This document shows, piece by piece, positions 1 through 64,000 of a DNA stretch of 64,000 nucleotides (positions are counted from its first letter, which is position 1; the number at the start of each line of letters is the position of its first letter). Where the stretch lies: IMG/VR virus record IMGVR_UViG_3300023083_000001, positions 194,358 to 258,357 of that record; one strand, written 5' to 3'. The notes below the pieces were generated by a model, which worked only from the letters and a program-made list of their open reading frames with translations, was not told the origin of the DNA and did no database searches. The position numbers were made by a program, and so were the translations under genes.

Positions 1-132
1 ACGGCACTGCCAAGAACATCGCGGGTAGTCGTAAGTGTTTTCTTAACTGGTTGTGTTTGGGGAGCGAGTTGGACTTTGCAGTGCGTGAACATCTGTTGGA
101 TAACGCACCGGAAGGTTCGGTCGTGACAGAGA

Positions 133-633
133 TTGATCTGGTCTTTGACAAACCCCACCTACTCATTAGACATCATGTCCCGAGAACTGAAGATGAACCA
201 GGATTTGAAAGATATATTGAAAGATGCCGTCGGGAAGGGGAAACTATCCATCCAGAAGTCGACAAGCAATTGCGCTTCTTCCGATCTCTTGGATCGCCCG
301 GAGCATTCGTACTTGATCGTCGACGTTACCGGTCTCCAATTGACTAAGGTCAGCGATGAAGTGTTGGTTGATCAGGGGGTTATTCTCAGAGCAGCCTTGT
401 TGTACGAGTTTTACGATGTTGATACAGAGTGGAAGGCGTTGTGCGCCAAGACGCCTCCAGATTGTGATGAGATGTTCGATGTGGAAGAAACACTGAACAC
501 CTGGTTCTCCAATCAGATAGAAGGTATCAGTCTGCGGTTTGAGTTCATTACCGCGATGAGGCCTTACTATCCATCGGATGTTGTGGTGATGGGTGACTTT
601 GTATTAATCGAAATGACTGAAGGCGAAGACTGA
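133..633 (+). CDS. Small acidic hypothetical protein (left-end array); true start may be downstream
   Basis: 166-aa ORF, first of a tightly packed co-oriented run; ends in a hydrophobic beta-hairpin-like segment (VVVMGDFVLIEM). Confidence 0.75.
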   Translation: MIWSLTNPTYSLDIMSRELKMNQDLKDILKDAVGKGKLSIQKSTSNCASSDLLDRPEHSYLIVDVTGLQLTKVSDEVLVDQGVILRAALLYEFYDVDTEWKALCAKTPPDCDEMFDVEETLNTWFSNQIEGISLRFEFITAMRPYYPSDVVVMGDFVLIEMTEGED

Positions 634-638
634 GGTGT

Positions 639-1100
639 TTGATGAGTCGTGATGACGATACTGTCGATTTATATACACCGGCTCATCCACGATTACCTTT
701 ACGGGTAGGCGGTCGAGAACCGGTGTTGATGAGGATCGATACTGAGATAGCCGTTGCAGTGCAGAGTCTGACCGACTACTTCGATATATCGAAACACAAC
801 AACGTAATAGAAGGAACATTCAGTATCCTCCTGATAGCTTTGTTGCTTGAGCAAAGTGACGATGCGGTGGATGCGTTTGAAAGGATTATTACGCAGAATA
901 GAGTCAAACCCAGGATGGACGCTGACAAACTCTGGGGTGAATTCATGACCCTGATCTCGTTTTTCATCGATGTGTATGAAAACGATACGGTGTTGTTGGA
1001 AGAGCTGGAGATTTTATTACCCAGCGAAGTGCGTATTTTCCCTGAAGAAATATTTCAAGTCCGCTGGTCCAAAGGCGGCGACTACTTACTGATACAATAG
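639..1100 (+). CDS. Small acidic hypothetical protein (left-end array)
   Basis: 153-aa ORF with GAGGT SD upstream. Confidence 0.8.
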   Translation: MMSRDDDTVDLYTPAHPRLPLRVGGREPVLMRIDTEIAVAVQSLTDYFDISKHNNVIEGTFSILLIALLLEQSDDAVDAFERIITQNRVKPRMDADKLWGEFMTLISFFIDVYENDTVLLEELEILLPSEVRIFPEEIFQVRWSKGGDYLLIQ

Positions 1101-1108
1101 GAGGCGGT

Positions 1109-1522
1109 GTGAACAACCCACAGCTATTCATCGTCCCCATCGATAGACAGATGGTGGTGAGTCTTGGAACTGTCTGCAATCACCTACATTCTACTCACGA
1201 CCTGTCGTTCGAATCTCTGGACAGTATCCAACATGCGTTCATCGTAGCGTTGGCTGAATACTGGATCATGAGTGATTGGACAGGTCTGGAGTTCTTCCTT
1301 GAGTGTCTCAAGGAGTTGGAAGACGGGATGCTTAAAAGTCTGTGCGAAGTAATGATCAGACAGATGGCCGATGGCGATGTCCGGTACTACCCAAGGATGC
1401 GCGATGGGATCTACTCTCTGAAAGATGAGACCAAGTACATCACTCGTGGTTTTTACATCCAGGAAGGTAAAGTGGATGCTAGATCTCGCGCGCTGGCAGT
1501 TACGATTAGTTATGCAAAGTAA
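1109..1522 (+). CDS. Small hypothetical protein (left-end array)
   Basis: 137 aa; GTG start after AGGAGG. Confidence 0.8.
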   Translation: MNNPQLFIVPIDRQMVVSLGTVCNHLHSTHDLSFESLDSIQHAFIVALAEYWIMSDWTGLEFFLECLKELEDGMLKSLCEVMIRQMADGDVRYYPRMRDGIYSLKDETKYITRGFYIQEGKVDARSRALAVTISYAK

Positions 1523-1534
1523 TTCGAGGGCAAC

Positions 1535-1888
1535 ATGATTGAACATGAGCGCTATGTATTGTCGATCCAACCCTGCCATGGCGTTACTGATGACGCCATG
1601 GCGTCTATGCTGTCAAGCTGGGTAACGGGTACAGTTCACTCGCAACAATGGCTGACCCAAGATGCTATCCATGCGTTAATTACTAACCATCCGCTCAAAG
1701 GTTGTGATATCGAGAAGATGGCAGTGAGCGTACTGGATGCATTGGACGGTTGCGGTCTTTACAGTCACCTGCTGATGAAAGTCGAGGATTTGGATCTGGT
1801 GACCTGTCAAGTCAAAGGTAACCTGGCGTACCTGGAACTGGAGTGGAAGAAGCGAAATGAATCTGCCTATAGTTACCCAACAGCGTAG
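1535..1888 (+). CDS. Small hypothetical protein (left-end array)
   Basis: 117 aa; GAGGGG SD; overlaps the next gene. Confidence 0.78.
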   Translation: MIEHERYVLSIQPCHGVTDDAMASMLSSWVTGTVHSQQWLTQDAIHALITNHPLKGCDIEKMAVSVLDALDGCGLYSHLLMKVEDLDLVTCQVKGNLAYLELEWKKRNESAYSYPTA

Positions 1889-2231
1889 AAAGCCGATCAT
1901 CTTTTCGTTAAGAGATGATAAGCTCAATCGGTTCATCTCAACGATTGATCTGGATAACCATCTTCGAATCCTGGCGGGAATGTTAGAGGACTTCGTTCCA
2001 CTGTTCCCGTTCTCCACCTTCATGCTGGATTGGCCGCCATCCAAGATGTACCTCAAAGGGGCGGCTAAGGATTCCCCACTCAAAACCCTGTACGATGTTT
2101 TACAGGGACACTTATCCGAGAGTGGCTACCCAGTCACTGTACTCAGCACCATGGTGGTCCTGCATCATGAACCGTTCGACACCACCCTCATCGAAGCCTC
2201 GAGTACAGCTCGAGTCTGTTCTCTGCACTAA
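1857..2231 (+). CDS. Small hypothetical protein (left-end array)
   Basis: 124 aa, in the packed operon-like run. Confidence 0.72.
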   Translation: MNLPIVTQQRRKPIIFSLRDDKLNRFISTIDLDNHLRILAGMLEDFVPLFPFSTFMLDWPPSKMYLKGAAKDSPLKTLYDVLQGHLSESGYPVTVLSTMVVLHHEPFDTTLIEASSTARVCSLH

Positions 2232-2598
2232 CTCCGAATACGTCGTTATTGAAATCACCCGTGAAGTCAGGCGTTTCATCGACGCGGTTGATGGTTACGT
2301 GGAAGACCTCAGCTACAACATCGAAGGGATCATCAAAGCCTACAACCATTACCGCCACAGGAAGACCAACATCCGTGACCTAGATGACCTGGTTCCTGAG
2401 CTGCTGCATTCAAGCTTCGTCAAGAACGTAGAAGATGCAGAGAAGATTGCCAGCATAGCGCTTTACACATTCTACCCAGATATTGCAGCTGCGATTGTAG
2501 CCCATGGGTATTCCGCTGGACTTATCCATATGGTGAAAGTTCACACAACCCGTGATACACGTATGTCAAGTTGCGTATTGCTGCTGAAAGTTATCTAA
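2167..2598 (+). CDS. Small hypothetical protein (left-end array); start uncertain
   Basis: Frame open from 2095; ATG 2167 reduces the overlap with the upstream gene. Confidence 0.7.
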   Translation: MNRSTPPSSKPRVQLESVLCTNSEYVVIEITREVRRFIDAVDGYVEDLSYNIEGIIKAYNHYRHRKTNIRDLDDLVPELLHSSFVKNVEDAEKIASIALYTFYPDIAAAIVAHGYSAGLIHMVKVHTTRDTRMSSCVLLLKVI

Positions 2599-2607
2599 CC
2601 GGAGAAG

Positions 2608-2946
2608 ATGATGTCAAAACCATGTATCGTGGGTTACTGCCCCGAACTCTACGATGCTCTCCAGACGGTGGCGCATCAAGTACTCCCTTACGAACCAATT
2701 GACGAGTGGCCACCCCACGCTCGCCAATACAATGAAGAAGACCGGGACAAGCTGATCCGTCAGTTACTCCTAGGTCTTACAGATTCCGAAAAGTGTGACA
2801 GGGAACTGGAACACTACATCAACGTCCTCTTCGAGTCGATCAGCGATGATACCTTGAGGGGGTTGATCGAATTTGGCGCCATCGAGAAACTGATCATCAA
2901 CGATCGCGGCTATTATTTGGCCGTTGAAGGGGTAAGCTTTTTATGA
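2608..2946 (+). CDS. Small acidic hypothetical protein (left-end array)
   Basis: 112 aa; GGAG SD; ATGA overlap with the next gene. Confidence 0.78.
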   Translation: MMSKPCIVGYCPELYDALQTVAHQVLPYEPIDEWPPHARQYNEEDRDKLIRQLLLGLTDSEKCDRELEHYINVLFESISDDTLRGLIEFGAIEKLIINDRGYYLAVEGVSFL

Positions 2947-3335
2947 AACTCATTTCCACCAACATCGGCAAGACGATGACGTTCCAAACGTTTTCAGGTA
3001 TCAAGTACAGCAACCAGAAATTGGTCGCTCTGCTTGACGCCACGACGGTTGAAGCGTTAGGTCAGGATCCTATCGCAGGTCATATCCAAAACCTGCCGTA
3101 CATGAAGGATCCAAAGCCGGGTGCCTACACCGATTACCTGTACGCCAAGTTCACTGACGCTGACGGTACTCCTCTGTACCTCGGCATCCCGTGGACGGAT
3201 GAAGATTCCATTGTTCAGAACACTACGCCCAACTACGTCATCACGTTGGTCGGTCCTGAACAAGCGCAGGTTGACTCGTTGAAGTCCATGATGATCGCCA
3301 ATGGCATCGAGAACTTCACGATCAAAGCCGTATGA
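2943..3335 (+). CDS. Small conserved phiKZ-like protein, probably virion-associated (phiKZ gp49-like position)
   Basis: 130 aa directly upstream of the DNA polymerase gene; YLGIPW-DEDSI segment resembles the family as I recall it. Confidence 0.55.
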   Translation: MKLISTNIGKTMTFQTFSGIKYSNQKLVALLDATTVEALGQDPIAGHIQNLPYMKDPKPGAYTDYLYAKFTDADGTPLYLGIPWTDEDSIVQNTTPNYVITLVGPEQAQVDSLKSMMIANGIENFTIKAV

Positions 3336-3401
3336 CATACAGCTCACATCCCGCCTATTACAGGTCAGGGATGTGGGTCGTTATGCCCTACTGTTTTTTT
3401 T
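3335..3401 (+). terminator. Intrinsic terminator with CATA/TATG flanks
   Basis: Stem ctcacatccc (3343-3352) / gggatgtggg (3368-3377) followed by a T8 run. Confidence 0.7.
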
Positions 3402-3453
3402 GTTAACGATACGCCTACTGGTACATGAGACACATCCCTCGAGGAATCTGTAA

Positions 3454-5616
3454 ATGGCCGCATTGACTAACCCATTCCTTCTTCCGGTTGAGCAGTATCA
3501 ACGGGACATCGATATCAAGAAAGGTTATCTCCAACAAGTTGCTAAGTATCTGTCCTGCGCGCTGAAGAAGCCGTACAAGCAATGTCTGGAGTTTGTACTC
3601 AACGAAGTGAAGGACCGCAACAGCGAGTTCCGCTTCCGTGATCCAAAGATGTTGCAGTTGATCCGCAAAGGGGTTGGTGAGCGAGTTCAGGACGAAACTA
3701 CCTTTCTGGATTACGTTGACGCTATTATCGACACCGGTCGTATTGTTTCCCCCTCGCTTGTGGTCTACGAGCGTCCTGAGGTTGAGAAGTCTGTAACCGC
3801 TGAATGGCAAGATGAGAACATCAAAGCTCGTAAGCGTTCAAAGACTGCAATGTTTGAATTGAAACAACTCGGCGAATTGATGAAGTCGGCTTTGGCTGAC
3901 TATGACCAGAACGCCCGTAAGATCCGTATCAACTCCGTGTCGGGTATGCGCGGCTTTGAAGGTAACCCACTGTTTCTGGCATCGGGTCACTCCAGCCTGA
4001 CATCGATGTGTCGTGCTGCTGCTGGGTACGGTAACGGTACGGTTGAGCGTTTCCTGGCAGGCAGTCGTCATTATCACACGCCAGAGATTGCCAAAGCTAA
4101 CATCATGGCCATGATCACCATCGAAGACAAAGCTCGTTTCCTGGCTGTGATCTCCCGCTACAACCTGGTGTATCCAACAGTTGAAGATGTGGTTTCGATG
4201 ATCCGTCGGTCTACCGACCTGTACTGGGAAACTCCAGACGAGATGGATCTGATCGAAGAGATGGTCAAAGGCATGGATCAACTGGAACGGGCTATCGTCT
4301 GTTATTCAGGCGACATGTTCCACTTGGCTAAACTCAATCCAGAGATTGTGCGCGAGTTGTTTGGCGAGATGATTGCCATCAACATCGAAGACATGGATGA
4401 CGTGGACACTGCGGCTATCCTCAAAGGTCTGGACAGTACAGAGAAAGCGTACATCAACGCCCTGTGTGCTAACGTGCTTAAAGGTACGACCCTCAAACAA
4501 GTCCAGGCAAACAATCCAGCGGGCTGGCAGACGATCGGCAAGACAGCCCAACGCTTTATATGGGCCTGTCAGAAGTATCATCAGCTAATCAATACACTGT
4601 TCGCTCCGATGCACTTGCCGCCCACTGTGGCGTCTTTGAGAAGCATCCAGCGCCGTGTCTGTCTGGCAGCTGATACTGACTCCTCTATCTTCACTACTGA
4701 GTATTGGGTGGAGTGGTACACCGGACATCTGAAACGCGGAGAAGTCGAAGACCGCATTTGGTATCTGGCGACTTACATGGTTTGTCAGTGCATTGCTCAC
4801 TCACTCGCCATGTTGTCTGCTAACGTTGGTGTTGAGCGTTCACAGATCTTCCGTCTGGCCATGAAGAACGAGTATGCGTTCCCGCAGTTCGCACTCACCA
4901 ACTTGGCTAAGCACTACTATTCTACCATGTCGATGCGTGAAGGTAACGTATACGACGAGTTGGAGTTGGAGATCAAAGGTGTGGAGCTACGTGGGTCAAC
5001 GGTACCTAAGCACATCTTGAAAGCTGCCGAAGACCTGATGCGCAATACTTTGCACGCTATTGACCGGGGTGAGAAACTCAACGCCGGCAAGGTATTGGCA
5101 TTGGTAGCAAGTTATGAATTGGACACGGTGAAGTCGATCAAGCGCGGGGAATACACTTACCTGCGCAGTGCTCAGATCAAACCTGACAGTCCGAAGATGC
5201 CGTACCACGAACTGTGGCAGGATGTGTTTGGTCCTAAATACGGCATGAGTATCAACCCACCGTACCCATGTGTGAAAGTCACTACTGAACTGGGCAACAA
5301 AACCCAACTCAAGGAATGGCTGGACAACATGGAAGATAAAGAGCTGGCTGGCCGTATGGCAGCATGGCTCATCAAGTACAACCGTAAGGACCTGCCAACT
5401 GTCTTCTTGCCAACCATGGCGATCAAAGGCAAAGGTCTTCCTCTGGAGATTCAAGATGCTGCGAATGTTCGTAAACTGGCCTACCAGATCAACTCCGGTT
5501 TCTATCGCATCCTCGAATCCATGGGTCTACACATCGTCGACCGCAACAACTATCGACTGGTGTATGACTTTCTAAGACTCGACGATTCGGTCGATGCACC
5601 GGAGGTGGTTGTATGA
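3454..5616 (+). CDS. Family B DNA polymerase, C-terminal polymerase half (phiKZ gp50-like)
   Basis: 720 aa; motif B KIRINSVSG and motif C AADTDSSIF; no exonuclease or motif A, as expected for the split phiKZ-type polymerase. Confidence 0.9.
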   Translation: MAALTNPFLLPVEQYQRDIDIKKGYLQQVAKYLSCALKKPYKQCLEFVLNEVKDRNSEFRFRDPKMLQLIRKGVGERVQDETTFLDYVDAIIDTGRIVSPSLVVYERPEVEKSVTAEWQDENIKARKRSKTAMFELKQLGELMKSALADYDQNARKIRINSVSGMRGFEGNPLFLASGHSSLTSMCRAAAGYGNGTVERFLAGSRHYHTPEIAKANIMAMITIEDKARFLAVISRYNLVYPTVEDVVSMIRRSTDLYWETPDEMDLIEEMVKGMDQLERAIVCYSGDMFHLAKLNPEIVRELFGEMIAINIEDMDDVDTAAILKGLDSTEKAYINALCANVLKGTTLKQVQANNPAGWQTIGKTAQRFIWACQKYHQLINTLFAPMHLPPTVASLRSIQRRVCLAADTDSSIFTTEYWVEWYTGHLKRGEVEDRIWYLATYMVCQCIAHSLAMLSANVGVERSQIFRLAMKNEYAFPQFALTNLAKHYYSTMSMREGNVYDELELEIKGVELRGSTVPKHILKAAEDLMRNTLHAIDRGEKLNAGKVLALVASYELDTVKSIKRGEYTYLRSAQIKPDSPKMPYHELWQDVFGPKYGMSINPPYPCVKVTTELGNKTQLKEWLDNMEDKELAGRMAAWLIKYNRKDLPTVFLPTMAIKGKGLPLEIQDAANVRKLAYQINSGFYRILESMGLHIVDRNNYRLVYDFLRLDDSVDAPEVVV

Positions 5617-5837
5617 AAATGCCGACTCACCATGATAGAACGTTCTGGCAGTGGTTGTTGCGTAAACCGGCAGTTCGTATTGAACGCCGACCTTTACCAG
5701 CCACTGCCCCACTTGGCCCAGCCCCTGCACCGGAGTGCTCCAATGTCAGAAGAACAAGTTGTACCTGCATCACAGTTTCGATTAATTGCCACGTTTGCAC
5801 CGATCGACGGTGTAGTTCAGGCGATCTTCGAAGCTGA
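5613..5837 (+). CDS. Possible 74-aa protein translationally coupled to the polymerase gene
   Basis: ATGA overlap with the polymerase stop; GGAGGT at 5601-5606, 6 nt before the ATG. Confidence 0.4.
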   Translation: MKMPTHHDRTFWQWLLRKPAVRIERRPLPATAPLGPAPAPECSNVRRTSCTCITVSINCHVCTDRRCSSGDLRS

Positions 5838-6285
5838 CGATAACGATCAGCGTAAGTTGCTGGACGCTGCGTATCGCTACATGACGTCCATGCCTGATCT
5901 GGTGTTGAACAAGATCTACATCACCAACCTTAACAACGATCGTACGTTCAACGATCGACATGAAGCATTGCGCCAAACCCTGAGCTTCTGGGGTAAAGAC
6001 ACCCATGCAGGAATCGAATTGGATCCTGTTGACCCTGATCCGCTAGGAACCGCGCAGCGCATTATGGGGGTTATGAAAGAGGGTATCGTTGTATCAGATC
6101 CGCTTGGCGCGTTGGCTGAAGCGATATCTGAGGGAGAACGCACTCCACTCGATTATCCGATACTTCTCATGCGGGGTAACAAAATGGGCGCTCAAGAGAT
6201 TGCCGAGCAGCGCTCAACCCGTCTTCGCGGTGCAGACACAGGAATCCCTCAGATCGACGAGGCTGGGTTCTTGCCAAAAGAGTAA
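5743..6285 (+). CDS. Hypothetical protein (MSEEQVVPAS...)
   Basis: Frame open from 5632; ATG 5743 follows a GGAG SD. Confidence 0.75.
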   Translation: MSEEQVVPASQFRLIATFAPIDGVVQAIFEADDNDQRKLLDAAYRYMTSMPDLVLNKIYITNLNNDRTFNDRHEALRQTLSFWGKDTHAGIELDPVDPDPLGTAQRIMGVMKEGIVVSDPLGALAEAISEGERTPLDYPILLMRGNKMGAQEIAEQRSTRLRGADTGIPQIDEAGFLPKE

Positions 6286-6289
6286 ACGG

Positions 6290-6323
6290 CATACAGGGCG
6301 GGTTTCCCCGCCCTGGCTTTATG
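6290..6323. terminator. Hairpin between convergent genes (probable bidirectional terminator) with CATA/TATG flanks
   Basis: cagggcggg-tttc-cccgccctg (6294-6315). Confidence 0.7.
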
Positions 6324-7401
6324 CTGGAAGTTGACCAATTACCAGAATATCCAAACGTTCATTCAAGTACACCGCTTCGGCTGTTGTCAAGCCGTTACTC
6401 AGTGTCTTGTCTTCCTTAGACTGGATCAGGAAACGCTTGATAGCCGTGATCTCTTGCAATAGACGATCGTAGCCTGCGCGTTTACCAAACTCCAGTACCA
6501 CAGACGCCACTTCCATCTTCTGAGCAATCAGCGCCCAGATCACTTGGAAGGTCGGAGTCATCGAAGGAAACCCCACCGCTTGCAAGTAATTCTCACCGTA
6601 GACCGCTGGGATGCTGGAGAGGATCTGATTAGCCGTCATGGCTTTACCAGAGATCTTACTCACAGCGTCTGCAACAATCTCATCGGCGTGATGGTTGTTA
6701 TTGTTTTGCATGAAGGTCAAGTTCGTTCCTACAGGAGATGCGTACTTCAGACCCAACGCCACCTGCACCTTATTAAAGATCGCAACGTTCAAGTGACTCT
6801 TGAGTGCACCCACCAGAGGAACCGTAGTCAGGTATTCTTCCATGAGTTTACCAGGGTTAGCTGACTGCCACATCTTCCACTGAGCTGCCAGCAGAGGGAT
6901 GTCGATGTGAATGATCGCCAGACCTGGGTTCCTGATCACCATCTCGTTCTTCACACCCAGCTCAACGATGGTAGTATCACTCAGAGAGTGCTGGATGATT
7001 TCGATGGGGGTTACTGACTTCCAGTCACGCCACAGATCCATTGCAGTCCAGCGAGCACTCCTGGCGTAGACCACGATCTCTGGACACCCTGGATAGAAGT
7101 TACTGTCAGTAAAGATTCGACCTTTACTGAAGCTTGAGGTAATATCTAACGAGGAGCAGATATTCTTTGCGTTAACCTCAACCTTGGACATGTAGCTGAC
7201 AAGGTCGCCGTTGAACTCAACCGTGAGGGAGATCAGCAGCTTCATTAATAGGTGAGAACTGTCCAACCGTCCAGTCGATGTGGAACGCTGTTGGATCAGA
7301 CGCTGGTAGTTCAGATCGACCTGTTCTCTTAGGTAACCCATGCGGGCATACTGGAACGGCGAACGATCAGTAAAGTTGGAGGGGTTGAATAACTGATACA
7401 T
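6319..7401 (-). CDS. Conserved phiKZ-like protein, probably virion-associated (gp52-like position)
   Basis: 360 aa on the minus strand between the polymerase and chimallin genes; AGGGA SD. Confidence 0.7.
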   Translation of the reverse strand: MYQLFNPSNFTDRSPFQYARMGYLREQVDLNYQRLIQQRSTSTGRLDSSHLLMKLLISLTVEFNGDLVSYMSKVEVNAKNICSSLDITSSFSKGRIFTDSNFYPGCPEIVVYARSARWTAMDLWRDWKSVTPIEIIQHSLSDTTIVELGVKNEMVIRNPGLAIIHIDIPLLAAQWKMWQSANPGKLMEEYLTTVPLVGALKSHLNVAIFNKVQVALGLKYASPVGTNLTFMQNNNNHHADEIVADAVSKISGKAMTANQILSSIPAVYGENYLQAVGFPSMTPTFQVIWALIAQKMEVASVVLEFGKRAGYDRLLQEITAIKRFLIQSKEDKTLSNGLTTAEAVYLNERLDILVIGQLPA

Positions 7402-7569
7402 GTCCGTCCCTATTCGATGGTTATGTATAAAATTACGGAGGTACTACTATCTTATGTAATTAAACTTACAGCCTGCCTTCCAGCAGGTTATGCCGTAGTC
7501 TATTACCCAATCTGGTTTATTCATGGTATTGGCAGCGTAAAGAAAGTGGATCTAAAAAATCTACACTAA

Positions 7570-7585
7570 TACATTACCTACTTGA
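7570..7585 (+). promoter_or_regulatory. Putative early (virion RNAP) promoter
   Basis: TACATTAC-ctac-TTGA with an upstream A-tract; resembles the phiKZ early consensus TATATTAC; near-identical copy at 59847. Confidence 0.55.
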
Positions 7586-7769
7586 ATGAATACACTAGGT
7601 TGTTGAAGTTCGCCCGTTTAATACCCGGTGGTACGCCGGGGAGTCTAGGCCCGAGTGGCTCACGACGGTGGGTTATTCTTTACGGGAATCCCTGATGCGA
7701 TAGGGGTAACTGTACATCGGACAAATCCGTCCAGCAATCGCGAACATATGTTCCATTAAGGAGTGCTTC

Positions 7770-9749
7770 ATGAGCAATAACGACGATTTCCAAACACGTA
7801 GCGACAGCCAACCCGAGGGCCGTCAGCCACGCCAGGAATCCCAAAGCAACGACCGTGCACAAGCCCGCGACGAGCGCCCTCGTCAAAGCCAACGCAATGA
7901 CGGTGAGCAAGTGACTCTGGCTGACCTCGGTCGTCTGAACGCACGTCCTGGTGTCGGTGGTCTGTCTGACGCAGCTCTGGTAGCAATGATCGAAGCTTTC
8001 GACGGCGCCAAAGCGTTCGACAAGCCAAACGTTCCTGAAGCAGTAAGCCGCAAGCGTTTCCGCGTGCTGCCACTGGATCAGAGCACTGGCCGTACGTCAC
8101 TGTCCAGCCTCCTGGTCGTTCTGCCGACCGAAATCGCTGGCAAACTCTTCACCCTGGTTTACGTTCTGCTGATCGAACAGCCGGGCGGCCCAGGTCTGCG
8201 TACTCTGTCTGATCGTGGCGAGCAATTCGAAGCCCTGATCCTGCCAGAAGACGTGATGACCGATCGTTACATCACCGTCATCAAGAGCCAGGTTGCCAAC
8301 CTGCAAGACAACTCGAACATTCTGATCGTCGGTAGCCAAGTGCTGTTGTACAGCACCGTAGCCACCATCACCGAGAAAGAAGGTCAAGCTGCAATCGCCG
8401 CCGTCTACGACAACGCGCTCGACGCCATCTCCGGCTTCCGCGAAAACATCGTCGACGCACTGAGCGACAAACGCAACGACGGCATGCGTATCAACCCTGG
8501 CATGATTGCCCGGACTGACCGCCTGGAAGTGTCTTTCGATTACAGCGGCAAAACCATCTCCGACTCTTCGGGTCTGCCGGTGCGTTCTGACGTGACTTCT
8601 GCCCTGTACTACTCGGCAGCAGCCCCTGAAGAAGAAAACCTGTACTCCCGTACTCTGCTCGGCGAAGTCCGCGCTGGCCTGGACCTGTTCCTGACCGACG
8701 ACGGCGTCGATCGTACCATCCCAAGCTTCGGTTCGCGCCGTCGCCGCGCTGGTGGTCGTGATGAAGTGGATCAGCCATTCTGGCAGCCAGTGTTCAACAT
8801 CACTTCGATCAACTGCCCTGCTGGCATTCCGTTCTCGCTGGAACTGGCTCAGCTGTTGCTGGCCCAGGTAGCACTGCAATCCAACGACTATCGTTGGGCG
8901 AACGTGCTGCGTCCTCGTTCCACCATCGCCGGTGGTCTGAAGCCAGTCGCACAACTGTCGCACCTGCACCTGCTGAACCCGGACAAGGAAAAGGCCGCCG
9001 TCATCAACGACGTCAGCCAGAACATGTCCGATCCCGATCTGTACGACTTCCTCGACGTCACTGTCAAACCGGAAATCGTATTCGGCATGGCGATCCCTTC
9101 CAGCGGCGAGAAATCTTGGGTGCTCAGCATCTACGAGCGTATCGCACTGGCAGATCCGCGTGACGCCGAGAAACTGATCGACACCTTGTTCGCATCGGCC
9201 GACGTTCTGACCGGTGGTCGTTTCACGAAACTGTACGACGAACTCTCCAACGGCACCAACCCGTCGCCGGTTGCGGCATACGGCACTCGCGCCTTCACCG
9301 GCACCTGGACCGATACCGACGGCAACGTGCGTCCTCTGAGCGAATGGAACGTTCCGGCGGTCCTGACTTCGGTTGGCGTGAAGAACCCAGAGCTGGCTCA
9401 AGACTACCAGTACACCTTCGAAGACCGTCGTCACTCGGTCGACTACAGCTTGGCACAACGCAACGGCATCCTGTCGCGCATTGTTCCAGGTCTGCACATC
9501 GTCGGTACCTGTGAGCAACTGAGCTTCCACCCTTGGTACATCCAAGCGTTGTCTCTGGCCCTGGCTGATGCGAACATGGCATCGCTGCCAACCAGCGGTG
9601 ATGGCCTGCAACAGTCGCGTCGTGTGGGTAGCACCGACTTCTCGGCGTTCGCTACTGCGGATATCGGCTCTTCGCGCCGTCGTCCAAACGACACTGCTGA
9701 TCGTGGCCGTGGTCGCGATCGCTTCAATGGCGGTGGCAACTACTACTGA
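7770..9749 (+). CDS. chmA: Chimallin, phage nuclear shell protein (phiKZ gp54-like)
   Basis: 659 aa directly upstream of nvRNAP beta'-N; strong codon bias; AAGGAG SD; disordered termini; LELAQLLLAQ...RWANVLRP and FHPWYIQAL segments. Confidence 0.85.
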   Translation: MSNNDDFQTRSDSQPEGRQPRQESQSNDRAQARDERPRQSQRNDGEQVTLADLGRLNARPGVGGLSDAALVAMIEAFDGAKAFDKPNVPEAVSRKRFRVLPLDQSTGRTSLSSLLVVLPTEIAGKLFTLVYVLLIEQPGGPGLRTLSDRGEQFEALILPEDVMTDRYITVIKSQVANLQDNSNILIVGSQVLLYSTVATITEKEGQAAIAAVYDNALDAISGFRENIVDALSDKRNDGMRINPGMIARTDRLEVSFDYSGKTISDSSGLPVRSDVTSALYYSAAAPEEENLYSRTLLGEVRAGLDLFLTDDGVDRTIPSFGSRRRRAGGRDEVDQPFWQPVFNITSINCPAGIPFSLELAQLLLAQVALQSNDYRWANVLRPRSTIAGGLKPVAQLSHLHLLNPDKEKAAVINDVSQNMSDPDLYDFLDVTVKPEIVFGMAIPSSGEKSWVLSIYERIALADPRDAEKLIDTLFASADVLTGGRFTKLYDELSNGTNPSPVAAYGTRAFTGTWTDTDGNVRPLSEWNVPAVLTSVGVKNPELAQDYQYTFEDRRHSVDYSLAQRNGILSRIVPGLHIVGTCEQLSFHPWYIQALSLALADANMASLPTSGDGLQQSRRVGSTDFSAFATADIGSSRRRPNDTADRGRGRDRFNGGGNYY

Positions 9750-9777
9750 GTCTGGTAGTAGTCGTTAGGGTATAGAT

Positions 9778-9815
9778 CAGGAGAGGGGTAATTCCCTCTC
9801 CTGCTTCTTTTTTTT
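9778..9815 (+). terminator. Intrinsic terminator after chmA
   Basis: caggagaggg-gtaatt-ccctctcctg followed by cttc and a T8 run. Confidence 0.8.
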
Positions 9816-9836
9816 CTTATCCCTAGGAGATCGTGT

Positions 9837-11327
9837 ATGGAATTGATTACTCAGGATATCCATGAACCTCGGCAACGGTATCCTGGTCGAAAAGGTATTT
9901 ACCCCATCATCGAGAACTTCGATGACATCTTTCGTCGTCTAGATATCCAGCCCGTGTTGGCTAATGACCTGGATCTGACAACAGATGCCGGTAAAGAACG
10001 ATTCAATGATCTGGTCTATACGAAGTACGATGGTGACGTGTTCTCTAACGTTCCCGCTTGTCCATGTCGTTACACCAAAGGTGGTAGCAAGATCCGTCAC
10101 AAGTGTGTCCGTTGTGGGCACTTAGTTCTACCGATTACCGAACAGTCCATCGAACCCATTGTCTGGGTGCGTGTGCCTGACGAACTCCCTGCTTTCATGA
10201 ACCTGACTGTGTACCGACTACTGCGTGCTCGTTTCACCAAGAGCGGCTTCAGCGTAATCGACTACATGCTCGACCCGAAATACCGTCCTCCGAAACTGGA
10301 AAGTATCGAGGAAAATCTGACCAAAGCAATATGCCCTGTGCGTGGGATTGTTTATTTCCACAAACACTTCGACAAGATCATCACTGCTCTGTGTGACCTC
10401 CGGCACTTTCAGTCGGCGACTCGCGGTGCTGTGACGCTCAAGTTCGTAGAAGCTCACCGAAAGCTCATATTCTGTAAGTACATTCCGTTCCCTTCCAAGA
10501 TCGGTTTCATTGTAGAAGATGTCGGCGATCGTAAGTACGTTGACCCGAAGATGGCGCCTGCTCTTAATGCGCTGATCTCTCTGGCTAACGTCACCAACGG
10601 CGGCCGTTCAGCAGTACGTGACATGGAGAGCCGTGTAGCCCGTGCCATTGGCAGTCTGGCGAACTACTACTCCAGCAACGAACACAGCAAGATCTTCGAT
10701 AAGAAAGGTATCTTGCGCAAACTGGTGTATGGGGTAAGTCCACACTTTACCTTCCGTACGGTTATCACCAGTAACCATAAACCTCACGACCATGAATCTC
10801 TCGAGACTCCATGGGGTGCAACAGTCCTGACGCTCAAGTTGCATTTGGCGAACAAGCTGTTGGCAGAACGTTATACGCCGAATGAAATCCTGACGCTGAT
10901 CTACGATAACACTCTGCGTACGCACTACAAGCTGGAAGAGCTGATCGATATACTGATCGCGGAAAGTCCGGGTGGACGTGGTATTCCGTGTGGCTTTACC
11001 CGATTCCCATCGCTGAAACGCGGTTCTACCCAACGGTTCTTCATCAACCGGGTGAAACGTGATCCTACAGCGCTGAGTACATCGATTTCGGTATTGACGC
11101 TTATTGCGCCGAACGCTGACTTTGATGGCGATTACATGACTGGACAACTCTGCCTGGATAACCAGACAGCCAGAGCGTTTGACCGGATGGCGCCGTACAC
11201 TGGGATCATGGATCTCAAACGCCCATTCCGTGTGGGTAATCATGCGTCCATCCCAGCGCCTGTTCTATCGACAATCAATGCCCGTCTAGAAGAGGGTGAT
11301 GACCTGTCAGTACCTGTGGAGGATTGA
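9837..11327 (+). CDS. Non-virion RNA polymerase beta' N-terminal subunit (phiKZ gp55-56.1-like), uninterrupted
   Basis: Catalytic NADFDGD motif; N-terminal Zn ribbon CPC...CVRCG. Confidence 0.92.
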   Translation: MELITQDIHEPRQRYPGRKGIYPIIENFDDIFRRLDIQPVLANDLDLTTDAGKERFNDLVYTKYDGDVFSNVPACPCRYTKGGSKIRHKCVRCGHLVLPITEQSIEPIVWVRVPDELPAFMNLTVYRLLRARFTKSGFSVIDYMLDPKYRPPKLESIEENLTKAICPVRGIVYFHKHFDKIITALCDLRHFQSATRGAVTLKFVEAHRKLIFCKYIPFPSKIGFIVEDVGDRKYVDPKMAPALNALISLANVTNGGRSAVRDMESRVARAIGSLANYYSSNEHSKIFDKKGILRKLVYGVSPHFTFRTVITSNHKPHDHESLETPWGATVLTLKLHLANKLLAERYTPNEILTLIYDNTLRTHYKLEELIDILIAESPGGRGIPCGFTRFPSLKRGSTQRFFINRVKRDPTALSTSISVLTLIAPNADFDGDYMTGQLCLDNQTARAFDRMAPYTGIMDLKRPFRVGNHASIPAPVLSTINARLEEGDDLSVPVED

Positions 11328-11328
11328 A

Positions 11329-11946
11329 ATGGCATACCTGCTGAGCCAGGCCGACAATGACGTCATCCATGCGACGACCCATGGCCTGATTAATAATGAC
11401 GATCTCGGTTTCTTACGGGAACGTATGAGTTCTACCATGCGGACGATGGGGAACTTTGCATCGAAGTATCTGAACGAAGCGCGTGAGAAGTTGGAGAAGT
11501 TCGATCTGGGTCGCCTCCGGGATCGAGTGGAAGTCATGCGTGATCGTTTCGGTCGTCGATGGGACGAGGATCGTATCCTCGAAGTGGTGGACCTTGGTGG
11601 TTTCCAGAATGCCAAGCCTACCATGCGGAAATACATCATGGCTGAACCAAGAACCCGTCGTCTCTATCACCAGGGACGTTTGGACGGCTATGGTAGTTTG
11701 TATCAGGATGACGAACCTGATTGCGTTGGGCGTGAACACACAGCGTATCGTGAGGTCATGCAAGGCGCATCGGTAGGTGATGAAGAGGAAGACCGCTTCG
11801 TGACTTACCTGGGATTGGAGACCGAGGAAGGTCACCCACTATCCCACGTCGAACGTACGGCAGTCCGTCGTACATGGGCTGAGCAGAAAGCAATCCTGGA
11901 TCGCGGTAAACAAGATCCAACGAGCCCGCTGCGCAAGACCCTGTAA
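11329..11946 (+). CDS. Conserved Chimalliviridae hypothetical protein
   Basis: ATG 1 nt after the RNAP stop, GGAGG SD; ends DPTSPLRKTL. Confidence 0.8.
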   Translation: MAYLLSQADNDVIHATTHGLINNDDLGFLRERMSSTMRTMGNFASKYLNEAREKLEKFDLGRLRDRVEVMRDRFGRRWDEDRILEVVDLGGFQNAKPTMRKYIMAEPRTRRLYHQGRLDGYGSLYQDDEPDCVGREHTAYREVMQGASVGDEEEDRFVTYLGLETEEGHPLSHVERTAVRRTWAEQKAILDRGKQDPTSPLRKTL

Positions 11947-11955
11947 CTGAAAACG

Positions 11956-11983
11956 TACAGCCCGGTGAAAGCCGGGCTGTATG
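11956..11983. repeat. Palindromic hairpin-family member
   Basis: tacagcccgg-tgaaag-ccgggctgta(tg); arms match those of the 31952 element. Confidence 0.8.
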
Positions 11984-12009
11984 CCCTATCGATCATTAGG
12001 AGATCAGGC

Positions 12010-12384
12010 ATGTCCGAGATTATTCCAGGTAGTACCCTCAACAAACTCAAGGCTTCTGCGGAATTACTGCGTGACATGCAGTTTCATCCATTCGACCAAG
12101 AACCGACCAATTTCACCAACCCACTCAAGATCCCAGTGACCTTGGTGGTGAAGCCCGCTGAGACCACAGCCATCTTCGAAAATCTGGTTGAGGGTAATGT
12201 TTTCGAATTCACCGCTACCGACAAACAGAACCCGTCGAGTCGTTGTGTTGTAACGATGGGGTTCGCTATGGGTGATGCTGATCTATTGCTCCGTTACACC
12301 TACAGCGAGTTCCCTGTGGACTCTTCGGTGGTTATAAACGCCATTGAAGACGGCGTCAAAGCCTGGCATGGGTTGATGAACTAA
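12010..12384 (+). CDS. Accessory hypothetical protein
   Basis: ATG 12010 after AGGAG; 124 aa. Confidence 0.75.
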   Translation: MSEIIPGSTLNKLKASAELLRDMQFHPFDQEPTNFTNPLKIPVTLVVKPAETTAIFENLVEGNVFEFTATDKQNPSSRCVVTMGFAMGDADLLLRYTYSEFPVDSSVVINAIEDGVKAWHGLMN

Positions 12385-12402
12385 CCCAATAAGGAGTTGA
12401 AC

Positions 12403-12996
12403 GTGAACAAAGAGTACCACTTAACTTACCGCCATTTCCCAGCAACCCAGGAGATTTCTATGAAAACCGAAACAGAAGATCTTGACATCAATCATCCAGG
12501 TCCACTCACGGCTGCTGATATCCCAGCCTGGGTCCGTCGTCAAGTCCTCGGGCATTCGCAACGCGAAACTGCGCCAGATCAACTTGAAGATGGTTATTGG
12601 GATCAGCTTCAACGTGACATTGTAAATCGTTACAACGGCCGTACTCCAGACGGAACGGAACAAGACTTCGTGATCAGCGAAGCGCAAACGCAGATCCAGA
12701 TGTTACGTCAAGGCGTAAGCCACGAGTTCGGCTCAAGCCTGCGTGAAGACAACACTTTGGCCGACCTGCTTAATAGCAACGAAGTCGCTTCAGCTAAGGT
12801 TGAAGTCTACACCGGCGCCGAAGCGATCGAATCGTACCGCAAGAAGATGGAAGGCCTGACGCCAGAACAAGTCGAGTTCATGACCAACCTCGGTTGTGGA
12901 CCTGATGACGTCGTGACAGTTACTCACGTTGCAGATTCCGGCCAGCGTATCCTTGACGTCCAGCACGGTAACACCACGACCAGCATCAAGCCGTAA
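12403..12996 (+). CDS. Accessory acidic hypothetical protein; alternative in-frame start at ATG 12460
   Basis: AAGGAG before GTG 12403 and AGGAG before ATG 12460. Confidence 0.75.
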   Translation: MNKEYHLTYRHFPATQEISMKTETEDLDINHPGPLTAADIPAWVRRQVLGHSQRETAPDQLEDGYWDQLQRDIVNRYNGRTPDGTEQDFVISEAQTQIQMLRQGVSHEFGSSLREDNTLADLLNSNEVASAKVEVYTGAEAIESYRKKMEGLTPEQVEFMTNLGCGPDDVVTVTHVADSGQRILDVQHGNTTTSIKP

Positions 12997-13035
12997 GGAA
13001 TGGTTTGAACGTTACCGATATCAAGGAGTAATCCA

Positions 13036-13356
13036 ATGACTCTGCAACAACTATCTGCCATGTTTCTGTTGGCAGGGATCGAAGTCAAAAGTGTTGTCTC
13101 CATTCCTAACGAGTATGTCAGGGATGCAACAGACAGTCCTTGGTGGTTAGTGGGGACTTCAATGGGTCTGATCAAGATCGGTTGGAGACGCCGTGTCATC
13201 AACATCGATTGGTCACAAACCAATCGGCGCGGTATCTGCACGCAAGACGAAGTGACTAAGGGTGACGATCATGTCCACGCTTATAGTCATGGCAAAGCCG
13301 TGCAGTATTTGAGTGACCTATACCGTCACGTCCCAGTCTTCAAGGAACCCGTGTAA
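13036..13356 (+). CDS. Accessory phage hypothetical protein
   Basis: 106 aa; AAGGAG SD; PWW...G.IKIGWRRRVINIDW segment. Confidence 0.8.
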   Translation: MTLQQLSAMFLLAGIEVKSVVSIPNEYVRDATDSPWWLVGTSMGLIKIGWRRRVINIDWSQTNRRGICTQDEVTKGDDHVHAYSHGKAVQYLSDLYRHVPVFKEPV

Positions 13357-13688
13357 TGTCAAGCGACAAGAACGAACAAGTGGAAGAGCTGGAAATCTCT
13401 ATCAAAGGGACTCCAGAACAGATCGATGCGATGTTGGAAAGTGGCGATCTACAAACGGCGATCTCTTCAGTCACCGCAGAGTTTGACGCTGAAACTGAGG
13501 AAACTCATGTCCACGCGCTGGTATCTCTGACTTACAACGGCCTCGTGACTAAAGAAGTCGCAGGCGAGCTGCTGGAGAGCGCACTGGAACACGTCCGTGA
13601 AGAAGGCATGTTGTCTGACCCGGAATGGCTGAACGACCCTGCCACCGAAGAACTGGCTTGCGACGAAATCAAAGTTCGTATCCTTTAA
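13356..13688 (+). CDS. Accessory acidic hypothetical protein
   Basis: 110 aa; TAATG overlap with the upstream gene. Confidence 0.78.
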   Translation: MSSDKNEQVEELEISIKGTPEQIDAMLESGDLQTAISSVTAEFDAETEETHVHALVSLTYNGLVTKEVAGELLESALEHVREEGMLSDPEWLNDPATEELACDEIKVRIL

Positions 13689-13698
13689 GGAGGTGATC

Positions 13699-13818
13699 AT
13701 GAATACGTTCTATTGGTTGATCTACACACGTTGCCCTCTTCCATGTCGGGAGAGGGGCGTAAGTGGATCAACAACATGTCGAGTGATAAAACCAAAAGTC
13801 AACAGCGGCGTAAAGTAG
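13699..13818 (+). CDS. Possible 39-aa peptide (MNTFYWLIYTRCPLPC...)
   Basis: AAGGAGGTGATC immediately before ATG 13699; below the ORF-track size cutoff. Confidence 0.35.
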   Translation: MNTFYWLIYTRCPLPCRERGVSGSTTCRVIKPKVNSGVK

Positions 13819-14030
13819 ATTCATTAGCTGTGGTTAAACAGCTGACCATTTGTAAGTATCACAACGCATCGGTAACTATTCCTCTGGGGCGGTTACGTAA
13901 GAGCCATGCGTTGAATTGCGGTAGGTCGCACTGCAAGCTGTGCAGTAATCCACGTAGGACTTGGGGTCGGTTGACCTTACCTGAAATTAAAGCGAATGAA
14001 GCCTTTCGATACGCGCTTATTCAATCGTAG
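13776..14030 (+). CDS. Basic Cys/His protein, likely Zn-binding
   Basis: H-ALN-CGRSHCKLC-SNPR motif; start may be 13743 or 13776. Confidence 0.65.
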   Translation: MSSDKTKSQQRRKVDSLAVVKQLTICKYHNASVTIPLGRLRKSHALNCGRSHCKLCSNPRRTWGRLTLPEIKANEAFRYALIQS

Positions 14031-14040
14031 GGGAATACGA

Positions 14041-14256
14041 ATGTCTGGGTGTGAAAGGTGTGTTGGGAAAATGAACATTCTCTTGAGGATTGGTGAGTTG
14101 TCCCACGAGAAAAGGCTGTCAGATGAACAGCACGAACCTTTTGTATTGTACGAAACGCGTATGAATGAGGAGAGTGTATTGGTTATCGAACCAATGTACG
14201 GAGACAGGCTTTCAGTAACGCTGATTGTAGGTAACACGCAAATCCGTACCGTCTAG
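14041..14256 (+). CDS. Accessory hypothetical protein with N-terminal CxxC
   Basis: ATG 14041 after AGGGGA; CERC. Confidence 0.6.
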   Translation: MSGCERCVGKMNILLRIGELSHEKRLSDEQHEPFVLYETRMNEESVLVIEPMYGDRLSVTLIVGNTQIRTV

Positions 14257-14259
14257 CAG

Positions 14260-14305
14260 CATACACCCCCAGGCGAAAGCCTGGGGGTGGTCTGTTCTTT
14301 TTTTT
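14260..14305 (+). terminator. Intrinsic terminator closing the accessory cassette
   Basis: CATA, then cacccccaggc-GAAA-gcctgggggtg, then a T8 run. Confidence 0.85.
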
Positions 14306-14347
14306 GTTTACGCAATCAGCATATCCTGTATAGAGCAGGAGTTTATA

Positions 14348-14749
14348 ATGAAAACGTCGAGTATAGGTCCAATCGCCAATCCATTGACTTCATTGGTGGT
14401 CACTGATGAAAGATTCGTCAAAGTTAGAGATGAGTCAGGCGTACACTACGCACTGAACGTCAATACACCGTCCGAAGTTATCATGGCCGCCAATCAGATA
14501 TTTGCCAAACACGTAGTCCTCCCCTACAACGAGATGGTTATTAAAGCGTTGTTGACCCATCCGGTTCACGGGAAGATTTTCATAGTGACTGCATTAGAAG
14601 AAGAATTATACAACCCACAGTCCGTAGCTGTTCGTTACAACTTACCGCCTGAAAGATTATTCCCTTTGCGTGAATGGTGGGGTACCATCGTGAATATGCT
14701 GTTCGATTACCAAAATCTGTTCGCGGAAGACAACGCGCAACTCAAATAG
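14348..14749 (+). CDS. Hypothetical protein
   Basis: 133 aa; AGGAG SD. Confidence 0.75.
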   Translation: MKTSSIGPIANPLTSLVVTDERFVKVRDESGVHYALNVNTPSEVIMAANQIFAKHVVLPYNEMVIKALLTHPVHGKIFIVTALEEELYNPQSVAVRYNLPPERLFPLREWWGTIVNMLFDYQNLFAEDNAQLK

Positions 14750-14781
14750 GATGTCCTGCTTAATCACCCGAGTACATCCTC

Positions 14782-15207
14782 ATGTCAGTCAACGTAATCA
14801 CGCTAGGTAAAGAAGGTAAGCTTGATGATCCCGATCTGAAGATCGACTACATCATGAACTGCTACTTCTTCTCCAAGTACAGCCAGTCCACCTTGTTTGC
14901 AGGTAAGATCACTTCACTGACTAAAGTCATCCAGATGTACGGTGATGACGCCATCAGTATCCGTAAGGAAGTAGAAGAGTCCCTGCAAGCATTCTTGAAC
15001 AAGTTCTTCACCACAGCCAGTGTTGAAGTGACTGTGGAAGATACCGGAGTAAACCCTGGTATTAAATTACAAATCAATGCAATAGTAAGCGACGGAGCAA
15101 GCATCTCACCTAATTCGTATAGCGTGGGTTATTCGCTCATGGTCAAGGATTCGACTCTTAAGTCCATCCTCAATATCCAGACCCGTCAAGAACTTCTCGA
15201 TAGTTAA
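14782..15207 (+). CDS. Conserved protein, possibly T4 gp25-like baseplate wedge/sheath initiator
   Basis: 141 aa; helix (SLQAFLNKFF) followed by three beta-strand-like segments; inferred from pattern only. Confidence 0.45.
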   Translation: MSVNVITLGKEGKLDDPDLKIDYIMNCYFFSKYSQSTLFAGKITSLTKVIQMYGDDAISIRKEVEESLQAFLNKFFTTASVEVTVEDTGVNPGIKLQINAIVSDGASISPNSYSVGYSLMVKDSTLKSILNIQTRQELLDS

Positions 15208-15233
15208 ACAACCCGCGTAAGGAAAGCCCTACA

Positions 15234-15758
15234 ATGTCGCAAAAACACATCGCTAAAGGCCGCAAGTTCCCGAAGACTTCGGATGAGCTGCACATGTTCA
15301 TCGCCGAATCCTTCCGCGACTTGCTGGCTGTTCCAGAAAACGGCGCGATCTTCGCTAACACAGTGCTTCACGCCCAACTGAGCGCACTGACCGCCAATCG
15401 TGAACACGAACAACGTGCGCAGACCGCGATCGTCCTGGTCAAGACCGAATACCCACAGTGCGTACGCGCTACAGTCACCGCGCCAGTCGTTGAAGGCGAG
15501 CTGCTGAGCGTTACCCTGGAAGTGCGTGACAACGGTCCTGAAAGCGACTGGGTCGACGCTGGCAAGCTCTACACCAAGGAAGCACTGGACAACGTCGGCA
15601 AGCTGGTTCTGTCCCAGACCGCCACACCAGGCGATCAGTGGTACGTGACCACCAACCACGCTGTCGATAAGGCGCGTGAGCAGGTCAGCCAGATGATGCT
15701 GGAACAAGCCGATGCACTGGCAGCAATGACGGCTGAAGCTCCAGCGTCCGTCAACTGA
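15234..15758 (+). CDS. Hypothetical protein
   Basis: 174 aa; AAGGA SD; strong codon bias. Confidence 0.8.
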   Translation: MSQKHIAKGRKFPKTSDELHMFIAESFRDLLAVPENGAIFANTVLHAQLSALTANREHEQRAQTAIVLVKTEYPQCVRATVTAPVVEGELLSVTLEVRDNGPESDWVDAGKLYTKEALDNVGKLVLSQTATPGDQWYVTTNHAVDKAREQVSQMMLEQADALAAMTAEAPASVN

Positions 15759-15779
15759 TCCGTCATTCCCGGCCAACTA

Positions 15780-15803
15780 CCAGAGAGGATAAAACCTCTC
15801 TGG
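15780..15803. terminator. Intergenic hairpin
   Basis: ccagagagg-ataaaa-cctctctgg. Confidence 0.55.
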
Positions 15804-15819
15804 TCAGTCAGAGGTTTTT

Positions 15820-16488
15820 ATGTCCGAAGCTGAAGATAACAAAGTAAAAGAACCGATAGACCCAGCATCTGATCATTACCGTGAGATCATCAACACCGGC
15901 CTCGAGCATATGACCGAAGCCGCGAAAGAGATCAATGGTTTTGTTGCACAGCGCAAGCGTGTGGTGCCTGAGGGTTTCTTCATCAACATGTTGCTGCCGA
16001 TCATTCGTGCACACATCCGCCAAGAACATCCCGTGGAATTGGGATACTGGCTGAACGTGGCCGACGGCATGCACAACACCATCGACGTGCATGATGACAA
16101 AGATCCAGCGAAAATCCTCTTCACCGTACCACCTGCTTTCAACAACTTACCTGACCGTGACAAGAAACCAGAAACGGGTAAGCGCTTCGGCACTATCGCG
16201 CAGCTGGTTAACGCTCAGGCGGGCATGCTGGACAATGGCGACACTCGCGGTAGCATGGCTATTGATAACGAACTCAACGCTATCTGTGCTCCCCGTCCCG
16301 AAGATGACGAGAAGACCAAAAACCTGTTACTCCTGGTTGAGATCTACGAGCGATACGAGCTTCCTCTAGAAGAACTCCTCGGATCAGCGGCCGACGAAAT
16401 TCGTCAGCTACTCCGAAAGCGCGACGGCAAAGTTGTACAGGGAACTACAAATGACGGCGATGACGAAGAGCCACCCCTCCTCTACTAA
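15820..16488 (+). CDS. Conserved Chimalliviridae hypothetical protein
   Basis: 222 aa; ILFTVPP segment; acidic tail; GAGG SD. Confidence 0.8.
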   Translation: MSEAEDNKVKEPIDPASDHYREIINTGLEHMTEAAKEINGFVAQRKRVVPEGFFINMLLPIIRAHIRQEHPVELGYWLNVADGMHNTIDVHDDKDPAKILFTVPPAFNNLPDRDKKPETGKRFGTIAQLVNAQAGMLDNGDTRGSMAIDNELNAICAPRPEDDEKTKNLLLLVEIYERYELPLEELLGSAADEIRQLLRKRDGKVVQGTTNDGDDEEPPLLY

Positions 16489-17632
16489 CGCCATCACCAA
16501 AGTAATCCTGGGGGAGTTTCTATTTTCCCCCAGAGTTGCAGGTGAGATCAGGATCTCCAACATCAGTGACGTCCATCTTGGTCATGGACGTGTACCGACG
16601 GCAAAGATCCTTGATTGGTGGGAGCAGGTCTATACCCCAAAGATGCTCGATTGCCTGGACGTCATTATTGTCTCAGGTGATTTGTTTGACCGCCGTCTAC
16701 CCCATGACGGTGATGATGCAAAACTGATTGCCCGCTGGGCAGGTCGTTTCCTAAGACGTCTGGTCAAACACGGTGTAGCCCTCAGGATCCTGGAAGGCAC
16801 ACCAAGCCACGACAACCGTCAGTCCAGATGGTTAGTCGACTACAACGAAATGATGCACCTGGCAGCCGATGTCAAGTTCTACGAGTGCATCACAATCGAT
16901 GAACTGATCCCTGGTGGTCCGTCCGTCCTTTATATACCGGACGAAGTCAACCACGATGCCAACCAGACCTGGATCGAAGTCCAGGAGTACATGCGTGAGC
17001 ATGACTACAAGACCGTCGACTTTGCCGTGATGCACGGTATGTTCACGTTTCAGGAACCGATCAAGAGTATCGCGAGCCACTTGGAAGATCGGTATGAATC
17101 GATTGTGAACCACCGCATCATGATTGGACATCACCACACGCATGTCCAGTCTGGCAAGATTGTCGTCCCAGGATCTACCGAACGTCTAAGACACAATGAG
17201 GAAGAGGATAAAGGACATTACCAGTTCACCTTCTCCAAAGAGCGTGGTTTGTTCGATGAGTATTTTATCATCAACTCCCAAGCTACTGTGTTCACAACGT
17301 TTGATGTCGAAGGCTGGTCGTACAAGAAGGTCCACGATCTGCTCCAGAAACACGATCATCTGCCTAATGGTTCAAACCTGAGGCTTAAGCTTAGTCGTAA
17401 GGACGATGCCTACATCAGCTTTAATAAGTTGAAATCAGATTTCCCTCATTTCAAACTCGAGCACAAAATGGTCGAGCTGGAAGAGCAGGAGAAAGAAGTC
17501 GTAGAACTGATCGACCGCCCGGTCATGACGTCGATCCGTCCTGACACCTTACGTGCATTGCTGGAACCTAAGCTCAGCGGTATATCGGCAGAGATCAGGG
17601 CAGCAGTCGATAAGGCGTTAGAAACCTGTTGA
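16451..17632 (+). CDS. sbcD: SbcD/Mre11-like metallophosphoesterase nuclease
   Basis: Motifs SDVHLG, SGDLFD, GTPSHD, MHG, GHHH, VPGS. Confidence 0.88.
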   Translation: MTAMTKSHPSSTNAITKVILGEFLFSPRVAGEIRISNISDVHLGHGRVPTAKILDWWEQVYTPKMLDCLDVIIVSGDLFDRRLPHDGDDAKLIARWAGRFLRRLVKHGVALRILEGTPSHDNRQSRWLVDYNEMMHLAADVKFYECITIDELIPGGPSVLYIPDEVNHDANQTWIEVQEYMREHDYKTVDFAVMHGMFTFQEPIKSIASHLEDRYESIVNHRIMIGHHHTHVQSGKIVVPGSTERLRHNEEEDKGHYQFTFSKERGLFDEYFIINSQATVFTTFDVEGWSYKKVHDLLQKHDHLPNGSNLRLKLSRKDDAYISFNKLKSDFPHFKLEHKMVELEEQEKEVVELIDRPVMTSIRPDTLRALLEPKLSGISAEIRAAVDKALETC

Positions 17633-17650
17633 TCCAAGGAGTGTCTGCTC

Positions 17651-18505
17651 GTGTCTGTTGATTCCATCTCTCGGGATACTCTGGCGGCAAGAGCCGTCGG
17701 ACAATTCCCTATTTCGATTGCTACCAGTCTGGCTATTGAGTCAGCAGTAGGTATTTTACCTGAGGCGCCAACAGACTCTCCTGAAATCAAGAAGCGTCAG
17801 TTGTTGATGGTAAACGTCAGAACGCTGATCCGTAATCTGTACGGGTCGGTAGATAAAGAACAAAAGTCTAAGTTGGAAGAGTACACGATCGCTGAATGTA
17901 TTGCCGGAGAGATGCGGGCTATTGAAGCCATTGTCGCAGAACACTCCGATGGTCGTTGCAGTTGTGTGTTCTACTTCTGCTCCCACTTGGACGCGCCTCG
18001 TCGTTTCATGAAAGCGATCCTCAAGTCTCCCAGCACTGTCGGCCAGCAGATGTATCAAGCATCGGAAGCTGCAATCGTCAAGTACCTGGACACGGAGTTT
18101 GCGTCTACTGCTCCGATCACTCATTACGTGAGTGACTTCCCGGACATCAACCTCAACACGTTGATTATGACGCATTATCCGATCGACCTGCTGCAACGGT
18201 ATAAGTTTGCCTCTCTAATGCTCTTAGAATCACACACAGGCGCTCTCAAGCCGCCTATGATGTGGAATACCAAACTACAGAACGGTAGAGAGCTGGAAAT
18301 TATTCCGTTTGACCGCATGACACTTCAGATGTTTGGTGATGGTGTCTTGTTTACGCCAATGCCAACAAAGATCCGAAAGGTCATGTTGGAGATTGCTGCG
18401 CAGAACATGTGGACACCAGGTACTACTAAGGATCTGGCGATCTACTCGGTTGAGAAACACCACGATCCGGCACTCACGGTCTTGGTGAAAGAGATGTACA
18501 GGTAA
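17651..18505 (+). CDS. Conserved protein, possible degenerate FEN/T4 RNase H-like 5' nuclease fold
   Basis: 284 aa; MVNVRTLIRNL, IMTHYPIDLLQ and QMFGD occur in the order of FEN-family motifs. Confidence 0.5.
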   Translation: MSVDSISRDTLAARAVGQFPISIATSLAIESAVGILPEAPTDSPEIKKRQLLMVNVRTLIRNLYGSVDKEQKSKLEEYTIAECIAGEMRAIEAIVAEHSDGRCSCVFYFCSHLDAPRRFMKAILKSPSTVGQQMYQASEAAIVKYLDTEFASTAPITHYVSDFPDINLNTLIMTHYPIDLLQRYKFASLMLLESHTGALKPPMMWNTKLQNGRELEIIPFDRMTLQMFGDGVLFTPMPTKIRKVMLEIAAQNMWTPGTTKDLAIYSVEKHHDPALTVLVKEMYR

Positions 18506-18564
18506 TAAGTTAAATAACCGGACAATGGAATGTCCACGTAATCCACCCTCAGGTATTAAAGAAA

Positions 18565-19359
18565 ATGGCTGACGACAGAAAACCCCGCAAAGACCCCACA
18601 GCGATTGACGACGGCAAACTCAAGCTGTTCGCCAAGCCGTTGAAAGATGATGGCTCAGCGCGCGCTCCATCCCTGCGGGTGAAGATGATCGAGAACAATC
18701 CATGCATCCACGTGGACCTCGGCATCAAGACTGAAGGGCGCAACGGTAAAGAAGGCTACCCGATCTCGATCGAAACGCCGATGGAACCTCGTTCTTTCAA
18801 CATGTTGATGTGCATCATCATGGACGTAGCGGCCGCCAAAGGCGCCTGCTCGTTGGAAATGGAAAACTGGGGTCACCCATTCCTCTGGAACAAAGATCAG
18901 GGTAAGAACGTCCGTTCTCCTGAGCGCATGATCATTTCCCGCTTCTGCATCTCCAAACGTGACGACGGCATGGTCACCTTCGGCGTTGCTGCTAAAGGCA
19001 AGCAGGACGTAACGTTCGAGTTCACTCCGAACGAATTCCACGCGTTGACTCAGAACGGTCAAGCGGTCGGTGTTTCCATCTCCTCCAAGCTCGCAGCACA
19101 AGCCTGGGCCGGTGTCTGGAAAGATCTGTACGTAACACACTTCGAACGGAACTGGGTAGAACCTGAGTTCATGAAGAAGCGTCGTCTGGAAAACATGCAA
19201 CGCGCTAATGGCGGTGGCAGCGGCTACAACAGCGCACCTGCTGGCGGTGGTCAGCAACAGCGTCCACAGCAACAGAACAATTACCAGCAACAACCTACAG
19301 CGCCTGCTGGCGGCGGTGGCGTACCTGACTTCGACGTAGGGGAAGATATCCCTTTCTGA
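18565..19359 (+). CDS. chmC: ChmC-like nucleic-acid-binding, nuclear-shell-associated protein (phiKZ gp67-like position)
   Basis: Directly upstream of the gp68-like gene; beta-rich core plus G/Q/N-rich disordered tail ending DIPF. Confidence 0.65.
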   Translation: MADDRKPRKDPTAIDDGKLKLFAKPLKDDGSARAPSLRVKMIENNPCIHVDLGIKTEGRNGKEGYPISIETPMEPRSFNMLMCIIMDVAAAKGACSLEMENWGHPFLWNKDQGKNVRSPERMIISRFCISKRDDGMVTFGVAAKGKQDVTFEFTPNEFHALTQNGQAVGVSISSKLAAQAWAGVWKDLYVTHFERNWVEPEFMKKRRLENMQRANGGGSGYNSAPAGGGQQQRPQQQNNYQQQPTAPAGGGGVPDFDVGEDIPF

Positions 19360-19403
19360 TCTGAAGACCATCAAATTAAACTACTGACGGCCTAGAAGCC
19401 TTG

Positions 19404-19446
19404 CCACACAGACACCGAACAGGGTCTGTGTGGTGGGGGTTTATGC
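19404..19446 (+). terminator. Hairpin after chmC with downstream TATG
   Basis: ccacacagac (19404-19413) / gtctgtgtgg (19424-19433). Confidence 0.6.
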
Positions 19447-19472
19447 CGCCTTAGTGTAAATCTTTACAACCA

Positions 19473-19488
19473 TACATCATAACTATGA
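19473..19488 (+). promoter_or_regulatory. Putative early promoter
   Basis: TACATCAT-aact-ATGA; same octamer as at 24412. Confidence 0.45.
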
Positions 19489-19515
19489 ACAGCACCATAT
19501 ATAAGGATCAGTTGG

Positions 19516-21111
19516 ATGAAATTCAGCATCTCCAGTTTCACCAAACGCAGTTTCTCAATGGTTCAGGTCGACCATCCTGGCGAGAATGAACTTATCTTTA
19601 ACGCAGCAGGCTACGCTAACACCAAGCCTGGCGCGGTGGTGGCTGATGCTGATTCAGAATTCGGTCAACGGGTAGAACTGTTTATCGAAGTCAACGAATT
19701 CATTTCACGTATGCCCGAAGCGACACAGTTGGCATTGTACGACTGCTACGCGCGGTTGGAATCTGTCTACTCGAACTACGGCGGCATGGGTTTGACAGTC
19801 AAGCATTCCAGCGACAGTCTGGACAATATGCTGGCTGACATCATTGGCGACATTTCCAAGATCGTAAAGCTTGCAGATCTGCGGGCTTACATCGTAGGTA
19901 ACAAGAATATCAAATTGCCATCTGAGCTTTCAGATGAGTACATCACAAACGACAAGATCACTCCATTGTACATGGAGCGTACCTATCGCAAAAGTGAGTA
20001 CATCGATTTGACGGCCGTGGCAATGATGACACGGTTCCTGATTCCTGTCTGGGGTACTTACTTGCCGATCAGTGGTAAAGAGAACTCGCCAGACATGAAA
20101 GAATACAACGGTTATAAACTGTTGGATAAATCTGAGCTGTACACGTGTCCTGCGCTTCAGCGTCTGGAAACGTACGTGCGGGCTAACCTGGTCGAAGGCG
20201 AGTACGAATTGACAATCGTGTTCAAGTTCTTGTCCAGCGAAGAAGTGCCGATCTACTTGATGGCATTGGCTCTGATCCGTAAACTCTCCATCGCGCCTCT
20301 GTCGGCTGAGTTCGACAAAGACCACTTGATGAAGATCGTGTACAACTACGTCTGCGGTAACAACAACCGCATGCCGGCAGCCTTTGGCTCCAACATCAAA
20401 CCAAAGACCGATAACGAAGGTCTGTCTGACGACAACGGTTCGGTGTGGTGCGTGTACAAGATGAAAGAACAGATCAGCACGGGCGATCTCATGATCGTGC
20501 AGGTCTACATCACCAACTATGTCTTCGCCGGGTTGGACATCGAGCCGACTCTGAAAGAAGAACGAATCAAGCAATGTGTTGAACGCGCCATGAACCTTCA
20601 AGACTTCGACCCTACCCCAGCACAGATTTCCTTGTGTCTGTGGGTGATGTCGACTGTTATTGCAGGTTGTGTGGTGGAGATGTTCGACAGGAAGACCCTG
20701 ATGATATCCATGGGACTGGCTCAAGCCGTACTGTGGGAATGGGGTTATCCACAACTGGCTATCCTGATGACCGCCAATCTGATCCCACTCGAAGAAGGTG
20801 AGTTGTTGCCGCCTATCCCTCGTACCAAGATTAGCCAATCTAATCGGGAACTGTTGGAAGTGATCTACCCGTACAAGTTGCCTGAAAGCAAACGCAGTGA
20901 AGCAGTCGTATCGACCAACCCAGGTATCCGGGGTGTGGAAGAAGTCGCGACTGAACTGTTCCGCAATGAATGGGAACCGCGTTGCCCTAAACCCCTGGCC
21001 GCCAGCTACTATCGTTCCGATGTTAGCCGACGTGTCGAAATCTCTACAGATATTCGTGATCAGATCGCCTCCTTGCTTATCAAGCTTGACGGTCATATTC
21101 GAATCATCTGA
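19516..21111 (+). CDS. Non-virion RNAP promoter-specificity subunit (phiKZ gp68-like)
   Basis: 531 aa; size and position in the chmC-gp68-picA-gp70-RNAP block; YKMKEQISTGD segment. Confidence 0.75.
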   Translation: MKFSISSFTKRSFSMVQVDHPGENELIFNAAGYANTKPGAVVADADSEFGQRVELFIEVNEFISRMPEATQLALYDCYARLESVYSNYGGMGLTVKHSSDSLDNMLADIIGDISKIVKLADLRAYIVGNKNIKLPSELSDEYITNDKITPLYMERTYRKSEYIDLTAVAMMTRFLIPVWGTYLPISGKENSPDMKEYNGYKLLDKSELYTCPALQRLETYVRANLVEGEYELTIVFKFLSSEEVPIYLMALALIRKLSIAPLSAEFDKDHLMKIVYNYVCGNNNRMPAAFGSNIKPKTDNEGLSDDNGSVWCVYKMKEQISTGDLMIVQVYITNYVFAGLDIEPTLKEERIKQCVERAMNLQDFDPTPAQISLCLWVMSTVIAGCVVEMFDRKTLMISMGLAQAVLWEWGYPQLAILMTANLIPLEEGELLPPIPRTKISQSNRELLEVIYPYKLPESKRSEAVVSTNPGIRGVEEVATELFRNEWEPRCPKPLAASYYRSDVSRRVEISTDIRDQIASLLIKLDGHIRII

Positions 21112-21137
21112 TTTAACGCTACCAACAGGAGTTATCA

Positions 21138-22721
21138 ATGGAACTTATCAAACTGTCCTTCGTAGAAGCGGACGGGATGCTCAACCAGGTTATTCGCCCC
21201 TATGACCTGGATCAGCGTGGTTCGGCTATCGACCTCTTCTCCAAAGCCACTGAGAAAGGTTTCAATATCAGCGCTAAACGTTTGGCAGCAGTAGCCGCTC
21301 CACTCATGGGTCCGTCTACTCGTCGCAAGATCGACGCGCATATCTCCAACGGTTGGGATGCACCCCGCATCATGTTCGCAATGGTGATCGCTACCGGCAA
21401 CCGTGCCAACAGCAAAGAGTATCACTACATCGTCGGCCACACTGACGAATCCATGCACACTGTGCGTGGTACCAACGTGCGCTTCGAGAAGCGGATGAAG
21501 TTGTATTTCAACAACATCACCCGTATCCACATGACCGAAGCGACCTACATGACGCGAGATCGTGGTCATCGTTCGTTGTGGCAACCAAAGATCATCACGC
21601 ACGATCAGGTGTTGAACCGTAGCGCGATTGAAGGTTTCAACGGCGGTCGCCGCGAACACCGTAACCGCGCCATGTCTCTTCGTCCAACCGATCTGTTTAC
21701 ACGCCAGGGTGGTGAAACGGCATTCGGTGCGTACTTGACTGATAAAGATGTACCTGTCAAGAACCTGTGTGGCGTCTTCAGCGGTCAGTTGCGTTCTTCC
21801 ACTCGGGAGAATAACAGCTCGACCAACTTCATGCGTCGTAGTCTCAATGCGTTCGTCAGCTCAGCTGCCGATCCGCAGTCGGCATTCATTGACGACAACC
21901 ACGACCATGAAACCATGCAGCGTACGATCGACAGCGTGATCGAGAACAGCATCGATGCCGATCCGTACATCGAACAGATCCGCCGCGATTCCAACATCCT
22001 GGAACAAGGGTACATCACGTTCGGCGAACTGATGGACATGAACCCAGACTTTGACGAAGACTCGCAGCTTCCGTTCATCCCGCTGGACCGTAACAACCGT
22101 AACCGTATCGTGGACAACATCGTTGGCTTCAAATCCGACGAGAACGAATCCATTGCTGCGGCCATGATTGCTCACTCTCTGCCAGGCATCCTGATCAACT
22201 CGATGTATTCATCGGTTGATAACCTGACCATCACTACACGCGCGCGCGTCGGTGAGAACAAGTTGCAGTCAGCGTTTCCACATCCGTTTGTTGAAGGCAT
22301 GTCGATCGCAGCAAGCTGGCCGTACTTCGAAGATCAGATCGAAAACATCTTGATCCAGGAAGTCAGCAAGGGCGGTCAGTTTGAATTCGATGCCCGCATC
22401 GATGCCAACATTGACCAGATGATCAAGATCTGGATCCGCATGGACGGCGCGCCTGAGGCGTACTTCGAGTTCCCTGCGTTCTGCGATTCCCTGCTGTCTC
22501 CGATGTTGGAAGACAACATGAAGTCGTTCGAAGATCTGTCCAAGGGTATCGTGGATCTGGCTGGCGATTTGTCCAGGCAGCGTCTGCGTAGTAGTCCATC
22601 CGCCGTAGTGGAACCGGTCATCTTGACGGCCACTGAATCCATGCGCAATACACGTACCGACGGTATTGACCGTGGTGCAAGTCAACCTCGCGCATCCAGT
22701 CGTACTGACCGGTCCTGGTAA
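21138..22721 (+). CDS. picA: PicA/Imp1 nuclear import protein (phiKZ gp69-like)
   Basis: 527 aa immediately after the gp68-like gene; ISNGW...RIMFAM, RAMSLRPTD and PAFCDSLLSP segments. Confidence 0.72.
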   Translation: MELIKLSFVEADGMLNQVIRPYDLDQRGSAIDLFSKATEKGFNISAKRLAAVAAPLMGPSTRRKIDAHISNGWDAPRIMFAMVIATGNRANSKEYHYIVGHTDESMHTVRGTNVRFEKRMKLYFNNITRIHMTEATYMTRDRGHRSLWQPKIITHDQVLNRSAIEGFNGGRREHRNRAMSLRPTDLFTRQGGETAFGAYLTDKDVPVKNLCGVFSGQLRSSTRENNSSTNFMRRSLNAFVSSAADPQSAFIDDNHDHETMQRTIDSVIENSIDADPYIEQIRRDSNILEQGYITFGELMDMNPDFDEDSQLPFIPLDRNNRNRIVDNIVGFKSDENESIAAAMIAHSLPGILINSMYSSVDNLTITTRARVGENKLQSAFPHPFVEGMSIAASWPYFEDQIENILIQEVSKGGQFEFDARIDANIDQMIKIWIRMDGAPEAYFEFPAFCDSLLSPMLEDNMKSFEDLSKGIVDLAGDLSRQRLRSSPSAVVEPVILTATESMRNTRTDGIDRGASQPRASSRTDRSW

Positions 22722-22759
22722 GGGACCGGCGTTACCTTCTTCAATAACAGGAAATAAGC

Positions 22760-23986
22760 ATGTCAACTAAACTTGAAACACTACTGGACTTCGACACGAA
22801 AGTGTTGGGCGATGTCGGCGTGTTCGATAATGATGGCGGCGGCATGTTGTCTTATACTGGCCGGGATGGCAAGCCTAAGGCAGTGACCATCAGTGGTAAA
22901 CGTCTGGTTCTGCCTACTCAGCAGTTCCTGCGTGACGGCGACTGGGAGAAACGCATTGCGTGGCACCCACTGTCCGAACAGATCAACGAAGGTCCAAGCC
23001 CGGTCCTGAACGCCACCAAGAACTACATCACCGAACGGTTGAAACTGACCTTCCGTGAACTGGCTCTGGCGTTGATGGAACTGGCTGCTGAAGAAAAGCG
23101 CCACAAGGCATTGACCGCCAAAGCTGGTAAGTACCTGGTGACTTTGCCAGGCGCTGATCAGAAAGTAGTCGACACCCTGCGTAAGGTTCTGGACTCGGTC
23201 GGTGATGCGCCTGAGAAACGTTCGATTACCATGTTCCTCAAGAACGGCGGCAAGAACGGTGCTCTGCGTAGCTGCATGGTCAGCTTCCCAATCCTGGATG
23301 AATCTGAAACCGAAGTAGAAGATGGTGCAACCTTCTTCGGCGTGAAGATGCCTCGTAAGACTAAGGACAAGCAATTGATCCTGAGTCTGTTCGAATACAT
23401 CCTGGGCGACAAAGACTATCGCGAGACTTACACGCAGTCGTCTAGCAACAGCGATGCGCCGTACTTGCATTGCCTGCTGCTGTCGTTCCAAGTGTTGGCT
23501 GAGCGTTTCAACAAGCTGATCGAAGTTCACGTTGCGGCTTGTCCACAACTGTCGGGTTTCAAGTTCGGTTTGGGCTGGCTTGAAAACATGAACGACTTCG
23601 ACAACTTCGCAAAAGTCTACGGCGTGGCGGTTCCATCTCTTCCGGGTAACAGCGGCGTTACTGCCTCTGAACCTGAAGACTCCAGCAAAGACGTGTTCGA
23701 AGCCGATGCTGAAGATCTGGGCAAGGTTGCTATTGACCTGCCGTGGGATGAGCGTCCAGGTGACACTGGTCGTCGTGATTCACCGTCTCGCGATCGTCGA
23801 TCGGTAGAGCGTGAACCGGTGCGTCAGGAAGGTGTTCCAACTCGTAGCCTCAAGGACGTGTTGGGCGGCAGCCGTCGTAATGACGAACCAGACCGTGAGA
23901 CTCGCGGTAGCAGCTGGCGCAGCAGCGGTCGTGATGACCGTGGTGGCGGTGGACGTCCAAGCGGCCGTGGTGGTCGTAGCTGGTAA
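22760..23986 (+). CDS. Conserved core protein (phiKZ gp70-like)
   Basis: 408 aa after picA; IAWHPLSE segment; R/G-rich disordered tail. Confidence 0.72.
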   Translation: MSTKLETLLDFDTKVLGDVGVFDNDGGGMLSYTGRDGKPKAVTISGKRLVLPTQQFLRDGDWEKRIAWHPLSEQINEGPSPVLNATKNYITERLKLTFRELALALMELAAEEKRHKALTAKAGKYLVTLPGADQKVVDTLRKVLDSVGDAPEKRSITMFLKNGGKNGALRSCMVSFPILDESETEVEDGATFFGVKMPRKTKDKQLILSLFEYILGDKDYRETYTQSSSNSDAPYLHCLLLSFQVLAERFNKLIEVHVAACPQLSGFKFGLGWLENMNDFDNFAKVYGVAVPSLPGNSGVTASEPEDSSKDVFEADAEDLGKVAIDLPWDERPGDTGRRDSPSRDRRSVEREPVRQEGVPTRSLKDVLGGSRRNDEPDRETRGSSWRSSGRDDRGGGGRPSGRGGRSW

Positions 23987-23989
23987 CGG

Positions 23990-24031
23990 CATACATGGGC
24001 AGGGGTAAAACCCTGCCCATACTTGCTTTTT
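23990..24031. terminator. Terminator between convergent genes
   Basis: CATA, then atgggcaggg-gtaaaa-ccctgcccat, then a T-run. Confidence 0.75.
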
Positions 24032-24041
24032 AATTTGTGGC

Positions 24042-24386
24042 TCAACTAACCGTAAGGCTGGTCCGATAGACTTGTTTCAACCGTGCAACTGTAGATTCAT
24101 CAGGGACGAGAAGACTGTTCAAGTTCTCATCCATGGCGTGTGTATCATTCAACCCGTTAAGTCGCATAACAAGCCGATGGTCTTCGAGCGCAACATTCGA
24201 AGCTAGAAGAAACCCCGTCAGATCAAATCGGTAGAGATAACCCGTCTCTGGCGAGATATAAACGCTTCGTGTGCTGGGGTCATTCTTCAGCAGTATGACC
24301 AACGACTCGATAAAAACATTATATTCATCGGTCATGGTGATGAGGTCCGGCGATTGGATCATGTAGCTATCTAGCTTCGTGGGCAT
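24042..24386 (-). CDS. Small protein, possibly LysM-like T4 gp53/P2 gpX-type baseplate component
   Basis: 114 aa; GGAG SD; YRFDL...VMRLNGLND...LLVPD matches the gp53/gpX pattern. Confidence 0.5.
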   Translation of the reverse strand: MPTKLDSYMIQSPDLITMTDEYNVFIESLVILLKNDPSTRSVYISPETGYLYRFDLTGFLLASNVALEDHRLVMRLNGLNDTHAMDENLNSLLVPDESTVARLKQVYRTSLTVS

Positions 24387-24411
24387 TTCAGTCTCCTAAA
24401 ACCTACAGTCA

Positions 24412-24427
24412 TACATCATTTACCTGA
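24412..24427 (+). promoter_or_regulatory. Putative early promoter
   Basis: TACATCAT-ttac-CTGA with upstream AAAA, ahead of nvRNAP beta. Confidence 0.45.
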
Positions 24428-24453
24428 CCAGCAATAACAACCAGGAGTAGTGA

Positions 24454-26610
24454 ATGAGTTCGCATAACCCTAAAGAGTTTTTGATCCCTCCTGAGATGGT
24501 TCCTATCAGTGGATTGAATCCATACTTTCACTATGTAGCGTCAGCCCGGCAAGTAATGTTCACCGGTAACCTGCCGCAAGCGCTGTTGGTGGATGGGCGT
24601 ACTCGTAAACGGCAGCAGTCTGGCTTTGAGCGAGAAGTTGCTCGTGCCACGTTTAGCCACTCCTTCCCTCGGGATGCGGTGGTGCTTAAAATCATTCCCC
24701 GCTTCAGTTCCCAGATGTGGGGTGAGAACTTCGCAATCAACCCCATGGACCTTGTGATCTACGAGGACTATGAAACCCGACAGCTTGATTGTATCGAATT
24801 GTCCAAGTTTCACGTAATGCACCAGCATTACGGGTTCCAGTTCGATTACGACATGGACGTGTACAACAAGCTGACCAAAGGTGCCCGTTTTGAGAAGGGT
24901 ACTGTCATTGCACGTAGCCCAGCAGTGACACCGGACGGCGACTACATGTACGGTCTGGAAACCAACGTCTGTATGATTTCCCACCCGTCAGTGACTGAGG
25001 ACGGTGTGATGTACAGCAAGAGCTATGCAAATCGCATTCGCTCTGATGGTTTCGAAAGCCGGATCATTCGGTGTGGGCGTACACATTACCCCATCAACTG
25101 GAACGGCAATGCCAGTGAATACAAACCAATCCCGGATGTCGGCGACTTCATTCGTCCGAACGGTTTGATCGCAGCGCTTCGTCCATACGACAGCAAGTTC
25201 GACCCGGTCTACATGTCCAGGAAGAAGTTGTTCGCTCCGGTGTACGGCTTGGACACACCTACCTACGGCATTCCCGATGCTCAGGTAGTTGACATCAAGG
25301 TGTTGCACAACGACCGTCTGCCAAATCCTCGGATGCCTGAGGAGATGGGTAAGCAGTTCCGCAAGTATCACGAAGCGGATAAGCGGTTCTACACCGACAT
25401 CGTCAAGACGTGCCTGTGTCGCAATGGACAGAAGATGCAAAAGGACGTAGACATGTCTCCACGTCTGCGTGCTCTGGTGTTTGAAGCCATCGCCCGTGCT
25501 GGTGAAGCATTGATCGAAGAAGGCATCTGGCCTAAGGCTGAGTCTGACGAACTGCGTGCTCGCAAGAACTATCGCGGTGAACTGCTGGACGAATTCCAAG
25601 TCGAGATCATCTATAAGTACAAGACCACAGTGGGCGAAGGTCCTAAGGTTACGGACTTGGACGGTGGTAAAGGCGTAGGTTCGTTGGTAGCTGAAGACGA
25701 AGACATGCCGGTGGATGCATTCGGTAACCGTGCCGAAGTGGTAATCTTTGCCAACTCAACTGTTAACCGTCTGAACAACGGCAGGCAGCATGAGCAGGTA
25801 GTAGGCGCCGCAGGGCGTGATGTAATCAAACGCATCCGCCGTACGTACGGTCTGCCAGACGTTGGGGCTATTCCAGACCAAGTCATCCGTGATGCAGTAA
25901 CAAAGAACGAAGCCCTGTCCAACAAGAACTTCGGTTACTTGATGGGCTTCTACAAGATGGTCAGTCCTAAACAGTGGAAGCTCCTTAACCGTAAGGAAAC
26001 TATCCCGATGGGTCGCCATCTGAAACACTTGATCGAAGTCATCAAAGACGGCGACGATCCGTACGGTCTATACATTCAGATCGTGTCGGACTCTGGCGTT
26101 CGGATGGACAAGGTCATTAACGAAATCAAGAACGGTCCGTATCGTCCCGAGATGTCTCCGGTCACGTACAAGGACTTTGACGGGAAGTTTGTAACGACCA
26201 AGACAGATGTCCTGATTGGTCCGAACTACTACCTGGCGCTTGAGAAGACAGCGACAGACTGGTCTGGTGTATCTTCCTCGAAGGTGAACCATTTCGGTGT
26301 GAACGCTCGTCTGACCAATGCGGACAAGTACACCTCGCCTGGACGTCAAACCGTTACTCGTTCCATGGGTGAATCGGAAGGTCGTAACCTGGCGCACGCA
26401 ATGGGTGGTGAACATGTTGCCAACATCATGGACATGAACAACAACCCAGTAGTCCACAAAGAAGTCTGCCTCACAGTCTTGACGCACCCAACTCCGACGA
26501 ACATCGAAGCCGTGGTGGATCGGGAGTTGTTCAAGATGGGTGGTCACAGGCCTTTGGCTTATGCCATTCACCAGTTGGTGTGTTCGGGTAAAAACATCTC
26601 TCGCAAGTAA
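24454..26610 (+). CDS. Non-virion RNAP beta C-terminal subunit (phiKZ gp71-73-like), uninterrupted
   Basis: SARQVMFTGN, EDG, GPKVTDLDGGKG...DMPVD, NRLNNGRQHEQ, MGESEGR. Confidence 0.9.
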   Translation: MSSHNPKEFLIPPEMVPISGLNPYFHYVASARQVMFTGNLPQALLVDGRTRKRQQSGFEREVARATFSHSFPRDAVVLKIIPRFSSQMWGENFAINPMDLVIYEDYETRQLDCIELSKFHVMHQHYGFQFDYDMDVYNKLTKGARFEKGTVIARSPAVTPDGDYMYGLETNVCMISHPSVTEDGVMYSKSYANRIRSDGFESRIIRCGRTHYPINWNGNASEYKPIPDVGDFIRPNGLIAALRPYDSKFDPVYMSRKKLFAPVYGLDTPTYGIPDAQVVDIKVLHNDRLPNPRMPEEMGKQFRKYHEADKRFYTDIVKTCLCRNGQKMQKDVDMSPRLRALVFEAIARAGEALIEEGIWPKAESDELRARKNYRGELLDEFQVEIIYKYKTTVGEGPKVTDLDGGKGVGSLVAEDEDMPVDAFGNRAEVVIFANSTVNRLNNGRQHEQVVGAAGRDVIKRIRRTYGLPDVGAIPDQVIRDAVTKNEALSNKNFGYLMGFYKMVSPKQWKLLNRKETIPMGRHLKHLIEVIKDGDDPYGLYIQIVSDSGVRMDKVINEIKNGPYRPEMSPVTYKDFDGKFVTTKTDVLIGPNYYLALEKTATDWSGVSSSKVNHFGVNARLTNADKYTSPGRQTVTRSMGESEGRNLAHAMGGEHVANIMDMNNNPVVHKEVCLTVLTHPTPTNIEAVVDRELFKMGGHRPLAYAIHQLVCSGKNISRK

Positions 26611-26644
26611 TTGCGAGAGGTACTCTTGAGGAGTCGTAATAAAG

Positions 26645-28618
26645 ATGAGACGATTCAAAGCCAGTGAATTGTTTACTACACACGTCTACATGTGGCCTTG
26701 CAAACAGCTGGAGAAGTTCATCCTGGAGTTTGATGACGGGGACTGGATTGAGACTAATACCTATCGCACCGAAGTCTCTCGCAAGATGTGGATGGCTCAC
26801 GAACATTACGATCGACTGCCCATCTACAAACGGCACCACATCGGCAATGGTCCTCTGAGTAATGCCAGGTTGCAGGACGTGGCGTCTGCCATTGTCGAGG
26901 ATGTGCAGAACATCTACGGGGACGCAGGTTATAATCGGGAAGAGTTGTGGTTCCTGACGTACAAGGCGTTCGAGCGTTTGTATAACGAATCGATCGTCGA
27001 GTATTCTGAATACGTGCGAAGTTCCAACTCGTTCGACTTCAGTGACCTGTACGAGTTTCCTCCGATCAAAGCTGCACGGGAAAAGATCCTGGAGAACCCG
27101 AACAACCTTTCCATTAAGAAAGGCTACGATGAAGCTGCGTTGGTATTGATGAAAGATCCACTCATCGCGCGTAACTCCATCGTGTCTGACTTGCGAGCCG
27201 GTTTGCTCAAGATGGAACAGTTGCTCCAGATCCTGGTGATCCGTGGCGATAACACTGACATCGATTCGCACATCTACAACCGACCTATCACCGGCAACTA
27301 TTTCGCAGGGATCCACGATCCGGCGGAAGCGATGATGGAATCGACCTTGGCGGCTAAAGCGATCATCTTTACCGGTGCTCCGCTTGAGCAGACTGAGTAT
27401 GCGAACCGTAAGATGCAGTTCACCTCCCAGAAGGTAGATCTGTTGGTCATGAACGATTGTGGTGCACGACCTGAAGCTGAGATCGAAGTCACCTTGTCCC
27501 GCTTCAAGGACATGGAAGGTCTGTATTACCTGGATGAGAAGACGGGTAACCAGAAATCTCTGCGTATCTGGGATACGGACATGATCGACAAGAAGCTGAA
27601 GTTCCGTCTACCGTTCAACTGTCGGTATCGCGACCAGAACAACATCTGTCAGAAGTGTTACGGCGACTTGGCGTACAACATCCCGTTCGGTACCAACATT
27701 GGGCACGTGGCTTCCACCATGACCCAGTCTGAAGTATCGCAGCAGGTATTGAAGGTTAAGCACTCCGAAGCTTCAGCGGTGTCTGATCTGATCAGCATCA
27801 ACGAAGACGAGCGTCCGTACATTCTACCAGGCGGCGAAGCCAATGAGATCCGTCTCAATCCAAGACTGGCACGTAAAGGCATTAAGTTGCTGCTGCGTAG
27901 CGTTTCCAGTCAAGGTACGGCCAACGCCTCGAAGTTGCCTATCCTGAAGAAGGCTGATGTGCAAGAAGGGTTGTCGACTTCCCGCTTCAGTCAGTTCAAG
28001 GACGTCACGTTCGAAATCCCAGCTGAGGGTAAACAACCCATGCGTTATCACGTAGCGGTATCGCGTGGTGCTCGGATGAGTTATCTCACAGCTCCATTCC
28101 TGCGGTTCTTCCTTAAAGAAGGCTTCAAGATTAAGGATGATGGTTACTATCACATCAACCTGGATAACTGGGACTTCGACCAGCCTGTGTTTGAAATGCC
28201 CAACCGTCACGGTAACATGAAGGACTTTGCGGCAGAAGTTGAAGTGTTCATTCGTTCGACACGTGATTCGTCCCAGCGTCACTTGGGTCGATTGAAACAA
28301 CTGAAAGGTTACGACGATCCAGTAGAAGCATTGCTGGACCTGCACGAACTGATTAGCAGTAAGGTGTCCGTACACTTTACTCATGTGGCGATCGTCATGC
28401 TGTCGATGATGGTGGCGAAGAACAACGGTAACGACTGGAGTATCCCTCCTATCGAAGTACCAGTGAAGTTCGCCAAGTATGACCAGATCATCAACGGTGG
28501 ATCCCTGGGTCCTTTGTTCGCCTATCAAGGTGGCAGAAAGATCCTGGAAGACATTGATCAGTACATGAACACCAACCGAATGCCTCACTTGATGGACCCG
28601 ATGCTCTTACCCGTGTAG
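26645..28618 (+). CDS. Non-virion RNAP beta' C-terminal subunit (phiKZ gp74-like)
   Basis: RGDNTDID, ANRKMQ, CRYR...ICQKCYG, trigger-loop-like SQQVLKVKH. Confidence 0.9.
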   Translation: MRRFKASELFTTHVYMWPCKQLEKFILEFDDGDWIETNTYRTEVSRKMWMAHEHYDRLPIYKRHHIGNGPLSNARLQDVASAIVEDVQNIYGDAGYNREELWFLTYKAFERLYNESIVEYSEYVRSSNSFDFSDLYEFPPIKAAREKILENPNNLSIKKGYDEAALVLMKDPLIARNSIVSDLRAGLLKMEQLLQILVIRGDNTDIDSHIYNRPITGNYFAGIHDPAEAMMESTLAAKAIIFTGAPLEQTEYANRKMQFTSQKVDLLVMNDCGARPEAEIEVTLSRFKDMEGLYYLDEKTGNQKSLRIWDTDMIDKKLKFRLPFNCRYRDQNNICQKCYGDLAYNIPFGTNIGHVASTMTQSEVSQQVLKVKHSEASAVSDLISINEDERPYILPGGEANEIRLNPRLARKGIKLLLRSVSSQGTANASKLPILKKADVQEGLSTSRFSQFKDVTFEIPAEGKQPMRYHVAVSRGARMSYLTAPFLRFFLKEGFKIKDDGYYHINLDNWDFDQPVFEMPNRHGNMKDFAAEVEVFIRSTRDSSQRHLGRLKQLKGYDDPVEALLDLHELISSKVSVHFTHVAIVMLSMMVAKNNGNDWSIPPIEVPVKFAKYDQIINGGSLGPLFAYQGGRKILEDIDQYMNTNRMPHLMDPMLLPV

Positions 28619-28634
28619 TACGCAGCATAGAGAG

Positions 28635-28661
28635 AGCCACCTTCACCGGTGGCTTTTTTTT
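28635..28661 (+). terminator. Intrinsic terminator
   Basis: agccacc-ttcacc-ggtggct followed by a T-run; CATA upstream. Confidence 0.75.
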
Positions 28662-28702
28662 CTACATATAGAGGGAATACTTTAACCAATTCACTAGGAG
28701 TA

Positions 28703-30226
28703 ATGGTTGTGCGTATAGATGTCTTTAGCCATTCCTTCATGGTGACTGAATTATCAGACCGCCAGAATCATGCAACGAAGCAGTTTATCCGAACATTGAT
28801 TCAATACGAACCTGTGGTTACTGAGGGTCGTAAGGAAATGGTACCAGCTCGCGTCTTTGCCTCAACCAACGAGGACCGCGAGTACTTCAGGTTCCACATC
28901 AACATGTTCTCAGAATTCCTGGAGCGTCTGCGTTTCGAGCAGATCCCCGATCGTGATGTCCAACAACATCACCACAAGTTTGAGGTGCGGGAAGATTCGA
29001 AGATAGAACACATCGTCAAGTTCCTGCACAACCCACGTGACACTCAGCCGGACATCATCGACTACATCAAGGCTGATGGGGATAACAAAGTCGTTACCCT
29101 CCAACCGGGCGGTGGTAAGACACTGATCGCTAAGCACTGCATCGCTGACTTCGGTGTCAGGACTGCGTGCATCATGCGTGGTAGCTTCATCGATCGATGG
29201 GTTCCTGACCTTGAGGATACCTTCGAGCTGAAACGTGGAGAGTTATTGGTCATCCGTGGATCGCAGTCTCTGAATGCGTTAATGGAGATGGCGTTGGAAG
29301 GGGATGAGTTGGGTAAGATCATCATGATCTCCATCAACACCTTCACCAACTACATCAAGGACTTCGAGAAACAAGGCGCGTCCGAGCAGTATCCGATTCC
29401 ACCAGGCTACTTCTTTGAGAAGTTAGGGATTCCTTTCGGTATCTTTGACGAAGCCCACCAGTTCCCCCACCAAGTCATGAAGATGTTCTCTTACATGCAC
29501 ATTGGTAAGTTCCTGTCCCTGTCCGCCACATTGAACACCCAAGACAAGTTCATGAATTCAATGTACGAAGTGATGTACCCACGAGGTACACGTTTCGATG
29601 GCGGTAAGTTCAACGCCTTTGTTGTAGCTGCATCGATCAAGTATTCGTTAAAGGTACCCAACTCTATCCGGTGTAAGGGCTTCCAAGGCGCGTACAGTCA
29701 TACAACGTTTGAAGCCTCACTGATGGTCAGGAAGAACAAACGTCTGCTTGACAACTACCTGGCGCTCATCAGCTGGGCGGTTAAAGAGAACTTCACCGAT
29801 GTAATGATCAAGGGTCAGAAAGCGATCGTGTTCTGTGGGACCATCAACTTCTGTACCCTGGTTCAGAAACACTTGCAAGCGCTTCACCCGCATCTTAAGG
29901 TGGTGCGTTACGTATCGAAAGACAAGATGTCGGTTATGGACAGTGCAGACATTATCGTCAGTACAGTCTTGTCAGCAGGTACAGCTGTGGACATCGTGGG
30001 TCTCAGGTACAACCTGCTGACCACCGCGATCGATTCGCAGCAGTCAAATGAACAAACGATGGGTCGGACACGAGTCTTGAAAGACTGGCCTGGTACCGAT
30101 GTCGTGTTCCATTACTTTGTTTGTGATGGGATCGAGAAGCACATGAAGTATGACATGAATAAACGGGAGTACTTCCGGGGCCGTGTTAAGTCGCACGGTA
30201 CGGTAATGGCTCCTATCAGCGTATAA
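28703..30226 (+). CDS. SF2 (UvsW-like) helicase (phiKZ gp75-like)
   Basis: Walker A QPGGGKT, DEAH, SAT, QTMGRTR; ATG 28703 after AGGAG. Confidence 0.9.
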   Translation: MVVRIDVFSHSFMVTELSDRQNHATKQFIRTLIQYEPVVTEGRKEMVPARVFASTNEDREYFRFHINMFSEFLERLRFEQIPDRDVQQHHHKFEVREDSKIEHIVKFLHNPRDTQPDIIDYIKADGDNKVVTLQPGGGKTLIAKHCIADFGVRTACIMRGSFIDRWVPDLEDTFELKRGELLVIRGSQSLNALMEMALEGDELGKIIMISINTFTNYIKDFEKQGASEQYPIPPGYFFEKLGIPFGIFDEAHQFPHQVMKMFSYMHIGKFLSLSATLNTQDKFMNSMYEVMYPRGTRFDGGKFNAFVVAASIKYSLKVPNSIRCKGFQGAYSHTTFEASLMVRKNKRLLDNYLALISWAVKENFTDVMIKGQKAIVFCGTINFCTLVQKHLQALHPHLKVVRYVSKDKMSVMDSADIIVSTVLSAGTAVDIVGLRYNLLTTAIDSQQSNEQTMGRTRVLKDWPGTDVVFHYFVCDGIEKHMKYDMNKREYFRGRVKSHGTVMAPISV

Positions 30227-30230
30227 CTTA

Positions 30231-30250
30231 GCCGGGGAGAAATCCCCGGC
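30231..30250. terminator. Hairpin after the helicase gene
   Basis: gccgggga-GAAA-tccccggc followed by ctttattt. Confidence 0.65.
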
Positions 30251-30273
30251 CTTTATTTCCCTTAGGAGGGTAG

Positions 30274-30612
30274 ATGGATCTCAGCAAGCTCTCTTACAAA
30301 GAGTTAGACACGCTCCTGGAACAGGTCGTCGTTGCCCGTAACGCAGCTTGGCAAGCCTTAGGTAGCGTACCTATCGAACATCCAGTAAATGGCTGGAACT
30401 GTTTCCATTGCGGTATGAAGTTTTACCACGTTCATCAAGCCAGACTCCATTTTGGTACCGCAGTGGACGCAACACCTTACTGCCAGTTCTCCCCCGAAGC
30501 TCACAACCTGATTCACCGTATTAGGGAATTGGAACTCGAACTTGAAACCACACGCGAAGTTTTCGCTGAGCATTTAGAAGGATGTAGTGATGTCTCTCAA
30601 AGTAAAGTCTGA
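30274..30612 (+). CDS. Accessory Zn-finger-like coiled-coil protein
   Basis: WNCFHCG..F...ARLHFG...PYC; AGGAGG SD. Confidence 0.75.
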   Translation: MDLSKLSYKELDTLLEQVVVARNAAWQALGSVPIEHPVNGWNCFHCGMKFYHVHQARLHFGTAVDATPYCQFSPEAHNLIHRIRELELELETTREVFAEHLEGCSDVSQSKV

Positions 30613-30895
30613 GCCTTTGGAAATAACCTCTTCGACATTCATCGGGAACTTCCGAACTTCTGATCTCCTCAAATGGAAATCGTCAGCCATTCCAGTGCCA
30701 CAGGAAATCCTCGCTAAATCAAATCTCTCAATGAACTTGCTGTTAAATCAGTACAGCCAAGGGAAACTGACGCGTGAACAGTTCCTGGATGCCCTCGAGA
30801 AACAAATGGGTCCTCAGCTAGACACTGAAGCAACGATCTCGGATGAAACCATCCAGAAGTTCTTGGCGCAAGTCCAACCTCAAGATAAGGAGTGA
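30590..30895 (+). CDS. Accessory hypothetical protein
   Basis: About 101 aa; overlaps both neighbours. Confidence 0.7.
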   Translation: MSLKVKSEPLEITSSTFIGNFRTSDLLKWKSSAIPVPQEILAKSNLSMNLLLNQYSQGKLTREQFLDALEKQMGPQLDTEATISDETIQKFLAQVQPQDKE

Positions 30896-30897
30896 TC

Positions 30898-31947
30898 ATG
30901 TTCGATAAGTATACGTCAGAAGTTCTCGCGCTGATTGAAAGGGCCATCAACGAAGTTACCGGTCAGGTGGTGACTGATGCTGAAGTCCTGGACATCCTTA
31001 AAGAGCTGGATAATCGCGGCCTTGAGGTTAAGGTCAAGCCGCGTGTACTGGATGAGCTGCAAGCCGAGTTTGCGAGAACAACTCACGACATGCCTTTCAT
31101 CATCCGTCCTCAAAGCTTGCCGTTAGTGGAGGATAGAGTGTCGGTTCGTCGTGAGGAAGTCCACGGTGGGGTGGATTACTTCGCTTACTACAGACAGCCC
31201 AATAAAGCCACAGCTGAAAGGGTGAAAGCTGAGTTCGATAAGGAACTGGGCTGTACCGACAAAACGAAGATCGTTACCGTACCATCAGAACAATCGGTCG
31301 TATCGGGTACGGCCGCAGCAGTTGTCTCGACACTGAGCCCACTAGGTGTATCACCAGCCTTTATGGTGGACGGTAAGTACAACGCCGAAATGCACCGTAT
31401 GATGATCGATGAGGAGATCAACAATCCGACTTACCCGCATGTGATGAAACTTCTGAAGCCTAACCTCGTAGTGGACTTGGAAGACCTCAAACGGAAAACC
31501 GAAGGACTCGATCCCAACGACGCGTTTCTGACGCAAGAGCAACAAGGGTGGATCGTGCAACGTTGTAATGTTGACAAAGAGTATTTCGAAGCAAAGGTGG
31601 CCATGATCGATCGCAAGCTTATCGCCGACATTGATATCTCTGATACCTATCCGAAAACAATGACGTTAGCGGTAGATCTCCCACCCTCCCCTTTCACGGT
31701 GGTTATTCATCATGACTGGGAGGTGGATTTGATTCGTTCCGACAGAACCTCGTTCTTCAAACGGGACGAGTATTCTGTTCTTCTTGCCGATTTAATGAAA
31801 GTCGTTACGGATGTCCGGGCCGCAATACAACGAACTGAACATTCCAGCAGAAACGATATTAATGTATCTATCACAATGAGCATTGCTGCAATGTTTGATA
31901 GTAACCCGAACTTCAAAGGTGTGACTTACCTCAGTCCCAAGACGTAG
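30898..31947 (+). CDS. Accessory hypothetical protein
   Basis: About 350 aa; AAGGAG SD. Confidence 0.8.
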   Translation: MFDKYTSEVLALIERAINEVTGQVVTDAEVLDILKELDNRGLEVKVKPRVLDELQAEFARTTHDMPFIIRPQSLPLVEDRVSVRREEVHGGVDYFAYYRQPNKATAERVKAEFDKELGCTDKTKIVTVPSEQSVVSGTAAAVVSTLSPLGVSPAFMVDGKYNAEMHRMMIDEEINNPTYPHVMKLLKPNLVVDLEDLKRKTEGLDPNDAFLTQEQQGWIVQRCNVDKEYFEAKVAMIDRKLIADIDISDTYPKTMTLAVDLPPSPFTVVIHHDWEVDLIRSDRTSFFKRDEYSVLLADLMKVVTDVRAAIQRTEHSSRNDINVSITMSIAAMFDSNPNFKGVTYLSPKT

Positions 31948-31951
31948 ACAG

Positions 31952-31996
31952 CATACAGCCCGGCTCACGCCGGGCTGTATGTCACTTCTTTTTTTT
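31952..31996. repeat. Palindromic CATA-stem-TATG element / bidirectional terminator
   Basis: catacagcccggc-TCAC-gccgggctgtatg (13-bp perfect stem) followed by cttc and a T8 run; convergent junction. Confidence 0.88.
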
Positions 31997-32007
31997 GTAT
32001 CAAACCA

Positions 32008-33630
32008 CTACTGAGCTGGAGAGTAGTAGATCACGACGTTATTGCGCTCTTCTTCTGAAGTCACGTAACGCAGGATGTGGTTCAGATCGTAGAGCTTGGC
32101 TTCCTGTACACGGCCCGCAGGACGGCGCGTGTGGATCAGCAGGGTCAGCAGATCTTCGAACGTCGAGGACGCCGACTTGCTCACTTTCATCTGAGCCCAA
32201 CCACGGCGAGCCTTATCGGAGATGAACAACGTGTTGTAGTTCTCGTTGATGAAGTCCAGCAGGATGTTCCAGCCTTCGTAGAAGGACTGGGTGTCGCGCT
32301 GCATGACCAGACGGATTGCCTTGTACAGAATGACCTGAGCAGTTGCTGCCGTGGCTTCGGTCAGGTTCGACCCATTCTTGGACATGATGTTCTTGTACTC
32401 TTCCAGCTTGGACTTCAGTAGCATGTTATCCACGTTTGCCTCCGACGGCATTTCAGGTAGTGAATCAAGCAGACGTGCGGCGCTGAAGGACTGAGTCAGC
32501 CCCAAACGTTGACGCAGTTGCTCCAGCAACTCTTCTTCAGTGAAATCAGTATCGATCTCCTTGAGCAGAGCGCTTCGTAGTTCTTTGTACTGCCAGTGGT
32601 GGATCGACTTCGCTTTACGAGTCGCATCGTCTTTCAGCACACCTTGAGAAGTGTACTCAGGACGTTCACCGGTGAGGGCGTAATGCTTGGCTGCTTCGAC
32701 AGTCCAGTTGCCTGGCATGCGGAAACGTTTGTACAGCTCTTCTTCCAGAGCCTGCTCATCGACACCCTTAGGTGTCTTGATGCTGCCGTCTACCCAATCG
32801 AGCAGTTCGTCAGACGACCAGTCGGTGAGCGTACGTTGACGGCGGATATCTACCGGCCAGTTACCGCGGCGGGTCTTGGCTGGTTGGACACGCGATTCGT
32901 GGTAAAGGAACAACGTTGCGAAGTCCCAACCTTTCAACGCATCTTCAGGAAGGATACGGCTGTACAACGCTCGCAGATCTTCCTCAGTGAGTTTCTTGGC
33001 TTCAGCTTCACCAACGGTTACCTTTTCCCCGCTTTCAGGCTCAGCAGCCTCAGGCGCTACGGCAGCCGGTTCAGCCTTATCTTCCGGCGCAGCGCCCTGC
33101 TCTCCGCTCGACTCTTGAGCTTGGGTGCCTTCGGATGACTGAAGTCCATCATCCTGGACAGCTCCAGCATCTCCAGTAAGACTGGCTTCGGGTAGCGGGG
33201 CATCCACAGCTTCACTCGGACCAGACGTTTCGAGAGTTTCGCTGCTGTCATCTTTCGACTCAGCAGGGGCTTCTGAGGCTTTGCCGCCATCCGATTCGTC
33301 TGCCGCGCTGTCATCCGAGGACTTGCCGCTTTCGCTACCTGAATCCTGATCAGACGCCTGGTTGGGTTCGCCGACAACGTCAGGGAATTCCTTCGGTTCA
33401 GCTGTAACAGTGCTACGCTGGTCTTTATTGACATTGGAGTTACCTTCCACCGGATCGCTGGCAGGTCCTGGTTCCAGGATGGTATCGGATCCTGGAATGT
33501 GTTCAACGTCGCCAGTTGCACCACCTTTGTTGTCGGTGTTATCCAACACTTGACCCGAAGTAGGATCTTGCATTGGGGCGTTGTTCTGATTACCCGCTAC
33601 AGGGTTCTTTCTGTTGTTCTTGGAAGACAT
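32008..33630 (-). CDS. Conserved core protein with long acidic disordered N-terminus (phiKZ gp81-like position)
   Basis: 540 aa adjacent to vRNAP beta'-M; about 200 aa of D/E/S/A-rich N-terminus. Confidence 0.75.
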   Translation of the reverse strand: MSSKNNRKNPVAGNQNNAPMQDPTSGQVLDNTDNKGGATGDVEHIPGSDTILEPGPASDPVEGNSNVNKDQRSTVTAEPKEFPDVVGEPNQASDQDSGSESGKSSDDSAADESDGGKASEAPAESKDDSSETLETSGPSEAVDAPLPEASLTGDAGAVQDDGLQSSEGTQAQESSGEQGAAPEDKAEPAAVAPEAAEPESGEKVTVGEAEAKKLTEEDLRALYSRILPEDALKGWDFATLFLYHESRVQPAKTRRGNWPVDIRRQRTLTDWSSDELLDWVDGSIKTPKGVDEQALEEELYKRFRMPGNWTVEAAKHYALTGERPEYTSQGVLKDDATRKAKSIHHWQYKELRSALLKEIDTDFTEEELLEQLRQRLGLTQSFSAARLLDSLPEMPSEANVDNMLLKSKLEEYKNIMSKNGSNLTEATAATAQVILYKAIRLVMQRDTQSFYEGWNILLDFINENYNTLFISDKARRGWAQMKVSKSASSTFEDLLTLLIHTRRPAGRVQEAKLYDLNHILRYVTSEEERNNVVIYYSPAQ

Positions 33631-33636
33631 GGACAG

Positions 33637-34929
33637 TTACCTCAAAAAGCCCTCTACATCCAGAGGGGTGGTTTTCAGTTCCTTAGCGTGGGCAGATCCC
33701 ATCATCACGGCCATCATGGTCGAGGGGATCTCGCTAATCATGGAACCGACAGAGTCGGGGTACTGGCTTACCTTGTCGCCCATGCACACGGTACAGACAT
33801 CGCCACGTGGGGTAATGCAGTAGGTGGGGGCAAAGATACCGTAGAGTTTGCCTTCGTATGTTCCCAGGTTCTCAGCGGTGATCTTGACGGGTTTACCATC
33901 GTCTAACAGCGTGCGGCCAATCCGACGTTTATCGATAATCACATCCAGTGTGTTCTTGGTACCACAGAACTCTTTGACGATCCGGGCGTTCTGGAAGATA
34001 CGTCCCATCAAGTCCACGTCTTCACCCGCCAGTGCAGTCAGAGCACCACGGTAGTAGGAACCTGCCCGCAGTGAGTTGACCATGTCTGGATACTTGGTGA
34101 CATCCAGACCTTCATCCAGAGAGTTCTTGATCAGTGTGGCGCGTCCGCCTTCAGAGAAGCCGGCCTCTGGGCCGTGAATCAGGAACATGCGTTTGAGCGC
34201 AGTGTTCAGAGACTTCTTCTTATAAAGGAATCCTTCAGCAGGATCCCCCTTTAAGTTGTTCTCTATGTAGTTTTTCACCAACGCGTCTTGAATCTTGGAC
34301 TGAGCCACTGGGTCGTCAATCTGATCCTTGTACTGCTCAAACAGTTCATCGCGCAGCTTGGTGTTGTTGGCAGGCGCTTGAAGCGACTTCTCCGTTACAG
34401 AAGGTACAAACAACTCATACCCCGCCAGGTCGCCAATAGCTTTGCCAAAGCGCAGCCAATGTTTGACGTACAACTGACCAGCGACATCCCTCCCCTCCGA
34501 AGGGTCATCCTGCATACGGTCAACGAAGATCTGTTCGATACTGCCCAAGTCAACAGGGCCGACTTGATATTCGATACGATCCTGCGCTGCGTAAACCAAC
34601 ACGCGGCTGTTGAAGATGAGATCGCCCCATGTACCATTCTCCAGATCGACCTTCAGGTTCTCAACATCACCTGCTTTGATCGGTCCGGTTTCTTCGTGGT
34701 AGATGAATGGAATCTCGTAAGGGTTAACGCCCTCAAGTGGTTGCCATTCAAAAGTCCCCGTTTCATTAGGGACATACACCTCAACGCCTTCGGGGTTGTG
34801 TTTCAACGCCCAAGGTTCTGGTTCACCACCGATGTCAATTACAACACTCATGGCACGCAACATCCATTTACGGTCGTAATGCGCTTTGGCCTTGAGAGAC
34901 CCGATAAAGTAATCGTACTTACGCATCAC
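33637..34929 (-). CDS. Virion RNAP beta' middle subunit (phiKZ gp80-like)
   Basis: NSLRAGSYYRGALTALAG (bridge-helix-like), FCGT, YCITP..DVCTVCMG, MGSAH. Confidence 0.85.
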   Translation of the reverse strand: MMRKYDYFIGSLKAKAHYDRKWMLRAMSVVIDIGGEPEPWALKHNPEGVEVYVPNETGTFEWQPLEGVNPYEIPFIYHEETGPIKAGDVENLKVDLENGTWGDLIFNSRVLVYAAQDRIEYQVGPVDLGSIEQIFVDRMQDDPSEGRDVAGQLYVKHWLRFGKAIGDLAGYELFVPSVTEKSLQAPANNTKLRDELFEQYKDQIDDPVAQSKIQDALVKNYIENNLKGDPAEGFLYKKKSLNTALKRMFLIHGPEAGFSEGGRATLIKNSLDEGLDVTKYPDMVNSLRAGSYYRGALTALAGEDVDLMGRIFQNARIVKEFCGTKNTLDVIIDKRRIGRTLLDDGKPVKITAENLGTYEGKLYGIFAPTYCITPRGDVCTVCMGDKVSQYPDSVGSMISEIPSTMMAVMMGSAHAKELKTTPLDVEGFLR

Positions 34930-35809
34930 CTTCTCCGAAAATGGATTTGTATTTCTCAGCGTAACGAGGACGTAGTTGTTCAGCCTGACGACGAACGTCT
35001 ATTTCGAAACACAAGTCGTCCAGACATTCGCCGATAGCTACTTGAGCTGATTCAAAGCTTTCGCTGGAAATAGCGGCCAGGGAGAACAGTTGATCCACTT
35101 GTGTCTCAACCGGCTTATCCAACAACCGACCCACATGAACGCCGTACAGACTTTCAAGCGACGAACCCAGTCCCAAGTTCTGAGAACCTAACGTAGCGCC
35201 GAGAGAATCACCGTTAGCTTTTACCAAACGTGATAATCTTTTGAGCAAATCAGGCGACCCATCTTCACTGGTAACATCGTCGGTAGTCACTGCGTCCGCG
35301 CAGACCTTCCGTACGGTCTTAGTGAAGCCGTCGCTGATCTGCACCAACTGTGGGATCCATTCTTCGTAATCGAACGTACCGAGTTGATCCACGATCTTGC
35401 AGAAAGCGTCATCAACGTCTTCTGCCGAATCCAGCAGATCAACCAACACACCTGGTGTATCGGTAGGATCGAAGTTCAGGATGATATCCGCCGCTTCGGC
35501 GAGCATTTCCAGTGGGATGTCGGGGTTGAGTTCTACGCCGCAATTGTTGAGCGCACGTTCGGTCGACAGGCGCAGGATCTCGTCAACACTGACGGTAACT
35601 TGCTCTGGTCCGATATTGTGCGAACCCAACTCTCCAAGCAGAGCATCCAGTTCATCCAAGTGAGCCTTCCAGTGGCAGGCGCTTAACGTTTGATTCAGTC
35701 GGACATAGAGTTCCTCCAACTCTGGAGAGCAACGGTCACGTACTAAGGTACGGATAGTCCACTGAATGATGTCGTCATCTTCAAAATCGGCATCGGGTAA
35801 AACGTTCAT
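34919..35809 (-). CDS. Acidic conserved protein, probably virion-associated (gp79-like position)
   Basis: 296 aa coupled to the vRNAP gene. Confidence 0.7.
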   Translation of the reverse strand: MNVLPDADFEDDDIIQWTIRTLVRDRCSPELEELYVRLNQTLSACHWKAHLDELDALLGELGSHNIGPEQVTVSVDEILRLSTERALNNCGVELNPDIPLEMLAEAADIILNFDPTDTPGVLVDLLDSAEDVDDAFCKIVDQLGTFDYEEWIPQLVQISDGFTKTVRKVCADAVTTDDVTSEDGSPDLLKRLSRLVKANGDSLGATLGSQNLGLGSSLESLYGVHVGRLLDKPVETQVDQLFSLAAISSESFESAQVAIGECLDDLCFEIDVRRQAEQLRPRYAEKYKSIFGEGDA

Positions 35810-35841
35810 CGGACAAGCTCCCCGTCAGAACTGTAATTAAA

Positions 35842-35863
35842 CATAAATACGACCTTATATATG
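35842..35863. promoter_or_regulatory. Possible divergent late promoters (TATG on both strands)
   Basis: CATA at 35842-35845 and TATG at 35860-35863 in the divergent gap; TATG is the known phiKZ nvRNAP late consensus. Confidence 0.35.
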
Positions 35864-35894
35864 GGTCATCTAAAGCTTCATACTAGAGGTTATC

Positions 35895-36359
35895 ATGTCA
35901 GCATCTCATCAAACTACGCGATTCGGTTCGCGAGACGTAGATCTCAGCGCTCAGTGCGATGAGATTGAAAAGGACACGGTCAAGCTTTGCCGCTCGGTCG
36001 GGCTCGCTATCCGCGCAGCTATCCAACCCATTGAAGAACTACCGCTGTCGTTGTCGCTTCTCGAACAGGCGGGTCGTAAGGCCGACATTCCTAAACTGGG
36101 TCAGCTGGTCCAGTCGATTGCTCGCGATCAAGACAAGTTCATCGCTGAGAAAACGGCCCTCGATGCAAAGTTCGAGTCGCTGAAGAACGACCGCCCTACC
36201 AAGAAAGGTAGTCTGTCTCGTTATTCCAACAGCGTATCCTTTCTGGGTCATGAATACATCGACCTGAACCAACGGATCGCTCAAACCATGGGGATGACGA
36301 TCGGCGATTACTTCGATCTCATCCAACCACTAACCGAACCCGCTGAGGCTGTATCGTGA
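35895..36359 (+). CDS. Conserved hypothetical protein (helical)
   Basis: 154 aa; GAGG SD; GTGA overlap with the next gene. Confidence 0.78.
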   Translation: MSASHQTTRFGSRDVDLSAQCDEIEKDTVKLCRSVGLAIRAAIQPIEELPLSLSLLEQAGRKADIPKLGQLVQSIARDQDKFIAEKTALDAKFESLKNDRPTKKGSLSRYSNSVSFLGHEYIDLNQRIAQTMGMTIGDYFDLIQPLTEPAEAVS

Positions 36360-38170
36360 CCGATAGCAAAACTCCTGACGACGAAGTATCGAAAGACGAA
36401 CCCGGTGTCCACACCGGTAGCCATCAAGACGATAGCTCTGCACCTGCCGAGACGGTTGTTGATTCGGCAAGCGGTGACGAACCTCTCCTGGCACCGCCGG
36501 TTGATGAGGATGAAGATACGGTCAGTCAGCATCTGGTTGACGATCCTATTCCAGCTCCTGAGCCACAAACAGAACCTGCCGGTCAAGCAGGTGCTGACGA
36601 AGAACCTGAAGCAGCGCCTGACGTTTACGCCGGTATCTACACACCGAACGAGAACGTCACTGAAACGCTGAAAGTGCTCGACGAACTCACCGACGATGAA
36701 CTGCGGGCTTTGGCCAAAAACGGTTCGGTACTTCTTTCCAACATGGAAGAAGAAGAGTTGATCAAGATCGATGCCATGGTCCGTCAGCAAATCGGACGTA
36801 ACCAGAAGCATCGTCGTAAGCTGGTTGACGATGGCGTTCCAGGTGATTGGCAAGCTGTTGAATTCATGCGGGGCGATAAGCCCATCATCGTCTTCATGAC
36901 AGAAGCTGAACGTGAAGCAATGCAGGTGCTCGAGTTTTACAGCCGCTCGATCCGTCACGGTACTGGTCAGGATGTTTTCACCGACGGTAACAAGTGGACC
37001 AACCTGCCGGCGATTGGTGATTCGAAGATTGCCATGGGTCTGGTTGACCACAGCAAGAACAAAGATCCGATCGTTGTGCTGCGTCATAAGCTGGGTCTGT
37101 CGAGTGAACACTCCGTCCCGATGTGGGGCACGGGTCTTCATTTGTCTCTTGAAGGACCAGGGGCTCTTGAGAACCTGATGCTTGACACCAAGCTGCTCCT
37201 CGAGAAGATCGATCAGGGCCGTGGCAGCAGCGGTTATGTCTACAGCGCCTCATCGGTTTACCTGAACCGTGAAGTGGCCTCGTTCGTGCTGAACAAGGTA
37301 CGTTACTCTACGGCTGGTACTGTGGACGTGGAAACGCTCAAGGACCTGTTGCTGCTGACTGACCTGGAACCACTGGCTCTGGGTGCTGCATCGACCATCT
37401 TCCCAGACGGTTACATGTTGCAACGTCCGTGTCTCACCTCCCAGGGTGGTTGTGGTCATGTGATTGAACGCCGTGTGAATCTACGTCGGATGCTCTTTGT
37501 CAGTGATTCCAAGCTGACCAAAGATCAGTTGCAGTTCATGTCCAAGCGTTCGGGTCGTGTTGACATCTCCACCATCAAGACTTATCAGGAGCAGATGCGT
37601 CCTCATATTTCCCGCCTGGTGGCGTTGAAGAACGGTCAAGCAATCCGTCTGCGCGTTCCGACCATTGCAGCCTACGAGCGTATCGCCGGCGCCTGGATGG
37701 ACAAGATGCAGAACAAGGCCAAGGAGCTGGTGCAGTCCAACGCCAATGAACAAGAACGTAACAACTACATGGCTCGGGCTACCAACGTTGCATTGTTGAT
37801 GGCGTACGGTCATTGGGTTGAAGCGTTTGTGGACTTGGGTAACGGTCTTGACGATGATGCAGTTGACATCGTTAGCCGTGCTGGTTCCAAAGATGCAGAA
37901 GTTCAGTACAAGGCGGACATGGCGATTGACAAGTTGCTGGAAGATCTTTCCGGCGACGTTGACTTGGCTACGAAAGTAGTCACTGCGATTGAGCAGTTCA
38001 TCGTCGACATGACCATCGCAACGGTAGCTGTACCTAAGGCAATCTGCCCTAAGTGCGGTAATCCGGTATCGGGTGACGAATCTTCCAAGCATCCACACTT
38101 GGTTAATATTAACCCGATCGAACTTTTTTTTACCCTACTCCGCCACAAAATAATGACTGCCGGCGGATAA
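36356..38170 (+). CDS. Putative tail/baseplate assembly chaperone (G- or T4 gp26-like) with Zn motifs
   Basis: 604 aa; acidic N-terminus; PCL...GCGH and ICPKCG; slippery site near the 3' end. Confidence 0.7.
   Translation: MTDSKTPDDEVSKDEPGVHTGSHQDDSSAPAETVVDSASGDEPLLAPPVDEDEDTVSQHLVDDPIPAPEPQTEPAGQAGADEEPEAAPDVYAGIYTPNENVTETLKVLDELTDDELRALAKNGSVLLSNMEEEELIKIDAMVRQQIGRNQKHRRKLVDDGVPGDWQAVEFMRGDKPIIVFMTEAEREAMQVLEFYSRSIRHGTGQDVFTDGNKWTNLPAIGDSKIAMGLVDHSKNKDPIVVLRHKLGLSSEHSVPMWGTGLHLSLEGPGALENLMLDTKLLLEKIDQGRGSSGYVYSASSVYLNREVASFVLNKVRYSTAGTVDVETLKDLLLLTDLEPLALGAASTIFPDGYMLQRPCLTSQGGCGHVIERRVNLRRMLFVSDSKLTKDQLQFMSKRSGRVDISTIKTYQEQMRPHISRLVALKNGQAIRLRVPTIAAYERIAGAWMDKMQNKAKELVQSNANEQERNNYMARATNVALLMAYGHWVEAFVDLGNGLDDDAVDIVSRAGSKDAEVQYKADMAIDKLLEDLSGDVDLATKVVTAIEQFIVDMTIATVAVPKAICPKCGNPVSGDESSKHPHLVNINPIELFFTLLRHKIMTAGG
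38125..38167 (+). other. Putative -1 programmed frameshift signal (slippery heptamer plus hairpin)
   Basis: CTT TTT TTT ACC in frame; 7-nt spacer; tccgcc (38139-38144) / ggcgga (38162-38167) stem. Confidence 0.65.
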
Positions 38171-38619
38171 GGACCAACGCCAAAGGGGTATTCGAAGATT
38201 TCATTCACCACGTCGGTAACCTGAACTTTGGGGAGGGTAAATCGCCCTTCACAACAGGGACTGAGTTAAACGACTTGGTGATGAATGAAACGATTCCCGA
38301 TGACTGGACCCGTCAACTGGCAATGATGGAAACGTACGATCAGTCCATGGGGATCTTTGACCATGACTCAGCTGAAATGACTGATCCACTTTCTGTCATT
38401 GGGTTCCACCCCGCCGAGGATCCTGTAACAGGAAACAGACTGGAGATCTTGATGCGTGAGTTGATCGCGTGTCGAATTCCAGAGCTGACCAACACGCCTC
38501 TTGCTGAACTCCTCAACTATCCACGTCACTTACTGGATATGTTGCTCAAGGACGGACGTAAGGCGCGTAAGAAGGAAGAGGCGGATATAACCCAGTTGAA
38601 CCTGGACTTGTCCGGGTAG
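38131..38619 (+). CDS. Tail-assembly-chaperone T-like ORF, probably expressed as a -1 frameshift extension (track ORF 38275-38619)
   Basis: Frame open from 38113 to 38619; no well-spaced SD before TTG 38275 or ATG 38281; TPLAELLNYP...LL resembles GT/gpE'-type tails. Confidence 0.65.
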   Translation, partial: YPTPPQNNDCRRIRTNAKGVFEDFIHHVGNLNFGEGKSPFTTGTELNDLVMNETIPDDWTRQLAMMETYDQSMGIFDHDSAEMTDPLSVIGFHPAEDPVTGNRLEILMRELIACRIPELTNTPLAELLNYPRHLLDMLLKDGRKARKKEEADITQLNLDLSG

Positions 38620-38641
38620 CAGTGCGTGACGGAGCGAACAG

Positions 38642-38673
38642 CATACAGCCCCGGCTCAGGCCGGGGCTGTATG
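38642..38673. repeat. Palindromic CATA-stem-TATG element at a convergent junction
   Basis: catacagccccggc-TCAG-gccggggctgtatg (14-bp stem); near copy of the 31952 element; no U-tract. Confidence 0.88.
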
Positions 38674-38677
38674 TCGC

Positions 38678-40009
38678 TTACTGAAATTTACCGTTCAAAG
38701 CCTTACGGTACTTCCAGAGTACTGCCTGTTCCGACAAGGTGAAGTCTTCTTTCTTATCAGTCACGTAACGGTCCATCGTCTTCGCTACGTTGAGCGCAGC
38801 TTTGGATACAGCGATCGTTACGTTGTTACGGTTGGCTACCAACATCCCGAGAGAATTCTCAAGCGCTGTGAAGCCTTGCAGGATCGAAGTCAACGACATG
38901 AAGAATGGAGCCAGCTTGTTGACGTAAACATCTTGCAGCGAGGCAGGAAGCTTCGTCTCGTCGAAGGACTTGATACGATCCAACGTCGGAGTGATGCGCG
39001 CAGTACTGCTGTTGATCAGACCGTTCAGATCCGAAGACCAGTCATCCACACGCCCTGTCACGATCGTCTTGGTGAAAGCAGCTTCATCAATAGGAGGACG
39101 GGAGTTCTCAGCACTGCGATAGCTGTTGAGCAGGAAACCCGACATGCTTTGGAAGTTGGTCATCTTACTGTTGACCTGAACACTCTTGGTGGAGTATCCA
39201 GCTTCAGTCACCAGGCGCGTCAACGCCCCGCTGGTCATGTCTACCAACTCGATCTTGGCAATCGCCAGGTCGATGTCGGCAGCCGTCTGCGCAACGATCA
39301 ACTCTTTCAGGAACGCATCCACACCTTCAACGAATGGCGAGACTTTGAGAGTCAACACACCGATGATGGTTTTGAACGCTTCATGATGTTGTTCCGGCGC
39401 TTGTAGAAAACTCTGCTTCAGGCCGTTCCATTTGTAGGCGTTGTGGGCTTCGCTCTTGAAAGCACCATCTTTGACTTTCTTGAAGTCACCAGCCATGCGA
39501 GTGCCGGAGACGACTTTGTCGGTTTCGATGATGTAGTTCTGAATTGCAATGAGTTTCCCGCCCACGTCGTCCACCGCTTGTGTACGCTGAGTATCGCTTT
39601 GAATGAATTGCCACAGACGTTTGAACGACTTGACAACGAAATCCAGGATCTGACGAAGTGCCTTGACTACAGCTTCAAACGCTGTACGTGTAAAGCCTTC
39701 CATCGACACGTCGTAGTTCACCCTGGAAGGTTCCAAGGTAAAGCTGTTGATCGGGTATTGATCGACCAGATCGTTGAGTGCTGGGTACAGAGGTGTTAAA
39801 GCCTTGACGCGTTCCATGTCACCACGGCAGATGTACTTACGGTCTACGATGGTGCTGTAGGCGTCGAACACCGTTACCATGTTACCGTACTCTTGATCAT
39901 GCACTGGGTTCAGCAGGTCTGTATCTACAGCACTTTTAGCTCCGATCTCATCGGAGAAAGCTTCACCGGATTCGAATGACAGATTGTCCAAAGCGATACT
40001 TACGTTCAT
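38678..40009 (-). CDS. Internal head protein (phiKZ gp86-like)
   Basis: 443 aa; S-x-E protease-type sites (SFE, SME) followed by an amphipathic helix. Confidence 0.72.
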   Translation of the reverse strand: MNVSIALDNLSFESGEAFSDEIGAKSAVDTDLLNPVHDQEYGNMVTVFDAYSTIVDRKYICRGDMERVKALTPLYPALNDLVDQYPINSFTLEPSRVNYDVSMEGFTRTAFEAVVKALRQILDFVVKSFKRLWQFIQSDTQRTQAVDDVGGKLIAIQNYIIETDKVVSGTRMAGDFKKVKDGAFKSEAHNAYKWNGLKQSFLQAPEQHHEAFKTIIGVLTLKVSPFVEGVDAFLKELIVAQTAADIDLAIAKIELVDMTSGALTRLVTEAGYSTKSVQVNSKMTNFQSMSGFLLNSYRSAENSRPPIDEAAFTKTIVTGRVDDWSSDLNGLINSSTARITPTLDRIKSFDETKLPASLQDVYVNKLAPFFMSLTSILQGFTALENSLGMLVANRNNVTIAVSKAALNVAKTMDRYVTDKKEDFTLSEQAVLWKYRKALNGKFQ

Positions 40010-40061
40010 TTCACGTCCTTCAGTTTTGATTCGATACTACAGGCTGCTTAAGCAACCCGTC

Positions 40062-40484
40062 CTACACGCGCAGCAGGTTTACAGCTTCAAACACTTCAGC
40101 GTTCTGGATCTTCAGTGTTTCGATCTCAGGCATCAGTTCCAGCAGCGTCTGCGAGAACGGTGCGATTTGCAGCAGGTCTGAAGCCTTGGTGTTGAACGCG
40201 ATGTTGTAACGACGCTCGTACAGACGGAAAGCGTATTCACAAGCCCGGTCCACATCGAATGGCAGCGCTTCGTTGATTTCAAACAACGCCGCACGGCAGC
40301 TGTCAGCGTTCTCTTTGAAGTAGCCACGCAGATCGCCTTGGGAGATTGGCGACGACGGCATCGGGACAACCAGCGCGCAAGCCAGTGCGAGTACCACGGT
40401 GACACGTTGACGACGGTTCTCGACCGTAATACCTTCCGGCATAGCGGAGAGGGTCGACACGATATTGATAGCGTTCATTGCCAT
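40062..40484 (-). CDS. Small head-associated protein (gp85-like position)
   Basis: 140 aa; AAGGA SD; TAATG overlap. Confidence 0.7.
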   Translation of the reverse strand: MAMNAINIVSTLSAMPEGITVENRRQRVTVVLALACALVVPMPSSPISQGDLRGYFKENADSCRAALFEINEALPFDVDRACEYAFRLYERRYNIAFNTKASDLLQIAPFSQTLLELMPEIETLKIQNAEVFEAVNLLRV

Positions 40485-41785
40485 TATCCTTTCAGAGCAG
40501 CGGAGAGTTGATACAAACGATTGTTAGCAAGTTCTTCAGTCAACTCTTGCTGACCGATTTCTTTACCACGTCCAATGACAGCGTCCAGTGAATAACGAGT
40601 GATCTTACCAAACACATCAGACCATTCGTGCTTCTCTTCCAGTAGCTTATCCAGCTCATCGATCTCGGCCAGGATCTGTTTGCGAAACGCATCGTCGAGT
40701 GAGCGATCTTTTAGAACAGTCACCAACTCACGACGTAACGCTGCAATACGCTGAGGAAGTGTGGTGTATCCACTAGACAGTGCAAAGAACGTAAACGAGT
40801 TGGTTGCCATGCCGATAGCGAAGGTAGTAGCGATCCGTTTGATCGTGGCAAGAAGGACTTTAGCTGCACCTTCGGCCACAGTAGCGAATGGCAAGGCGAC
40901 GATGTTGGAAAAGTTCATCATCAGACCAAACCACTTAGGCTCATACCCGGCTTCAGCAAAGATCCCAGCACTGCGTTCTAATTTAGTCAGACCACGTGCT
41001 AAGTCCACACCCATACCCCATCGAGCCGCGAACTGATCAGCTACAGCTTCAGCCATGCGTTGATCGTACCACCGGGTATTGAGAGCACGCTGCATCCGAG
41101 TAACTTGACCTTCAAGCACCATCGCCACTACTTCAGCGCTGGTTACATCCTCACGCAGTGACTTGTCAACTTCAGCCAAACGCAGAGCAGCCTTACCGAC
41201 CCACATGCGTTTCTCAAGGGTTTCCTGATTGTCCATCCGACCCACTACTTCAGCCAGGATGTAGTTGGTGATCAACGTTTGCCCGAGGTATTCGTAGTAG
41301 GTGTAACAGTGACCCAACTCGTGGAAGTAAAAACCTGCCACTTCACCCGCTGTGAAATACCCGTCAAAGAATGACGGCGTGATCAAGAACTCGTTGGTCA
41401 ACTTGCTGAAGAACCCACCCACTTTAGCCATCTTCAAATCAACGTAACCGTCGATGATCTGATTGCCATTCATGTTATCCAAATCAAACTTGGCTAACAG
41501 CTTCTCTGCACGTGGGTTCAGTGGGGACAGTGCATTGAGATTAGGAACCATCGCCGCAACGTGATAAGGGCCACGCAGGAATGCCTTCTTAGTGAAGTAA
41601 GGCTTAAAACGAATACCTGTGGCGTCTAACGTCAGCTGGGCGATCTCGTTCAGATACCTCTCAATGAGGTGCAGTTCACCGTTAGCCGTCATTGCCTGTT
41701 GAAACAGTTTGGTCACGCGTTTCGGGTACTCGGCGTTCGTCTGAAAGGCAATCGCTTCCATCGACTCCTGTAGCGTAAGTGTCAT
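40484..41785 (-). CDS. Virion protein with M48-like zinc metalloprotease motif (gp84-like position)
   Basis: FHELGH, downstream EAVADQFAARWG, hydrophobic stretch; N-terminal SME site; ATG 41785 after GGAG. Confidence 0.7.
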   Translation of the reverse strand: MTLTLQESMEAIAFQTNAEYPKRVTKLFQQAMTANGELHLIERYLNEIAQLTLDATGIRFKPYFTKKAFLRGPYHVAAMVPNLNALSPLNPRAEKLLAKFDLDNMNGNQIIDGYVDLKMAKVGGFFSKLTNEFLITPSFFDGYFTAGEVAGFYFHELGHCYTYYEYLGQTLITNYILAEVVGRMDNQETLEKRMWVGKAALRLAEVDKSLREDVTSAEVVAMVLEGQVTRMQRALNTRWYDQRMAEAVADQFAARWGMGVDLARGLTKLERSAGIFAEAGYEPKWFGLMMNFSNIVALPFATVAEGAAKVLLATIKRIATTFAIGMATNSFTFFALSSGYTTLPQRIAALRRELVTVLKDRSLDDAFRKQILAEIDELDKLLEEKHEWSDVFGKITRYSLDAVIGRGKEIGQQELTEELANNRLYQLSAALKG

Positions 41786-41848
41786 GATAGTAGCTCCATA
41801 AGCCACGGTGGGAATCATCCCATTTGCAGTACAAATCTAATTGGTAGA

Positions 41849-41854
41849 CATATG
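41849..41854. promoter_or_regulatory. Possible bidirectional TATG late-type element
   Basis: CATATG in the divergent gap between the 444-aa gene and the exonuclease gene. Confidence 0.3.
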
Positions 41855-41887
41855 CTTTACGGGGAACTCAAATGAAAGAGGCAACTG

Positions 41888-43699
41888 ATGTCCATTCCTA
41901 CTACTGCGGCTGAGATTGACAAGTATATTTTGTCACTCCCCAAAGAAAGAATTGTTGCACGTGAATGTAAGCATGCCACGTATACCACTCACCGTAATGG
42001 TGAACGGGCAGACATGCTGGTTATCAAGGAATATCTGATCCTGGATGACGGTACGCGTATTCCACGCATCCGTAATGTCGAGAATTACCAACGACCTTAT
42101 TGGGTCACCAAGCCACACTTTCGTACCCACCCAGACAAGATCCAGTTTGAAGATCTGTCACGTCTTGACATGTTCAAGTCACCGCAATGTAAGTTGCGTC
42201 AAGACATCTGCATGCGCTTAGGTCACGGTAACCCGTCGAACCCGATCAAGATGCTGGCACGTTCACCATTCTTGTACGGGCTGGATCCAGGTCCTGAAGT
42301 CTTCCTGAAACAAAGTTACATGACCAAGTGGCCTGATTCGTTTGCACCTAACCGTGTCACCGTGATCGATGCCGAGACCGATGTGAACGGCGCACTGCAC
42401 AAGAAGTTACAATTGCCGATCTGCTGGTCACTCGTCAGCGATGATGAGATTGTTCTGTATGGTAATCAGGAATGGACGTACGACATTCCCAACTACGCCG
42501 AGCAGGTGTTGGCTGAGTACAAAGAAGTCATCGGTCAATGGGTCGAGATGATCCGTGAAACGTTGAAAGAAAAGAAAGGCGAGAACAAAGGTAAGTATCC
42601 AGAGTGGGTAGACCTGATCGAGAAGATTCCGGTGCGTGTTGAAATGTTGAAGAACGACTTCGCCATTACTAAAGGCATGGTCGATCGGCTACATGAAACC
42701 CAACCCGACATCGTCACAGGCTGGAACGTATTCTTTGATGCGAAAGTCATCGAGACGTCCATCGTCAATGCCGGACAAGATCCAGCTGACGTGTTGAGTG
42801 ATCCTCGTGTTCCGTTTGAGTACCGTGGCGCATTGTTGCGAGAAGGTCAGCGTGACAAACTGACGGCGTCTGGTCGTAAGATGCAGCTCGATCCACAGGA
42901 ACGTTGGAACGTTGTGCTCAACACAGCCTCCTGGCGTATGCTCGACGCGATGCAGGTGTATTGGCAGTTGCGTAAGGCAAAGGGTAAGGAATCTGGCGGT
43001 TACGGCTTAGACGCGATTCTAGGACGTCAACTCAAAACCGGTAAGTTGAAGTACGCTACAGAAGACACCATGGTTCCACCGGGTACGCTTCACTGGCACA
43101 TGGACATGCAGAAGAACTACAAGGTCCGATACGGTGTGTACAACATCATCGACTCCTTGGGTGTATGGGTGTTGGATAAGAAGAACAACGACTTGTCTTC
43201 ACAAGTCAGTTCGTTGGCAGGCCCTGCCGACTACTCTAACTTCAACTCACAACCGCGTGTCAACGCCACCGACATGCTCTTCAGCGTCTTGAAGATGCGT
43301 AAGAAAGTGATCTGTTCGACGTCCGACCAGATGGCTGATGAGAACGACAAGCTGGTAACCGGTAAGGACGGGTGGATTATCACCTTCCCCTCACACAACG
43401 TCGTGGACTCAGGTCTGTTCTTGTTTGAGGACATGCCGAACGTTCAATCAATGATCCACATGTTCAACGCGGATGCTGACGTTGAAACGACATACCCCAC
43501 TGCTGAGATCATTCAGAACCTTTCCAAGGAGACGACAATCGCAGAACCATGCAGGGTGATGGGAGTGGGTCGAGAAGCATTGCGTCTCGCCAGTGTCAAC
43601 ATGACAGGTGGTCGAGGCAATGCCGTTGAGATCATCGAAACCATTTGCAAGATGCCCACGTTTGATCAGTGGGTAGAGTTAGCCAAAGAAAAGATGTGA
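41888..43699 (+). CDS. Family B DNA polymerase, N-terminal half: 3'-5' exonuclease plus motif A (phiKZ gp82-like)
   Basis: ExoI DAETD, ExoII GWNVFFD, ExoIII YNIID; motif A-like DADVETTYP. Confidence 0.88.
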   Translation: MSIPTTAAEIDKYILSLPKERIVARECKHATYTTHRNGERADMLVIKEYLILDDGTRIPRIRNVENYQRPYWVTKPHFRTHPDKIQFEDLSRLDMFKSPQCKLRQDICMRLGHGNPSNPIKMLARSPFLYGLDPGPEVFLKQSYMTKWPDSFAPNRVTVIDAETDVNGALHKKLQLPICWSLVSDDEIVLYGNQEWTYDIPNYAEQVLAEYKEVIGQWVEMIRETLKEKKGENKGKYPEWVDLIEKIPVRVEMLKNDFAITKGMVDRLHETQPDIVTGWNVFFDAKVIETSIVNAGQDPADVLSDPRVPFEYRGALLREGQRDKLTASGRKMQLDPQERWNVVLNTASWRMLDAMQVYWQLRKAKGKESGGYGLDAILGRQLKTGKLKYATEDTMVPPGTLHWHMDMQKNYKVRYGVYNIIDSLGVWVLDKKNNDLSSQVSSLAGPADYSNFNSQPRVNATDMLFSVLKMRKKVICSTSDQMADENDKLVTGKDGWIITFPSHNVVDSGLFLFEDMPNVQSMIHMFNADADVETTYPTAEIIQNLSKETTIAEPCRVMGVGREALRLASVNMTGGRGNAVEIIETICKMPTFDQWVELAKEKM

Positions 43700-43746
43700 C
43701 ATAAAGCCCCTACCCATGACCGGCACTCGCTAGTCATGGGTAGGGG
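43700..43746. terminator. Hairpin at a convergent junction
   Basis: CATA, then cccctacccatgac / gtcatgggtagggg (14-bp stem). Confidence 0.78.
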
Positions 43747-43756
43747 TCTATTACGT

Positions 43757-46690
43757 TTACGTACTGGCGTGACGCTTGAAGTTCACTTCGATCGAGTCGA
43801 TCACCGCGAAGGTTCCGTCTGGTTGATTCAACAACGATTTTGCAATGCAGAACCGTGAGGATTCATCCAGGATGGTAACCACGTTGTAATCGTTCTCAGG
43901 ACCACCCAGGCCGGACAGATGGATGCTGACGATGTCAGTACCCGCCTTGGCACGGATAGCGCTCTCGAGCGTGTTACGGGAGATCACGGTAGCATCCAGA
44001 CCAGCCACTGCTTCTGCAATAGCCGTAGCCTCGAGAGACTTACGGATGTCGTTATCACCGTACACTTCTTTGCTGACGTAGAAATCAATCGTCAACGATT
44101 GCGCCGTATGCAGCGTCTTCAGTTCGCTGTCCTCAACCAGACAGTCAACAAACTTCAACGTGTTACGCGGTTGGAAGTACAGATCGGTACGTTCGATGAG
44201 ATTCTCACGCACAGCGCCTAAGGTCTCGTTGATCCAGGTCACCAGGATCTTCGGTGCTTCAGCAGTGTAGGTCGAATCATTGATGTCCGTCGCGTAACGA
44301 TAGACCGCATCGAAGAGCACCACGTCCCACCAACGAATGATGTTACGCTCTGATTCCATGATCGGATTGCCGTTCTCATCGAGGACAGCTTCACCGGCCC
44401 TATGCCGCATTTCCTGCACACCGTCCGCATTGAGGACAGGATCGCCCTTAGCGAATTTGACCTTGAGGTGTTTGTCGGCACCCGTACCTTCGATGATCAC
44501 CTGGTTGTTAGCGTCAGTGGCGTAAACGTTCTGCAAGTAGAACTTGGGAACATCCACTTGATAGGTCAGATACTTTCTCAGACCGATCATGCTGCGAGCA
44601 CGAGCCCACAGACCTGACATCTCATCACCCAGCACCACCGAGATGGTTTCGTGGTACACGCCAATCGATCCATCAGGCAACAGGAACTTACCCACTGCAT
44701 CATCCACCGGCATTTTAGTAGCACCGACGACAGTGTAGTCACTCACCGACCAGATCAAATGGAAATCTTGATGCAGGACGGTAGGGTAAGCTCGTTCGAT
44801 AGGTTCGTACATGCTGAAGTTGGTCAGGGTCAACAAGTGATCCTTGGTGATGTCCCATCTCGTGCTCAGCTTGAACTCAAACCAACGTTCGCCATCGGAG
44901 CCTTTGGTGATCTGCACACCGTTGATGTACGCAAGGTCGCTTTCGCCATCGGGGTAGTACGCCAACTGCACATGCACCTGATCGTCACGCAGCGCTTGCC
45001 AAGCGGCATTGGAGCTACTCTTGATCTGGATCACGTAACCATCTTCATTACGAGTAATTGTTTCACTCGTACTGGAACTGATGGTCAGCCCCAAGGTGTC
45101 GTTACTGGCCATGTAGGACGTAACGTCTAACGTTGGTGCGTTGAGGAAGTAAGGACGTGCATGGAACTCGTTCTCACCAATGTCCAACACGTAATGCAGC
45201 GGCGTGTACAGGTAAGTGCCATCGCTGATGGTGTTCACCTTGGCATCACCTGTCAACAACTCGAGCGCACGACGATCAGCGTCTGAAACAATCTTCAAGA
45301 CCCCGTCAGTGTTGCGATACAAAGTCTGAGGTGTCACGGTAAACCGTGTGCCGTTGTCAATGACCGTGTCCATGTTCACGATGTCACTGATTGCAGTCTT
45401 CATCGTGATAACAGCCGAGTCGATCCCGGTGCTAGCCTGACCCGCTGGGTTGGACGGCATTGCACGTGTCGCCAGGTACGTACGGTTGGTCACGTCATCG
45501 ATGTTCATGATCACATCGAAACCCAGTTCGGCTAACTGAGTCCCCATCTGAGCATCACTGATCGGCAAGACCGAATCGCCAACCGAGTTGGTGAGTACAC
45601 GTTGACGACGTTCTTCAAACGACGGCGCAGCTGCACCACCTGTCACGATATCCGTGGAGAAGATGCTAACAGTAGCCATCACGGTCAGAGGTGCGTAGTA
45701 GATCGCGTTGTCGTCTTCATCCAGGTCGCGCCATGTGGCGACGTAGTTGGTCGGCTCCAGACCCGAGAGCGACAGGTTCATCGGTCCCTTGGTAGTGTAG
45801 ACATCCACCCGGATATCACGCGTAGTCAGATCGGTTGCGTAATACACATAGGGCAGTTCAATCGTTAACTCACCATCTATGACCTTATACAGCAAGGTTG
45901 GATCGGTAGGGTCGAATACTTGTTGGCTGCGAGTGGTCTTGATCTCAGACCACAGCCCTGACGACAAACGGCTGAACGCACGAACGTAATAGAAGTCATC
46001 GGTCAACGTCAACACTTTCTTCAGCGACTTCGAGGCGCTCAAGCTGTACTGGTAAGACGTCAGGAGCATCTGTTTAAGGAACACCCTCAAACGCACCATA
46101 ACGACGTGTCCGCCGTTATTATCGGTGATGCCAGTCGTTACCAGACTCCAATCGACTTTGTTCCCACGCAGCGTTTGCAGAGGCGACAACTGACTGCCGT
46201 CATACACGACATCAATAGCACCGTGCGTCTTGACCAGGAAGTTAATCGGATACTGAAAGGTAAAGGCTGCATTGTTGACCACGATCTGCGTGTGTTTAGG
46301 GATGGTCAGTTTCTTGGTCCCAGTCGTCCCCACACGCACAGCGTTCTGCAAGATCTCGTCACGAGAGATGTAGATGTCAAACCACGTCCCGGCAGGCGTT
46401 GCAAACATCCCCTCGTAATCTTTGTCGGACAAGTGATAGTAAAGATCATCATCTTCCACCGCCATGACTGAATACTGACGGGTGTTCAGAATCTCATCGC
46501 GCTGTACAGCGCCTGCGGTCATCAACACAGAGGCTTCGATCAAGTGAGGGAAAGGCATCGATGGATCGACCATCAACACTTCACCATCAAACGCAGCTTC
46601 CAGGTTTTCCATCATCAAGCTGTTGAGCCGAGTAGGCTCGTAACGGATCTCAGCCATGGCAGCCAAAAGCTGAGTAGAAGTAATTGTCAT
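43757..46690 (-). CDS. Baseplate wedge protein, T4 gp6/baseplate-J-like (phiKZ gp87-like)
   Basis: 977 aa; TGGAAAPSFEERRQRVL matches the baseplate-J GG.D.E..E..R.R pattern. Confidence 0.72.
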   Translation of the reverse strand: MTITSTQLLAAMAEIRYEPTRLNSLMMENLEAAFDGEVLMVDPSMPFPHLIEASVLMTAGAVQRDEILNTRQYSVMAVEDDDLYYHLSDKDYEGMFATPAGTWFDIYISRDEILQNAVRVGTTGTKKLTIPKHTQIVVNNAAFTFQYPINFLVKTHGAIDVVYDGSQLSPLQTLRGNKVDWSLVTTGITDNNGGHVVMVRLRVFLKQMLLTSYQYSLSASKSLKKVLTLTDDFYYVRAFSRLSSGLWSEIKTTRSQQVFDPTDPTLLYKVIDGELTIELPYVYYATDLTTRDIRVDVYTTKGPMNLSLSGLEPTNYVATWRDLDEDDNAIYYAPLTVMATVSIFSTDIVTGGAAAPSFEERRQRVLTNSVGDSVLPISDAQMGTQLAELGFDVIMNIDDVTNRTYLATRAMPSNPAGQASTGIDSAVITMKTAISDIVNMDTVIDNGTRFTVTPQTLYRNTDGVLKIVSDADRRALELLTGDAKVNTISDGTYLYTPLHYVLDIGENEFHARPYFLNAPTLDVTSYMASNDTLGLTISSSTSETITRNEDGYVIQIKSSSNAAWQALRDDQVHVQLAYYPDGESDLAYINGVQITKGSDGERWFEFKLSTRWDITKDHLLTLTNFSMYEPIERAYPTVLHQDFHLIWSVSDYTVVGATKMPVDDAVGKFLLPDGSIGVYHETISVVLGDEMSGLWARARSMIGLRKYLTYQVDVPKFYLQNVYATDANNQVIIEGTGADKHLKVKFAKGDPVLNADGVQEMRHRAGEAVLDENGNPIMESERNIIRWWDVVLFDAVYRYATDINDSTYTAEAPKILVTWINETLGAVRENLIERTDLYFQPRNTLKFVDCLVEDSELKTLHTAQSLTIDFYVSKEVYGDNDIRKSLEATAIAEAVAGLDATVISRNTLESAIRAKAGTDIVSIHLSGLGGPENDYNVVTILDESSRFCIAKSLLNQPDGTFAVIDSIEVNFKRHAST

Positions 46691-46702
46691 TTCAAATCCC
46701 CA

Positions 46703-47779
46703 TCAAAGACCTTTGATCAAACGCGCGTAGTCATCATTAGCAACCCACCACTCCAACTCCATCGTCCCAAGGTTGATCCAAGGGTAACCGTTGTAGTTAG
46801 TGGCAGCGAGGAAACGACGTTCTACTTTCGTGAAGCTGCTTTGCCGTTTAGTGTCAGACATGTTCGCGTTGTAAGACTGGATCCGCATGTTGAATTCAAG
46901 CAATTGGATCGGGTCGTTATACACGGCACCGACCGAGGCGAACTGCACGGAGATCTGTTTGTTCTCAAACTCGAATGCATCTTCACGGTTAAAGCCAAAT
47001 CCTGCACCGATGGACAGGTTCTGCGGAACACTGGCGCCTGTGTGGAACCACTGCTCGATGTACCGGCCACTGATATCAAACTTGTAACGTTCAATGCGCG
47101 TGTTGAAATCCATCTCATCACGAGCACGTTGAAGTGGATGTGGGATACACGGACCTACACGCAATGCACCCATGTAAATGATCCAGGTGTGCAGCAATGC
47201 AAGAACCACGTTACCTTTAATGTTGTTGAACACGCACGTTACATCGTACCGGCCGTTGTACTCGGCAATCGAGTCCGGCATGATCCACACTTCTTTGGCA
47301 GCACCTTCTGGACTGCTGTAGATGTTCAATCCAATGTCAGGCGGGTTGCTCATGCTAACAATGGTGTTAGAGAGCAGCGCTATATAAGGGAAGTTGCGAT
47401 CCACCAGCGGAGTCGGTTTTGCGATCTTGTAGGTGGTCGGATCAAGCATCATCCTGACAGCGTATTGATAGGTGAATGGATCCTGCGTCATCAATGCGGC
47501 CAACTGCCGCACCGTGGCAATGTTATCGTATGACAAATTGAGATTTGGCCTTGTGAACAACACAAGTCCTTGCATCTCTCTGTGCAAAGGCAAAGGAGCC
47601 ATATTTGGCAGACGATTAAGCCCGTAAAGCACATCGGCGTATCGGCTGTATTCGGCGCCACTGCCCATCGTACGGGCGACGTTGTCCATCAACTCGTAGG
47701 CATCATCAAGACCACCAGATTGCGCCACGTGGTTCAAGATACTGGCGTAGGCATCGCCAAAGTCGGTTGCAGCTCCCAT
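46703..47779 (-). CDS. Tail-tube-fold baseplate protein (T4 gp48/54-like; gp88-like)
   Basis: About 358 aa; GAGG SD; DSIAEYNGRYDVTCVFNN...LLHTW tube-like pattern. Confidence 0.55.
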   Translation of the reverse strand: MGAATDFGDAYASILNHVAQSGGLDDAYELMDNVARTMGSGAEYSRYADVLYGLNRLPNMAPLPLHREMQGLVLFTRPNLNLSYDNIATVRQLAALMTQDPFTYQYAVRMMLDPTTYKIAKPTPLVDRNFPYIALLSNTIVSMSNPPDIGLNIYSSPEGAAKEVWIMPDSIAEYNGRYDVTCVFNNIKGNVVLALLHTWIIYMGALRVGPCIPHPLQRARDEMDFNTRIERYKFDISGRYIEQWFHTGASVPQNLSIGAGFGFNREDAFEFENKQISVQFASVGAVYNDPIQLLEFNMRIQSYNANMSDTKRQSSFTKVERRFLAATNYNGYPWINLGTMELEWWVANDDYARLIKGL

Positions 47780-47905
47780 AACCAATCCTCAATCGTTGTA
47801 GATAAAGTTTCTATGAATCGTGATCGTTGGTCACGGTTTAACCATTAACGTTTCAATCGAGTAACTGGTCTTTCAATTAATTATAGAAGACCTTAGGAGA
47901 ACCCA

Positions 47906-49171
47906 ATGAGTATTGCAGGTGTGTTTCAAGCGGTTGGGGCGGGTGTAAGATCGGCTGCGGCGATGAAGGGTACTGAATACGTTGCCGGGGCTGTCGCTGG
48001 CGCCCTTACCGCTACCGCAGTCGGTACCACGCTTAACAAAGCTATTTCAGCCGTCGTTCGCGCTATGCAAGCAGGCGCTGGTCAAAACTTGGTTTCCAAA
48101 AGTGCAGGTGTTCGGGTTGAACCTTTTGTACTGGTCGACTCCCGTGCCGTGCGCCTTCCGTACATCAAAGACGTACTGAACGTCAACCAACGTCTGTTCA
48201 CCGCTTACTACATGCTGGGCGTGAGTTCCGAGAACAAGATCGGTTCGATCAAAGTTGCCAAACGTCTGGACAACTTTGCACCTGACCGCAATCTGCTCGA
48301 CGCAACCGCTTCGTTTCTGACTGCTGGGGCGGACATGCAATCGTCGACGGCATCGTTCCTTTCTACCGAGTCATATCACTTCGGCCTCCCATTCGTTGGC
48401 GAAGCGGCTGGCTTGCACCGTTATGCTGGTTACACAACTGAAGCTAACAACCCGGTTGTTGCCATCAGAACCCCACAAGCCTCTGGCGCTAGCGTCAATG
48501 GTGGTGGTGCTGCGAAGATCATCCAGGACGTCGGCAACTTGGCGATTGGTCAGATCGTTGACGTACAGATCCAAGACGGCGGTGCCACTGGCACTGTGCA
48601 AGTGATGATCCGTCTGCGTGTGATGGGTATTGATCCAGTAGCGATCGCTGGTATCTTGGCGTTGGGTGGTAACGACAACGGTATCTCGGCGCGCCTGCGT
48701 AAGTTCCGCGTCGGTGAACTCACCATGTGGAATGACCTGGTCATGCAACAGGACCGTATCGACGAATACCGTCGTACCGTCTTCGCTGACAAGTCGGGTT
48801 ACTTCCGCAAAGCTCACGCTCGCAAGAACAAATCTCTGTTGGCTACCTTGCTGACTGGTACTCCGTCGGTGGCTGAAGCGACCTCGATCGCGATCATCAC
48901 CAAAGAAACCCAGCTGGAAACCGAAGACCGGATGAATGGTCGTTTCAGCGACTTCGCCACGCGTCAACGCATGTTCGAAGACTCGTTGCTTATGCTGTTG
49001 ACCGTGATCGATGCTGACATGGAAACGGTGACGATCTACACCCGCGACATCGAGGATTACGCTACCCACACCATTAAAGATCTGAAAGGTCCTGGTGCGG
49101 CTAATAGCAATGGTGATCTTGCTGACATCATGAAGTCCTACCTCGAAGGCCGCGTACCGGGCCGTCTGTAA
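47906..49171 (+). CDS. Major internal head/inner-body protein (phiKZ gp89-like)
   Basis: 421 aa; RVEPFVLVD, STE site, WNDLVMQQDRIDE. Confidence 0.72.
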   Translation: MSIAGVFQAVGAGVRSAAAMKGTEYVAGAVAGALTATAVGTTLNKAISAVVRAMQAGAGQNLVSKSAGVRVEPFVLVDSRAVRLPYIKDVLNVNQRLFTAYYMLGVSSENKIGSIKVAKRLDNFAPDRNLLDATASFLTAGADMQSSTASFLSTESYHFGLPFVGEAAGLHRYAGYTTEANNPVVAIRTPQASGASVNGGGAAKIIQDVGNLAIGQIVDVQIQDGGATGTVQVMIRLRVMGIDPVAIAGILALGGNDNGISARLRKFRVGELTMWNDLVMQQDRIDEYRRTVFADKSGYFRKAHARKNKSLLATLLTGTPSVAEATSIAIITKETQLETEDRMNGRFSDFATRQRMFEDSLLMLLTVIDADMETVTIYTRDIEDYATHTIKDLKGPGAANSNGDLADIMKSYLEGRVPGRL

Positions 49172-49202
49172 TTCCAACATCTGTTTAGTGAGAAATAGTC
49201 CA

Positions 49203-50105
49203 ATGGATATCGCCGCATTCATCCGCAACCTCCTCCCGACGTTTGGGAAGAAAGATGTACGGGAAAAGCTTCGCATCATTTCCCGGAAGATCTCTGACAT
49301 CGTCCAGCCTTGCCTGGAGTTGTTCCTGACCTCGATCGATGAGAAGTCATTGGTATCGGCGTACGGGATCAAGTTCAAGCGTGACTTGCTCGCGATCCTT
49401 CCTCCTCGCCTGCGTAACGTGGACAAGCCTTACGGCATGGTCCTGACCGCAGCGATGTCGAACGCCAGTAAGCTGGTCGACTTGCTCGAGACCTACATCA
49501 CCAAGAACTTGAGTGAGACCATCAACATCGAAGGCATGACCTATCAAAAGGCATCCGTCATTCGGTTGATTGAATTGCTCGACTTCACGGTCGATTACGC
49601 CGGACGGCAACTGGCGTACCTGGTCGCTTCGGAAACCAACGTGGTCGCTTTCGAACGTCCTGATGGTAAGCCGTACACCCAGGCTGAAATGAACTACATT
49701 CTGAACAACCAAGCAACCTACTTCAGGATGCTGGATCTGCTCAACGGCGATCCAAAGAAAACGTTCTCGACGATTGAAAGTATTCCTGAGATCGTGATGG
49801 GCGACATGGCCATCGGCGAAGTTCCAGCGTTGGCAGGTGCTTCGGCTGACCCTTTGCTGCTGGGTGCCATTCCTGGCATCTCCAACATCTTCCATTGGGT
49901 CGGCATCCGCGTCGTTGACTACGAAGTCGAACGCTACGAATGTGCCTTGAAACAAAAGCGTGATATCGAGCTGCGTCTGGAGTCGCTGAAACAGCGCCGT
50001 CTGGGTAACCTCGACGCACAGACCGAGTCGATCATCGAAGGCTACGAACGTGAGCTGACTCTGTCACGTGCCAAGATCGCTCGCTTTGAGGAGAAAGCCC
50101 GATGA
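49203..50105 (+). CDS. Internal head/inner-body protein (phiKZ gp90-like)
   Basis: FIRNLLPTFGK N-terminus; C-terminal coiled coil. Confidence 0.72.
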   Translation: MDIAAFIRNLLPTFGKKDVREKLRIISRKISDIVQPCLELFLTSIDEKSLVSAYGIKFKRDLLAILPPRLRNVDKPYGMVLTAAMSNASKLVDLLETYITKNLSETINIEGMTYQKASVIRLIELLDFTVDYAGRQLAYLVASETNVVAFERPDGKPYTQAEMNYILNNQATYFRMLDLLNGDPKKTFSTIESIPEIVMGDMAIGEVPALAGASADPLLLGAIPGISNIFHWVGIRVVDYEVERYECALKQKRDIELRLESLKQRRLGNLDAQTESIIEGYERELTLSRAKIARFEEKAR

Positions 50106-50614
50106 GACTCGTCTATACGCACCGTGGGTTTCCCACTGCGATGGACGTGACGTCGGGTGTGGAGAGCATTTACGAGTCTCCCGCCATCAGCGACATCTAC
50201 CGCCGTCGTATGGAGCAGAACCGGCCTGACGTAGCCCTGGAGCTTGTTCAGATAGCTACTATGACCAAAGAGTGGCAAGCGACGCGAGGGTTCTTTGTAC
50301 CCTCGCTGAGTCCAAGTGTTCGCATCAGTGGTGCGGTGGCTTCCTTCATTGGCGAGACCGCTCTCTATCTGACGAAACAGATCACCCGCCGTCGTGTCTC
50401 GTTTCAAGACCGTGGGTTGATGATCAAAGCCGATGCATTGGTTGATGCGCGTCTTCCTAACTTCAGTAAAGAAGAACGTGCGGCAATCGAAGAGCTTTCG
50501 TTTCTGAGCACTGAAGAAATCATCCAAATGTGGGTGGTGAACCTGGGTGTTGATGATCTCTCGCAAACCCTCCAGTTGTATGTAGGTGATCGCAGCAACG
50601 CTGCCGCCTCGTAA
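50102..50614 (+). CDS. Head-associated protein (gp91-like position)
   Basis: 170 aa; ATGA overlap. Confidence 0.65.
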   Translation: MRLVYTHRGFPTAMDVTSGVESIYESPAISDIYRRRMEQNRPDVALELVQIATMTKEWQATRGFFVPSLSPSVRISGAVASFIGETALYLTKQITRRRVSFQDRGLMIKADALVDARLPNFSKEERAAIEELSFLSTEEIIQMWVVNLGVDDLSQTLQLYVGDRSNAAAS

Positions 50615-50676
50615 TACTGTGCGTATACGCCGTCGGCTTGCATACCGACGTAATTTTCCTAGGAGTTTTAAACGTT

Positions 50677-52002
50677 ATGAGCAATTCCACTCTCGCAGCA
50701 TCCCTTCGCCAATACGCTATCGAAGCTGGCGAAATCGGTGAAGATCCGATCAAAGATGATCCGTCCCTGATCGGCGCTGAAGAAATCACCATCGTCACCG
50801 ACAACACCCAAACCGAACTCGAAGAAGCTCTGGAAGAAACTTCCGAGAAAGTTGAGCGTCTGGAAGACAACGGCGCCGGCGCTGAAAAGATCATGGACGC
50901 TGTTGAGTCCCTGGAATCGTACGTTTCTGCGATCCTGGCCAACCGCGAAGCTGGCGTTCCTCTGAACGGCCCAGCCATGCAATACCTGAACATGGGCCTG
51001 ACCGCCTCCCTCGAAGCCCGCGACATTCCTCGCGAAATCTTCGAAGCTGACGTGCTGGCTCTGCACACTTCCTTCGAGTCCAACTCGAGCGAAGACTACA
51101 GCACTGAAGCTGAAGAAAAGGCCAAAGGTCTGCTGGCTCGCCTGTGGTCCATGCTCAAGGCCGCCGTCTCCGCCATGGCGACCGCGTTCAAAGAGTTCTT
51201 CACCACCATGGGCAAAAACGCCAGCGCTATCAAAGCCGCCGGTGCCAAGCTCAAGCGTGTTGGCGGTTCGATCAAAGGCGAAGTCAAAGAAGGCAAAGTC
51301 TCTGTCGGCAAGAACTCCCGTCTGGGTGAAGGCGCTTCGATCAATCCAGGTAAAGCACTGGACGATCTGAAAGCTCATTACACCACCGACGTGCTCGGCA
51401 TCACCAAGCAGATCCGCGCTACCCTGGGCGACCTGTCCACCGTGCTGGCTGATCCAACTCCTGCCAAGATCGAAGCGTGGGAAGCGTCTGCCGCTGGTAA
51501 AGCTCCTTCGAGCAAAACCGTCGTGCTGCCAGGCGCTTACTCGCTGAAGTACGTGGCCGGCGTTGGTTCGGGCTTCGAAGCTCTGTCCAAAGCAACCTTC
51601 TCGGTTGTCGGCTCGGCTAACGCCAATGCCGCTGGTCAGATGGATCCGCTGACTCCTGCTGAAATCACCGCACTGGGCGGCAAGATCGAAGCGATCGGCA
51701 CTCTGATGGAAACTGCTGCCAAAGAAGTTGACACCATCGTCAAGGCTAACGACGCTCTGCTGGCTAACGCCGACAAAGCTGTTACCAAGGCTGCTGGTGG
51801 CACTCCTGAGCAGGTGGCTGCTGCGCGTAAAGCTCTGACCTCGGCTCGTTTCGCGATCGTTGCGAACAAAGGCGTGATCCCTGCTTACCTGCGTCACGTT
51901 GGCGCTGCTGCCAAAGAAGCTTACGGCGTTGGCATGGCCTCCGCTCGCAAGTACGGCGCTGTAGCCGCTGCCGCTGCTCCTGCTGCCGCTGCTACTGCCT
52001 AA
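50677..52002 (+). CDS. phiKZ-type internal head protein (gp93 family)
   Basis: Acidic propeptide with SLE/SFE/STE sites, then KGLLARLWSMLK amphipathic helix; Ala-rich; very strong codon bias. Confidence 0.82.
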   Translation: MSNSTLAASLRQYAIEAGEIGEDPIKDDPSLIGAEEITIVTDNTQTELEEALEETSEKVERLEDNGAGAEKIMDAVESLESYVSAILANREAGVPLNGPAMQYLNMGLTASLEARDIPREIFEADVLALHTSFESNSSEDYSTEAEEKAKGLLARLWSMLKAAVSAMATAFKEFFTTMGKNASAIKAAGAKLKRVGGSIKGEVKEGKVSVGKNSRLGEGASINPGKALDDLKAHYTTDVLGITKQIRATLGDLSTVLADPTPAKIEAWEASAAGKAPSSKTVVLPGAYSLKYVAGVGSGFEALSKATFSVVGSANANAAGQMDPLTPAEITALGGKIEAIGTLMETAAKEVDTIVKANDALLANADKAVTKAAGGTPEQVAAARKALTSARFAIVANKGVIPAYLRHVGAAAKEAYGVGMASARKYGAVAAAAAPAAAATA

Positions 52003-52023
52003 CGGTAGTTGCAACTGATTGAA

Positions 52024-52054
52024 CATATAGGCCGGGCTTGTCCCGGCTTATATG
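52024..52054. repeat. CATA-stem-TATG hairpin-family member
   Basis: catataggccggg-cttgt-cccggcttatatg. Confidence 0.8.
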
Positions 52055-52109
52055 CTGCTAGCGACTTTATCCTATGACCTAATAACCCTACAGCACAAAG
52101 GCGGCTTGT

Positions 52110-53276
52110 ATGGACAATGAATTACTGGATCAGGATCCGTTCCACGATCTAATACAAGCTGACAGTACCTTGAGTGCAAGCTTCGAGAATCTTCAGCGTG
52201 TGATGGACTCCTACACCGCGCTGGAAAGCTTCATGCAAGCAGGTGAATCTCTGCCCTCATTCGAGTCTGTATCGCGCCCAATGATCGCAGCTATCCTGGG
52301 TGGTACCGATTACGATGTAGACGATCTCGACGTCAGCGTCGAGTCAGTACGCGGGATGGTAGGTTCAGCTGTTAAAGCAATCCTTGCAGCCTTGCAGAAC
52401 TTCTTCAAGTCCCTGTTCTCTTTTCTGAGCAGTATGGACTTGGCGGCTTCCTGGCTGATGCGCAAAGTTGTTCTCCTGGAACGGCAGGTGGCGTCGAGCC
52501 GTGGTAAAGTGGCTCAGCAAGAACGCGTAACTCTGGGGCGTCAGTACAAGTACTTGCGTGTGGGTAAAGTCTTTGCTGAAGATTCCCTGCGTCTTGAAAC
52601 TGAACTGAAGAACCTGCTCGGTGTGATCAATGTGATTAACACTGAATATTTGAACTCCGTTCTTAAGGTTGCTGAACGTCTGCCTGCTGCTGTACGTGGC
52701 AAGACTTCAGATGCCTTAGTCACCGAGTTGGTAGGTTTGATCCGTGGTGTCCCTTTCGATGGACTGGCTTCGAAGATGGGGATGTCCGATGTTCCCTACG
52801 AACGCTTCAGTCGTAAGAACGTGCAAGCCACCAGTCCATTGCTGGGCGGGAAAAGCTTGTTCTACCTTAAGTCTGATTTGGATGCTAAAGGTGTGCGAGG
52901 TTTCAGGTTCCATGGTTTCAGTTATGACACCACGGGACGGGACGTAGGTCGTGTAGAAGCAACGCATGACTTCAACACCCTGTCACCTGCACAGATCGGC
53001 AACATCCCAACGGTGGTGCGTGAGATCCTACAACAGATCTCCAAAGGTGCTAACGCCAGTACCCGCAGCCAGATCACGCGTACACAACGCACGTTGGATA
53101 ACTTCGTCAAGGCTCAAGAGTCTTCGGCAGGTGGTGATGTGGACGCTATCCGTAAAACTGTATCAACTCTCACTTATTGGATGTCTTCTCCATCCAGAGC
53201 CCTTTTCATTGACTCGATGTCGGTCTGTCGAGCAGTGGTTCTTTATTGCAACGCGTCCATTCGAACCTACAGGTGA
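52110..53276 (+). CDS. Internal head protein paralog
   Basis: 388 aa; SFE/ALE/SVE sites, then amphipathic LQNFFKSLFSFL. Confidence 0.78.
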   Translation: MDNELLDQDPFHDLIQADSTLSASFENLQRVMDSYTALESFMQAGESLPSFESVSRPMIAAILGGTDYDVDDLDVSVESVRGMVGSAVKAILAALQNFFKSLFSFLSSMDLAASWLMRKVVLLERQVASSRGKVAQQERVTLGRQYKYLRVGKVFAEDSLRLETELKNLLGVINVINTEYLNSVLKVAERLPAAVRGKTSDALVTELVGLIRGVPFDGLASKMGMSDVPYERFSRKNVQATSPLLGGKSLFYLKSDLDAKGVRGFRFHGFSYDTTGRDVGRVEATHDFNTLSPAQIGNIPTVVREILQQISKGANASTRSQITRTQRTLDNFVKAQESSAGGDVDAIRKTVSTLTYWMSSPSRALFIDSMSVCRAVVLYCNASIRTYR

Positions 53277-53279
53277 ATC

Positions 53280-54575
53280 ATGTCTCAATTTAAACAACAG
53301 TACCAAGAAGCACTCAAAGGCGGAGCAAGCCTGGAGTCCGCTGAGATTGCCGGTATGGCTGCAATGCCTGTCGACAGTAGCGAGTGGACTCAGGACGACG
53401 TTGAAGACATGCTGGAAGATCGTGACAGCGTTATTGTATCTGATGATGCCGTCACCGACCTGGCTGCCGATGGTAAGTTCCTGGCCGCATCGTCTGCCGT
53501 CACCAACGTGGTAGGTCAGGCTGCAACGGCTGCTGAAACCATGCCACCTGCTGTAGCCGAAGCGTTTGTCGATCAAGCCAACTGTGTGATCAACGATGCG
53601 TCGAAAGTGATTGGTTCGCCGATCCCTAACCTCAAGTGTGACGAAGATGGTTTCGTCAACAACGCGTCGATGGAAGGTCTGTCCGATTGGTTCGGTACTG
53701 CTGCCCGTGCATTCAAAGCTTCCACCGGTCAGTTCTTTGGCCGCATCGCTTTGACGTTCACTCGTCTGAACGAAAGCTCCAAGGGTTTGCTCAACCGCTG
53801 CTCACGCATCCGTAGCAAAATCAAGTCCCGTAAGGGTGCAGGCGGTAAGGCGCTGAAGATCAGCTCCAGCGATCTGCGTTACCTGATCCTGGGTGATGGC
53901 TACGTCAACAACCCGATCGCAGCGTTGAATGAGTTCAGTGCGCTGAGTCTTTCGGTCAGTCAAGTCGTCGAGCAGTATTTTGACCGTGTGGACAAGATCC
54001 TCAAGGCCAAGATCTTCGATGCGTTGGCTAATGCCTCGGGTAACCGTTCGGTGTTCACCAATATCGAGACGTCTGACCTGCTCAAGCAACTGACTGACAT
54101 TATCAGCAAACAACCAGCACTGAGCCTGGGTAATGTGAAGTATGCAGTCAGTAAGATCGACTCGTCCAAAATCATCGGCGTGACCTTGCAAGACCAAACC
54201 CCACTGGCCGAACAGCTGGTCAAGCATCTGGACCCTATCCAGTCGCTGACCAATGAAGAAGTCATGGAATGGGTCAAAGGTCTGGAAGACTTGATCAACG
54301 CTCAAATGACGCGTCTGGAGAAGATCACCGACCGCACCAGCCGTTCGTTCGACAATGTACGCTCCACGCTCGAGAAGCTGAACTACACCGGCGGTGACAA
54401 AGATGAGCCGCTGCTGGCTGACGATGTCGACGTCATCGAACTGTTGCGTTTGGAAAATCAGATGGTCAGCGAAGTCGGCGCTATCTGCGAACGTCTTGCC
54501 AGCTACCAGCAAGACCTGGTCAACCGTCTCGACTCGGCGTTGGTCGTTGTAGAAGAATCCCTCTTCCAGGACTGA
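53280..54575 (+). CDS. Internal head protein paralog
   Basis: 431 aa; SLE and SME sites, then GLSDWFGTAARAF. Confidence 0.78.
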   Translation: MSQFKQQYQEALKGGASLESAEIAGMAAMPVDSSEWTQDDVEDMLEDRDSVIVSDDAVTDLAADGKFLAASSAVTNVVGQAATAAETMPPAVAEAFVDQANCVINDASKVIGSPIPNLKCDEDGFVNNASMEGLSDWFGTAARAFKASTGQFFGRIALTFTRLNESSKGLLNRCSRIRSKIKSRKGAGGKALKISSSDLRYLILGDGYVNNPIAALNEFSALSLSVSQVVEQYFDRVDKILKAKIFDALANASGNRSVFTNIETSDLLKQLTDIISKQPALSLGNVKYAVSKIDSSKIIGVTLQDQTPLAEQLVKHLDPIQSLTNEEVMEWVKGLEDLINAQMTRLEKITDRTSRSFDNVRSTLEKLNYTGGDKDEPLLADDVDVIELLRLENQMVSEVGAICERLASYQQDLVNRLDSALVVVEESLFQD

Positions 54576-54580
54576 TCAGA

Positions 54581-54623
54581 CATAAGGCCTGCACGCAGAG
54601 GGTACTGCCCTCTGCGTGTTATG
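54581..54623. terminator. Hairpin with CATAA/TTATG flanks
   Basis: cacgcagaggg-tactg-ccctctgcgtg. Confidence 0.72.
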
Positions 54624-54652
54624 CCGCCACCTGACAATAGGTAGATCATCCA

Positions 54653-56407
54653 ATGCCGCGAATTACAGTCAAACTCGCGTCCAGTTACGAGAACATCTCA
54701 AGACCTGTGTGTATGGGTCTGGCTCGGGATGTAATGGTGCTGTGCGACATCGACGAGAAGACACCTGTGTTCATGCCAGGTGAGTTTGAACAAGTCAATC
54801 AACCCAACACTGAAATGGGTGGATCGGGCGAAGCTATCTTTGAAAGCTTTGAACGCATCATCGTGGTAGCCGAAGACAACATGCGTCAAGAGTCTGTTCT
54901 GAATCAGGTTGTACGTCAGAACGAACTCCCACCCATGTTGGAAGATAACCGACTGGGGATCAGTGTACGTCCCGTCTACATGCAGTCGGACATCACGTTG
55001 TCGTTCCGCTACATCTGTAGTACACGTCAGCAGGCTATCAAGTGGCGCGATGAGTTCGCTGCAAGGCGGGCTGAGAACCGTACCAGCGTCTCCCATGAGA
55101 TCAGCTACAAGATCCCAGTGCAGGATGGCGTCATTGGTCTATTGGCACATTTGCATCATCTGCGTGAAAAGACGGCAGGGTATGGTGAAACGTTCAACGA
55201 GTATTTTAGAAGTATCCAGAAGCGTGAGTTCATTGGACTGGGTACTCAGGATGGGGACATTGATAAACTCCTCATCGCTGTTCCTGAGAAACAAGTGGAA
55301 GTCACAGGGTGGTTTGATTTCAACGAGATCCCCAAGGAAACCAAGATCAGTGGTAACTCAACGTGGGAGATTCAATTCACCTACCGTCTGATGTACCACC
55401 GTGCCACTCACTTGTACATTTCCTATCCGTTGATGGTTCACCAGAGTCATATCTCGAAAACCTACTTCTCATCTCGTCCTCGGTATTGCATTGAGGAGTT
55501 GAACAAGAACGGGGCCATTGGGATCAAGGCACTGGATGCAATCGATGGTCAGTACAACCACTTCCCGGCACCAGCGGACGGGATGCGGATTCCAGCTTAC
55601 GATGAGTGGATTCCACAACCTCGTTCACAACCGCCCATGAGCGTCTCAGCAATCTCGTGGATGATTCAGCTCAATCCTAAAGATTCTCAGGATATCTTGA
55701 ACCTGACCCAGCTTCCAGACATGCGTCTGACTCTGGAGATGGACACGTACCTGAAGGTCATCTACAAGACGCTGCACAAACGTGGTGGTGGGTTGTGCTT
55801 CCTGACGCTGTACGCCAACGACATGCCGCTCGATGAAGCATTCCTCACGGTGGACAAGGATCTGAACGTACGGGCGACTGTACCTTTGGATTTACGTAAA
55901 CAATACCACCTGCGTCTGAACTTTCCAACAGCTTACATGCTGTTCAATAAAGCGACGATCAGGTTGATGCAAACACACAACAAAGCAACGTTGCAAACAT
56001 TTCAATCCATCCTACCTTCACTTGATGTCGAATACGCATTGTCTCTTCTGATCGGTGGGTTGTATCTACCGGAAGCTTATATCGCCTGGTTCTACAAATA
56101 CCTGGAAGATCACGGGACAGGTTTTGCACCGGGTACAGGTGGTATTGGCGAACATGTCAATACAGGTTCTGGTGAAGGTGGTGGGTTACCTCAAGGTGGT
56201 GGTGTAAGTGGTATCGGTGGACCAGGTAGTGGGAACAACAGCGGTGGGAACGGTAATGGTCCGACAGGTCCTGGCAACGGTGGTCAGAGTGGCGGGGATG
56301 GTAGCGCTCCTACACCTGCTGAGTGGACAAAGCCCGTTTGGCAGCGACGTGGTACCAATGGTAACCATTGGGTCCAATGGCTGATCATTGCGACAGCCAA
56401 TCGTTAA
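54653..56407 (+). CDS. Virion neck/tail-terminator-like protein with Gly-rich insertion
   Basis: 584 aa in the structural cluster; G/N/S/P-rich segment near the C-terminus; fold assignment tentative. Confidence 0.55.
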   Translation: MPRITVKLASSYENISRPVCMGLARDVMVLCDIDEKTPVFMPGEFEQVNQPNTEMGGSGEAIFESFERIIVVAEDNMRQESVLNQVVRQNELPPMLEDNRLGISVRPVYMQSDITLSFRYICSTRQQAIKWRDEFAARRAENRTSVSHEISYKIPVQDGVIGLLAHLHHLREKTAGYGETFNEYFRSIQKREFIGLGTQDGDIDKLLIAVPEKQVEVTGWFDFNEIPKETKISGNSTWEIQFTYRLMYHRATHLYISYPLMVHQSHISKTYFSSRPRYCIEELNKNGAIGIKALDAIDGQYNHFPAPADGMRIPAYDEWIPQPRSQPPMSVSAISWMIQLNPKDSQDILNLTQLPDMRLTLEMDTYLKVIYKTLHKRGGGLCFLTLYANDMPLDEAFLTVDKDLNVRATVPLDLRKQYHLRLNFPTAYMLFNKATIRLMQTHNKATLQTFQSILPSLDVEYALSLLIGGLYLPEAYIAWFYKYLEDHGTGFAPGTGGIGEHVNTGSGEGGGLPQGGGVSGIGGPGSGNNSGGNGNGPTGPGNGGQSGGDGSAPTPAEWTKPVWQRRGTNGNHWVQWLIIATANR

Positions 56408-56410
56408 CGG

Positions 56411-56441
56411 CATACGGCGGGGAGTGATCCCCGCCTTTAAT
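56411..56441 (+). terminator. Hairpin terminator
   Basis: CATA, then ggcgggga-GTGA-tccccgcc, then tttaatttt. Confidence 0.7.
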
Positions 56442-56457
56442 TTTGAGAGGTCTCGTT

Positions 56458-57813
56458 ATGCCAGTGGTAACCGAACCAGAAGACGAAAAGAAGTTTCTTG
56501 AACCCAACCTCATCATTGCTCCTGAAGATTACCAAACGCCAGTAGTCGATACACGCAAAGTTGATTACGACGGACTGTCGACTTACATCGGCGGGATGAA
56601 GTGGGCAAACGACTATTACTCGCAGATCCAAGGACGTGACAGCGCTGCGGCATCCTTTCAAGATGACCTCCCCGCACCGTTTGGTCAGTATCGTGAGATC
56701 CGTGGTTTCGAGATTGTCGTTACCTCAGAACTCAGCGGTGGTCAGAACTCAGAAGACGCCCGTGGCTTTACCAAGGTCGGCGCTGGCTTGGTGTACAGCA
56801 TCATCACTCCACAAGTGGGTGACGTGTTCATCGCTGACGTAGGTAATGGCAAGAACGCGGCATTGCAGATCACCAGCAGCACACGTCAGAGTATCTTTCC
56901 AGAATCACCATCGGTGGTTGAATACCGCATCACACGTTTTGTCGACGAGAAATTCCTCAAAGCGTTGAAGGGCCGCGTCCAGCAGACGTTCTACTTCATC
57001 AAACAAAACTTTCGCAATGGCGTTAAGTGTCTGTTGACCGAAGAAGAAGTCAACATCACTCAGGATCTGGGGGAGTCGTATTTCCGCTTGATGAACCTGT
57101 ATCTGCATGACTTCTTCTCGGAACGTTACCACACGTTGTTAGTACCGGGACAGAATACAGCAACCTACGATCCGGCAGCTGTCAGGTTTGTTCGCAGTAT
57201 CTTGGCGTCTGGCGATCATCGGCTGGTGATGCAGATTACCGAACTGGGTGTGTCGCACGATGTATTTTCTAAAGAATTTACCTTATTCGATGCAATCAAA
57301 AACCGTGATGCCAACTTGCTGTACAGTTGCTCCAAGAAGATGGCGTTGAGTTCAGTGGCTGCGTATCGCACGTATCCCTGGATGGCAAGCATCTACTACA
57401 GCGGTATCAAACAGATCGTCAGTCCTGTCGATGTCGGGTTCAGCGTCAACCACGAGAACCACATTCCTCACGCCTCCATCGGTTTCGAGAAAGCGCAAGT
57501 GGGACATCGTGATATCGATTCTATCCTGCCTCAGCTGGGATTGGTCGAAGAAGAAGATCGTCCAGAATACGGTCGTTACATCCACCGCATCACCAAGGAC
57601 GATTACTACGTCTTCAGCGAAGCGTTCTACAAAGACACCGAAGGGAAGTCCATGCTCGAAACCATGGTCCTCGAACGTCTGCGTGGTCGGGCGATCAACT
57701 TGGGTGATCTGGCTGAGATGGCTAATTACGCGGTGAAGTTCGATAACCTGGAACGGTACTACTACATTCCAATTATCCTCACCCTCATCAAACTGGCTTC
57801 AGGAGTTCTGTAA
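56458..57813 (+). CDS. Virion protein, possibly T4 gp14-like neck/head-closure protein
   Basis: PQVGDVFIADVG...LQIT resembles the P..GD.I..P....F.I pattern; GAGAGG SD. Confidence 0.55.
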   Translation: MPVVTEPEDEKKFLEPNLIIAPEDYQTPVVDTRKVDYDGLSTYIGGMKWANDYYSQIQGRDSAAASFQDDLPAPFGQYREIRGFEIVVTSELSGGQNSEDARGFTKVGAGLVYSIITPQVGDVFIADVGNGKNAALQITSSTRQSIFPESPSVVEYRITRFVDEKFLKALKGRVQQTFYFIKQNFRNGVKCLLTEEEVNITQDLGESYFRLMNLYLHDFFSERYHTLLVPGQNTATYDPAAVRFVRSILASGDHRLVMQITELGVSHDVFSKEFTLFDAIKNRDANLLYSCSKKMALSSVAAYRTYPWMASIYYSGIKQIVSPVDVGFSVNHENHIPHASIGFEKAQVGHRDIDSILPQLGLVEEEDRPEYGRYIHRITKDDYYVFSEAFYKDTEGKSMLETMVLERLRGRAINLGDLAEMANYAVKFDNLERYYYIPIILTLIKLASGVL

Positions 57814-57814
57814 C

Positions 57815-58426
57815 GTGCAAACTACCTCGTTGACCCAATCCGGTTACCGTCTCAAACCCAAAGATAATAAGCGGCGGTCAACGGCGTACTACATCTTCGA
57901 TCCCGAAGCGACACACATCTTCGAGATTGATCATGCACACTTCGTTGCGCTGAACAAACGCTTCAACGTCCCTATCGTCACTACCGGTGTCGCGGGTGAC
58001 ATGGAACGTATCGCTGCTGAGATGGTCAGTACCAGCGGGACAATCTGGAAGATGGTGGAGCTGTTCGTTGATGGCGCTACCCTATCTATCCCAGATACAG
58101 CGACCGCCGCTGTGATCTATAGGCGTATCCTGGATCACTTCGACCATCACTTCACATTGATGAAGACGGACAAGATGTACCACGCCCCACCTGCTGAAGA
58201 CTTCCGGGCGATGGGTGAATTCGCCACCGCTATCCGTCCGTGGGCCTTGCAAAGTAATCCTGAGATCGAACAGGTCCAGGGCCACAAGATGCAAAAGTTC
58301 CTTCCGATCCGAGCGACGTTCAGTCAAGCGACTGTGGCGATGGTCAAGAAGGAAGATGTCATTCCGAAGAGTGTCAAGCTGATGGACAACATCGAGCGGT
58401 ATCTGGAGATGCAAAATGGCGGTTGA
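57815..58426 (+). CDS. Conserved hypothetical protein
   Basis: 203 aa; GTG start after AGGAG; coupled to the next gene. Confidence 0.75.
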   Translation: MQTTSLTQSGYRLKPKDNKRRSTAYYIFDPEATHIFEIDHAHFVALNKRFNVPIVTTGVAGDMERIAAEMVSTSGTIWKMVELFVDGATLSIPDTATAAVIYRRILDHFDHHFTLMKTDKMYHAPPAEDFRAMGEFATAIRPWALQSNPEIEQVQGHKMQKFLPIRATFSQATVAMVKKEDVIPKSVKLMDNIERYLEMQNGG

Positions 58427-59831
58427 ACTCGAAACGTCGGCCATCTTCGAAACAGCGAAGAAAATCGGCAACTCACCCGGTAGTCCGTACTTCATCTTGA
58501 CGGTAGAAATCAAAGCGGGCGGAAAGGACATTGTCCCGTTGCAGATCCTGCGCCACGACATCGGACGGCGTTACGTGGACTCCTACCAGGATAACACCTC
58601 ACTGGTGGTGTCCATGGGGATGGGTACGTTGATGAACGAGATCAGTCCCTTCCAGGACGATCTTAAGCTCACATTAAACATCTCCCAGTGCGATGAGTAC
58701 GCTGCGCAGCTGACAAACCTCCCTGTGTTCTCCAGGACGTTTAAAGCGTATCTGGGTGATGACATCCCTCGTGCTTCTGAAGCGGGTAACAGCCCGGTCA
58801 TGGAAGACACCGAGACGGCTAACCGTAGCACCATCCTGCATGTCCGGTTTATCCTGGAAGAAGTAGCAGTGGAGCAACTGCGCAAGTTCCCAGTGGGGAT
58901 TAACGCACGGGGCGTTCCACCGTTCATGGTCATGCAGACGTTGTTGGTCAAAGCGTGTCAGGCGTTGAAGTTGGGTAAGGATGAAGTGATCACAAACTTC
59001 GACCTGGTAGAACCTAACAACACCGCAGGACGCGATCACGTGATCATCAAGGATGGGACTTGTATCCTGGATGTACCTGACATTATCCAGAACACTCAAG
59101 GCGGGATCTATTCCACCGGCTTAGGTTTCTATATCCAGGGTCGGTGTGTTTACACCTGGCCGATGTATGACGTGTACCGTCAAGATACCGCCAAGCGAGT
59201 GTTGCAGATTGTTTTGGCACCTTCTAAGTATTCGAGGATGTTGGACCGTACGTGGATGGATCAGGGTCGAATGATCACGATCTACTCTGCGGGTGTCTCC
59301 AAGGTCATTGACGACTCGTTGGGTAAACTCAACACCGAAGGTAACGGCGTACGCTTTGCAGCCGCTGGTAAGTTGTTGGAAGGCTTTGCGACGGTGGCTG
59401 GTAACAAGGCAACGGTATCACGTAGTGCCAACAACAATGAGTACACCACGGCGATTGTAGGTAATGGTCAAAACCTGGCGCCAGTGTCCGGTCAAAAGGT
59501 GAGTTCCAATATCTACCTTGAAACCAGCAAGTTGGCCAAGCGTAATGGCGCAATCATGATTGTACCGTGGCGGCGGAGTAATCCTGAGTTGCTGACACCT
59601 GGAATGGCCGTAGAGATTCTCTACGACTACAAAGGCGTCATCAGGACGATTGAAGGTTCCTTCCTGGAAAGCATGAACAGTTACGAGCTGGACGGTGAAG
59701 GGATGAACGTGGATCGGTGGACAGCCAACACATCGCTTCGAATCTTCATTGATCGAAACGATCCTGACTACATCGACTTCTTGAAAGACGGCGGCCAGTT
59801 GTCCGCCTCGCCTGATATCGGATCTATCTGA
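58416..59831 (+). CDS. Virion protein, possibly baseplate hub (T4 gp27-like; gp101-like)
   Basis: 471 aa; DIIQNTQGGIYSTGLGFY and PGMAVEILY segments; tentative. Confidence 0.55.
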   Translation: MAVELETSAIFETAKKIGNSPGSPYFILTVEIKAGGKDIVPLQILRHDIGRRYVDSYQDNTSLVVSMGMGTLMNEISPFQDDLKLTLNISQCDEYAAQLTNLPVFSRTFKAYLGDDIPRASEAGNSPVMEDTETANRSTILHVRFILEEVAVEQLRKFPVGINARGVPPFMVMQTLLVKACQALKLGKDEVITNFDLVEPNNTAGRDHVIIKDGTCILDVPDIIQNTQGGIYSTGLGFYIQGRCVYTWPMYDVYRQDTAKRVLQIVLAPSKYSRMLDRTWMDQGRMITIYSAGVSKVIDDSLGKLNTEGNGVRFAAAGKLLEGFATVAGNKATVSRSANNNEYTTAIVGNGQNLAPVSGQKVSSNIYLETSKLAKRNGAIMIVPWRRSNPELLTPGMAVEILYDYKGVIRTIEGSFLESMNSYELDGEGMNVDRWTANTSLRIFIDRNDPDYIDFLKDGGQLSASPDIGSI

Positions 59832-59846
59832 AGATTTATTGAGTGC

Positions 59847-59862
59847 TACATTACTCTCTTGA
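59847..59862 (+). promoter_or_regulatory. Putative early promoter
   Basis: TACATTAC-tctc-TTGA; matches 7570-7585 at 12 positions. Confidence 0.55.
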
Positions 59863-59871
59863 CTAGACAGG

Positions 59872-59890
59872 CTGGAGGACACCCCTCCAG
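59872..59890. terminator. Intergenic hairpin
   Basis: ctggagg-acacc-cctccag. Confidence 0.5.
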
Positions 59891-59936
59891 TCTACCACCA
59901 GACAGGAATCAGGAATGATTTTAAGGGTAACTAAAT

Positions 59937-60590
59937 ATGAGCAGTACACTCTCTCCCGATGCACCTGTAGTGGAACAGGGTAAGCTTCTCAACATGATCA
60001 TGCATCAGGGCATGGACAAGATGACGCACAAGCAGTTCATCGTCCTGAAAACGTTTGATTATGGTGATTTGCTCGAAGAGATTCGTTCACAAGGCCACAT
60101 CAAGAGCGAGGATGTGTTTGTAAGGCTCTACAACGTGCTTATGGAACGCGAGATCATCGAACCTATCCAATCATGCATCTTGGATATAGGTGTCCATGGT
60201 CGAAGCTCCAAGGCCGTCCAGGAACATTACCGGCATAAGCTCAACAGTAACAGCAGTCTGATGAAAACCCTGATACATGAACTGGAGAAGATCCTGTTCA
60301 CGTTTGATGGACCAGAAGGTGAAATCCATCTTCTTAAATCAGGCGGCGTTGAGACGCTAGGTCATGTGCTTGTGAGTCTGGAAGATGGTACCGGCATTTA
60401 TGCCAGCACGACGTTGGATCTTATCGGCCCAGGTGCGTCGGACTTCCCTGATTTATTTGAGGAGGAAATCAAACAGGCCCTGCACGGATACTTAGTTGAC
60501 AATCATCCAGGCTTGTCGATTAGCATGGACATCAAGATAAGGAGGTCTGAACTAGCGTTAGCTACTGGAGATTTCTTATGCTCGATGTAA
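59937..60590 (+). CDS. Hypothetical protein
   Basis: 217 aa; AAGGG SD. Confidence 0.75.
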   Translation: MSSTLSPDAPVVEQGKLLNMIMHQGMDKMTHKQFIVLKTFDYGDLLEEIRSQGHIKSEDVFVRLYNVLMEREIIEPIQSCILDIGVHGRSSKAVQEHYRHKLNSNSSLMKTLIHELEKILFTFDGPEGEIHLLKSGGVETLGHVLVSLEDGTGIYASTTLDLIGPGASDFPDLFEEEIKQALHGYLVDNHPGLSISMDIKIRRSELALATGDFLCSM

Positions 60591-60859
60591 CTGTCCTTGT
60601 GCAAGACGTCCAAACCGTACTCCAACGCAAAGATCCTCATGCGGCTGTTCTGATTACCTTGCTCGTTAGTGAGCACCTGTCAGAAATCCCAGCCGAAGAC
60701 ATCGTTTCAGAATTCAACAACCACCACATCGACGCAAGAGTTGGTCAGTATCACCTCTTTCTTTCTATTGAGGGATCACGGCTACGCATTCCTTTACGTC
60801 CCTTACTTCAAGGTGACAAACATGAGCTACCGATTAAAAAGCATCACAAAACCCGCTGA
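60578..60859 (+). CDS. Small hypothetical protein
   Basis: 93 aa; GGAG SD; overlaps both neighbours. Confidence 0.65.
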   Translation: MLDVTVLVQDVQTVLQRKDPHAAVLITLLVSEHLSEIPAEDIVSEFNNHHIDARVGQYHLFLSIEGSRLRIPLRPLLQGDKHELPIKKHHKTR

Positions 60860-61301
60860 ACGTCAATCCATTCTAACCACCCTCGCCATTGCTGCGATGA
60901 TCCACCAAACCAATGAGGCTGTACAAGAAACTGCAAAACACCTGATGCGTGATGCATCGATATCGTTGGTCAAGTCTCTGCTCAAACCTCTGTCTGAAAG
61001 TCACAATGCCCTAGACATTGTGATCGATGAAGTGGTCTATCCGATTGAAGAGAAGATCCTCGGTCGGGTAACGCTGGATAACTACACCTACGACATCGTC
61101 ATTACGTGGCGAGGCATTCTGGATTACACCACTGATCAGATTGCATTACTCACCGCTGGCAGGTTTATTCAGCGAGGTCTGATAGTGGGCCGGATCTACA
61201 TGACAATGATTCACCCTGTGTATCGTCATGAGTATTCGACCAGTTTGGATCTGGCTGAAGTATCACGGTTCTCGCGTGCGGATATTGAGCATGCGGCATA
61301 G
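60822..61301 (+). CDS. Hypothetical protein (MSYRLKSITK...)
   Basis: ATG 60822 after AAGGTG; frame open from 60669. Confidence 0.7.
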   Translation: MSYRLKSITKPAERQSILTTLAIAAMIHQTNEAVQETAKHLMRDASISLVKSLLKPLSESHNALDIVIDEVVYPIEEKILGRVTLDNYTYDIVITWRGILDYTTDQIALLTAGRFIQRGLIVGRIYMTMIHPVYRHEYSTSLDLAEVSRFSRADIEHAA

Positions 61302-61305
61302 ACGA

Positions 61306-61350
61306 CATATAGCCCGGCGTGAGCCGGGCTATATGCTGCTTCTTTTTTTT
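61306..61350. repeat. Palindromic CATA-stem-TATG element / bidirectional terminator
   Basis: catatagcccggc-GTGA-gccgggctatatg followed by cttc and a T8 run; inverted copy of 31952 with one compensatory base-pair change. Confidence 0.88.
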
Positions 61351-61358
61351 GCAGTGAA

Positions 61359-62549
61359 TCACGCCGCCTTGAAAGTGGCCAAGCTTTTCTTGCCGTGCGT
61401 GTAAGCGCCTTTAGCTACATCAGTTGCCAAAGGCATCAACGTACGCACAGCGCTAGGTACTTTAGCCAACAGAGCACTGACAACCTTAGGACTGATTTTG
61501 TCCATGTTGTCTTGCTTCAGTTTACCCTGCAACCGAGTGATGGTGGTGACCGCTTCTTTAAGCGAGTCGCTTTGTTTCTCCATCTCAGCGCCCAGCATTA
61601 CGATTGCATCGGCCAAGCCCTGAACGCCGTTGTTGTCAAGAACCTTAACGCTTGGTACGCCCGCATCACCAGACAACGTTACTTTCAGCGTCAAACCGCC
61701 GATCGTACCGTCTTCAATTGCCACGGTTTTGTTACCGGGGAAATTTTGAGTCTTCTTGATATCAGACGTATTAACCGAAGCGGTCAACGTGCTACCGTCT
61801 TCTTGACCAACGCCAAGAGACTCTTGGAAAGCCTTACCTACCATGACCGATGTAGCGGCAGCCAGGTAGATACCTTTCCACTCATTGCAATACGCACGCA
61901 GAAGATCAGTTGTCTTGTCGACAGCGTTTTCGGGAGCCATGTCCGCGTCACCCACTTGCAGGTAACTGGTCCACGAAGCGCGGCCTTCAAATTCGGTCTG
62001 ATCAGGAGTACCCTTACTGGCCACAGCAGCGGCTTTCAAGGACGCGCCCATCTTCTTGACAGCGGCAGCGTGGTTCTTGAGATTGGTGACGAAGGTACTC
62101 ACGTTGGCGATGAAAGACTTGATCACAGCCACGAACGCATCCCACAGGCGCTTGAGCATGCCCTTGGATTTACCTTCAGTGTCTTTACGGTTCTCATCAC
62201 CCGTCTGGGTAACGCCGACAGCTTCAAAGCTTGCGCTGTAGACATTGGATTCCAGAGCAATGCCCATCGAACCCAGTACGGCGTGCATACCCAGTTGATA
62301 TTGACGAGCAACACGGCCGTTCCAGTCACCTTCAGGTACGGTGTCAAGGAACTGGGAGACGTAAGACTCCAAGGACTCAAGACCATTACCCATTTGCTCA
62401 ACGTTACGGCTGATAGCGCCAACGGTGTCACAAGACGATGCCAGTGCGTCAGTCGATTCTTCGATATCGCGTTCAGCAATGACCGGGTCCAACTCAGCCG
62501 CCATGGCGATTGCTGCTGCATTCTGTAGCGGGTCGTTATGCACTTGCAT
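61359..62549 (-). CDS. phiKZ-type internal head protein paralog
   Basis: ESLESYVS shared with the 50677 gene; KGMLKRLWDAF helix; ATG 62549 after AAGGA. Confidence 0.8.
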   Translation of the reverse strand: MQVHNDPLQNAAAIAMAAELDPVIAERDIEESTDALASSCDTVGAISRNVEQMGNGLESLESYVSQFLDTVPEGDWNGRVARQYQLGMHAVLGSMGIALESNVYSASFEAVGVTQTGDENRKDTEGKSKGMLKRLWDAFVAVIKSFIANVSTFVTNLKNHAAAVKKMGASLKAAAVASKGTPDQTEFEGRASWTSYLQVGDADMAPENAVDKTTDLLRAYCNEWKGIYLAAATSVMVGKAFQESLGVGQEDGSTLTASVNTSDIKKTQNFPGNKTVAIEDGTIGGLTLKVTLSGDAGVPSVKVLDNNGVQGLADAIVMLGAEMEKQSDSLKEAVTTITRLQGKLKQDNMDKISPKVVSALLAKVPSAVRTLMPLATDVAKGAYTHGKKSLATFKAA

Positions 62550-62554
62550 AATCG

Positions 62555-63826
62555 TTATCCTTCGGTTCCGTAGCGGTGAGTGCAGGCGTCGATATAACCG
62601 ACACACGCCTTAATGGTTTTGATGTAATAAGGGCTGGTGTTAGTCCAACCCCAGGACGAGAGAGAACAAGCTTTGCTCAGCGCCTTGAACGCATTACGCA
62701 GTTCAGTGACATTGACGGCTTCTTCATCCTTGACATTGACGCCCTTGCTAAGAGATGCTACTTGTGCAGTGAGCTTCTCTATTGCAGTGACTTCCGTGTT
62801 CAGCTTGTCCAGCACCGTCATTGCACTGATAGCGTCGTTGATCCCATCCTTCATTTCTTCAAGGGTAAGGATCTTGGCCAAGTGATCTTTAGCCGTCACG
62901 ATGGGGTCGATACTGACGGTTGCGCCGAGAAGCGGAAACTCCCCTGTGCCTTCTTTGAGTTCCAGACTGTGCGTCACCACAAAATCAATCTGAACCTTGG
63001 CGTTTGCTTTGTTGGACTGTGAGGCGTGCGACTTGATCGCATCAGATGCCTTAGTCAACGCAGCGGCGGAGACCGAAGACGTGGGCAGAGAGACCGAAGT
63101 AATCCCCTTCCACTGATTACGCCAAGCTGTTACGAAGTCTTCAAAACGCGCCACGGTGTTGACGATCTGAAACGACGGCGACACTAGACGTTCGTTCTTG
63201 TCAGTCAACCAGATCGCGGAAGTACCCAGGTTGATTGTCCCCGAAGGATCTTTGATCGAACCCTTAAGCGCATCAACCTTTACCTTGACCTTAGCTGCGT
63301 AATCTTTGACAGCCTTAGCGTTGGTATTGATCTTGGCAAAGAAGTTCTTCATGGCGTCTGCCAGAGCCTTGAGGGCTGTGTAGATCCACGAGAAGATGCG
63401 ACTCACCAGATTGTTCTTGCGATCGATCACTTCGGAACTGTATTGCTTCAACGTCATACCGGATTCAAACGAGGGTACGATCATCGACGACGGAATGTCA
63501 ATACCCCGTGCACGCAGAATACACTCTACAGAGATGCGAAGTAACTCACCACCCTGCTCATCCAAACCCTGCTCCCCGTAGGTAGTCAGAGTCTGATTTA
63601 CCAATCCTTCCAAACCGTCCGCGGTCTCTACGCCATCAGAGATCAAGGTAACCTGCGCATTAACAGACTCGGCAACATCGACCAAACTTTCGATGTTATT
63701 CGCAGCGTCTGTTTCCAAGAGTGCAATCTCTGCGCTCTCTAAGGCAACACGTTCCAACTCAATCGCATTGGTGTCGACACGCGGTAATGGCTTGCATTGA
63801 GACATACGTCTTAACATGTCGCTCAT
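62555..63826 (-). CDS. phiKZ-type internal head protein paralog
   Basis: 423 aa; ALE and SFE sites; NLVSRIFSWIYTAL helix. Confidence 0.8.
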   Translation of the reverse strand: MSDMLRRMSQCKPLPRVDTNAIELERVALESAEIALLETDAANNIESLVDVAESVNAQVTLISDGVETADGLEGLVNQTLTTYGEQGLDEQGGELLRISVECILRARGIDIPSSMIVPSFESGMTLKQYSSEVIDRKNNLVSRIFSWIYTALKALADAMKNFFAKINTNAKAVKDYAAKVKVKVDALKGSIKDPSGTINLGTSAIWLTDKNERLVSPSFQIVNTVARFEDFVTAWRNQWKGITSVSLPTSSVSAAALTKASDAIKSHASQSNKANAKVQIDFVVTHSLELKEGTGEFPLLGATVSIDPIVTAKDHLAKILTLEEMKDGINDAISAMTVLDKLNTEVTAIEKLTAQVASLSKGVNVKDEEAVNVTELRNAFKALSKACSLSSWGWTNTSPYYIKTIKACVGYIDACTHRYGTEG

Positions 63827-63844
63827 TACCGGATCCTTTGTCTA

Positions 63845-64000
63845 TTATTGCGTGGCAACCACGGTAGGGTCGAACTTGTCGGGCGATCCTTCAGCATTCT
63901 TATCCTTACGACCCACCGCCATGTCGATAACCCGCACACTGGCTTTGATACCAGTGAGGACCTGAGGAACGGTTTTCACCCAACCGGAGATCATGATCGA
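63845..64000 (-). CDS. 3' end of a further gene, likely another internal head paralog (partial)
   Basis: Reads ...SGWVKTVPQVLTGIKASVRVIDMAV...TQ*, similar to the C-terminus of the neighbouring paralog. Confidence 0.55.
   Translation of the reverse strand, partial: SIMISGWVKTVPQVLTGIKASVRVIDMAVGRKDKNAEGSPDKFDPTVVATQ

What the first reader, a model, noticed from the sequence alone, without database searches (positions are those of the whole stretch)
6290..61350. Family of palindromic CATA-stem-TATG hairpins at gene junctions, with covariation
Seen: hairpins at 3335, 6290, 11956, 14260, 23990, 28625, 31952, 38642, 43700, 52024, 54581, 56411 and 61306 repeatedly begin with (G/A)CATA and often end in TATG. 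Several share the arms CAGCCCGG/CCGGGCTG. 31952 and 61306 are inverted copies differing by one compensatory C-G to T-A pair. Loops favour GNRA on one strand (GAAA, GTGA, or the complements TTTC, TCAC). Many copies lack a U-tract (6290, 38642, 43700, 52024, 54581). Established: TATG is the phiKZ nvRNAP late-promoter core. Inference: sequence conservation beyond what a terminator needs suggests a dual terminator/promoter, or a protein-read mRNA 3'-end, processing or export signal relevant to a nucleus-forming phage.
Basis: partly seen in the sequence, partly recalled or inferred. Interest (0 to 1): 0.68.

Follow-up and report, generated by a model that had tools for sequence, protein, structure and literature searches.

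The report
Phage terminator hairpins with TATG tails
The hairpins are real: they are this uncultivated nucleus-forming jumbo phage's version of the conserved gene-end terminator module already described in phiKZ and 201phi2-1, a GC-rich hairpin followed by TATGYYG, often with the same word mirrored on the other side; placement looks like a transcription stop signal, not a promoter.

Summary
Observation confirmed and extended. The window is the last 64 kb of a 258-kb chimallivirus-like contig from leaf litter. Genome-wide, 33 of 73 strong intergenic hairpins carry CATA in the 5' flank and 35 carry TATG in the 3' flank. Shuffled flanks give about 5 and 4, and the wrong orientation gives 2 and 3. 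The full motif is hairpin, 0-4 nt, then TATG-Y-Y-G(T). This matches the published phiKZ terminator consensus, which ends in TTATKYYGT. The 5' CATA is the same word on the other strand (ACRRCATA, usually abutting the stop codon). I found the same mirrored layout in phiKZ, in 201phi2-1 and in uncultivated relatives. Strong hairpins occupy 19 of 22 convergent junctions, 52 of 236 co-directional junctions and 1 of 22 divergent junctions. This is terminator-like placement, not promoter-like. Loops are GNRA or UNCG on the sense strand 17 times against 1. Orthologous junctions keep the flanks but replace the stems. Best reading: direction-specific phiKZ-type terminators, bidirectional when palindromic. 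Two things are unexplained. About a third of co-directional junctions carry an antisense-facing tail. The tail is not U-rich here, so it may be read by the phage polymerase. No RNA data exist for this phage. It is a new member of a known kind.

The parts
1575..1612 (+). Probable element: 10-bp hairpin (1575-1602), then GTC and TATGCTG (1606-1612). It lies at the start of a called ORF whose 5' end may be over-extended.
3336..3401 (+). Co-directional junction. CATA (3336-3339) directly after stop TGA, an imperfect long hairpin, TATG (3382-3385), then T8 (3394-3401).
6286..6326 (.). Convergent junction. ACGGCATA (6286-6293), 9-bp hairpin 6294-6315, TATGCTG (6320-6326); no T-tract. Mirrored tails, so a putative bidirectional terminator.
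9778..9815 (+). Hairpin after the chimallin gene, followed by CTTCTTTTTTTT. Canonical T-tract class with no CATA or TATG.
11956..11986 (+). Co-directional junction. 10-bp hairpin with CAGCCCGG arms and a sense tail TATGCCC (11980-11986); no 5' CATA.
14256..14306 (.). Co-directional junction. GCAGCATA (14256-14263; the antisense-facing tail), 11-bp hairpin with GAAA loop, and a sense tail TTCTTTTTTTTG (14295-14306).
19404..19448 (+). Hairpin with a 10-nt loop, then a sense tail TATGCCG (19442-19448). The promoter-like CATACATC at 19471 follows 22 nt after the end of the tail.
23986..24037 (.). Convergent with the small minus-strand gene 24042-24386. ACGGCATA (23986-23993), 10-bp hairpin, then a T-rich tail. 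The 5' word is kept in relatives L001 and L002 although their stem is different.
28622..28662 (.). After the second RNA polymerase beta-like gene. GCAGCATA (28622-28629), hairpin 28635-28654, then T7.
30231..30260 (+). 8-bp hairpin with GAAA loop, then CTTTATTTCC (a TATT variant of the tail). The orthologue in L001/L002 has CTTATGTT.
31948..31997 (.). Convergent junction. ACAGCATA, a 13-bp perfect palindrome (31952-31981) containing CATA and TATG, then TTCTTTTTTTTG (31986-31997).
38638..38676 (.). Convergent junction. ACAGCATA, a 14-bp palindrome (38642-38673), tail TATGTCG (38670-38676); no T-tract.
43700..43755 (.). Convergent junction. CATA (43700-43703), a 14-bp stem (43707-43720 with 43733-43746) around a 12-nt loop, and a degenerate tail TCTATTACG.
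52024..52057 (.). Co-directional junction. A palindrome that starts with CATA and ends with TATGCTG (52051-52057); no T-tract.
54581..54626 (.). Co-directional junction. CATA (54581-54584), 11-bp hairpin 54592-54618, tail TATGCCG (54620-54626). TATGCCGCCA and the ribosome-binding site are kept in relative L017, whose stem is different.
56407..56444 (.). Co-directional junction. ACGGCATA overlaps the stop codon (56407-56414), then an 8-bp hairpin with GTGA loop and a U-rich tail TTTAATTTT. The L017 orthologue instead has TATGCCGTC and T8 on the 3' side.
61293..61351 (.). Convergent junction (the minus-strand gene 61359-62606 is conserved in L017). Tandem 5' words GCGGCATA and ACGACATA, a 13-bp palindrome 61306-61335, TATGCTG (61332-61338), then TTCTTTTTTTTG.

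Best explanation
These are the phage's transcription-terminator (mRNA 3'-end) modules, of the type described for phiKZ. Each is a GC-rich RNA hairpin placed right after the stop codon, followed within 0-4 nt by the word TATG-Y-Y-G(T). Each tail serves transcripts that leave the hairpin in its own direction. CATA on the 5' side is the same tail on the opposite strand, so the CATA-stem-TATG palindromes are bidirectional terminators. A second tail, TTCTTTTTTTTG, is the ordinary U-tract alternative and is used only in the sense direction. Shown here: the motif, its polarity, its coupling to hairpins, its placement by junction type, the sense-strand loop bias, and its conservation from phiKZ to this phage. 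Inferred: that RNA 3' ends form here in this phage, by analogy with mapped phiKZ and 201phi2-1 3' ends. Also inferred: because the tail is not U-rich at 51% GC, it probably acts as a sequence-specific signal, perhaps a pause read by the phage non-virion polymerase, whose beta-like subunit binds single-stranded non-template TATG at promoters.
For: (1) Enrichment and polarity. CATA 5' occurs in 33 of 73 and TATG 3' in 35 of 73 hairpins, against 4.9 and 4.1 in shuffles; the wrong orientation occurs 2 and 3 times. Of 51 intergenic TATGYYG words, 45 follow a hairpin. (2) The tail profile GGSTnTATGYYGnWW (n=41) matches the phiKZ terminator consensus ...GGBYTTATKYYGT, which was derived from mapped RNA 3' ends (PMC10914365). 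201phi2-1 has a similar motif A (n=59) and a co-occurring motif B that lengthens the hairpin (PMC11512511). (3) The same mirrored layout appears in phiKZ (9 CATA and 10 TATG in 20 hairpins per 50 kb), in 201phi2-1 (5 and 8 of 9) and in distant IMG/VR chimalliviruses. (4) Placement. Strong hairpins occupy 19 of 22 convergent, 52 of 236 co-directional and 1 of 22 divergent junctions. Sense exits carry a tail 81% of the time at convergent junctions (29 TATG plus 5 T-only of 42) and 71% at co-directional junctions (23 plus 18 of 58). (5) Tetraloops are GNRA or UNCG on the sense strand 17 times against 1 (p=1.4e-4), so the hairpin is tuned to fold in sense RNA. (6) Orthologous junctions in relatives with 42-70% amino-acid identity keep the flanking words and replace the stems with fully paired alternatives. 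(7) phiKZ gives the same exit proportions with curated annotation: 6 of 8, 8 of 17 and 6 of 17. (8) GP123 of phiKZ nvRNAP binds non-template TATG (PMC12809450). This phage has a homologue (28% identity) that keeps 4 of the 7 named pocket residues.
Against: No RNA data exist for this phage, so no 3' end is shown here. Twenty of 58 antisense-facing exits at co-directional junctions carry a TATG tail but none carries a T-tract. A plain 'stop antisense RNA' need does not explain why only this tail is used. These copies are also no closer to opposite-strand genes than other junctions are. In phiKZ only 4 antisense RNAs with a defined start, and few antisense terminators, were reported. At one orthologous junction the word is on the 5' side here and on the 3' side in the relative, which hints at a side-independent role. 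A stable UAUGCCGU hybrid is not what canonical intrinsic termination uses. The polymerase-read pause idea is pure inference.
Confidence: 0.6

Rival explanations
1. Dual stop-start junction: the hairpin ends the upstream transcript, and the adjacent TATG is a non-virion-polymerase promoter (G as +1) that starts the next one. Mirrored copies would then be antisense promoters.
For: TATG with G as +1 is necessary for phiKZ late promoters and is read in the non-template strand. At co-directional junctions the sense tail lies 18-90 nt upstream of the next start codon, with a ribosome-binding site between them. TATGCCGCCA plus the leader is conserved between this phage and L017 at window 54620. AR9 late promoters drive some antisense RNAs.
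Against: The tails are commonest at convergent exits (29 of 42), where no gene follows, and absent at divergent junctions, where promoters must lie. TATGYYG without a hairpin is rare in intergenic DNA (6 of 51). P119L has no hairpin and no YYG. Only 4 antisense RNAs with a defined start are reported in phiKZ. Fixed 0-4 nt spacing to the hairpin is not a promoter requirement.
Confidence: 0.15
2. RNA-level protein recognition: the hairpin plus its flanks is a 3'-end mark read by a phage protein for processing, stability or export from the phage nucleus, in the manner of the histone mRNA stem-loop and its binding protein.
For: The flanks are conserved in sequence while stems vary. Loops are tuned for sense RNA. 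The tail is not U-rich. Transcription and translation are separated in these phages (general knowledge of chimalliviruses).
Against: The 5' and 3' words are reverse complements, so they differ as RNA (ACGGCAUA against UAUGCCGU). One RNA-binding site would not read both, yet either can occur alone. No candidate protein was identified or tested. The published phiKZ and 201phi2-1 data are interpreted as termination, and 201phi2-1 elements terminate in a reporter without phage proteins.
Confidence: 0.1
3. DNA-level element: a palindromic site for a dimeric DNA-binding or roadblock protein, or a repeated cassette that spreads or recombines between junctions, like the promoter-stem-loop cassettes of T4-type phages.
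For: The motif has two-fold symmetry. Near-identical arms (CATACAGCCCCGGC) occur at eight or more junctions, sometimes with inverted loops. The motif switches sides between orthologous junctions. Repeated regulatory cassettes drive gene shuffling in T4-type phages (PMC2839356).
Against: Stem sequences are very diverse overall. The strong sense-strand bias of stable tetraloops (17 against 1) points to RNA folding, not duplex DNA. Half of the elements carry the motif on one side only. No insertion or deletion polymorphism was seen between strains.
Confidence: 0.07
4. Chance or composition: CATA and TATG are just AT-rich stem bases typical of intergenic DNA.
For: Intergenic DNA is richer in AT words.
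Against: Enrichment is 7-8 fold over shuffled flanks. The wrong orientation occurs 2-3 times against 33-35. The extended word ACRRCATA / TATGYYGT is conserved across phages.
Confidence: 0.01

Closest known systems
Conserved intrinsic-terminator motif of phiKZ (Putzeys et al. 2024, PMC10914365): BCCYCCCCHWWDGGGRRGGBYTTATKYYGT, 61 copies at mapped RNA 3' ends
   Same: A GC-rich hairpin at gene ends, followed at fixed short spacing by (Y)T-TATG/T-YYG-T. Dozens of copies per genome, in a chimallivirus with two phage polymerases. My scan of phiKZ 100-150 kb also shows the mirrored 5' word ACRRCATAA next to stop codons.
   Different: The stem consensus differs (CCYCCCC in phiKZ; diverse here, with a CAGCCC(C)GG subfamily). 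At 51% GC the tail is clearly not U-rich. A separate TTCTTTTTTTTG tail class exists here. The published consensus stops at the stem and does not state the 5' mirrored word. No RNA ends are mapped in this phage.
201phi2-1 terminator motifs A and B (PMC11512511)
   Same: Motif A (n=59) resembles the phiKZ motif. Motif B co-occurs with it (21 cases) and lengthens the hairpin, which is what a CATA...TATG extension does. My scan of 201phi2-1 150-190 kb finds CATA 5' in 5 and TATG 3' in 8 of 9 intergenic hairpins.
   Different: I could not see the motif logos (figures and tables are not held), so the identity of motif B with the 5' word is inferred. The authors interpret the long stems as resistance to antitermination.
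phiKZ nvRNAP late promoter core TATG (PMC4666361; PMC12809450)
   Same: The same four-letter word. It is read as single-stranded non-template DNA by a core beta-like subunit whose homologue this phage encodes.
   Different: Promoters need no hairpin (P119L has none) and lie upstream of genes, including at divergent junctions. The hairpin-coupled word here is placed like a terminator and extends to YYG(T).
Canonical bacterial intrinsic and bidirectional terminators
   Same: A GC-rich hairpin with a GNRA or UUCG loop just after the stop codon. A T-tract class is present (18 T-only sense exits at co-directional junctions). Palindromic forms sit at convergent genes.
   Different: About half of the tails are TATGYYG rather than a U-tract. 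Antisense-facing tails are never A/T-tracts (0 of 58).
PeSL promoter-stem-loop cassettes of T4-type phages (PMC2839356)
   Same: Repeated, sequence-conserved regulatory cassettes at gene junctions of a large phage genome.
   Different: No evidence here for mobility or for gene shuffling at the elements. The sequence and the polymerase system differ.

Membership tests
phiKZ-type conserved terminator module | GC-rich hairpin in the 3' untranslated region, close to the stop codon | tested here: met
   Hairpins start 4-29 nt after stop codons. Occupancy is 19 of 22 convergent, 52 of 236 co-directional and 1 of 22 divergent junctions.
phiKZ-type conserved terminator module | Tail (Y)TTATKYYGT at fixed short distance 3' of the stem | tested here: met
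   The profile is GGSTnTATGYYGnWW. TATG starts inside the stem (-4) or 0-4 nt after it in most cases.
phiKZ-type conserved terminator module | Many copies spread over a chimallivirus genome that encodes phiKZ-type polymerases | tested here: met
   45 hairpin-coupled TATGYYG words lie in intergenic DNA. Chimallin and RNA polymerase beta-like genes are present, as is a gp123 homologue.
phiKZ-type conserved terminator module | RNA 3' ends map at the tail | not testable with these tools
   Only DNA metagenome runs hold this phage. The published TTS tables are not held.
nvRNAP late promoter (TATG, G = +1) | Located upstream of genes, including at divergent junctions; not expected between convergent genes | tested here: not met
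   Hairpin-coupled TATG occurs at 29 of 42 convergent exits and 0 of 2 divergent exits. Only 2 hairpin-free TATGYYG words lie at divergent junctions.
nvRNAP late promoter (TATG, G = +1) | Primary transcripts start at the G | not testable with these tools
   No RNA data.
Canonical intrinsic terminator | Hairpin immediately followed by a U-tract | tested here: inconclusive
   Met for the T-tract class (for example window 9778, 14264, 28635). Not met for TATG-only tails (window 6290, 38642, 52024, 54581).
Any Rfam family | Match at gathering score | tested here: not met
   No matches in the window.

The most novel reading that the evidence does not exclude
Chimallivirus polymerases may use one word, TATG, read in the non-template strand by a core beta-like subunit, both to start (bare TATG) and to stop (TATG-YYG directly behind an RNA hairpin). 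The tail would be a polymerase-read pause or release signal that replaces the U-tract. The mirrored copies at about a third of co-directional junctions would insulate genes from pervasive antisense transcription by a polymerase with only four bases of promoter specificity.
Probability: 0.22. Interest if true: 0.7.

Novelty: new member of a known kind. Interest (0 to 1): 0.42.

Why it matters
This shows that the sequence-conserved terminator module of phiKZ-like phages extends to a distant, uncultivated leaf-litter phage whose proteins are under 40% identical to those of known phages. The module is therefore a family-wide trait, and it helps to annotate operon ends in metagenomic jumbo phages. 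Because this genome is 51% GC, it separates two readings that are confounded in AT-rich phiKZ: the tail is a specific word, not merely a weak U-tract. The analysis also makes two things explicit across three or more phages. The same word is mirrored on the 5' side, abutting the stop codon. The word contains the late-promoter core. Both are directly testable with the purified phiKZ polymerase and with existing phiKZ and 201phi2-1 long-read transcriptomes.

Tried and rejected
DNA searches of the phage collection found no near or distant nucleotide relative.

No RNA run holds the phage. Laying contigs of two related strains on window 52000-57900 gave 41 SNPs but none inside the elements at 52024 and 56411. 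That is uninformative for covariation, because only about one SNP was expected there.

Rfam gave no match.

The published TSS and TTS tables for phiKZ and 201phi2-1 are not held as text, and Ceyssens 2014 is not held. The direct test of starts and ends at the tails in phiKZ could therefore not be run.

Idea rejected for lack of support: T-tract tails end early (virion-polymerase) operons and TATG tails end late ones.
- The first terminator after 11 putative early promoters is TATG in 5 cases, a T-tract in 4, and has neither tail in 2.
- Upstream gene length differs only as a trend (162 against 238 aa, p=0.14).

Idea rejected: antisense-facing tails are back-up stops for read-through from nearby opposite-strand genes (p=0.22, and in the wrong direction).

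My first length-based gene calls mis-assigned some junctions, for example window 61306. I replaced them with codon-usage calls and a homology check; the conclusions did not change.

I did not build a covariance model or run R-scape-type covariation on the paralogous copies. The copies were found by their pairing, so covariation would be circular. I used motif-anchored tests, orientation controls and orthologous junctions instead.

The large protein searches were not needed.
Full report
WHAT THE WINDOW IS
The window is the last 64 kb (194358-258357) of a single 258,357-bp contig assembled from a leaf-litter metagenome. The contig encodes a chimallin-type nuclear shell protein (window 7770-9749), phiKZ-type RNA polymerase beta-like subunits (24454-28618) and split DNA polymerase genes. 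Its best protein matches, all under 40% identity, are to Xanthomonas, Burkholderia, Ralstonia and Pseudomonas jumbo phages. No nucleotide-level relative exists in the phage collection.

All 13 listed sites fold into stable hairpins.
- Twelve carry CATA at or just before the stem, and eight carry TATG at or just after it.
- Small corrections: 11956 lacks CATA, and 43700 ends in TATT, not TATG.
- The 'TATG' downstream of 56411 contains the start codon of the next gene.

Genome-wide, perfect stems of 8 bp or more number 112, against 17-33 in shuffled genomes. Among 73 strong intergenic hairpins, CATA lies in the 5' flank of 33 and TATG in the 3' flank of 35.
- Flank shuffles give 4.9 and 4.1 on average, and never more than 13 and 12 in 2000 trials.
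- The wrong orientation (TATG 5', CATA 3') occurs 2 and 3 times.
- Hairpin-free intergenic DNA has the words in 4-5% of windows.
- Hairpins inside genes lack the words.

Anchoring on the word instead of the hairpin gives the same picture. Of 51 intergenic TATGYYG words, 45 sit directly behind a stable hairpin.

WHAT THE MOTIF REALLY IS
Aligned on TATG, the tail reads GGSTnTATG-Y-Y-G-n-W-W. TATG lies either inside the stem base (the palindromic copies) or 0-4 nt after it. The 5' word is its exact reverse complement, ACRRCATA (ACGGCATA, GCAGCATA, ACAGCATA). It usually begins at, or within a few bases of, the stop codon. The element is thus a hairpin with one or two copies of a single word, and each copy reads TATG... 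away from the hairpin on its own strand. A second tail class, TTCTTTTTTTTG(T), is also strongly stereotyped.

THIS MOTIF IS ALREADY KNOWN IN PHIKZ-LIKE PHAGES
Long-read mapping of RNA 3' ends in phiKZ defined a conserved terminator motif in 61 terminators: a hairpin followed by BYTTATKYYGT (PMC10914365). 201phi2-1 has a similar motif A (59 copies). It also has a motif B that co-occurs with A and lengthens the hairpin (PMC11512511). The tail found here is the same word.

I checked both phages directly.
- In phiKZ 100-150 kb, 9 of 20 intergenic hairpins have CATA 5' (as ACRRCATAA next to TAA stops) and 10 have TATG 3'.
- In 201phi2-1 150-190 kb the figures are 5 and 8 of 9.
- Twelve more distant IMG/VR chimallivirus loci show the words at roughly a quarter to a third of hairpins.

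The mirrored layout is therefore family-wide. The published phiKZ consensus does not include the 5' word.

TERMINATOR OR PROMOTER?
TATG is the late-promoter core of the phiKZ non-virion polymerase, with G as +1 (PMC4666361). [quoted passage not shown]

Placement, however, is terminator-like. With codon-usage-based gene calls, strong hairpins occupy 19 of 22 convergent junctions, 52 of 236 co-directional junctions and 1 of 22 divergent junctions.

I then counted each side of a hairpin as an 'exit':

| Exit type | n | TATG tail | T-tract only |
|---|---|---|---|
| Sense, convergent junction | 42 | 29 | 5 |
| Sense, co-directional junction | 58 | 23 | 18 |
| Antisense-facing, co-directional junction | 58 | 20 | 0 |
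| Divergent junction | 2 | 0 | 0 |

A gene end thus has some tail in 81% and 71% of cases whatever lies beyond it. Promoter-only positions have none. The validated phiKZ promoter P119L, at a divergent junction, has TATG but no hairpin. phiKZ with curated annotation gives the same proportions: 6 of 8, 8 of 17 and 6 of 17.

THE HAIRPIN WORKS AS SENSE RNA
At co-directional junctions, 17 of 25 tetraloops are GNRA or UNCG on the sense strand and only one on the antisense strand (p=1.4e-4). This argues against a purely duplex-DNA or cruciform role.

EVOLUTION AT ORTHOLOGOUS JUNCTIONS
The relatives are Ga0256785_1000002 (L017) and IMG/VR contigs (L001, L002, L018), with 42-70% amino-acid identity in flanking genes. 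They keep the words while replacing the stems with different, fully paired sequences.
- At window 23986, taACGGCATA is kept with a new stem.
- At window 54620, TATGCCGCCA and the ribosome-binding site are kept.
- At window 61293-61351, the tandem GCGGCATA/ACGACATA, TATGCTG and the T-tract are all kept.
- At window 56407 the word is 5' here but 3' (TATGCCGTC plus T8) in L017.
- At window 19442 the relative has TGTG in place of TATG, so conservation is strong but not absolute.

Two closely related strains in other leaf-litter samples show no change inside the two covered elements. That result is not informative either way.

MECHANISM: WHAT IS SHOWN AND WHAT IS INFERRED
Shown: a hairpin-coupled, polar, family-conserved word with terminator-like placement and sense-RNA hairpins.

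Inferred by analogy with mapped phiKZ and 201phi2-1 ends: transcripts end here.

Further inference: at 51% GC the tail (UAUGCCGU) is not a weak U-rich hybrid, so it probably acts through sequence recognition. An attractive candidate is the polymerase's own non-template TATG pocket, acting as a pause. This phage's GP123 homologue (contig 103360-105060) keeps 4 of the 7 named pocket residues at 28% identity.

WHAT REMAINS UNEXPLAINED
Why do about a third of co-directional junctions carry an antisense-facing TATG tail, never an A/T-tract? The feature is shared with phiKZ, yet few antisense RNAs are reported there. These copies are not nearer to opposite-strand genes. Tail type does not track putative early promoters or gene size. 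Pervasive antisense initiation by a polymerase with a four-base promoter is a plausible cause, and AR9 shows late antisense promoters. It remains untested.

VERDICT
The feature is real and highly non-random. It is the local form of a published terminator module, so it is a new member of a known kind. The dual terminator/promoter idea is not supported as the main role but is not excluded at co-directional junctions. The protein-read or export idea has no evidence either way.

Noticed in passing
window 19471-19478 and 24410-24417; nine more copies elsewhere in the contig (positions 7234, 17970, 43146, 54649, 64005, 102177, 135317, 169574, 191029): A second conserved intergenic motif, roughly TTTAC-(N)-CATACATTAC, with 11 intergenic copies, all on the + strand and all upstream of genes. 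It is conserved in relatives L001 and L002. It resembles the one-strand, AT-rich early (virion-polymerase) promoters of phiKZ and is probably this phage's early promoter.
   Followed up: partly
window 14295-14306, 31986-31997, 61340-61351: The T-tract tails are themselves stereotyped (TTCTTTTTTTTG, often preceded by CAC and followed by T). They start 5-12 nt after the stem, farther than in textbook intrinsic terminators. The same form occurs in relatives L001, L002 and L017.
   Followed up: partly
window 61293-61309; contig 107889-107905; L017 16956-16975: Two 5' words stand in tandem (GCGGCATA then ACGACATA) before one hairpin, so the opposite strand carries a double tail. The arrangement is conserved in the relative.
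   Followed up: partly
contig 130305-130368 (outside the window), a divergent junction: The inverse arrangement, TATG-hairpin-CATA, with the words reading into the hairpin. It may be a pair of divergent promoters around a small palindrome.
   Followed up: no
window 59850-59890; L017 about 15500-15566: A promoter-like ACATTAC followed by a hairpin inside the leader of the next gene, at the same junction in both phages. It may be a 5' UTR structure or an attenuator.
   Followed up: no
window 52049 (loose end of an X1 contig, table 7): The source sample also holds a more divergent relative (about 88% identical over 85 nt). Its copy of the 52024 element keeps the ATATAG stem base but has a different GC core, so this is another stem replacement.
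   Followed up: no
window 7770-9749, 24454-28618, 3454-5616, 41888-43699: Gene content: chimallin (nuclear shell protein), two adjacent RNA polymerase beta-like subunit genes, and two separate DNA polymerase-like genes.
   Followed up: partly
contig 103360-105060 (outside the window): A homologue of phiKZ gp123, the polymerase subunit that binds TATG: 28% identity, with Ser144, Ser330, Ser334 and Gln466 equivalents kept. Asn186, Asn398 and Ser402 are not kept in a simple pairwise alignment.
   Followed up: partly

What the first reader, a model, noticed from the sequence alone, without database searches (positions are those of the whole stretch)
31952..43746. Two gene blocks appear inverted exactly at convergent palindromic terminators
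Seen: block A (31952-38673: 540aa, vRNAP, 296aa on minus; 154, 604, T-like on plus) and block B (38642-43746: 443, 140, 444aa on minus; exonuclease on plus) are each divergent units bounded by hairpins. Two of these hairpins are near-identical (acagcatacagcccggctcacgccgggctgtatgtc and acagcatacagccccggctcaggccggggctgtatgtc). Recalled order in phiKZ gp79-87 and SPN3US gp41-48: virion protein, vRNAP, gp81, exonuclease, gp84-85-86, baseplate. That order implies both blocks are flipped here. Inference: recombination between self-complementary terminators inverts whole units while keeping every junction convergent, which would be a transcription-neutral way to shuffle the genome.
Basis: partly seen in the sequence, partly recalled or inferred. 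Interest (0 to 1): 0.72.

Follow-up and report, generated by a model that had tools for sequence, protein, structure and literature searches.

The report
Ancient gene-module flips at phage terminators
In this phiKZ-like jumbo phage, two self-contained gene modules sit back-to-front compared with most relatives, and each flip ends exactly at a two-way transcription terminator; the flips are real but old and fixed, and the terminators have not been shown to cause them.

Summary
Blocks A (virion protein, vRNAP subunit and 296 aa on minus; 154, 604 and 114 aa on plus) and B (443, 140 and 444 aa on minus; a 603-aa DNA-polymerase homologue on plus) are divergent units. Strong hairpins separate them in 57-60 nt convergent spacers at 31948-31984, 38638-38675 and 43701-43752.

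Orthology and synteny were checked in 29 relatives. Most Chimalliviridae carry both modules in the opposite orientation (L A' B' R; the window is L A B R). Genome-wide against the nearest isolate (DT01), the only multi-gene inversion is block B, bounded by hairpins 2 and 3.

Four points limit the interpretation:
- The arrangement is identical in six independent metagenomic relatives down to 51% polymerase identity, so the flips are ancient and fixed.
- The two "near-identical" hairpins belong to a genome-wide family of about 16 copies. Its outer box is conserved across the whole phage family, so their likeness is not specific to block A.
- Hairpin 3 is unlike hairpin 2.
- Other inversions in this region (phiKZ, SPN3US-like phages) have breakpoints that are not at terminators.

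Some evidence favours a recombination role. Module A flipped at least 5 independent times. In phage OBP a 41-nt inverted repeat made of the two terminators flanks the polymerase module, and terminator types have moved between junctions. The mechanism is plausible but unproven.

The parts
24454..30226 (+). Left flank L: two RNA polymerase beta/beta' subunit genes (718 and 657 aa) and a helicase (525 aa). Its orientation relative to the right flank is constant in every relative examined.
   Evidence: PHROG 3295, 3015 and 16; synteny table
30274..31947 (+). Three accessory genes (112, 102, 351 aa) between the helicase and hairpin 1. No homologue was found in the relatives' loci.
31948..31984 (.). 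Hairpin 1: bidirectional terminator at the L|A convergent junction. It has a 14-bp stem and loop TCAC, and a T-run follows on the plus strand.
32008..33630 (-). Module A: 540-aa virion structural protein (phiKZ gp81-like)
   Evidence: PHROG 18270; tblastn to phiKZ
33637..34929 (-). Module A: virion RNA polymerase beta-type subunit, 430 aa (phiKZ gp80 homologue)
   Evidence: PHROG 2962, E = 5e-102; 305 phage records hit
34919..35809 (-). Module A: 296-aa protein (phiKZ gp79-like)
   Evidence: PHROG 5038
35810..35894 (.). Divergent intergenic region of module A. It is presumed to hold the module's own promoters; this is inferred and no motif was established.
   Evidence: sequence only
35895..38619 (+). 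Module A, plus arm: 154-aa (gp78-like), 604-aa (gp77-like, PHROG 4585) and 114-aa genes. The 114-aa gene travels with the 604-aa gene in relatives.
38638..38675 (.). Hairpin 2: bidirectional terminator at the A|B convergent junction. It has perfect 14-nt arms and loop TCAG.
   Evidence: (I10)
38678..41818 (-). Module B, minus arm: 443 aa (gp86-like, weak Pfam PF25617), 140 aa (gp85-like) and 444 aa (gp84-like, PHROG 2767)
41819..41887 (.). Divergent intergenic region of module B (presumed promoters, inferred)
41888..43699 (+). Module B: 603-aa family-B DNA polymerase homologue (phiKZ gp82)
   Evidence: PHROG 3011, E = 1e-165
43701..43752 (.). Hairpin 3: bidirectional terminator at the B|R junction, with CCCCTACCCATGAC arms. 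It is unrelated to hairpins 1 and 2. It is conserved next to the 977-aa gene in the 84% relative, and its CCCTACCC stem recurs in OBP, EL-like and Erwinia phages.
   Evidence: (I18)
43757..47785 (-). Right flank R: 977-aa gp87-like baseplate/virion protein and 360-aa gp88-like protein (Pfam Phage_TTP_15 in relatives)
   Evidence: PHROG 3248 and 3196

Best explanation
The region is a row of self-contained divergent transcription modules. Each carries its promoters in a central divergent spacer. The modules are separated by phiKZ-type bidirectional intrinsic terminators that fill the short convergent spacers.

In the lineage of this phage, the vRNAP module (A) and the DNA-polymerase/gp84-86 module (B) were each inverted in place relative to the arrangement most Chimalliviridae keep. 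The events are ancient and are now fixed throughout a deep clade.

Shown: the anatomy, the orthology, the flipped state, its fixation, and breakpoints confined to spacers of 60 nt or less that are mostly hairpin.

Inferred, at roughly even odds: the inversions arose by recombination or template switching between the palindromic terminators. These terminators are members of a dispersed repeat family and therefore act as inverted repeats of one another. Selection then kept the products because no operon, promoter or terminator is disturbed.

The likeness of hairpins 1 and 2 is best explained by the shared terminator motif, not by a recent exchange.
For: - Anatomy and folds.
- Orthology.
- The window clade (six independent assemblies) is colinear with the window.
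- Most other lineages are L A' B' R.
- The tree places the window clade as derived. A-state lineages are sister to A' lineages with 98-100% support, which gives at least 5 independent flips of A.
- Genome-wide against DT01, block B (38678-43699) is the only multi-gene inversion.
- Terminator family and motif. The published phiKZ and 201phi2-1 terminator motifs and bidirectional terminators at convergent genes.
- Terminators do recombine or copy. OBP has a 41-nt, 95% inverted repeat (32 nt exact) flanking its pol module. pEt-SU has a 39-nt exact repeat at two junctions. Hairpin types differ at orthologous junctions in the two phages.
Against: - There is no recent or polymorphic flip. Relatives down to 51% pol identity share the order. 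OBP and pEt-SU (55% mean identity, 176 orthologues) show no inverted block despite many similar terminators.
- Hairpins 2 and 3 are dissimilar.
- Hairpins 1 and 2 have the same flank polarity.
- Two other inversions in the same region use tandem or divergent junctions, so terminators are not required.
- The source metagenome shows one colinear 13.5-kb contig. The loose ends at hairpin 2 are other family copies.
- Selection alone would also place surviving breakpoints in convergent spacers.
Confidence: 0.6

Rival explanations
1. The hairpins are bystanders. Inversions arise at random microhomologies anywhere, and purifying selection removes all except those whose ends fall in convergent spacers. 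There they break no operon, so terminators merely mark the only permissible breakpoints.
For: - Inversions with non-terminator breakpoints exist in the same region: the phiKZ pol-gp83 pair, and the g604 arm in SPN3US-like and Phobos phages.
- Hairpins 2 and 3 are unrelated.
- Genomes are otherwise very stable. OBP versus pEt-SU has no inverted block, and G000 versus DT01 has only block B and one single gene inverted.
- The similarity of hairpins 1 and 2 is explained by a family-wide functional motif.
Against: - Module A flipped at least five independent times with the same ends.
- A 41-nt inverted repeat of terminators flanks the OBP pol module, and terminator types have been copied between junctions.
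- The spacers are 57-60 nt, of which about 38 nt is hairpin, so any breakpoint there is in or beside the palindrome.
Confidence: 0.32
2. The blocks are a programmed or currently active invertible switch. Both orientations coexist in the population and are interconverted by a recombinase acting on the hairpins.
For: Palindromic repeats flank block A. An SbcD-like palindrome nuclease is encoded at 16433-17632.
Against: - No serine or tyrosine recombinase is found in the complete 258-kb genome.
- The orientation is identical in six independent assemblies.
- A single colinear contig at depth 44.7 is seen in the source sample, with no strand-changing joints.
Confidence: 0.03
3. The orientation is an assembly artefact caused by the palindromic repeats.
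For: Palindromes of 34-38 nt can tangle de Bruijn graphs.
Against: The same order is found in six assemblies from different samples and pipelines. A Logan contig from the source run spans 38150-44100 with 0 differences. The arms are only 14 nt.
Confidence: 0.02

Closest known systems
phiKZ / 201phi2-1 conserved intrinsic terminator motif and bidirectional terminators (Putzeys et al., bioRxiv 10.1101/2023.10.13.562163; PMC11512511)
   Same: A GC-rich stem-loop with a conserved tail. Here the tails are GTATGTCGT on one strand and GTATGCTGT on the other, against the published TTATKYYGT. There are dozens of copies per genome, and overlapping two-way terminators lie between convergent genes.
   Different: The outer box here is extended into the stem (CATACAG...CTGTATG), and one subfamily shares the whole 14-nt arm. 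In one-way terminators of this genome the box lies 5' of the hairpin on the sense strand, so its role is unsettled. No transcript ends have been mapped for this phage.
PeSL promoter-terminator cassettes that mediate modular shuffling in T4-type phages (PMC2839356, PMC4122927)
   Same: Dispersed, conserved regulatory stem-loop repeats lie at gene-module boundaries and are proposed as recombination substrates. Accessory genes are gained and moved at these junctions: extra genes sit between pol and the 977-aa gene in two relatives, and one gene lies at different terminator junctions in OBP and pEt-SU.
   Different: PeSLs act mainly as direct repeats, giving insertion, deletion and replacement between close relatives. 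Here the proposed outcome is in-place inversion of essential core modules. It is seen only at deep divergence, and recombination intermediates have not been shown.
Inversions between inverted repeats, and hairpin loop flip-flops in plastid non-coding DNA (own knowledge: Kelchner and Wendel 1996; general inverted-repeat-mediated inversion, e.g. PMC5372343)
   Same: Short palindromic stem-loops at gene 3' ends act as inverted repeats. The hairpin at the pol junction is in reverse-complement orientation in OBP compared with pEt-SU.
   Different: The scale here is 5-7 kb modules in a virus, and the arms are only 14 nt in this window.
Chimalliviridae core-genome blocks (Prichard et al., 10.1101/2023.02.24.529968)
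   Same: The genes belong to the conserved core blocks. Flanks L and R keep a constant relative orientation in every genome examined.
   Different: That paper reports block and gene order as generally conserved. Here, among 27 genomes of known arrangement, the vRNAP module changes orientation at least 5 times and the pol module also rearranges.

Membership tests
phiKZ-like nucleus-forming jumbo phage (Chimalliviridae) | Split multisubunit virion and non-virion RNA polymerase genes | tested here: met
   PHROG 3295, 3015 and 2962
phiKZ-like nucleus-forming jumbo phage (Chimalliviridae) | Core gene blocks syntenic with phiKZ gp71-90 | tested here: met
phiKZ-like nucleus-forming jumbo phage (Chimalliviridae) | Chimallin (ChmA) gene | not tested
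   It would lie outside the region studied and was not searched for.
phiKZ-type conserved intrinsic terminator | GC-rich stem-loop with a conserved TTATKYYGT-like tail, in many copies per genome | tested here: met
   Tails GTATGTCGT and GTATGCTGT. There are 52 strong hairpins, 43 of them intergenic.
phiKZ-type conserved intrinsic terminator | Transcript 3' ends map at the hairpin | not testable with these tools
   No RNA run holds this phage.
Bidirectional terminator | Lies between convergent genes and folds stably on both strands | tested here: met
Programmed invertible DNA segment (Gin/Hin/Cin type, shufflon) | Site-specific recombinase encoded by the element or genome | tested here: not met
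   No match to PF00239 or PF00589 in the complete genome.
Programmed invertible DNA segment (Gin/Hin/Cin type, shufflon) | Both orientations present in one population | tested here: inconclusive
   Only the colinear form is seen, but only contigs could be laid, not reads.
Inversion by recombination between inverted repeats | Matching inverted repeats at both breakpoints | tested here: inconclusive
   Block A: 14-nt palindromic arms are shared. Block B: hairpins 2 and 3 are unrelated. OBP pol module: 41-nt inverted repeat.
Inversion by recombination between inverted repeats | Both orientations among relatives, with breakpoints at the repeats | tested here: met
   Met only at deep divergence. 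No case was found among close relatives.
PeSL-like mobile regulatory cassette | Repeat carries both a promoter and a stem-loop, and flanks variable ORFs that differ between close relatives | tested here: inconclusive
   The stem-loop family and the gain of accessory genes at junctions are seen. No promoter was shown.

The most novel reading that the evidence does not exclude
The bidirectional terminators of Chimalliviridae are a concertedly evolving dispersed palindrome family. Because each copy is an inverted repeat of every other, the family serves as the recombination substrate that repeatedly flips whole divergent core modules, and moves accessory genes between junctions, without touching any transcription unit. 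This would be an inversion counterpart of T4 PeSL shuffling. Breaks made at extruded hairpins by the phage SbcCD-like nuclease may help it along.
Probability: 0.3. Interest if true: 0.65.

Novelty: new variant of a known kind. Interest (0 to 1): 0.45.

Why it matters
If terminator palindromes drive module flips, they would explain how jumbo-phage core genomes rearrange while staying viable. They would also predict where rearrangements can occur, which is useful for synteny-based classification, for assembling metagenomic jumbo phages and for engineering phiKZ-like phages. That would link regulatory-motif conservation to genome architecture. As it stands, the window shows a lineage-specific, ancient arrangement built from known kinds of parts. 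The more general result is that the vRNAP module is a recurrent inversion hotspot across the family.

Tried and rejected
- Nucleotide search against isolate phages: no match. The nearest isolate is only about 37% identical in protein.
- The search for related loci in viral contigs with the 604-aa protein: nothing.
- Read-level test for minority flipped junctions: only Logan contigs from 2018 runs exist. They show the colinear form, and the loose ends at hairpin 2 map to other family copies at genome positions 30035, 107892 and 148591. This cannot exclude rare variants.
- Homology of the small genes between DT01 and its sisters, tried in order to place the module A breakpoint: no homology, so uninformative.
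- Loop reverse-complement pairs among family copies (CGTGAA and TTCACG) were considered as a recombination signature. Rejected as weak, because GTGA-type loops are common in these terminators.
- Rfam: only a sub-threshold hit of hairpin 2 to a terminator part of sRNA sX6, E = 0.067.
- Pfam gave almost nothing for these proteins, so PHROGs were used instead.
- Whole-genome comparison of OBP with pEt-SU, looking for a recent inversion with informative breakpoints: no inverted block was found.
Full report
WHAT THE WINDOW IS. The window is the last 64 kb of a complete 258,357-bp viral record with direct terminal repeats. The source run, which holds every sampled word of the stretch, is labelled leaf-litter metagenome. 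PHROG matches identify a phiKZ-like jumbo phage. These include split RNA polymerase subunits, a helicase, a virion RNAP subunit, a family-B DNA polymerase homologue, gp87-like and gp88-like virion proteins, and an SbcD-like nuclease. No isolate phage matches at nucleotide level. The best protein match is about 37% identical, in Pseudomonas phage pPa_SNUABM_DT01.

CHECKING THE OBSERVATION. The two quoted hairpins are present exactly at 31948-31984 and 38638-38675, and a third, unrelated hairpin is at 43701-43752. The shared 14-mer occurs twice against 0.03 expected. Each hairpin sits in a 57-60 nt spacer between convergent genes. Each folds on both strands at -28 to -38 kcal/mol, with z from -6.3 to -8.4. 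So the region has this layout:
- L: RNAP subunits and helicase, on plus.
- Hairpin 1.
- Module A: 540 aa, vRNAP and 296 aa on minus; 154, 604 and 114 aa on plus.
- Hairpin 2.
- Module B: 443, 140 and 444 aa on minus; pol on plus.
- Hairpin 3.
- R: 977 and 360 aa on minus, then a long plus run.
The "exonuclease" is the phiKZ gp82 DNA-polymerase homologue.

THE HAIRPINS ARE A FAMILY, NOT A PAIR. In the whole genome, 8 hairpins have perfect ACAGCCC(C)GGC arms and about 8 more are variants. Of 52 strong perfect hairpins, 16 lie at convergent junctions and 27 at tandem junctions, by crude gene calls. Hairpin 2 matches copies at genome positions 107893, 148592 and 183721 better than it matches hairpin 1.

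The outer box (CGGCATA...stem...TATGCCGT and variants) recurs at convergent junctions in DT01, phiKZ, RTH11, Eowyn, FLC4-3B, D6, AH06, OBP and the metagenomic relatives. It matches the tail of the published phiKZ terminator motif. Published work on phiKZ and 201phi2-1 reports such motifs in about 60 terminators per genome, and overlapping two-way terminators between convergent genes. The likeness of hairpins 1 and 2 therefore needs no recombination between them. With roughly 8 of 19 convergent-junction hairpins belonging to the subfamily, two neighbours both being members is unremarkable.

ARE THE BLOCKS FLIPPED? I fetched the region from 29 relatives: 10 metagenomic contigs found through the polymerase and 19 isolates. 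All genes were mapped by tblastn and blastp. One locus (Xoo-sp14) ends before the polymerase, and another (mg84) lacks module A. Normalised to R, the arrangements are:
- Window and six metagenomic relatives (pol identity 84-51%): L A B R, gene for gene. The closest relative, mg84, covers only B and R.
- pVa-21, FLC9, Eowyn, D6, AH06, FBKp24 and four metagenomic contigs: (L) A' B' R.
- SPN3US-like SEGD1, and Phobos: as above, but the 604-aa arm is also on plus.
- phiKZ: L A', then pol on plus, gp83 on minus, gp84-86 on plus, then R.
- DT01, FLC4-3B, OBP, the EL-like GXNNA8, pEt-SU and PS2: L A B' R.
- RTH11 and LucasX: L B' A R.
L and R never change relative orientation.

Relative to phiKZ itself, only A and gp84-86 are flipped. 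This is because phiKZ has its own inversion of the pol-gp83 pair.

A whole-genome reciprocal-best-hit comparison with DT01 gave 51 orthologues at a mean 35% identity. It shows one multi-gene inversion, running from 38678 to 43699, that is from hairpin 2 to hairpin 3. It also shows one inverted single gene, which sits beside a convergent-junction hairpin in this genome.

POLARITY AND AGE. A concatenated tree of vRNAP, pol, gp87-like and gp88-like proteins was built (LG+G4+F, 1000 ultrafast bootstraps, midpoint root).
- The window clade is monophyletic (100%).
- It lies next to DT01 plus two A'B' contigs (100%).
- Each other A-state lineage is sister to A' lineages: FLC4-3B versus FLC9 and mg34 (100%), and OBP/EL-like versus AH06 (100%).
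- Fitch parsimony by hand gives at least 5 changes of module A orientation. There is one in-place flip of B (the window clade), and at least two events for the RTH11/LucasX order.
The window state is thus derived but old. It is fixed across a clade whose polymerases have diverged to 51% identity.

DOES THE EVIDENCE IMPLICATE THE HAIRPINS? For:
- The same module flipped repeatedly with the same ends.
- The spacers are almost entirely hairpin.
- In OBP the two terminators flanking the pol module form a 41-nt, 95% inverted repeat, 32 nt of it exact, including the asymmetric loop and bulge. Two of only three exact copies in that genome are this pair.
- In pEt-SU a 39-nt exact repeat sits at the gp87-like and vRNAP junctions. 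The two hairpin types occupy different orthologous junctions in OBP and pEt-SU, and the hairpin at the pol junction is reverse-complemented between them. Terminators are therefore copied or flipped between junctions.
- In the four window-clade genomes where both junctions are in hand, the hairpins flanking A resemble each other more than they resemble their orthologues.

Against:
- No flip is seen among close relatives.
- OBP and pEt-SU, with 176 orthologues at 55% identity, show no inverted block.
- Hairpins 2 and 3 are unrelated.
- Hairpins 1 and 2 share flank polarity, whereas a recent stem crossover would make the flanks symmetric.
- Two inversions in this region use a tandem or divergent junction.
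- The source sample yields one colinear 13.5-kb contig at depth 44.7. The loose ends at hairpin 2 are other family copies.
- No recombinase gene is present.
Selection alone would also confine surviving breakpoints to convergent spacers.

VERDICT. The "transcription-neutral" property is true by construction. The causal claim, recombination between self-complementary terminators, is plausible at roughly even odds but is not demonstrated for this locus.

COMPARISON WITH KNOWN SYSTEMS.
- The terminators are of the known phiKZ kind.
- Inversion between inverted repeats is a known mechanism.
- The idea resembles PeSL-mediated shuffling in T4-type phages.
- The core-genome paper describes block order as generally conserved, so the recurrent flipping of the vRNAP module adds to that picture.
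- I found no paper linking jumbo-phage terminators to module inversion.

Noticed in passing
L031 (Pseudomonas phage OBP) 8413-8453 and 14323-14363: The two bidirectional terminators flanking the OBP DNA-polymerase module form a 41-nt, 95% inverted repeat (32 nt exact), including the asymmetric loop. Only three exact copies of the arm exist in the OBP genome.
   Followed up: yes
L035 (Edwardsiella phage pEt-SU) near 6859-6907 and 21308-21367, compared with L031: A 39-nt exact direct repeat of a terminator lies at the gp87-like and vRNAP junctions. Terminator types occupy different orthologous junctions in OBP and pEt-SU, and one is reverse-complemented in place. This suggests copying or conversion among terminators.
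   Followed up: partly
whole genome G000; e.g. window 23986-24042, 6285-6319, 14264: A box (A)CGGCATA lies just 5' of terminator hairpins on the sense strand, even at one-way terminators that end in a T-run. It often follows the stop codon directly. It is the reverse complement of the TTATGCCGT-like tail of the published phiKZ terminator motif and is conserved across the phage family. Its function (terminator part, antisense promoter or other) is unresolved.
   Followed up: partly
L020 (phiKZ) 15961-19862 versus L030 (phage D6) 23929-28209: phiKZ carries its own inversion of the convergent pair pol plus gp83. The breakpoints are at a tandem junction and a divergent junction, not at convergent terminators. 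The gp83 homology is weak (E = 3e-10 over 83 aa).
   Followed up: partly
L029 (SEGD1, SPN3US-like) and L025 (Phobos) versus L022 (pVa-21): In these phages the gp77-like (604-aa homologue) arm of the vRNAP module is on the same strand as the vRNAP gene. This is an arm-only inversion between a convergent and a divergent junction.
   Followed up: partly
window 16433-17632 (+): An SbcD-like subunit of a palindrome-specific nuclease (PHROG 100, E = 2.5e-38). It is a conceivable source of breaks at extruded terminator palindromes. This is speculation only.
   Followed up: no
L013 11841-12428 and L014 11833-12060; window 30274-31947: Module junctions are also places where accessory genes appear. Extra 195-aa and 75-aa genes lie between pol and the 977-aa gene in two relatives. 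Three genes without homologues lie before hairpin 1 in the window.
   Followed up: no
genome G000 135835-136479 (outside the window) versus DT01 17840-18466: A single gene lies at different genomic positions and on opposite strands in G000 and DT01. In G000 it sits on the minus side of a convergent-junction hairpin (135779-135835). The G000 hairpins at 97431 and 135786 share the flanks GCGGCATA and ACACTTCTTTTTTT.
   Followed up: partly
OBP 71089-71838 versus pEt-SU 35219-36265: One virion-protein gene sits beside the vRNAP terminator in OBP but beside the pol terminator in pEt-SU. In the rest of the genome the two phages show no inverted block.
   Followed up: no
window 38150-44100 in run X2: A second leaf-litter metagenome holds a closely related strain, with most pieces 95-99% identical or better and at low depth. 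This indicates the phage recurs in this habitat.
   Followed up: no

What the first reader, a model, noticed from the sequence alone, without database searches (positions are those of the whole stretch)
40484..41785. Virion protein with a complete M48-like zinc protease signature
Seen: FHELGH, a downstream EAVAD, a long hydrophobic stretch (GLMMNFSNIVALPF...TFAIGMATNSFTFFAL) and an N-terminal SME site. Established: HExxH plus E..AD marks M48-type gluzincins, and S/A/G-x-E is the phiKZ head protease site. Inference: this may be a packaged, possibly ejected, membrane-associated protease acting at entry or early-vesicle formation, separate from the prohead protease.
Basis: partly seen in the sequence, partly recalled or inferred. 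Interest (0 to 1): 0.62.

Follow-up and report, generated by a model that had tools for sequence, protein, structure and literature searches.

The report
Head-packaged M48-like zinc protease, jumbo phage
This gene of a chimallin-encoding jumbo phage encodes a distant but intact relative of M48 zinc proteases; its counterparts in phiKZ and SPN3US are packaged in the phage head and trimmed by the head protease, and its job is still unknown.

Summary
The 433-aa minus-strand ORF (40484-41785) carries HELGH (155-159), EAVAD (246-250), SME (8-10) and a hydrophobic helical hairpin (about 284-338). These are not chance motifs. In 149 diverse relatives (21-47% identity) only G124, H155, E156, H159, E246, D250 and R346 are invariant. 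A family profile hits ZMPSTE24 at E 2.6e-5 with both zinc motifs in register. A domain model (pLDDT 89) has only four PDB matches with Z of 8 or more, and all four are M48 peptidases.

The protein is the ortholog of phiKZ gp84, PhiPA3 gp086 and SPN3US gp45. These are head proteins, and SPN3US gp45 is cut by the prohead protease at ASE-20, the column that aligns with SME-10 here. The window's genome encodes a separate gp175-type prohead protease and a chimallin homolog.

Packaging in the head and processing at SME-10 are inferred from orthologs. Ejection, membrane insertion and substrate remain inference. The hairpin is TM-grade in most of the family but only borderline here.

This is a new member of a known virion-protein family (phrog_2767). 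A few GenBank records already label it M48-like, but the literature lists it as "Head, unknown function". Interest is moderate.

The parts
40484..41785 (-). Gene for the 433-aa M48-like head protein (stop codon 40484-40486); ortholog of phiKZ gp84 / SPN3US gp45 / PhiPA3 gp086; phrog_2767
   Evidence: ORF list and translation. PHROG match at 2e-66 over the full length. tblastn finds 185 jumbo phage records. Annotated orthologs.
41756..41785 (-). Predicted 10-residue N-terminal propeptide ending in the S-M-E prohead-protease site (SME at 41756-41764); cleavage would follow E10
   Evidence: E10 is present in 147/149 relatives, P3 is S/A/G in 138/149, and the median propeptide length is 11 aa. E10 aligns with E20 of SPN3US gp45, where cleavage at ASE-20 was found by MS (PMC10052503 Table 2). 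Cleavage in this phage is inferred.
41793..41796 (-). GGAG Shine-Dalgarno-like element 8 nt upstream of the ATG at 41785
   Evidence: Sequence read directly.
41309..41323 (-). HELGH (aa 155-159): two zinc-ligand histidines and the catalytic glutamate
   Evidence: Invariant H155, E156 and H159 in 149 representatives. Aligned to ZMPSTE24 HELGH 335-339.
41036..41050 (-). EAVAD (aa 246-250): third zinc ligand Glu and the gluzincin Asp four residues on
   Evidence: Invariant E246 and D250. Aligned to ZMPSTE24 E415..D419.
40916..41755 (-). Protease domain of the mature protein (aa 11-290): two N-terminal helices, small beta-sheet with invariant G124, HExxH helix, ExxAD helix
   Evidence: Domain model with pLDDT 89.1. 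VIA-align top four hits are ZMPSTE24, Ste24p, BepA and 3c37, with Z 10.9-8.4.
40772..40936 (-). Hydrophobic helical hairpin (aa 284-338), placed after the ExxAD helix; family-specific
   Evidence: Most hydrophobic region in 97% of 149 relatives. KD19 is 1.6 or more in 82%, but only 1.68 here. Modelled as helices 284-296, 300-305 and 307-336 in full-length numbering.
40487..40759 (-). C-terminal helical region (aa 343-433) with invariant R346 and the conserved LANNRLY-type motif near the end
   Evidence: R346 is invariant, and E417, N422 and L424 are at least 90% conserved. Its role is unknown.
40062..40484 (-). Downstream 140-aa gene, start overlapping the stop of the protease gene (TAATG); positional counterpart of phiKZ gp85 / SPN3US gp46
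   Evidence: Sequence read directly. A 140-151 aa gene sits in the same position in all phages inspected. Only weak shared PHROG hits support homology, so homology is not established.
41888..43699 (+). Divergently transcribed DNA polymerase (phiKZ gp82-like), the conserved syntenic neighbour
   Evidence: phrog_3011 at 1e-165. The same arrangement is seen in PhiPA3, Goslar, SPN3US and Proteus phage 7.

Best explanation
The gene encodes a catalytically intact, highly diverged member of the M48 zinc metalloprotease lineage. The family is a core virion protein of phiKZ-like jumbo phages (phiKZ gp84, SPN3US gp45).

Shown here:
- The M48 fold is present.
- All zinc-binding and catalytic residues are strictly conserved.
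- The family has a uniform architecture of about 430 aa.
- An N-terminal (S/A/G)-x-E site is conserved across the family.

Shown in orthologs by others:
- The protein is in the head.
- Its short N-terminal propeptide is removed by the separate prohead serine protease.

Inferred mechanism:
1. The 48.8-kDa precursor is recruited into the prohead.
2. The gp175-type protease of this genome cuts after E10.
3. The 47.6-kDa mature enzyme stays latent among the internal head proteins.
4. It leaves with the DNA and uses its hydrophobic helical hairpin to associate with the host inner membrane.
5. There it cleaves a host envelope or membrane protein, or a co-ejected phage protein, during genome delivery.

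My probabilities are about 0.9 for 'genuine M48-type protease homolog', about 0.8 for 'head-packaged and cut at SME-10 in this phage', and about 0.35-0.4 for 'ejected and acting at the membrane at entry'.
For: Sequence evidence:
- HExxH and ExxAD are invariant in 29, 13 and 149-sequence alignments, out to phiKZ, Goslar, SPN3US and a Bacillus phage.
- The family profile against PDB sequences gives ZMPSTE24 E 2.6e-5 and Ste24p 6.8e-4, with both motifs in register.
- 36 of 135 members hit Pfam PF01435 at E of 0.01 or less (best 1.9e-6), and no other family recurs.
- hhalign to E. coli HtpX gives 79% probability, and to three periplasmic M48s 88%.
- The Moabite GenBank note records HHpred 98% to HtpX 3CQB.

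Fold evidence:
- For the domain model (pLDDT 89.1, pTM 0.87), only 4 of 48,161 chains reach Z of 8 or more, and all are M48. They are 6bh8 (10.9, 187 aligned), 4il3 (10.5, 192 aligned), 6sar (9.4, 137 aligned, rmsd 3.8) and 3c37 (8.4). The next hit is at 6.4.

Packaging and processing:
- phiKZ gp84 is annotated 'structural head protein'.
- SPN3US gp45 is cut at ASE-20 in virions and heads (PMC10052503 Table 2; PMC5694885). E20 aligns with E10 here.
- A gp175 homolog is present in the same genome.

Importance:
- The family has 2,378 clusters at 50% identity.
- phiKZ orf84 has 0 filtered transposon insertions in 1,242 bp, against one per 42 bp genome-wide (10.1101/2025.11.23.690004).

Membrane idea:
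- The hairpin is the most hydrophobic region in 97% of members, with median KD19 2.08.

Against action inside the head:
- SPN3US MS found only A-x-E cleavages, and the protease-null mutant lacks normal head-protein cleavage.
Against: - The window protein itself gives no Pfam M48 hit, and Foldseek E-values are not significant. Family membership therefore rests on profile and fold evidence at remote-homology level.
- No data show ejection, membrane insertion, zinc binding or proteolysis for any member.
- The hairpin is only borderline hydrophobic in this clade (median KD19 1.55). It could instead be buried in the fold or in an oligomer.
- The phiKZ TnSeq 'essential' call may be confounded by polar or insertion effects. 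The neighbours orf85-86 also lacked insertions yet tolerate deletion.
- Virion presence in this uncultivated phage is inferred from orthologs only.
Confidence: 0.6

Rival explanations
1. Auxiliary maturation peptidase acting inside the prohead. After the serine prohead protease cuts at S/A/G-x-E, the M48-like enzyme would degrade released propeptide or scaffold fragments into small peptides that can leave the capsid. It would have no role after ejection.
For: - Orthologs are located in the head and have a short propeptide comparable in length to T4 capsid-targeting sequences.
- Jumbo phage heads shed very large propeptide masses, with propeptides of 111-254 residues in SPN3US.
- M48 enzymes generally act on unfolded peptides or tails (established knowledge of Ste24, HtpX and BepA).
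Against: - In SPN3US every cleavage site found by semi-specific MS fits A-x-E.
- Prohead-protease amber mutants lack the normal head-protein cleavages and undergo no head maturation. This leaves no visible footprint of a second endopeptidase.
- The idea does not explain the conserved hydrophobic hairpin.
Confidence: 0.2
2. Structural or scaffolding head protein that keeps an M48-derived fold but no longer acts as an enzyme (pseudo-protease).
For: - Most records call it only 'virion structural protein'.
- The sequence is too diverged for Pfam to recognise in this protein.
- No activity has been reported.
Against: - Of 433 positions only seven are invariant across 149 representatives at 21-47% identity. 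Five of these are exactly the zinc ligands, the catalytic Glu and the gluzincin Asp.
- Pseudo-enzymes normally lose such residues.
Confidence: 0.1
3. Intracellular (non-virion) membrane protease in this particular phage. It would act late in the infected cell, for example on host membrane proteins or in lysis timing, rather than being packaged.
For: - Virion presence is not measured for this uncultivated phage.
- Cellular M48 relatives such as HtpX are membrane quality-control proteases (established knowledge).
- A hydrophobic hairpin is present.
Against: - Orthologs in three experimentally studied phages are head or virion proteins.
- The prohead-protease site is invariant in this clade.
- The gene sits in the conserved block next to genes whose phiKZ counterparts are head proteins.
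Confidence: 0.05
4. Chance co-occurrence of short motifs in an unrelated helical protein.
For: - HExxH is a short motif.
- Foldseek gives no significant hit.
Against: - The motif pair occurs in 22 of 200,000 shuffles.
- The motif residues are invariant family-wide.
- Profile and fold searches both converge on M48.
Confidence: 0.02

Closest known systems
phiKZ gp84 / PhiPA3 gp086 / 201phi2-1 gp145 / SPN3US gp45 head-protein family (phrog_2767)
   Same: - Full-length collinear homology: PHROG 2e-66, and 17-25% identity to the named members with the same invariant residues.
- Same size.
- Same gene neighbourhood, beside the DNA polymerase and followed by a ~145-aa and a larger gene.
- Same N-terminal prohead-protease site, cut at ASE-20 in gp45.
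   Different: - The propeptide is shorter (10 versus 20 residues in gp45).
- The hydrophobic hairpin is weaker (KD19 1.68 versus 2.1-2.5 in phiKZ, PhiPA3, Goslar, Moabite and AgentSmith).
- This protein belongs to a metagenomic clade with at most 63% identity to anything in the databases searched.
Ste24p / ZMPSTE24 (M48A integral-membrane CAAX proteases)
   Same: - Best structural matches: Z 10.9 and 10.5 with about 190 aligned residues.
- Significant profile match with HELGH onto 335-339 and ExxAD onto 415-419.
   Different: - There is no seven-helix transmembrane chamber.
- Identity is only 14-15%, and rmsd is high (7.9-8.7 A) over the long alignment.
- The phage protein has a single hydrophobic hairpin placed after the third ligand, plus a C-terminal helical extension.
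BepA/YfgC, LoiP, YcaL and the soluble M48 peptidase 3c37 (periplasmic or lipoprotein M48 enzymes); HtpX
   Same: - Core protease domain superposes: BepA Z 9.4 at rmsd 3.8 A over 137 residues, and 3c37 Z 8.4.
- hhalign is local to the strand-helix-HExxH block.
- Some phage orthologs are auto-annotated as BepA-like or M48 lipoprotein protease.
   Different: - There is no signal peptide, lipobox or TPR domain.
- HtpX has its hydrophobic hairpin between HExxH and the third ligand (from established knowledge), not after it.
- The phage protein is delivered in a capsid and processed by a phage serine protease.
T4 internal proteins with capsid-targeting sequences, and phiKZ/SPN3US ejection proteins
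   Same: A short N-terminal propeptide is removed by the prohead protease. The SPN3US authors compare its length to T4 capsid-targeting sequences (PMC5694885). The proteins are located in the head.
   Different: No sequence or fold relation. Targeting function and ejection have not been shown for this family.

Membership tests
Peptidase family M48 (MEROPS M48 / Pfam PF01435) | HExxH zinc-binding and catalytic motif on a helix | tested here: met
   HELGH at aa 155-159 lies in helix 146-183 of the model. H, E and H are invariant in 149 relatives.
Peptidase family M48 (MEROPS M48 / Pfam PF01435) | Third zinc ligand Glu in an ExxAD helix downstream of HExxH | tested here: met
   EAVAD is at 246-250. 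E246 and D250 are invariant. They align to ZMPSTE24 E415..D419.
Peptidase family M48 (MEROPS M48 / Pfam PF01435) | Significant match to the family's sequence model | tested here: inconclusive
   - The window protein has no PF01435 hit at E up to 10.
- Among relatives, 12/29 and 36/135 hit it (best 1.9e-6).
- Moabite scores 20.4 bits against a cut-off of 20.3.
- The family profile hits ZMPSTE24 at E 2.6e-5.
- Membership therefore holds at the level of the protein's family, not of this sequence alone.
Peptidase family M48 (MEROPS M48 / Pfam PF01435) | M48 protease-domain fold | tested here: met
   The only four chains with Z of 8 or more among 48,161 are M48 (Z 10.9, 10.5, 9.4, 8.4); the next hit is 6.4. 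The Foldseek top ranks are also ZMPSTE24, but at E 0.13.
Peptidase family M48 (MEROPS M48 / Pfam PF01435) | Zinc-dependent peptidase activity | not testable with these tools
   No biochemical data for any member were found in the library.
phiKZ gp84 / SPN3US gp45 head-protein family (phrog_2767) | Full-length homology to the family model | tested here: met
   phrog_2767 at E 2e-66, covering residues 5-432 against profile positions 10-439 of 442. Alignment with named members.
phiKZ gp84 / SPN3US gp45 head-protein family (phrog_2767) | Conserved genomic position beside the DNA polymerase, followed by a ~145-aa gene | tested here: met
   Window genes at 41888-43699 (+), 40484-41785 (-) and 40062-40484 (-). 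The same order is seen in PhiPA3, Goslar, Moabite, SPN3US and L016.
phiKZ gp84 / SPN3US gp45 head-protein family (phrog_2767) | N-terminal propeptide removed by the prohead protease at (S/A/G)-x-E | tested here: inconclusive
   The site is present and aligned with the experimentally cut ASE-20 of gp45. It is conserved in 147/149 members. A gp175 homolog is in the genome. Actual cleavage in this phage cannot be tested here.
phiKZ gp84 / SPN3US gp45 head-protein family (phrog_2767) | Presence in the virion head | not testable with these tools
   Known only for orthologs. This phage is an uncultivated IMG/VR record.
Prohead maturation protease (phiKZ gp175 / SPN3US gp245 type) | Homology to gp175 | tested here: not met
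   The gp175 homolog of this genome lies at G000:165810-166382, outside the window (E 3.1e-22). The M48-like protein is a different, single-copy gene.
M56 BlaR1/MecR1-type and other gluzincin families (M13, minigluzincins) | Closer fold match than to M48 | tested here: not met
   BlaR1 Z 5.3, M13 enzymes Z about 5.7-6.1, and abylysin/selecase Z 5.6-6.4. All are well below the M48 hits.

The most novel reading that the evidence does not exclude
The gp84/gp45 family is an ejected, membrane-inserting M48 protease. Its catalytic activity would be required at the very start of jumbo-phage infection, for example to cut a host inner-membrane or periplasmic protein, or a co-ejected phage protein, so that the genome and virion RNA polymerase can enter and the membrane-bound early infection vesicle can form. 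That would be the first enzymatic activity assigned to the entry step of chimallin-encoding phages.
Probability: 0.25. Interest if true: 0.8.

Novelty: new member of a known kind. Interest (0 to 1): 0.5.

Why it matters
- phiKZ-like jumbo phages package dozens of head proteins whose functions are unknown, and how their genome crosses the envelope and becomes enclosed in an early vesicle is an open question.
- This family is one of the few such proteins with a recognisable and evidently preserved enzymatic site.
- It is very widespread (2,378 clusters at 50% identity), and it took no transposon insertions in phiKZ.
- The primary proteomics literature still lists it as "Head, unknown function".
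- A catalytic point mutant in a tractable phage (phiKZ, SPN3US or Goslar) would test directly whether a second, zinc-dependent protease is needed for infectivity, and at which step.
- For this window itself, the result mainly gives a secure annotation.

Tried and rejected
- Foldseek against the PDB gave no significant match with the full-length model or the domain model, although ZMPSTE24 ranked first for the domain.
- The full-length model (pLDDT 74) gave M48 hits only at noise level, Z 6-7. The result became clear only after refolding residues 11-360 with 135 diverse sequences.
- phmmer of the single protein against PDB sequences found nothing relevant.
- NCBIfam gave only sub-threshold noise.
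- The search for related loci with the very diverse alignment A2 failed for lack of a conserved stretch. A1 worked.
- hhalign against single E. coli M48 sequences or a 3-sequence profile aligned only the HExxH block. I could not assemble a deep cellular M48 profile.
- Pfam S77 (T4 gp21 type) found no prohead protease in the genome. A direct search with phiKZ gp175 did.
- BLASTP of the two downstream genes against phiKZ gp85/gp86 and SPN3US gp47 gave nothing. PHROG cross-hits for the small gene are weak.
- A search for chimallin in Moabite and AgentSmith with phiKZ gp54 found nothing. At that divergence this is not evidence of absence, so whether the family extends beyond chimallin-encoding phages is left open.
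- Literature searches for gp84, PHIKZ084, gp084, gp145, M48 and metalloprotease found no functional study.
- The Mol Microbiol 2012 phiKZ proteolysis paper is not held, so the phiKZ gp84 cleavage site itself could not be checked.
- Complex prediction, the look-up of sequencing runs and read laying were not used, because no claim here depends on them.
Full report
**What is there.**
The finding lies on the minus strand. The open frame runs from 41818 to 40484 (444 aa), but the second ATG at 41785 is the likely start. It has a GGAG 8 nt upstream, and every homolog begins at the corresponding position. The product has 433 aa (48.8 kDa). It contains:
- SME at residues 8-10;
- HELGH at 155-159;
- EAVAD at 246-250;
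- a hydrophobic stretch at about 284-338;
- a helical C-terminal region ending in a conserved LANNRLY-type motif.

The stop codon overlaps the start of a 140-aa gene (TAATG). A DNA polymerase gene is transcribed divergently upstream. The window belongs to a complete 258,357-bp virus record with terminal repeats. That record encodes a chimallin homolog inside the window and a phiKZ gp175-type head maturation protease outside it. The phage is therefore a phiKZ-like, chimallin-encoding jumbo phage.

**Is the signature real?**
By itself the protein matches no Pfam peptidase family. It matches only phrog_2767, of unknown function, at 2e-66. Conservation settles the question.
- In 29 metagenomic homologs (23-63% identity), H155, E156, H159, E246 and D250 are invariant.
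- The same holds in an alignment reaching phiKZ, PhiPA3, Goslar, Moabite, an SPN3US-type phage (Proteus phage 7) and a Bacillus jumbo phage, at 17-25% identity.
- An exhaustive profile search found 2,378 clusters at 50% identity (785 at E of 1e-30 or less). The best 150 were 406-481 aa long apart from two fragments.
- In 149 of these representatives (21-47% identity to the query) only seven columns are invariant: G124, H155, E156, H159, E246, D250 and R346.
- The motif pair arises in 22 of 200,000 composition-preserving shuffles.

**Relation to M48.**
- A profile of the domain (residues 11-360, 135 sequences) hits human ZMPSTE24 at E 2.6e-5 and yeast Ste24p at 6.8e-4 among PDB sequences. The HELGH block aligns to 335-339 and the ExxAD helix to 415-419. 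From established knowledge, these are the zinc ligands H335, H339 and E415 and the catalytic E336.
- 36 of 135 members individually touch Pfam Peptidase_M48 (best 1.9e-6), and no other family recurs.
- The first full-length model (pLDDT 74) gave only noise-level hits.
- The domain model built on the deeper alignment reached pLDDT 89.1 and pTM 0.87. In an exhaustive comparison with 48,161 chains only four reached Z of 8 or more, and all are M48 peptidases:

| Chain | Protein | Z | Aligned residues |
|---|---|---|---|
| 6bh8 | ZMPSTE24 | 10.9 | 187 |
| 4il3 | Ste24p | 10.5 | 192 |
| 6sar | BepA | 9.4 | 137 (rmsd 3.8 A) |
| 3c37 | putative M48 peptidase | 8.4 | 141 |

- The next match is at Z 6.4. 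Other gluzincins and M56 BlaR1 lie at 5-6.
- Foldseek ranks ZMPSTE24 first, but without significance.
- hhalign against E. coli HtpX, and against three periplasmic M48 enzymes, aligns only the strand-helix-HExxH block, at 79% and 88% probability.
- The ESM Atlas neighbours are viral hypothetical clusters, followed by M48-tagged clusters.
- The GenBank record of Serratia phage Moabite already notes an HHpred match to HtpX. A few other records carry BepA-like or peptidase labels.

I conclude that this is a genuine, very diverged M48-lineage protease domain with an intact active site.

**Virion location and processing.**
Annotated orthologs are phiKZ gp84 ("structural head protein"), PhiPA3 gp086 ("virion structural protein", equated there with 201phi2-1 gp145 and EL gp52) and SPN3US gp45. 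For SPN3US, mass spectrometry of virions and purified heads shows that the prohead protease gp245 cuts gp45 at ASE-20. This takes the protein from 50.3 to 48.2 kDa, and it is listed as "Head, unknown function" (PMC10052503, Table 2). An earlier paper compares this 20-residue propeptide with the capsid-targeting sequences of T4 (PMC5694885). E20 of gp45 falls in the same alignment column as E10 of the window protein.

Across 149 relatives:
- that column is E in 147;
- P3 is S, A or G in 138;
- P1' is A or S in 131;
- the implied propeptide has a median length of 11 residues.

Cleavage in this phage is inferred.

**The hydrophobic hairpin.**
The segment between the ExxAD helix and the invariant R346 is the most hydrophobic part of 97% of the relatives. 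Its 19-residue Kyte-Doolittle maximum is 1.6 or more in 82% and 2.0 or more in 55% (median 2.08). The rest of the protein reaches 1.6 in under 5%. In phiKZ, PhiPA3, Goslar, Moabite and AgentSmith it is clearly TM-grade (2.1-2.5). In the window's own clade it is borderline (median 1.55, and 1.68 here). The model shows a kinked helix followed by a 30-residue helix. From established knowledge of HtpX and Ste24, its position after the third ligand differs from the transmembrane segments of those enzymes. It is a feature of the phage family.

**Function.**
Nothing in the searchable literature assigns a function.
- In phiKZ transposon sequencing, orf84 has no filtered insertions in 1,242 bp, at a genome-wide density of one per 42 bp (10.1101/2025.11.23.690004).
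- The authors warn of polar effects, and they show that orf85-86, which also lacked insertions, tolerate deletion.
- In SPN3US all cleavage sites detected conform to A-x-E, and prohead-protease mutants lack normal head-protein cleavage. This argues against the M48-like enzyme acting broadly on head proteins.
- Together with the hairpin, this makes a latent, packaged enzyme that acts after ejection the best-supported reading. That step is still inference.
- The main rival is a clean-up peptidase inside the maturing head. A pseudo-enzyme is unlikely given the pattern of invariance.

**Novelty and verdict.**
The protein is a new, divergent member (63% identity or less to anything found) of a known virion-protein family whose M48 likeness has been recorded in a few database annotations but never studied. 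Interest is moderate (0.5). If the entry-protease reading were shown, it would matter considerably for understanding how chimallin-encoding phages begin infection.

Noticed in passing
window 7770-9749 (+): A 659-aa ORF is a chimallin (phiKZ gp54 nuclear shell protein) homolog: 23% identity over residues 23-598, E 1.6e-10. This places the phage among chimallin-encoding, presumably nucleus-forming jumbo phages.
   Followed up: partly
window 40062-40484 (-): A 140-aa gene is translationally coupled to the protease gene (TAATG). A gene of 140-151 aa occupies this position in every related phage inspected (phiKZ gp85, SPN3US gp46 and others), yet sequence similarity is almost gone. Only weak shared PHROG hits and an invariant Arg remain. 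It could be a fast-evolving partner of the protease; binding was not tested.
   Followed up: partly
window 41726-41755 (-), aa 11-20: The residues just after the predicted cleavage site are unusually conserved: A11 is A or S in 131/149, and Q15 is at least 90% conserved. They are modelled with high confidence (block mean pLDDT 93) as an extended, non-helical segment. Whether the new N-terminus lies in the active-site cleft (latency or activation) could not be checked without coordinates.
   Followed up: no
window 40748-40750 (-), aa R346: R346 lies just after the hairpin, in a Y-D-x-P-x-x-R type motif. It is one of only seven invariant residues in the family, and its role is unexplained.
   Followed up: no
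window 33637-34929 (-) and 43757-46690 (-): The neighbouring genes match phiKZ-type core virion genes. One is an RNA polymerase beta-subunit fragment (phrog_2962, 5e-102). The other is a 977-aa protein (phrog_3248, 2e-275) in the position of phiKZ gp87, which the phiKZ TnSeq preprint calls a putative baseplate wedge protein.
   Followed up: no
window 41786-41818 (-): An in-frame upstream ATG would add 11 residues (444-aa ORF). No homolog extends that far and the ATG has no obvious ribosome-binding site, so automatic callers may mis-start the gene.
   Followed up: yes
literature: PMC10052503, discussion versus Table 2: The discussion text swaps the propeptide lengths of gp225 and gp45 (20 and 24). 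Table 2 and the results text give gp45 ASE-20 and gp225 ARE-24.
   Followed up: yes
literature: PMC13434306: The ejected giant RNA polymerase of phage N4 has a C-terminal subdomain with a conserved HExxH motif. This is a possible parallel case of a zincin-like module carried into the cell by an ejection protein.
   Followed up: no
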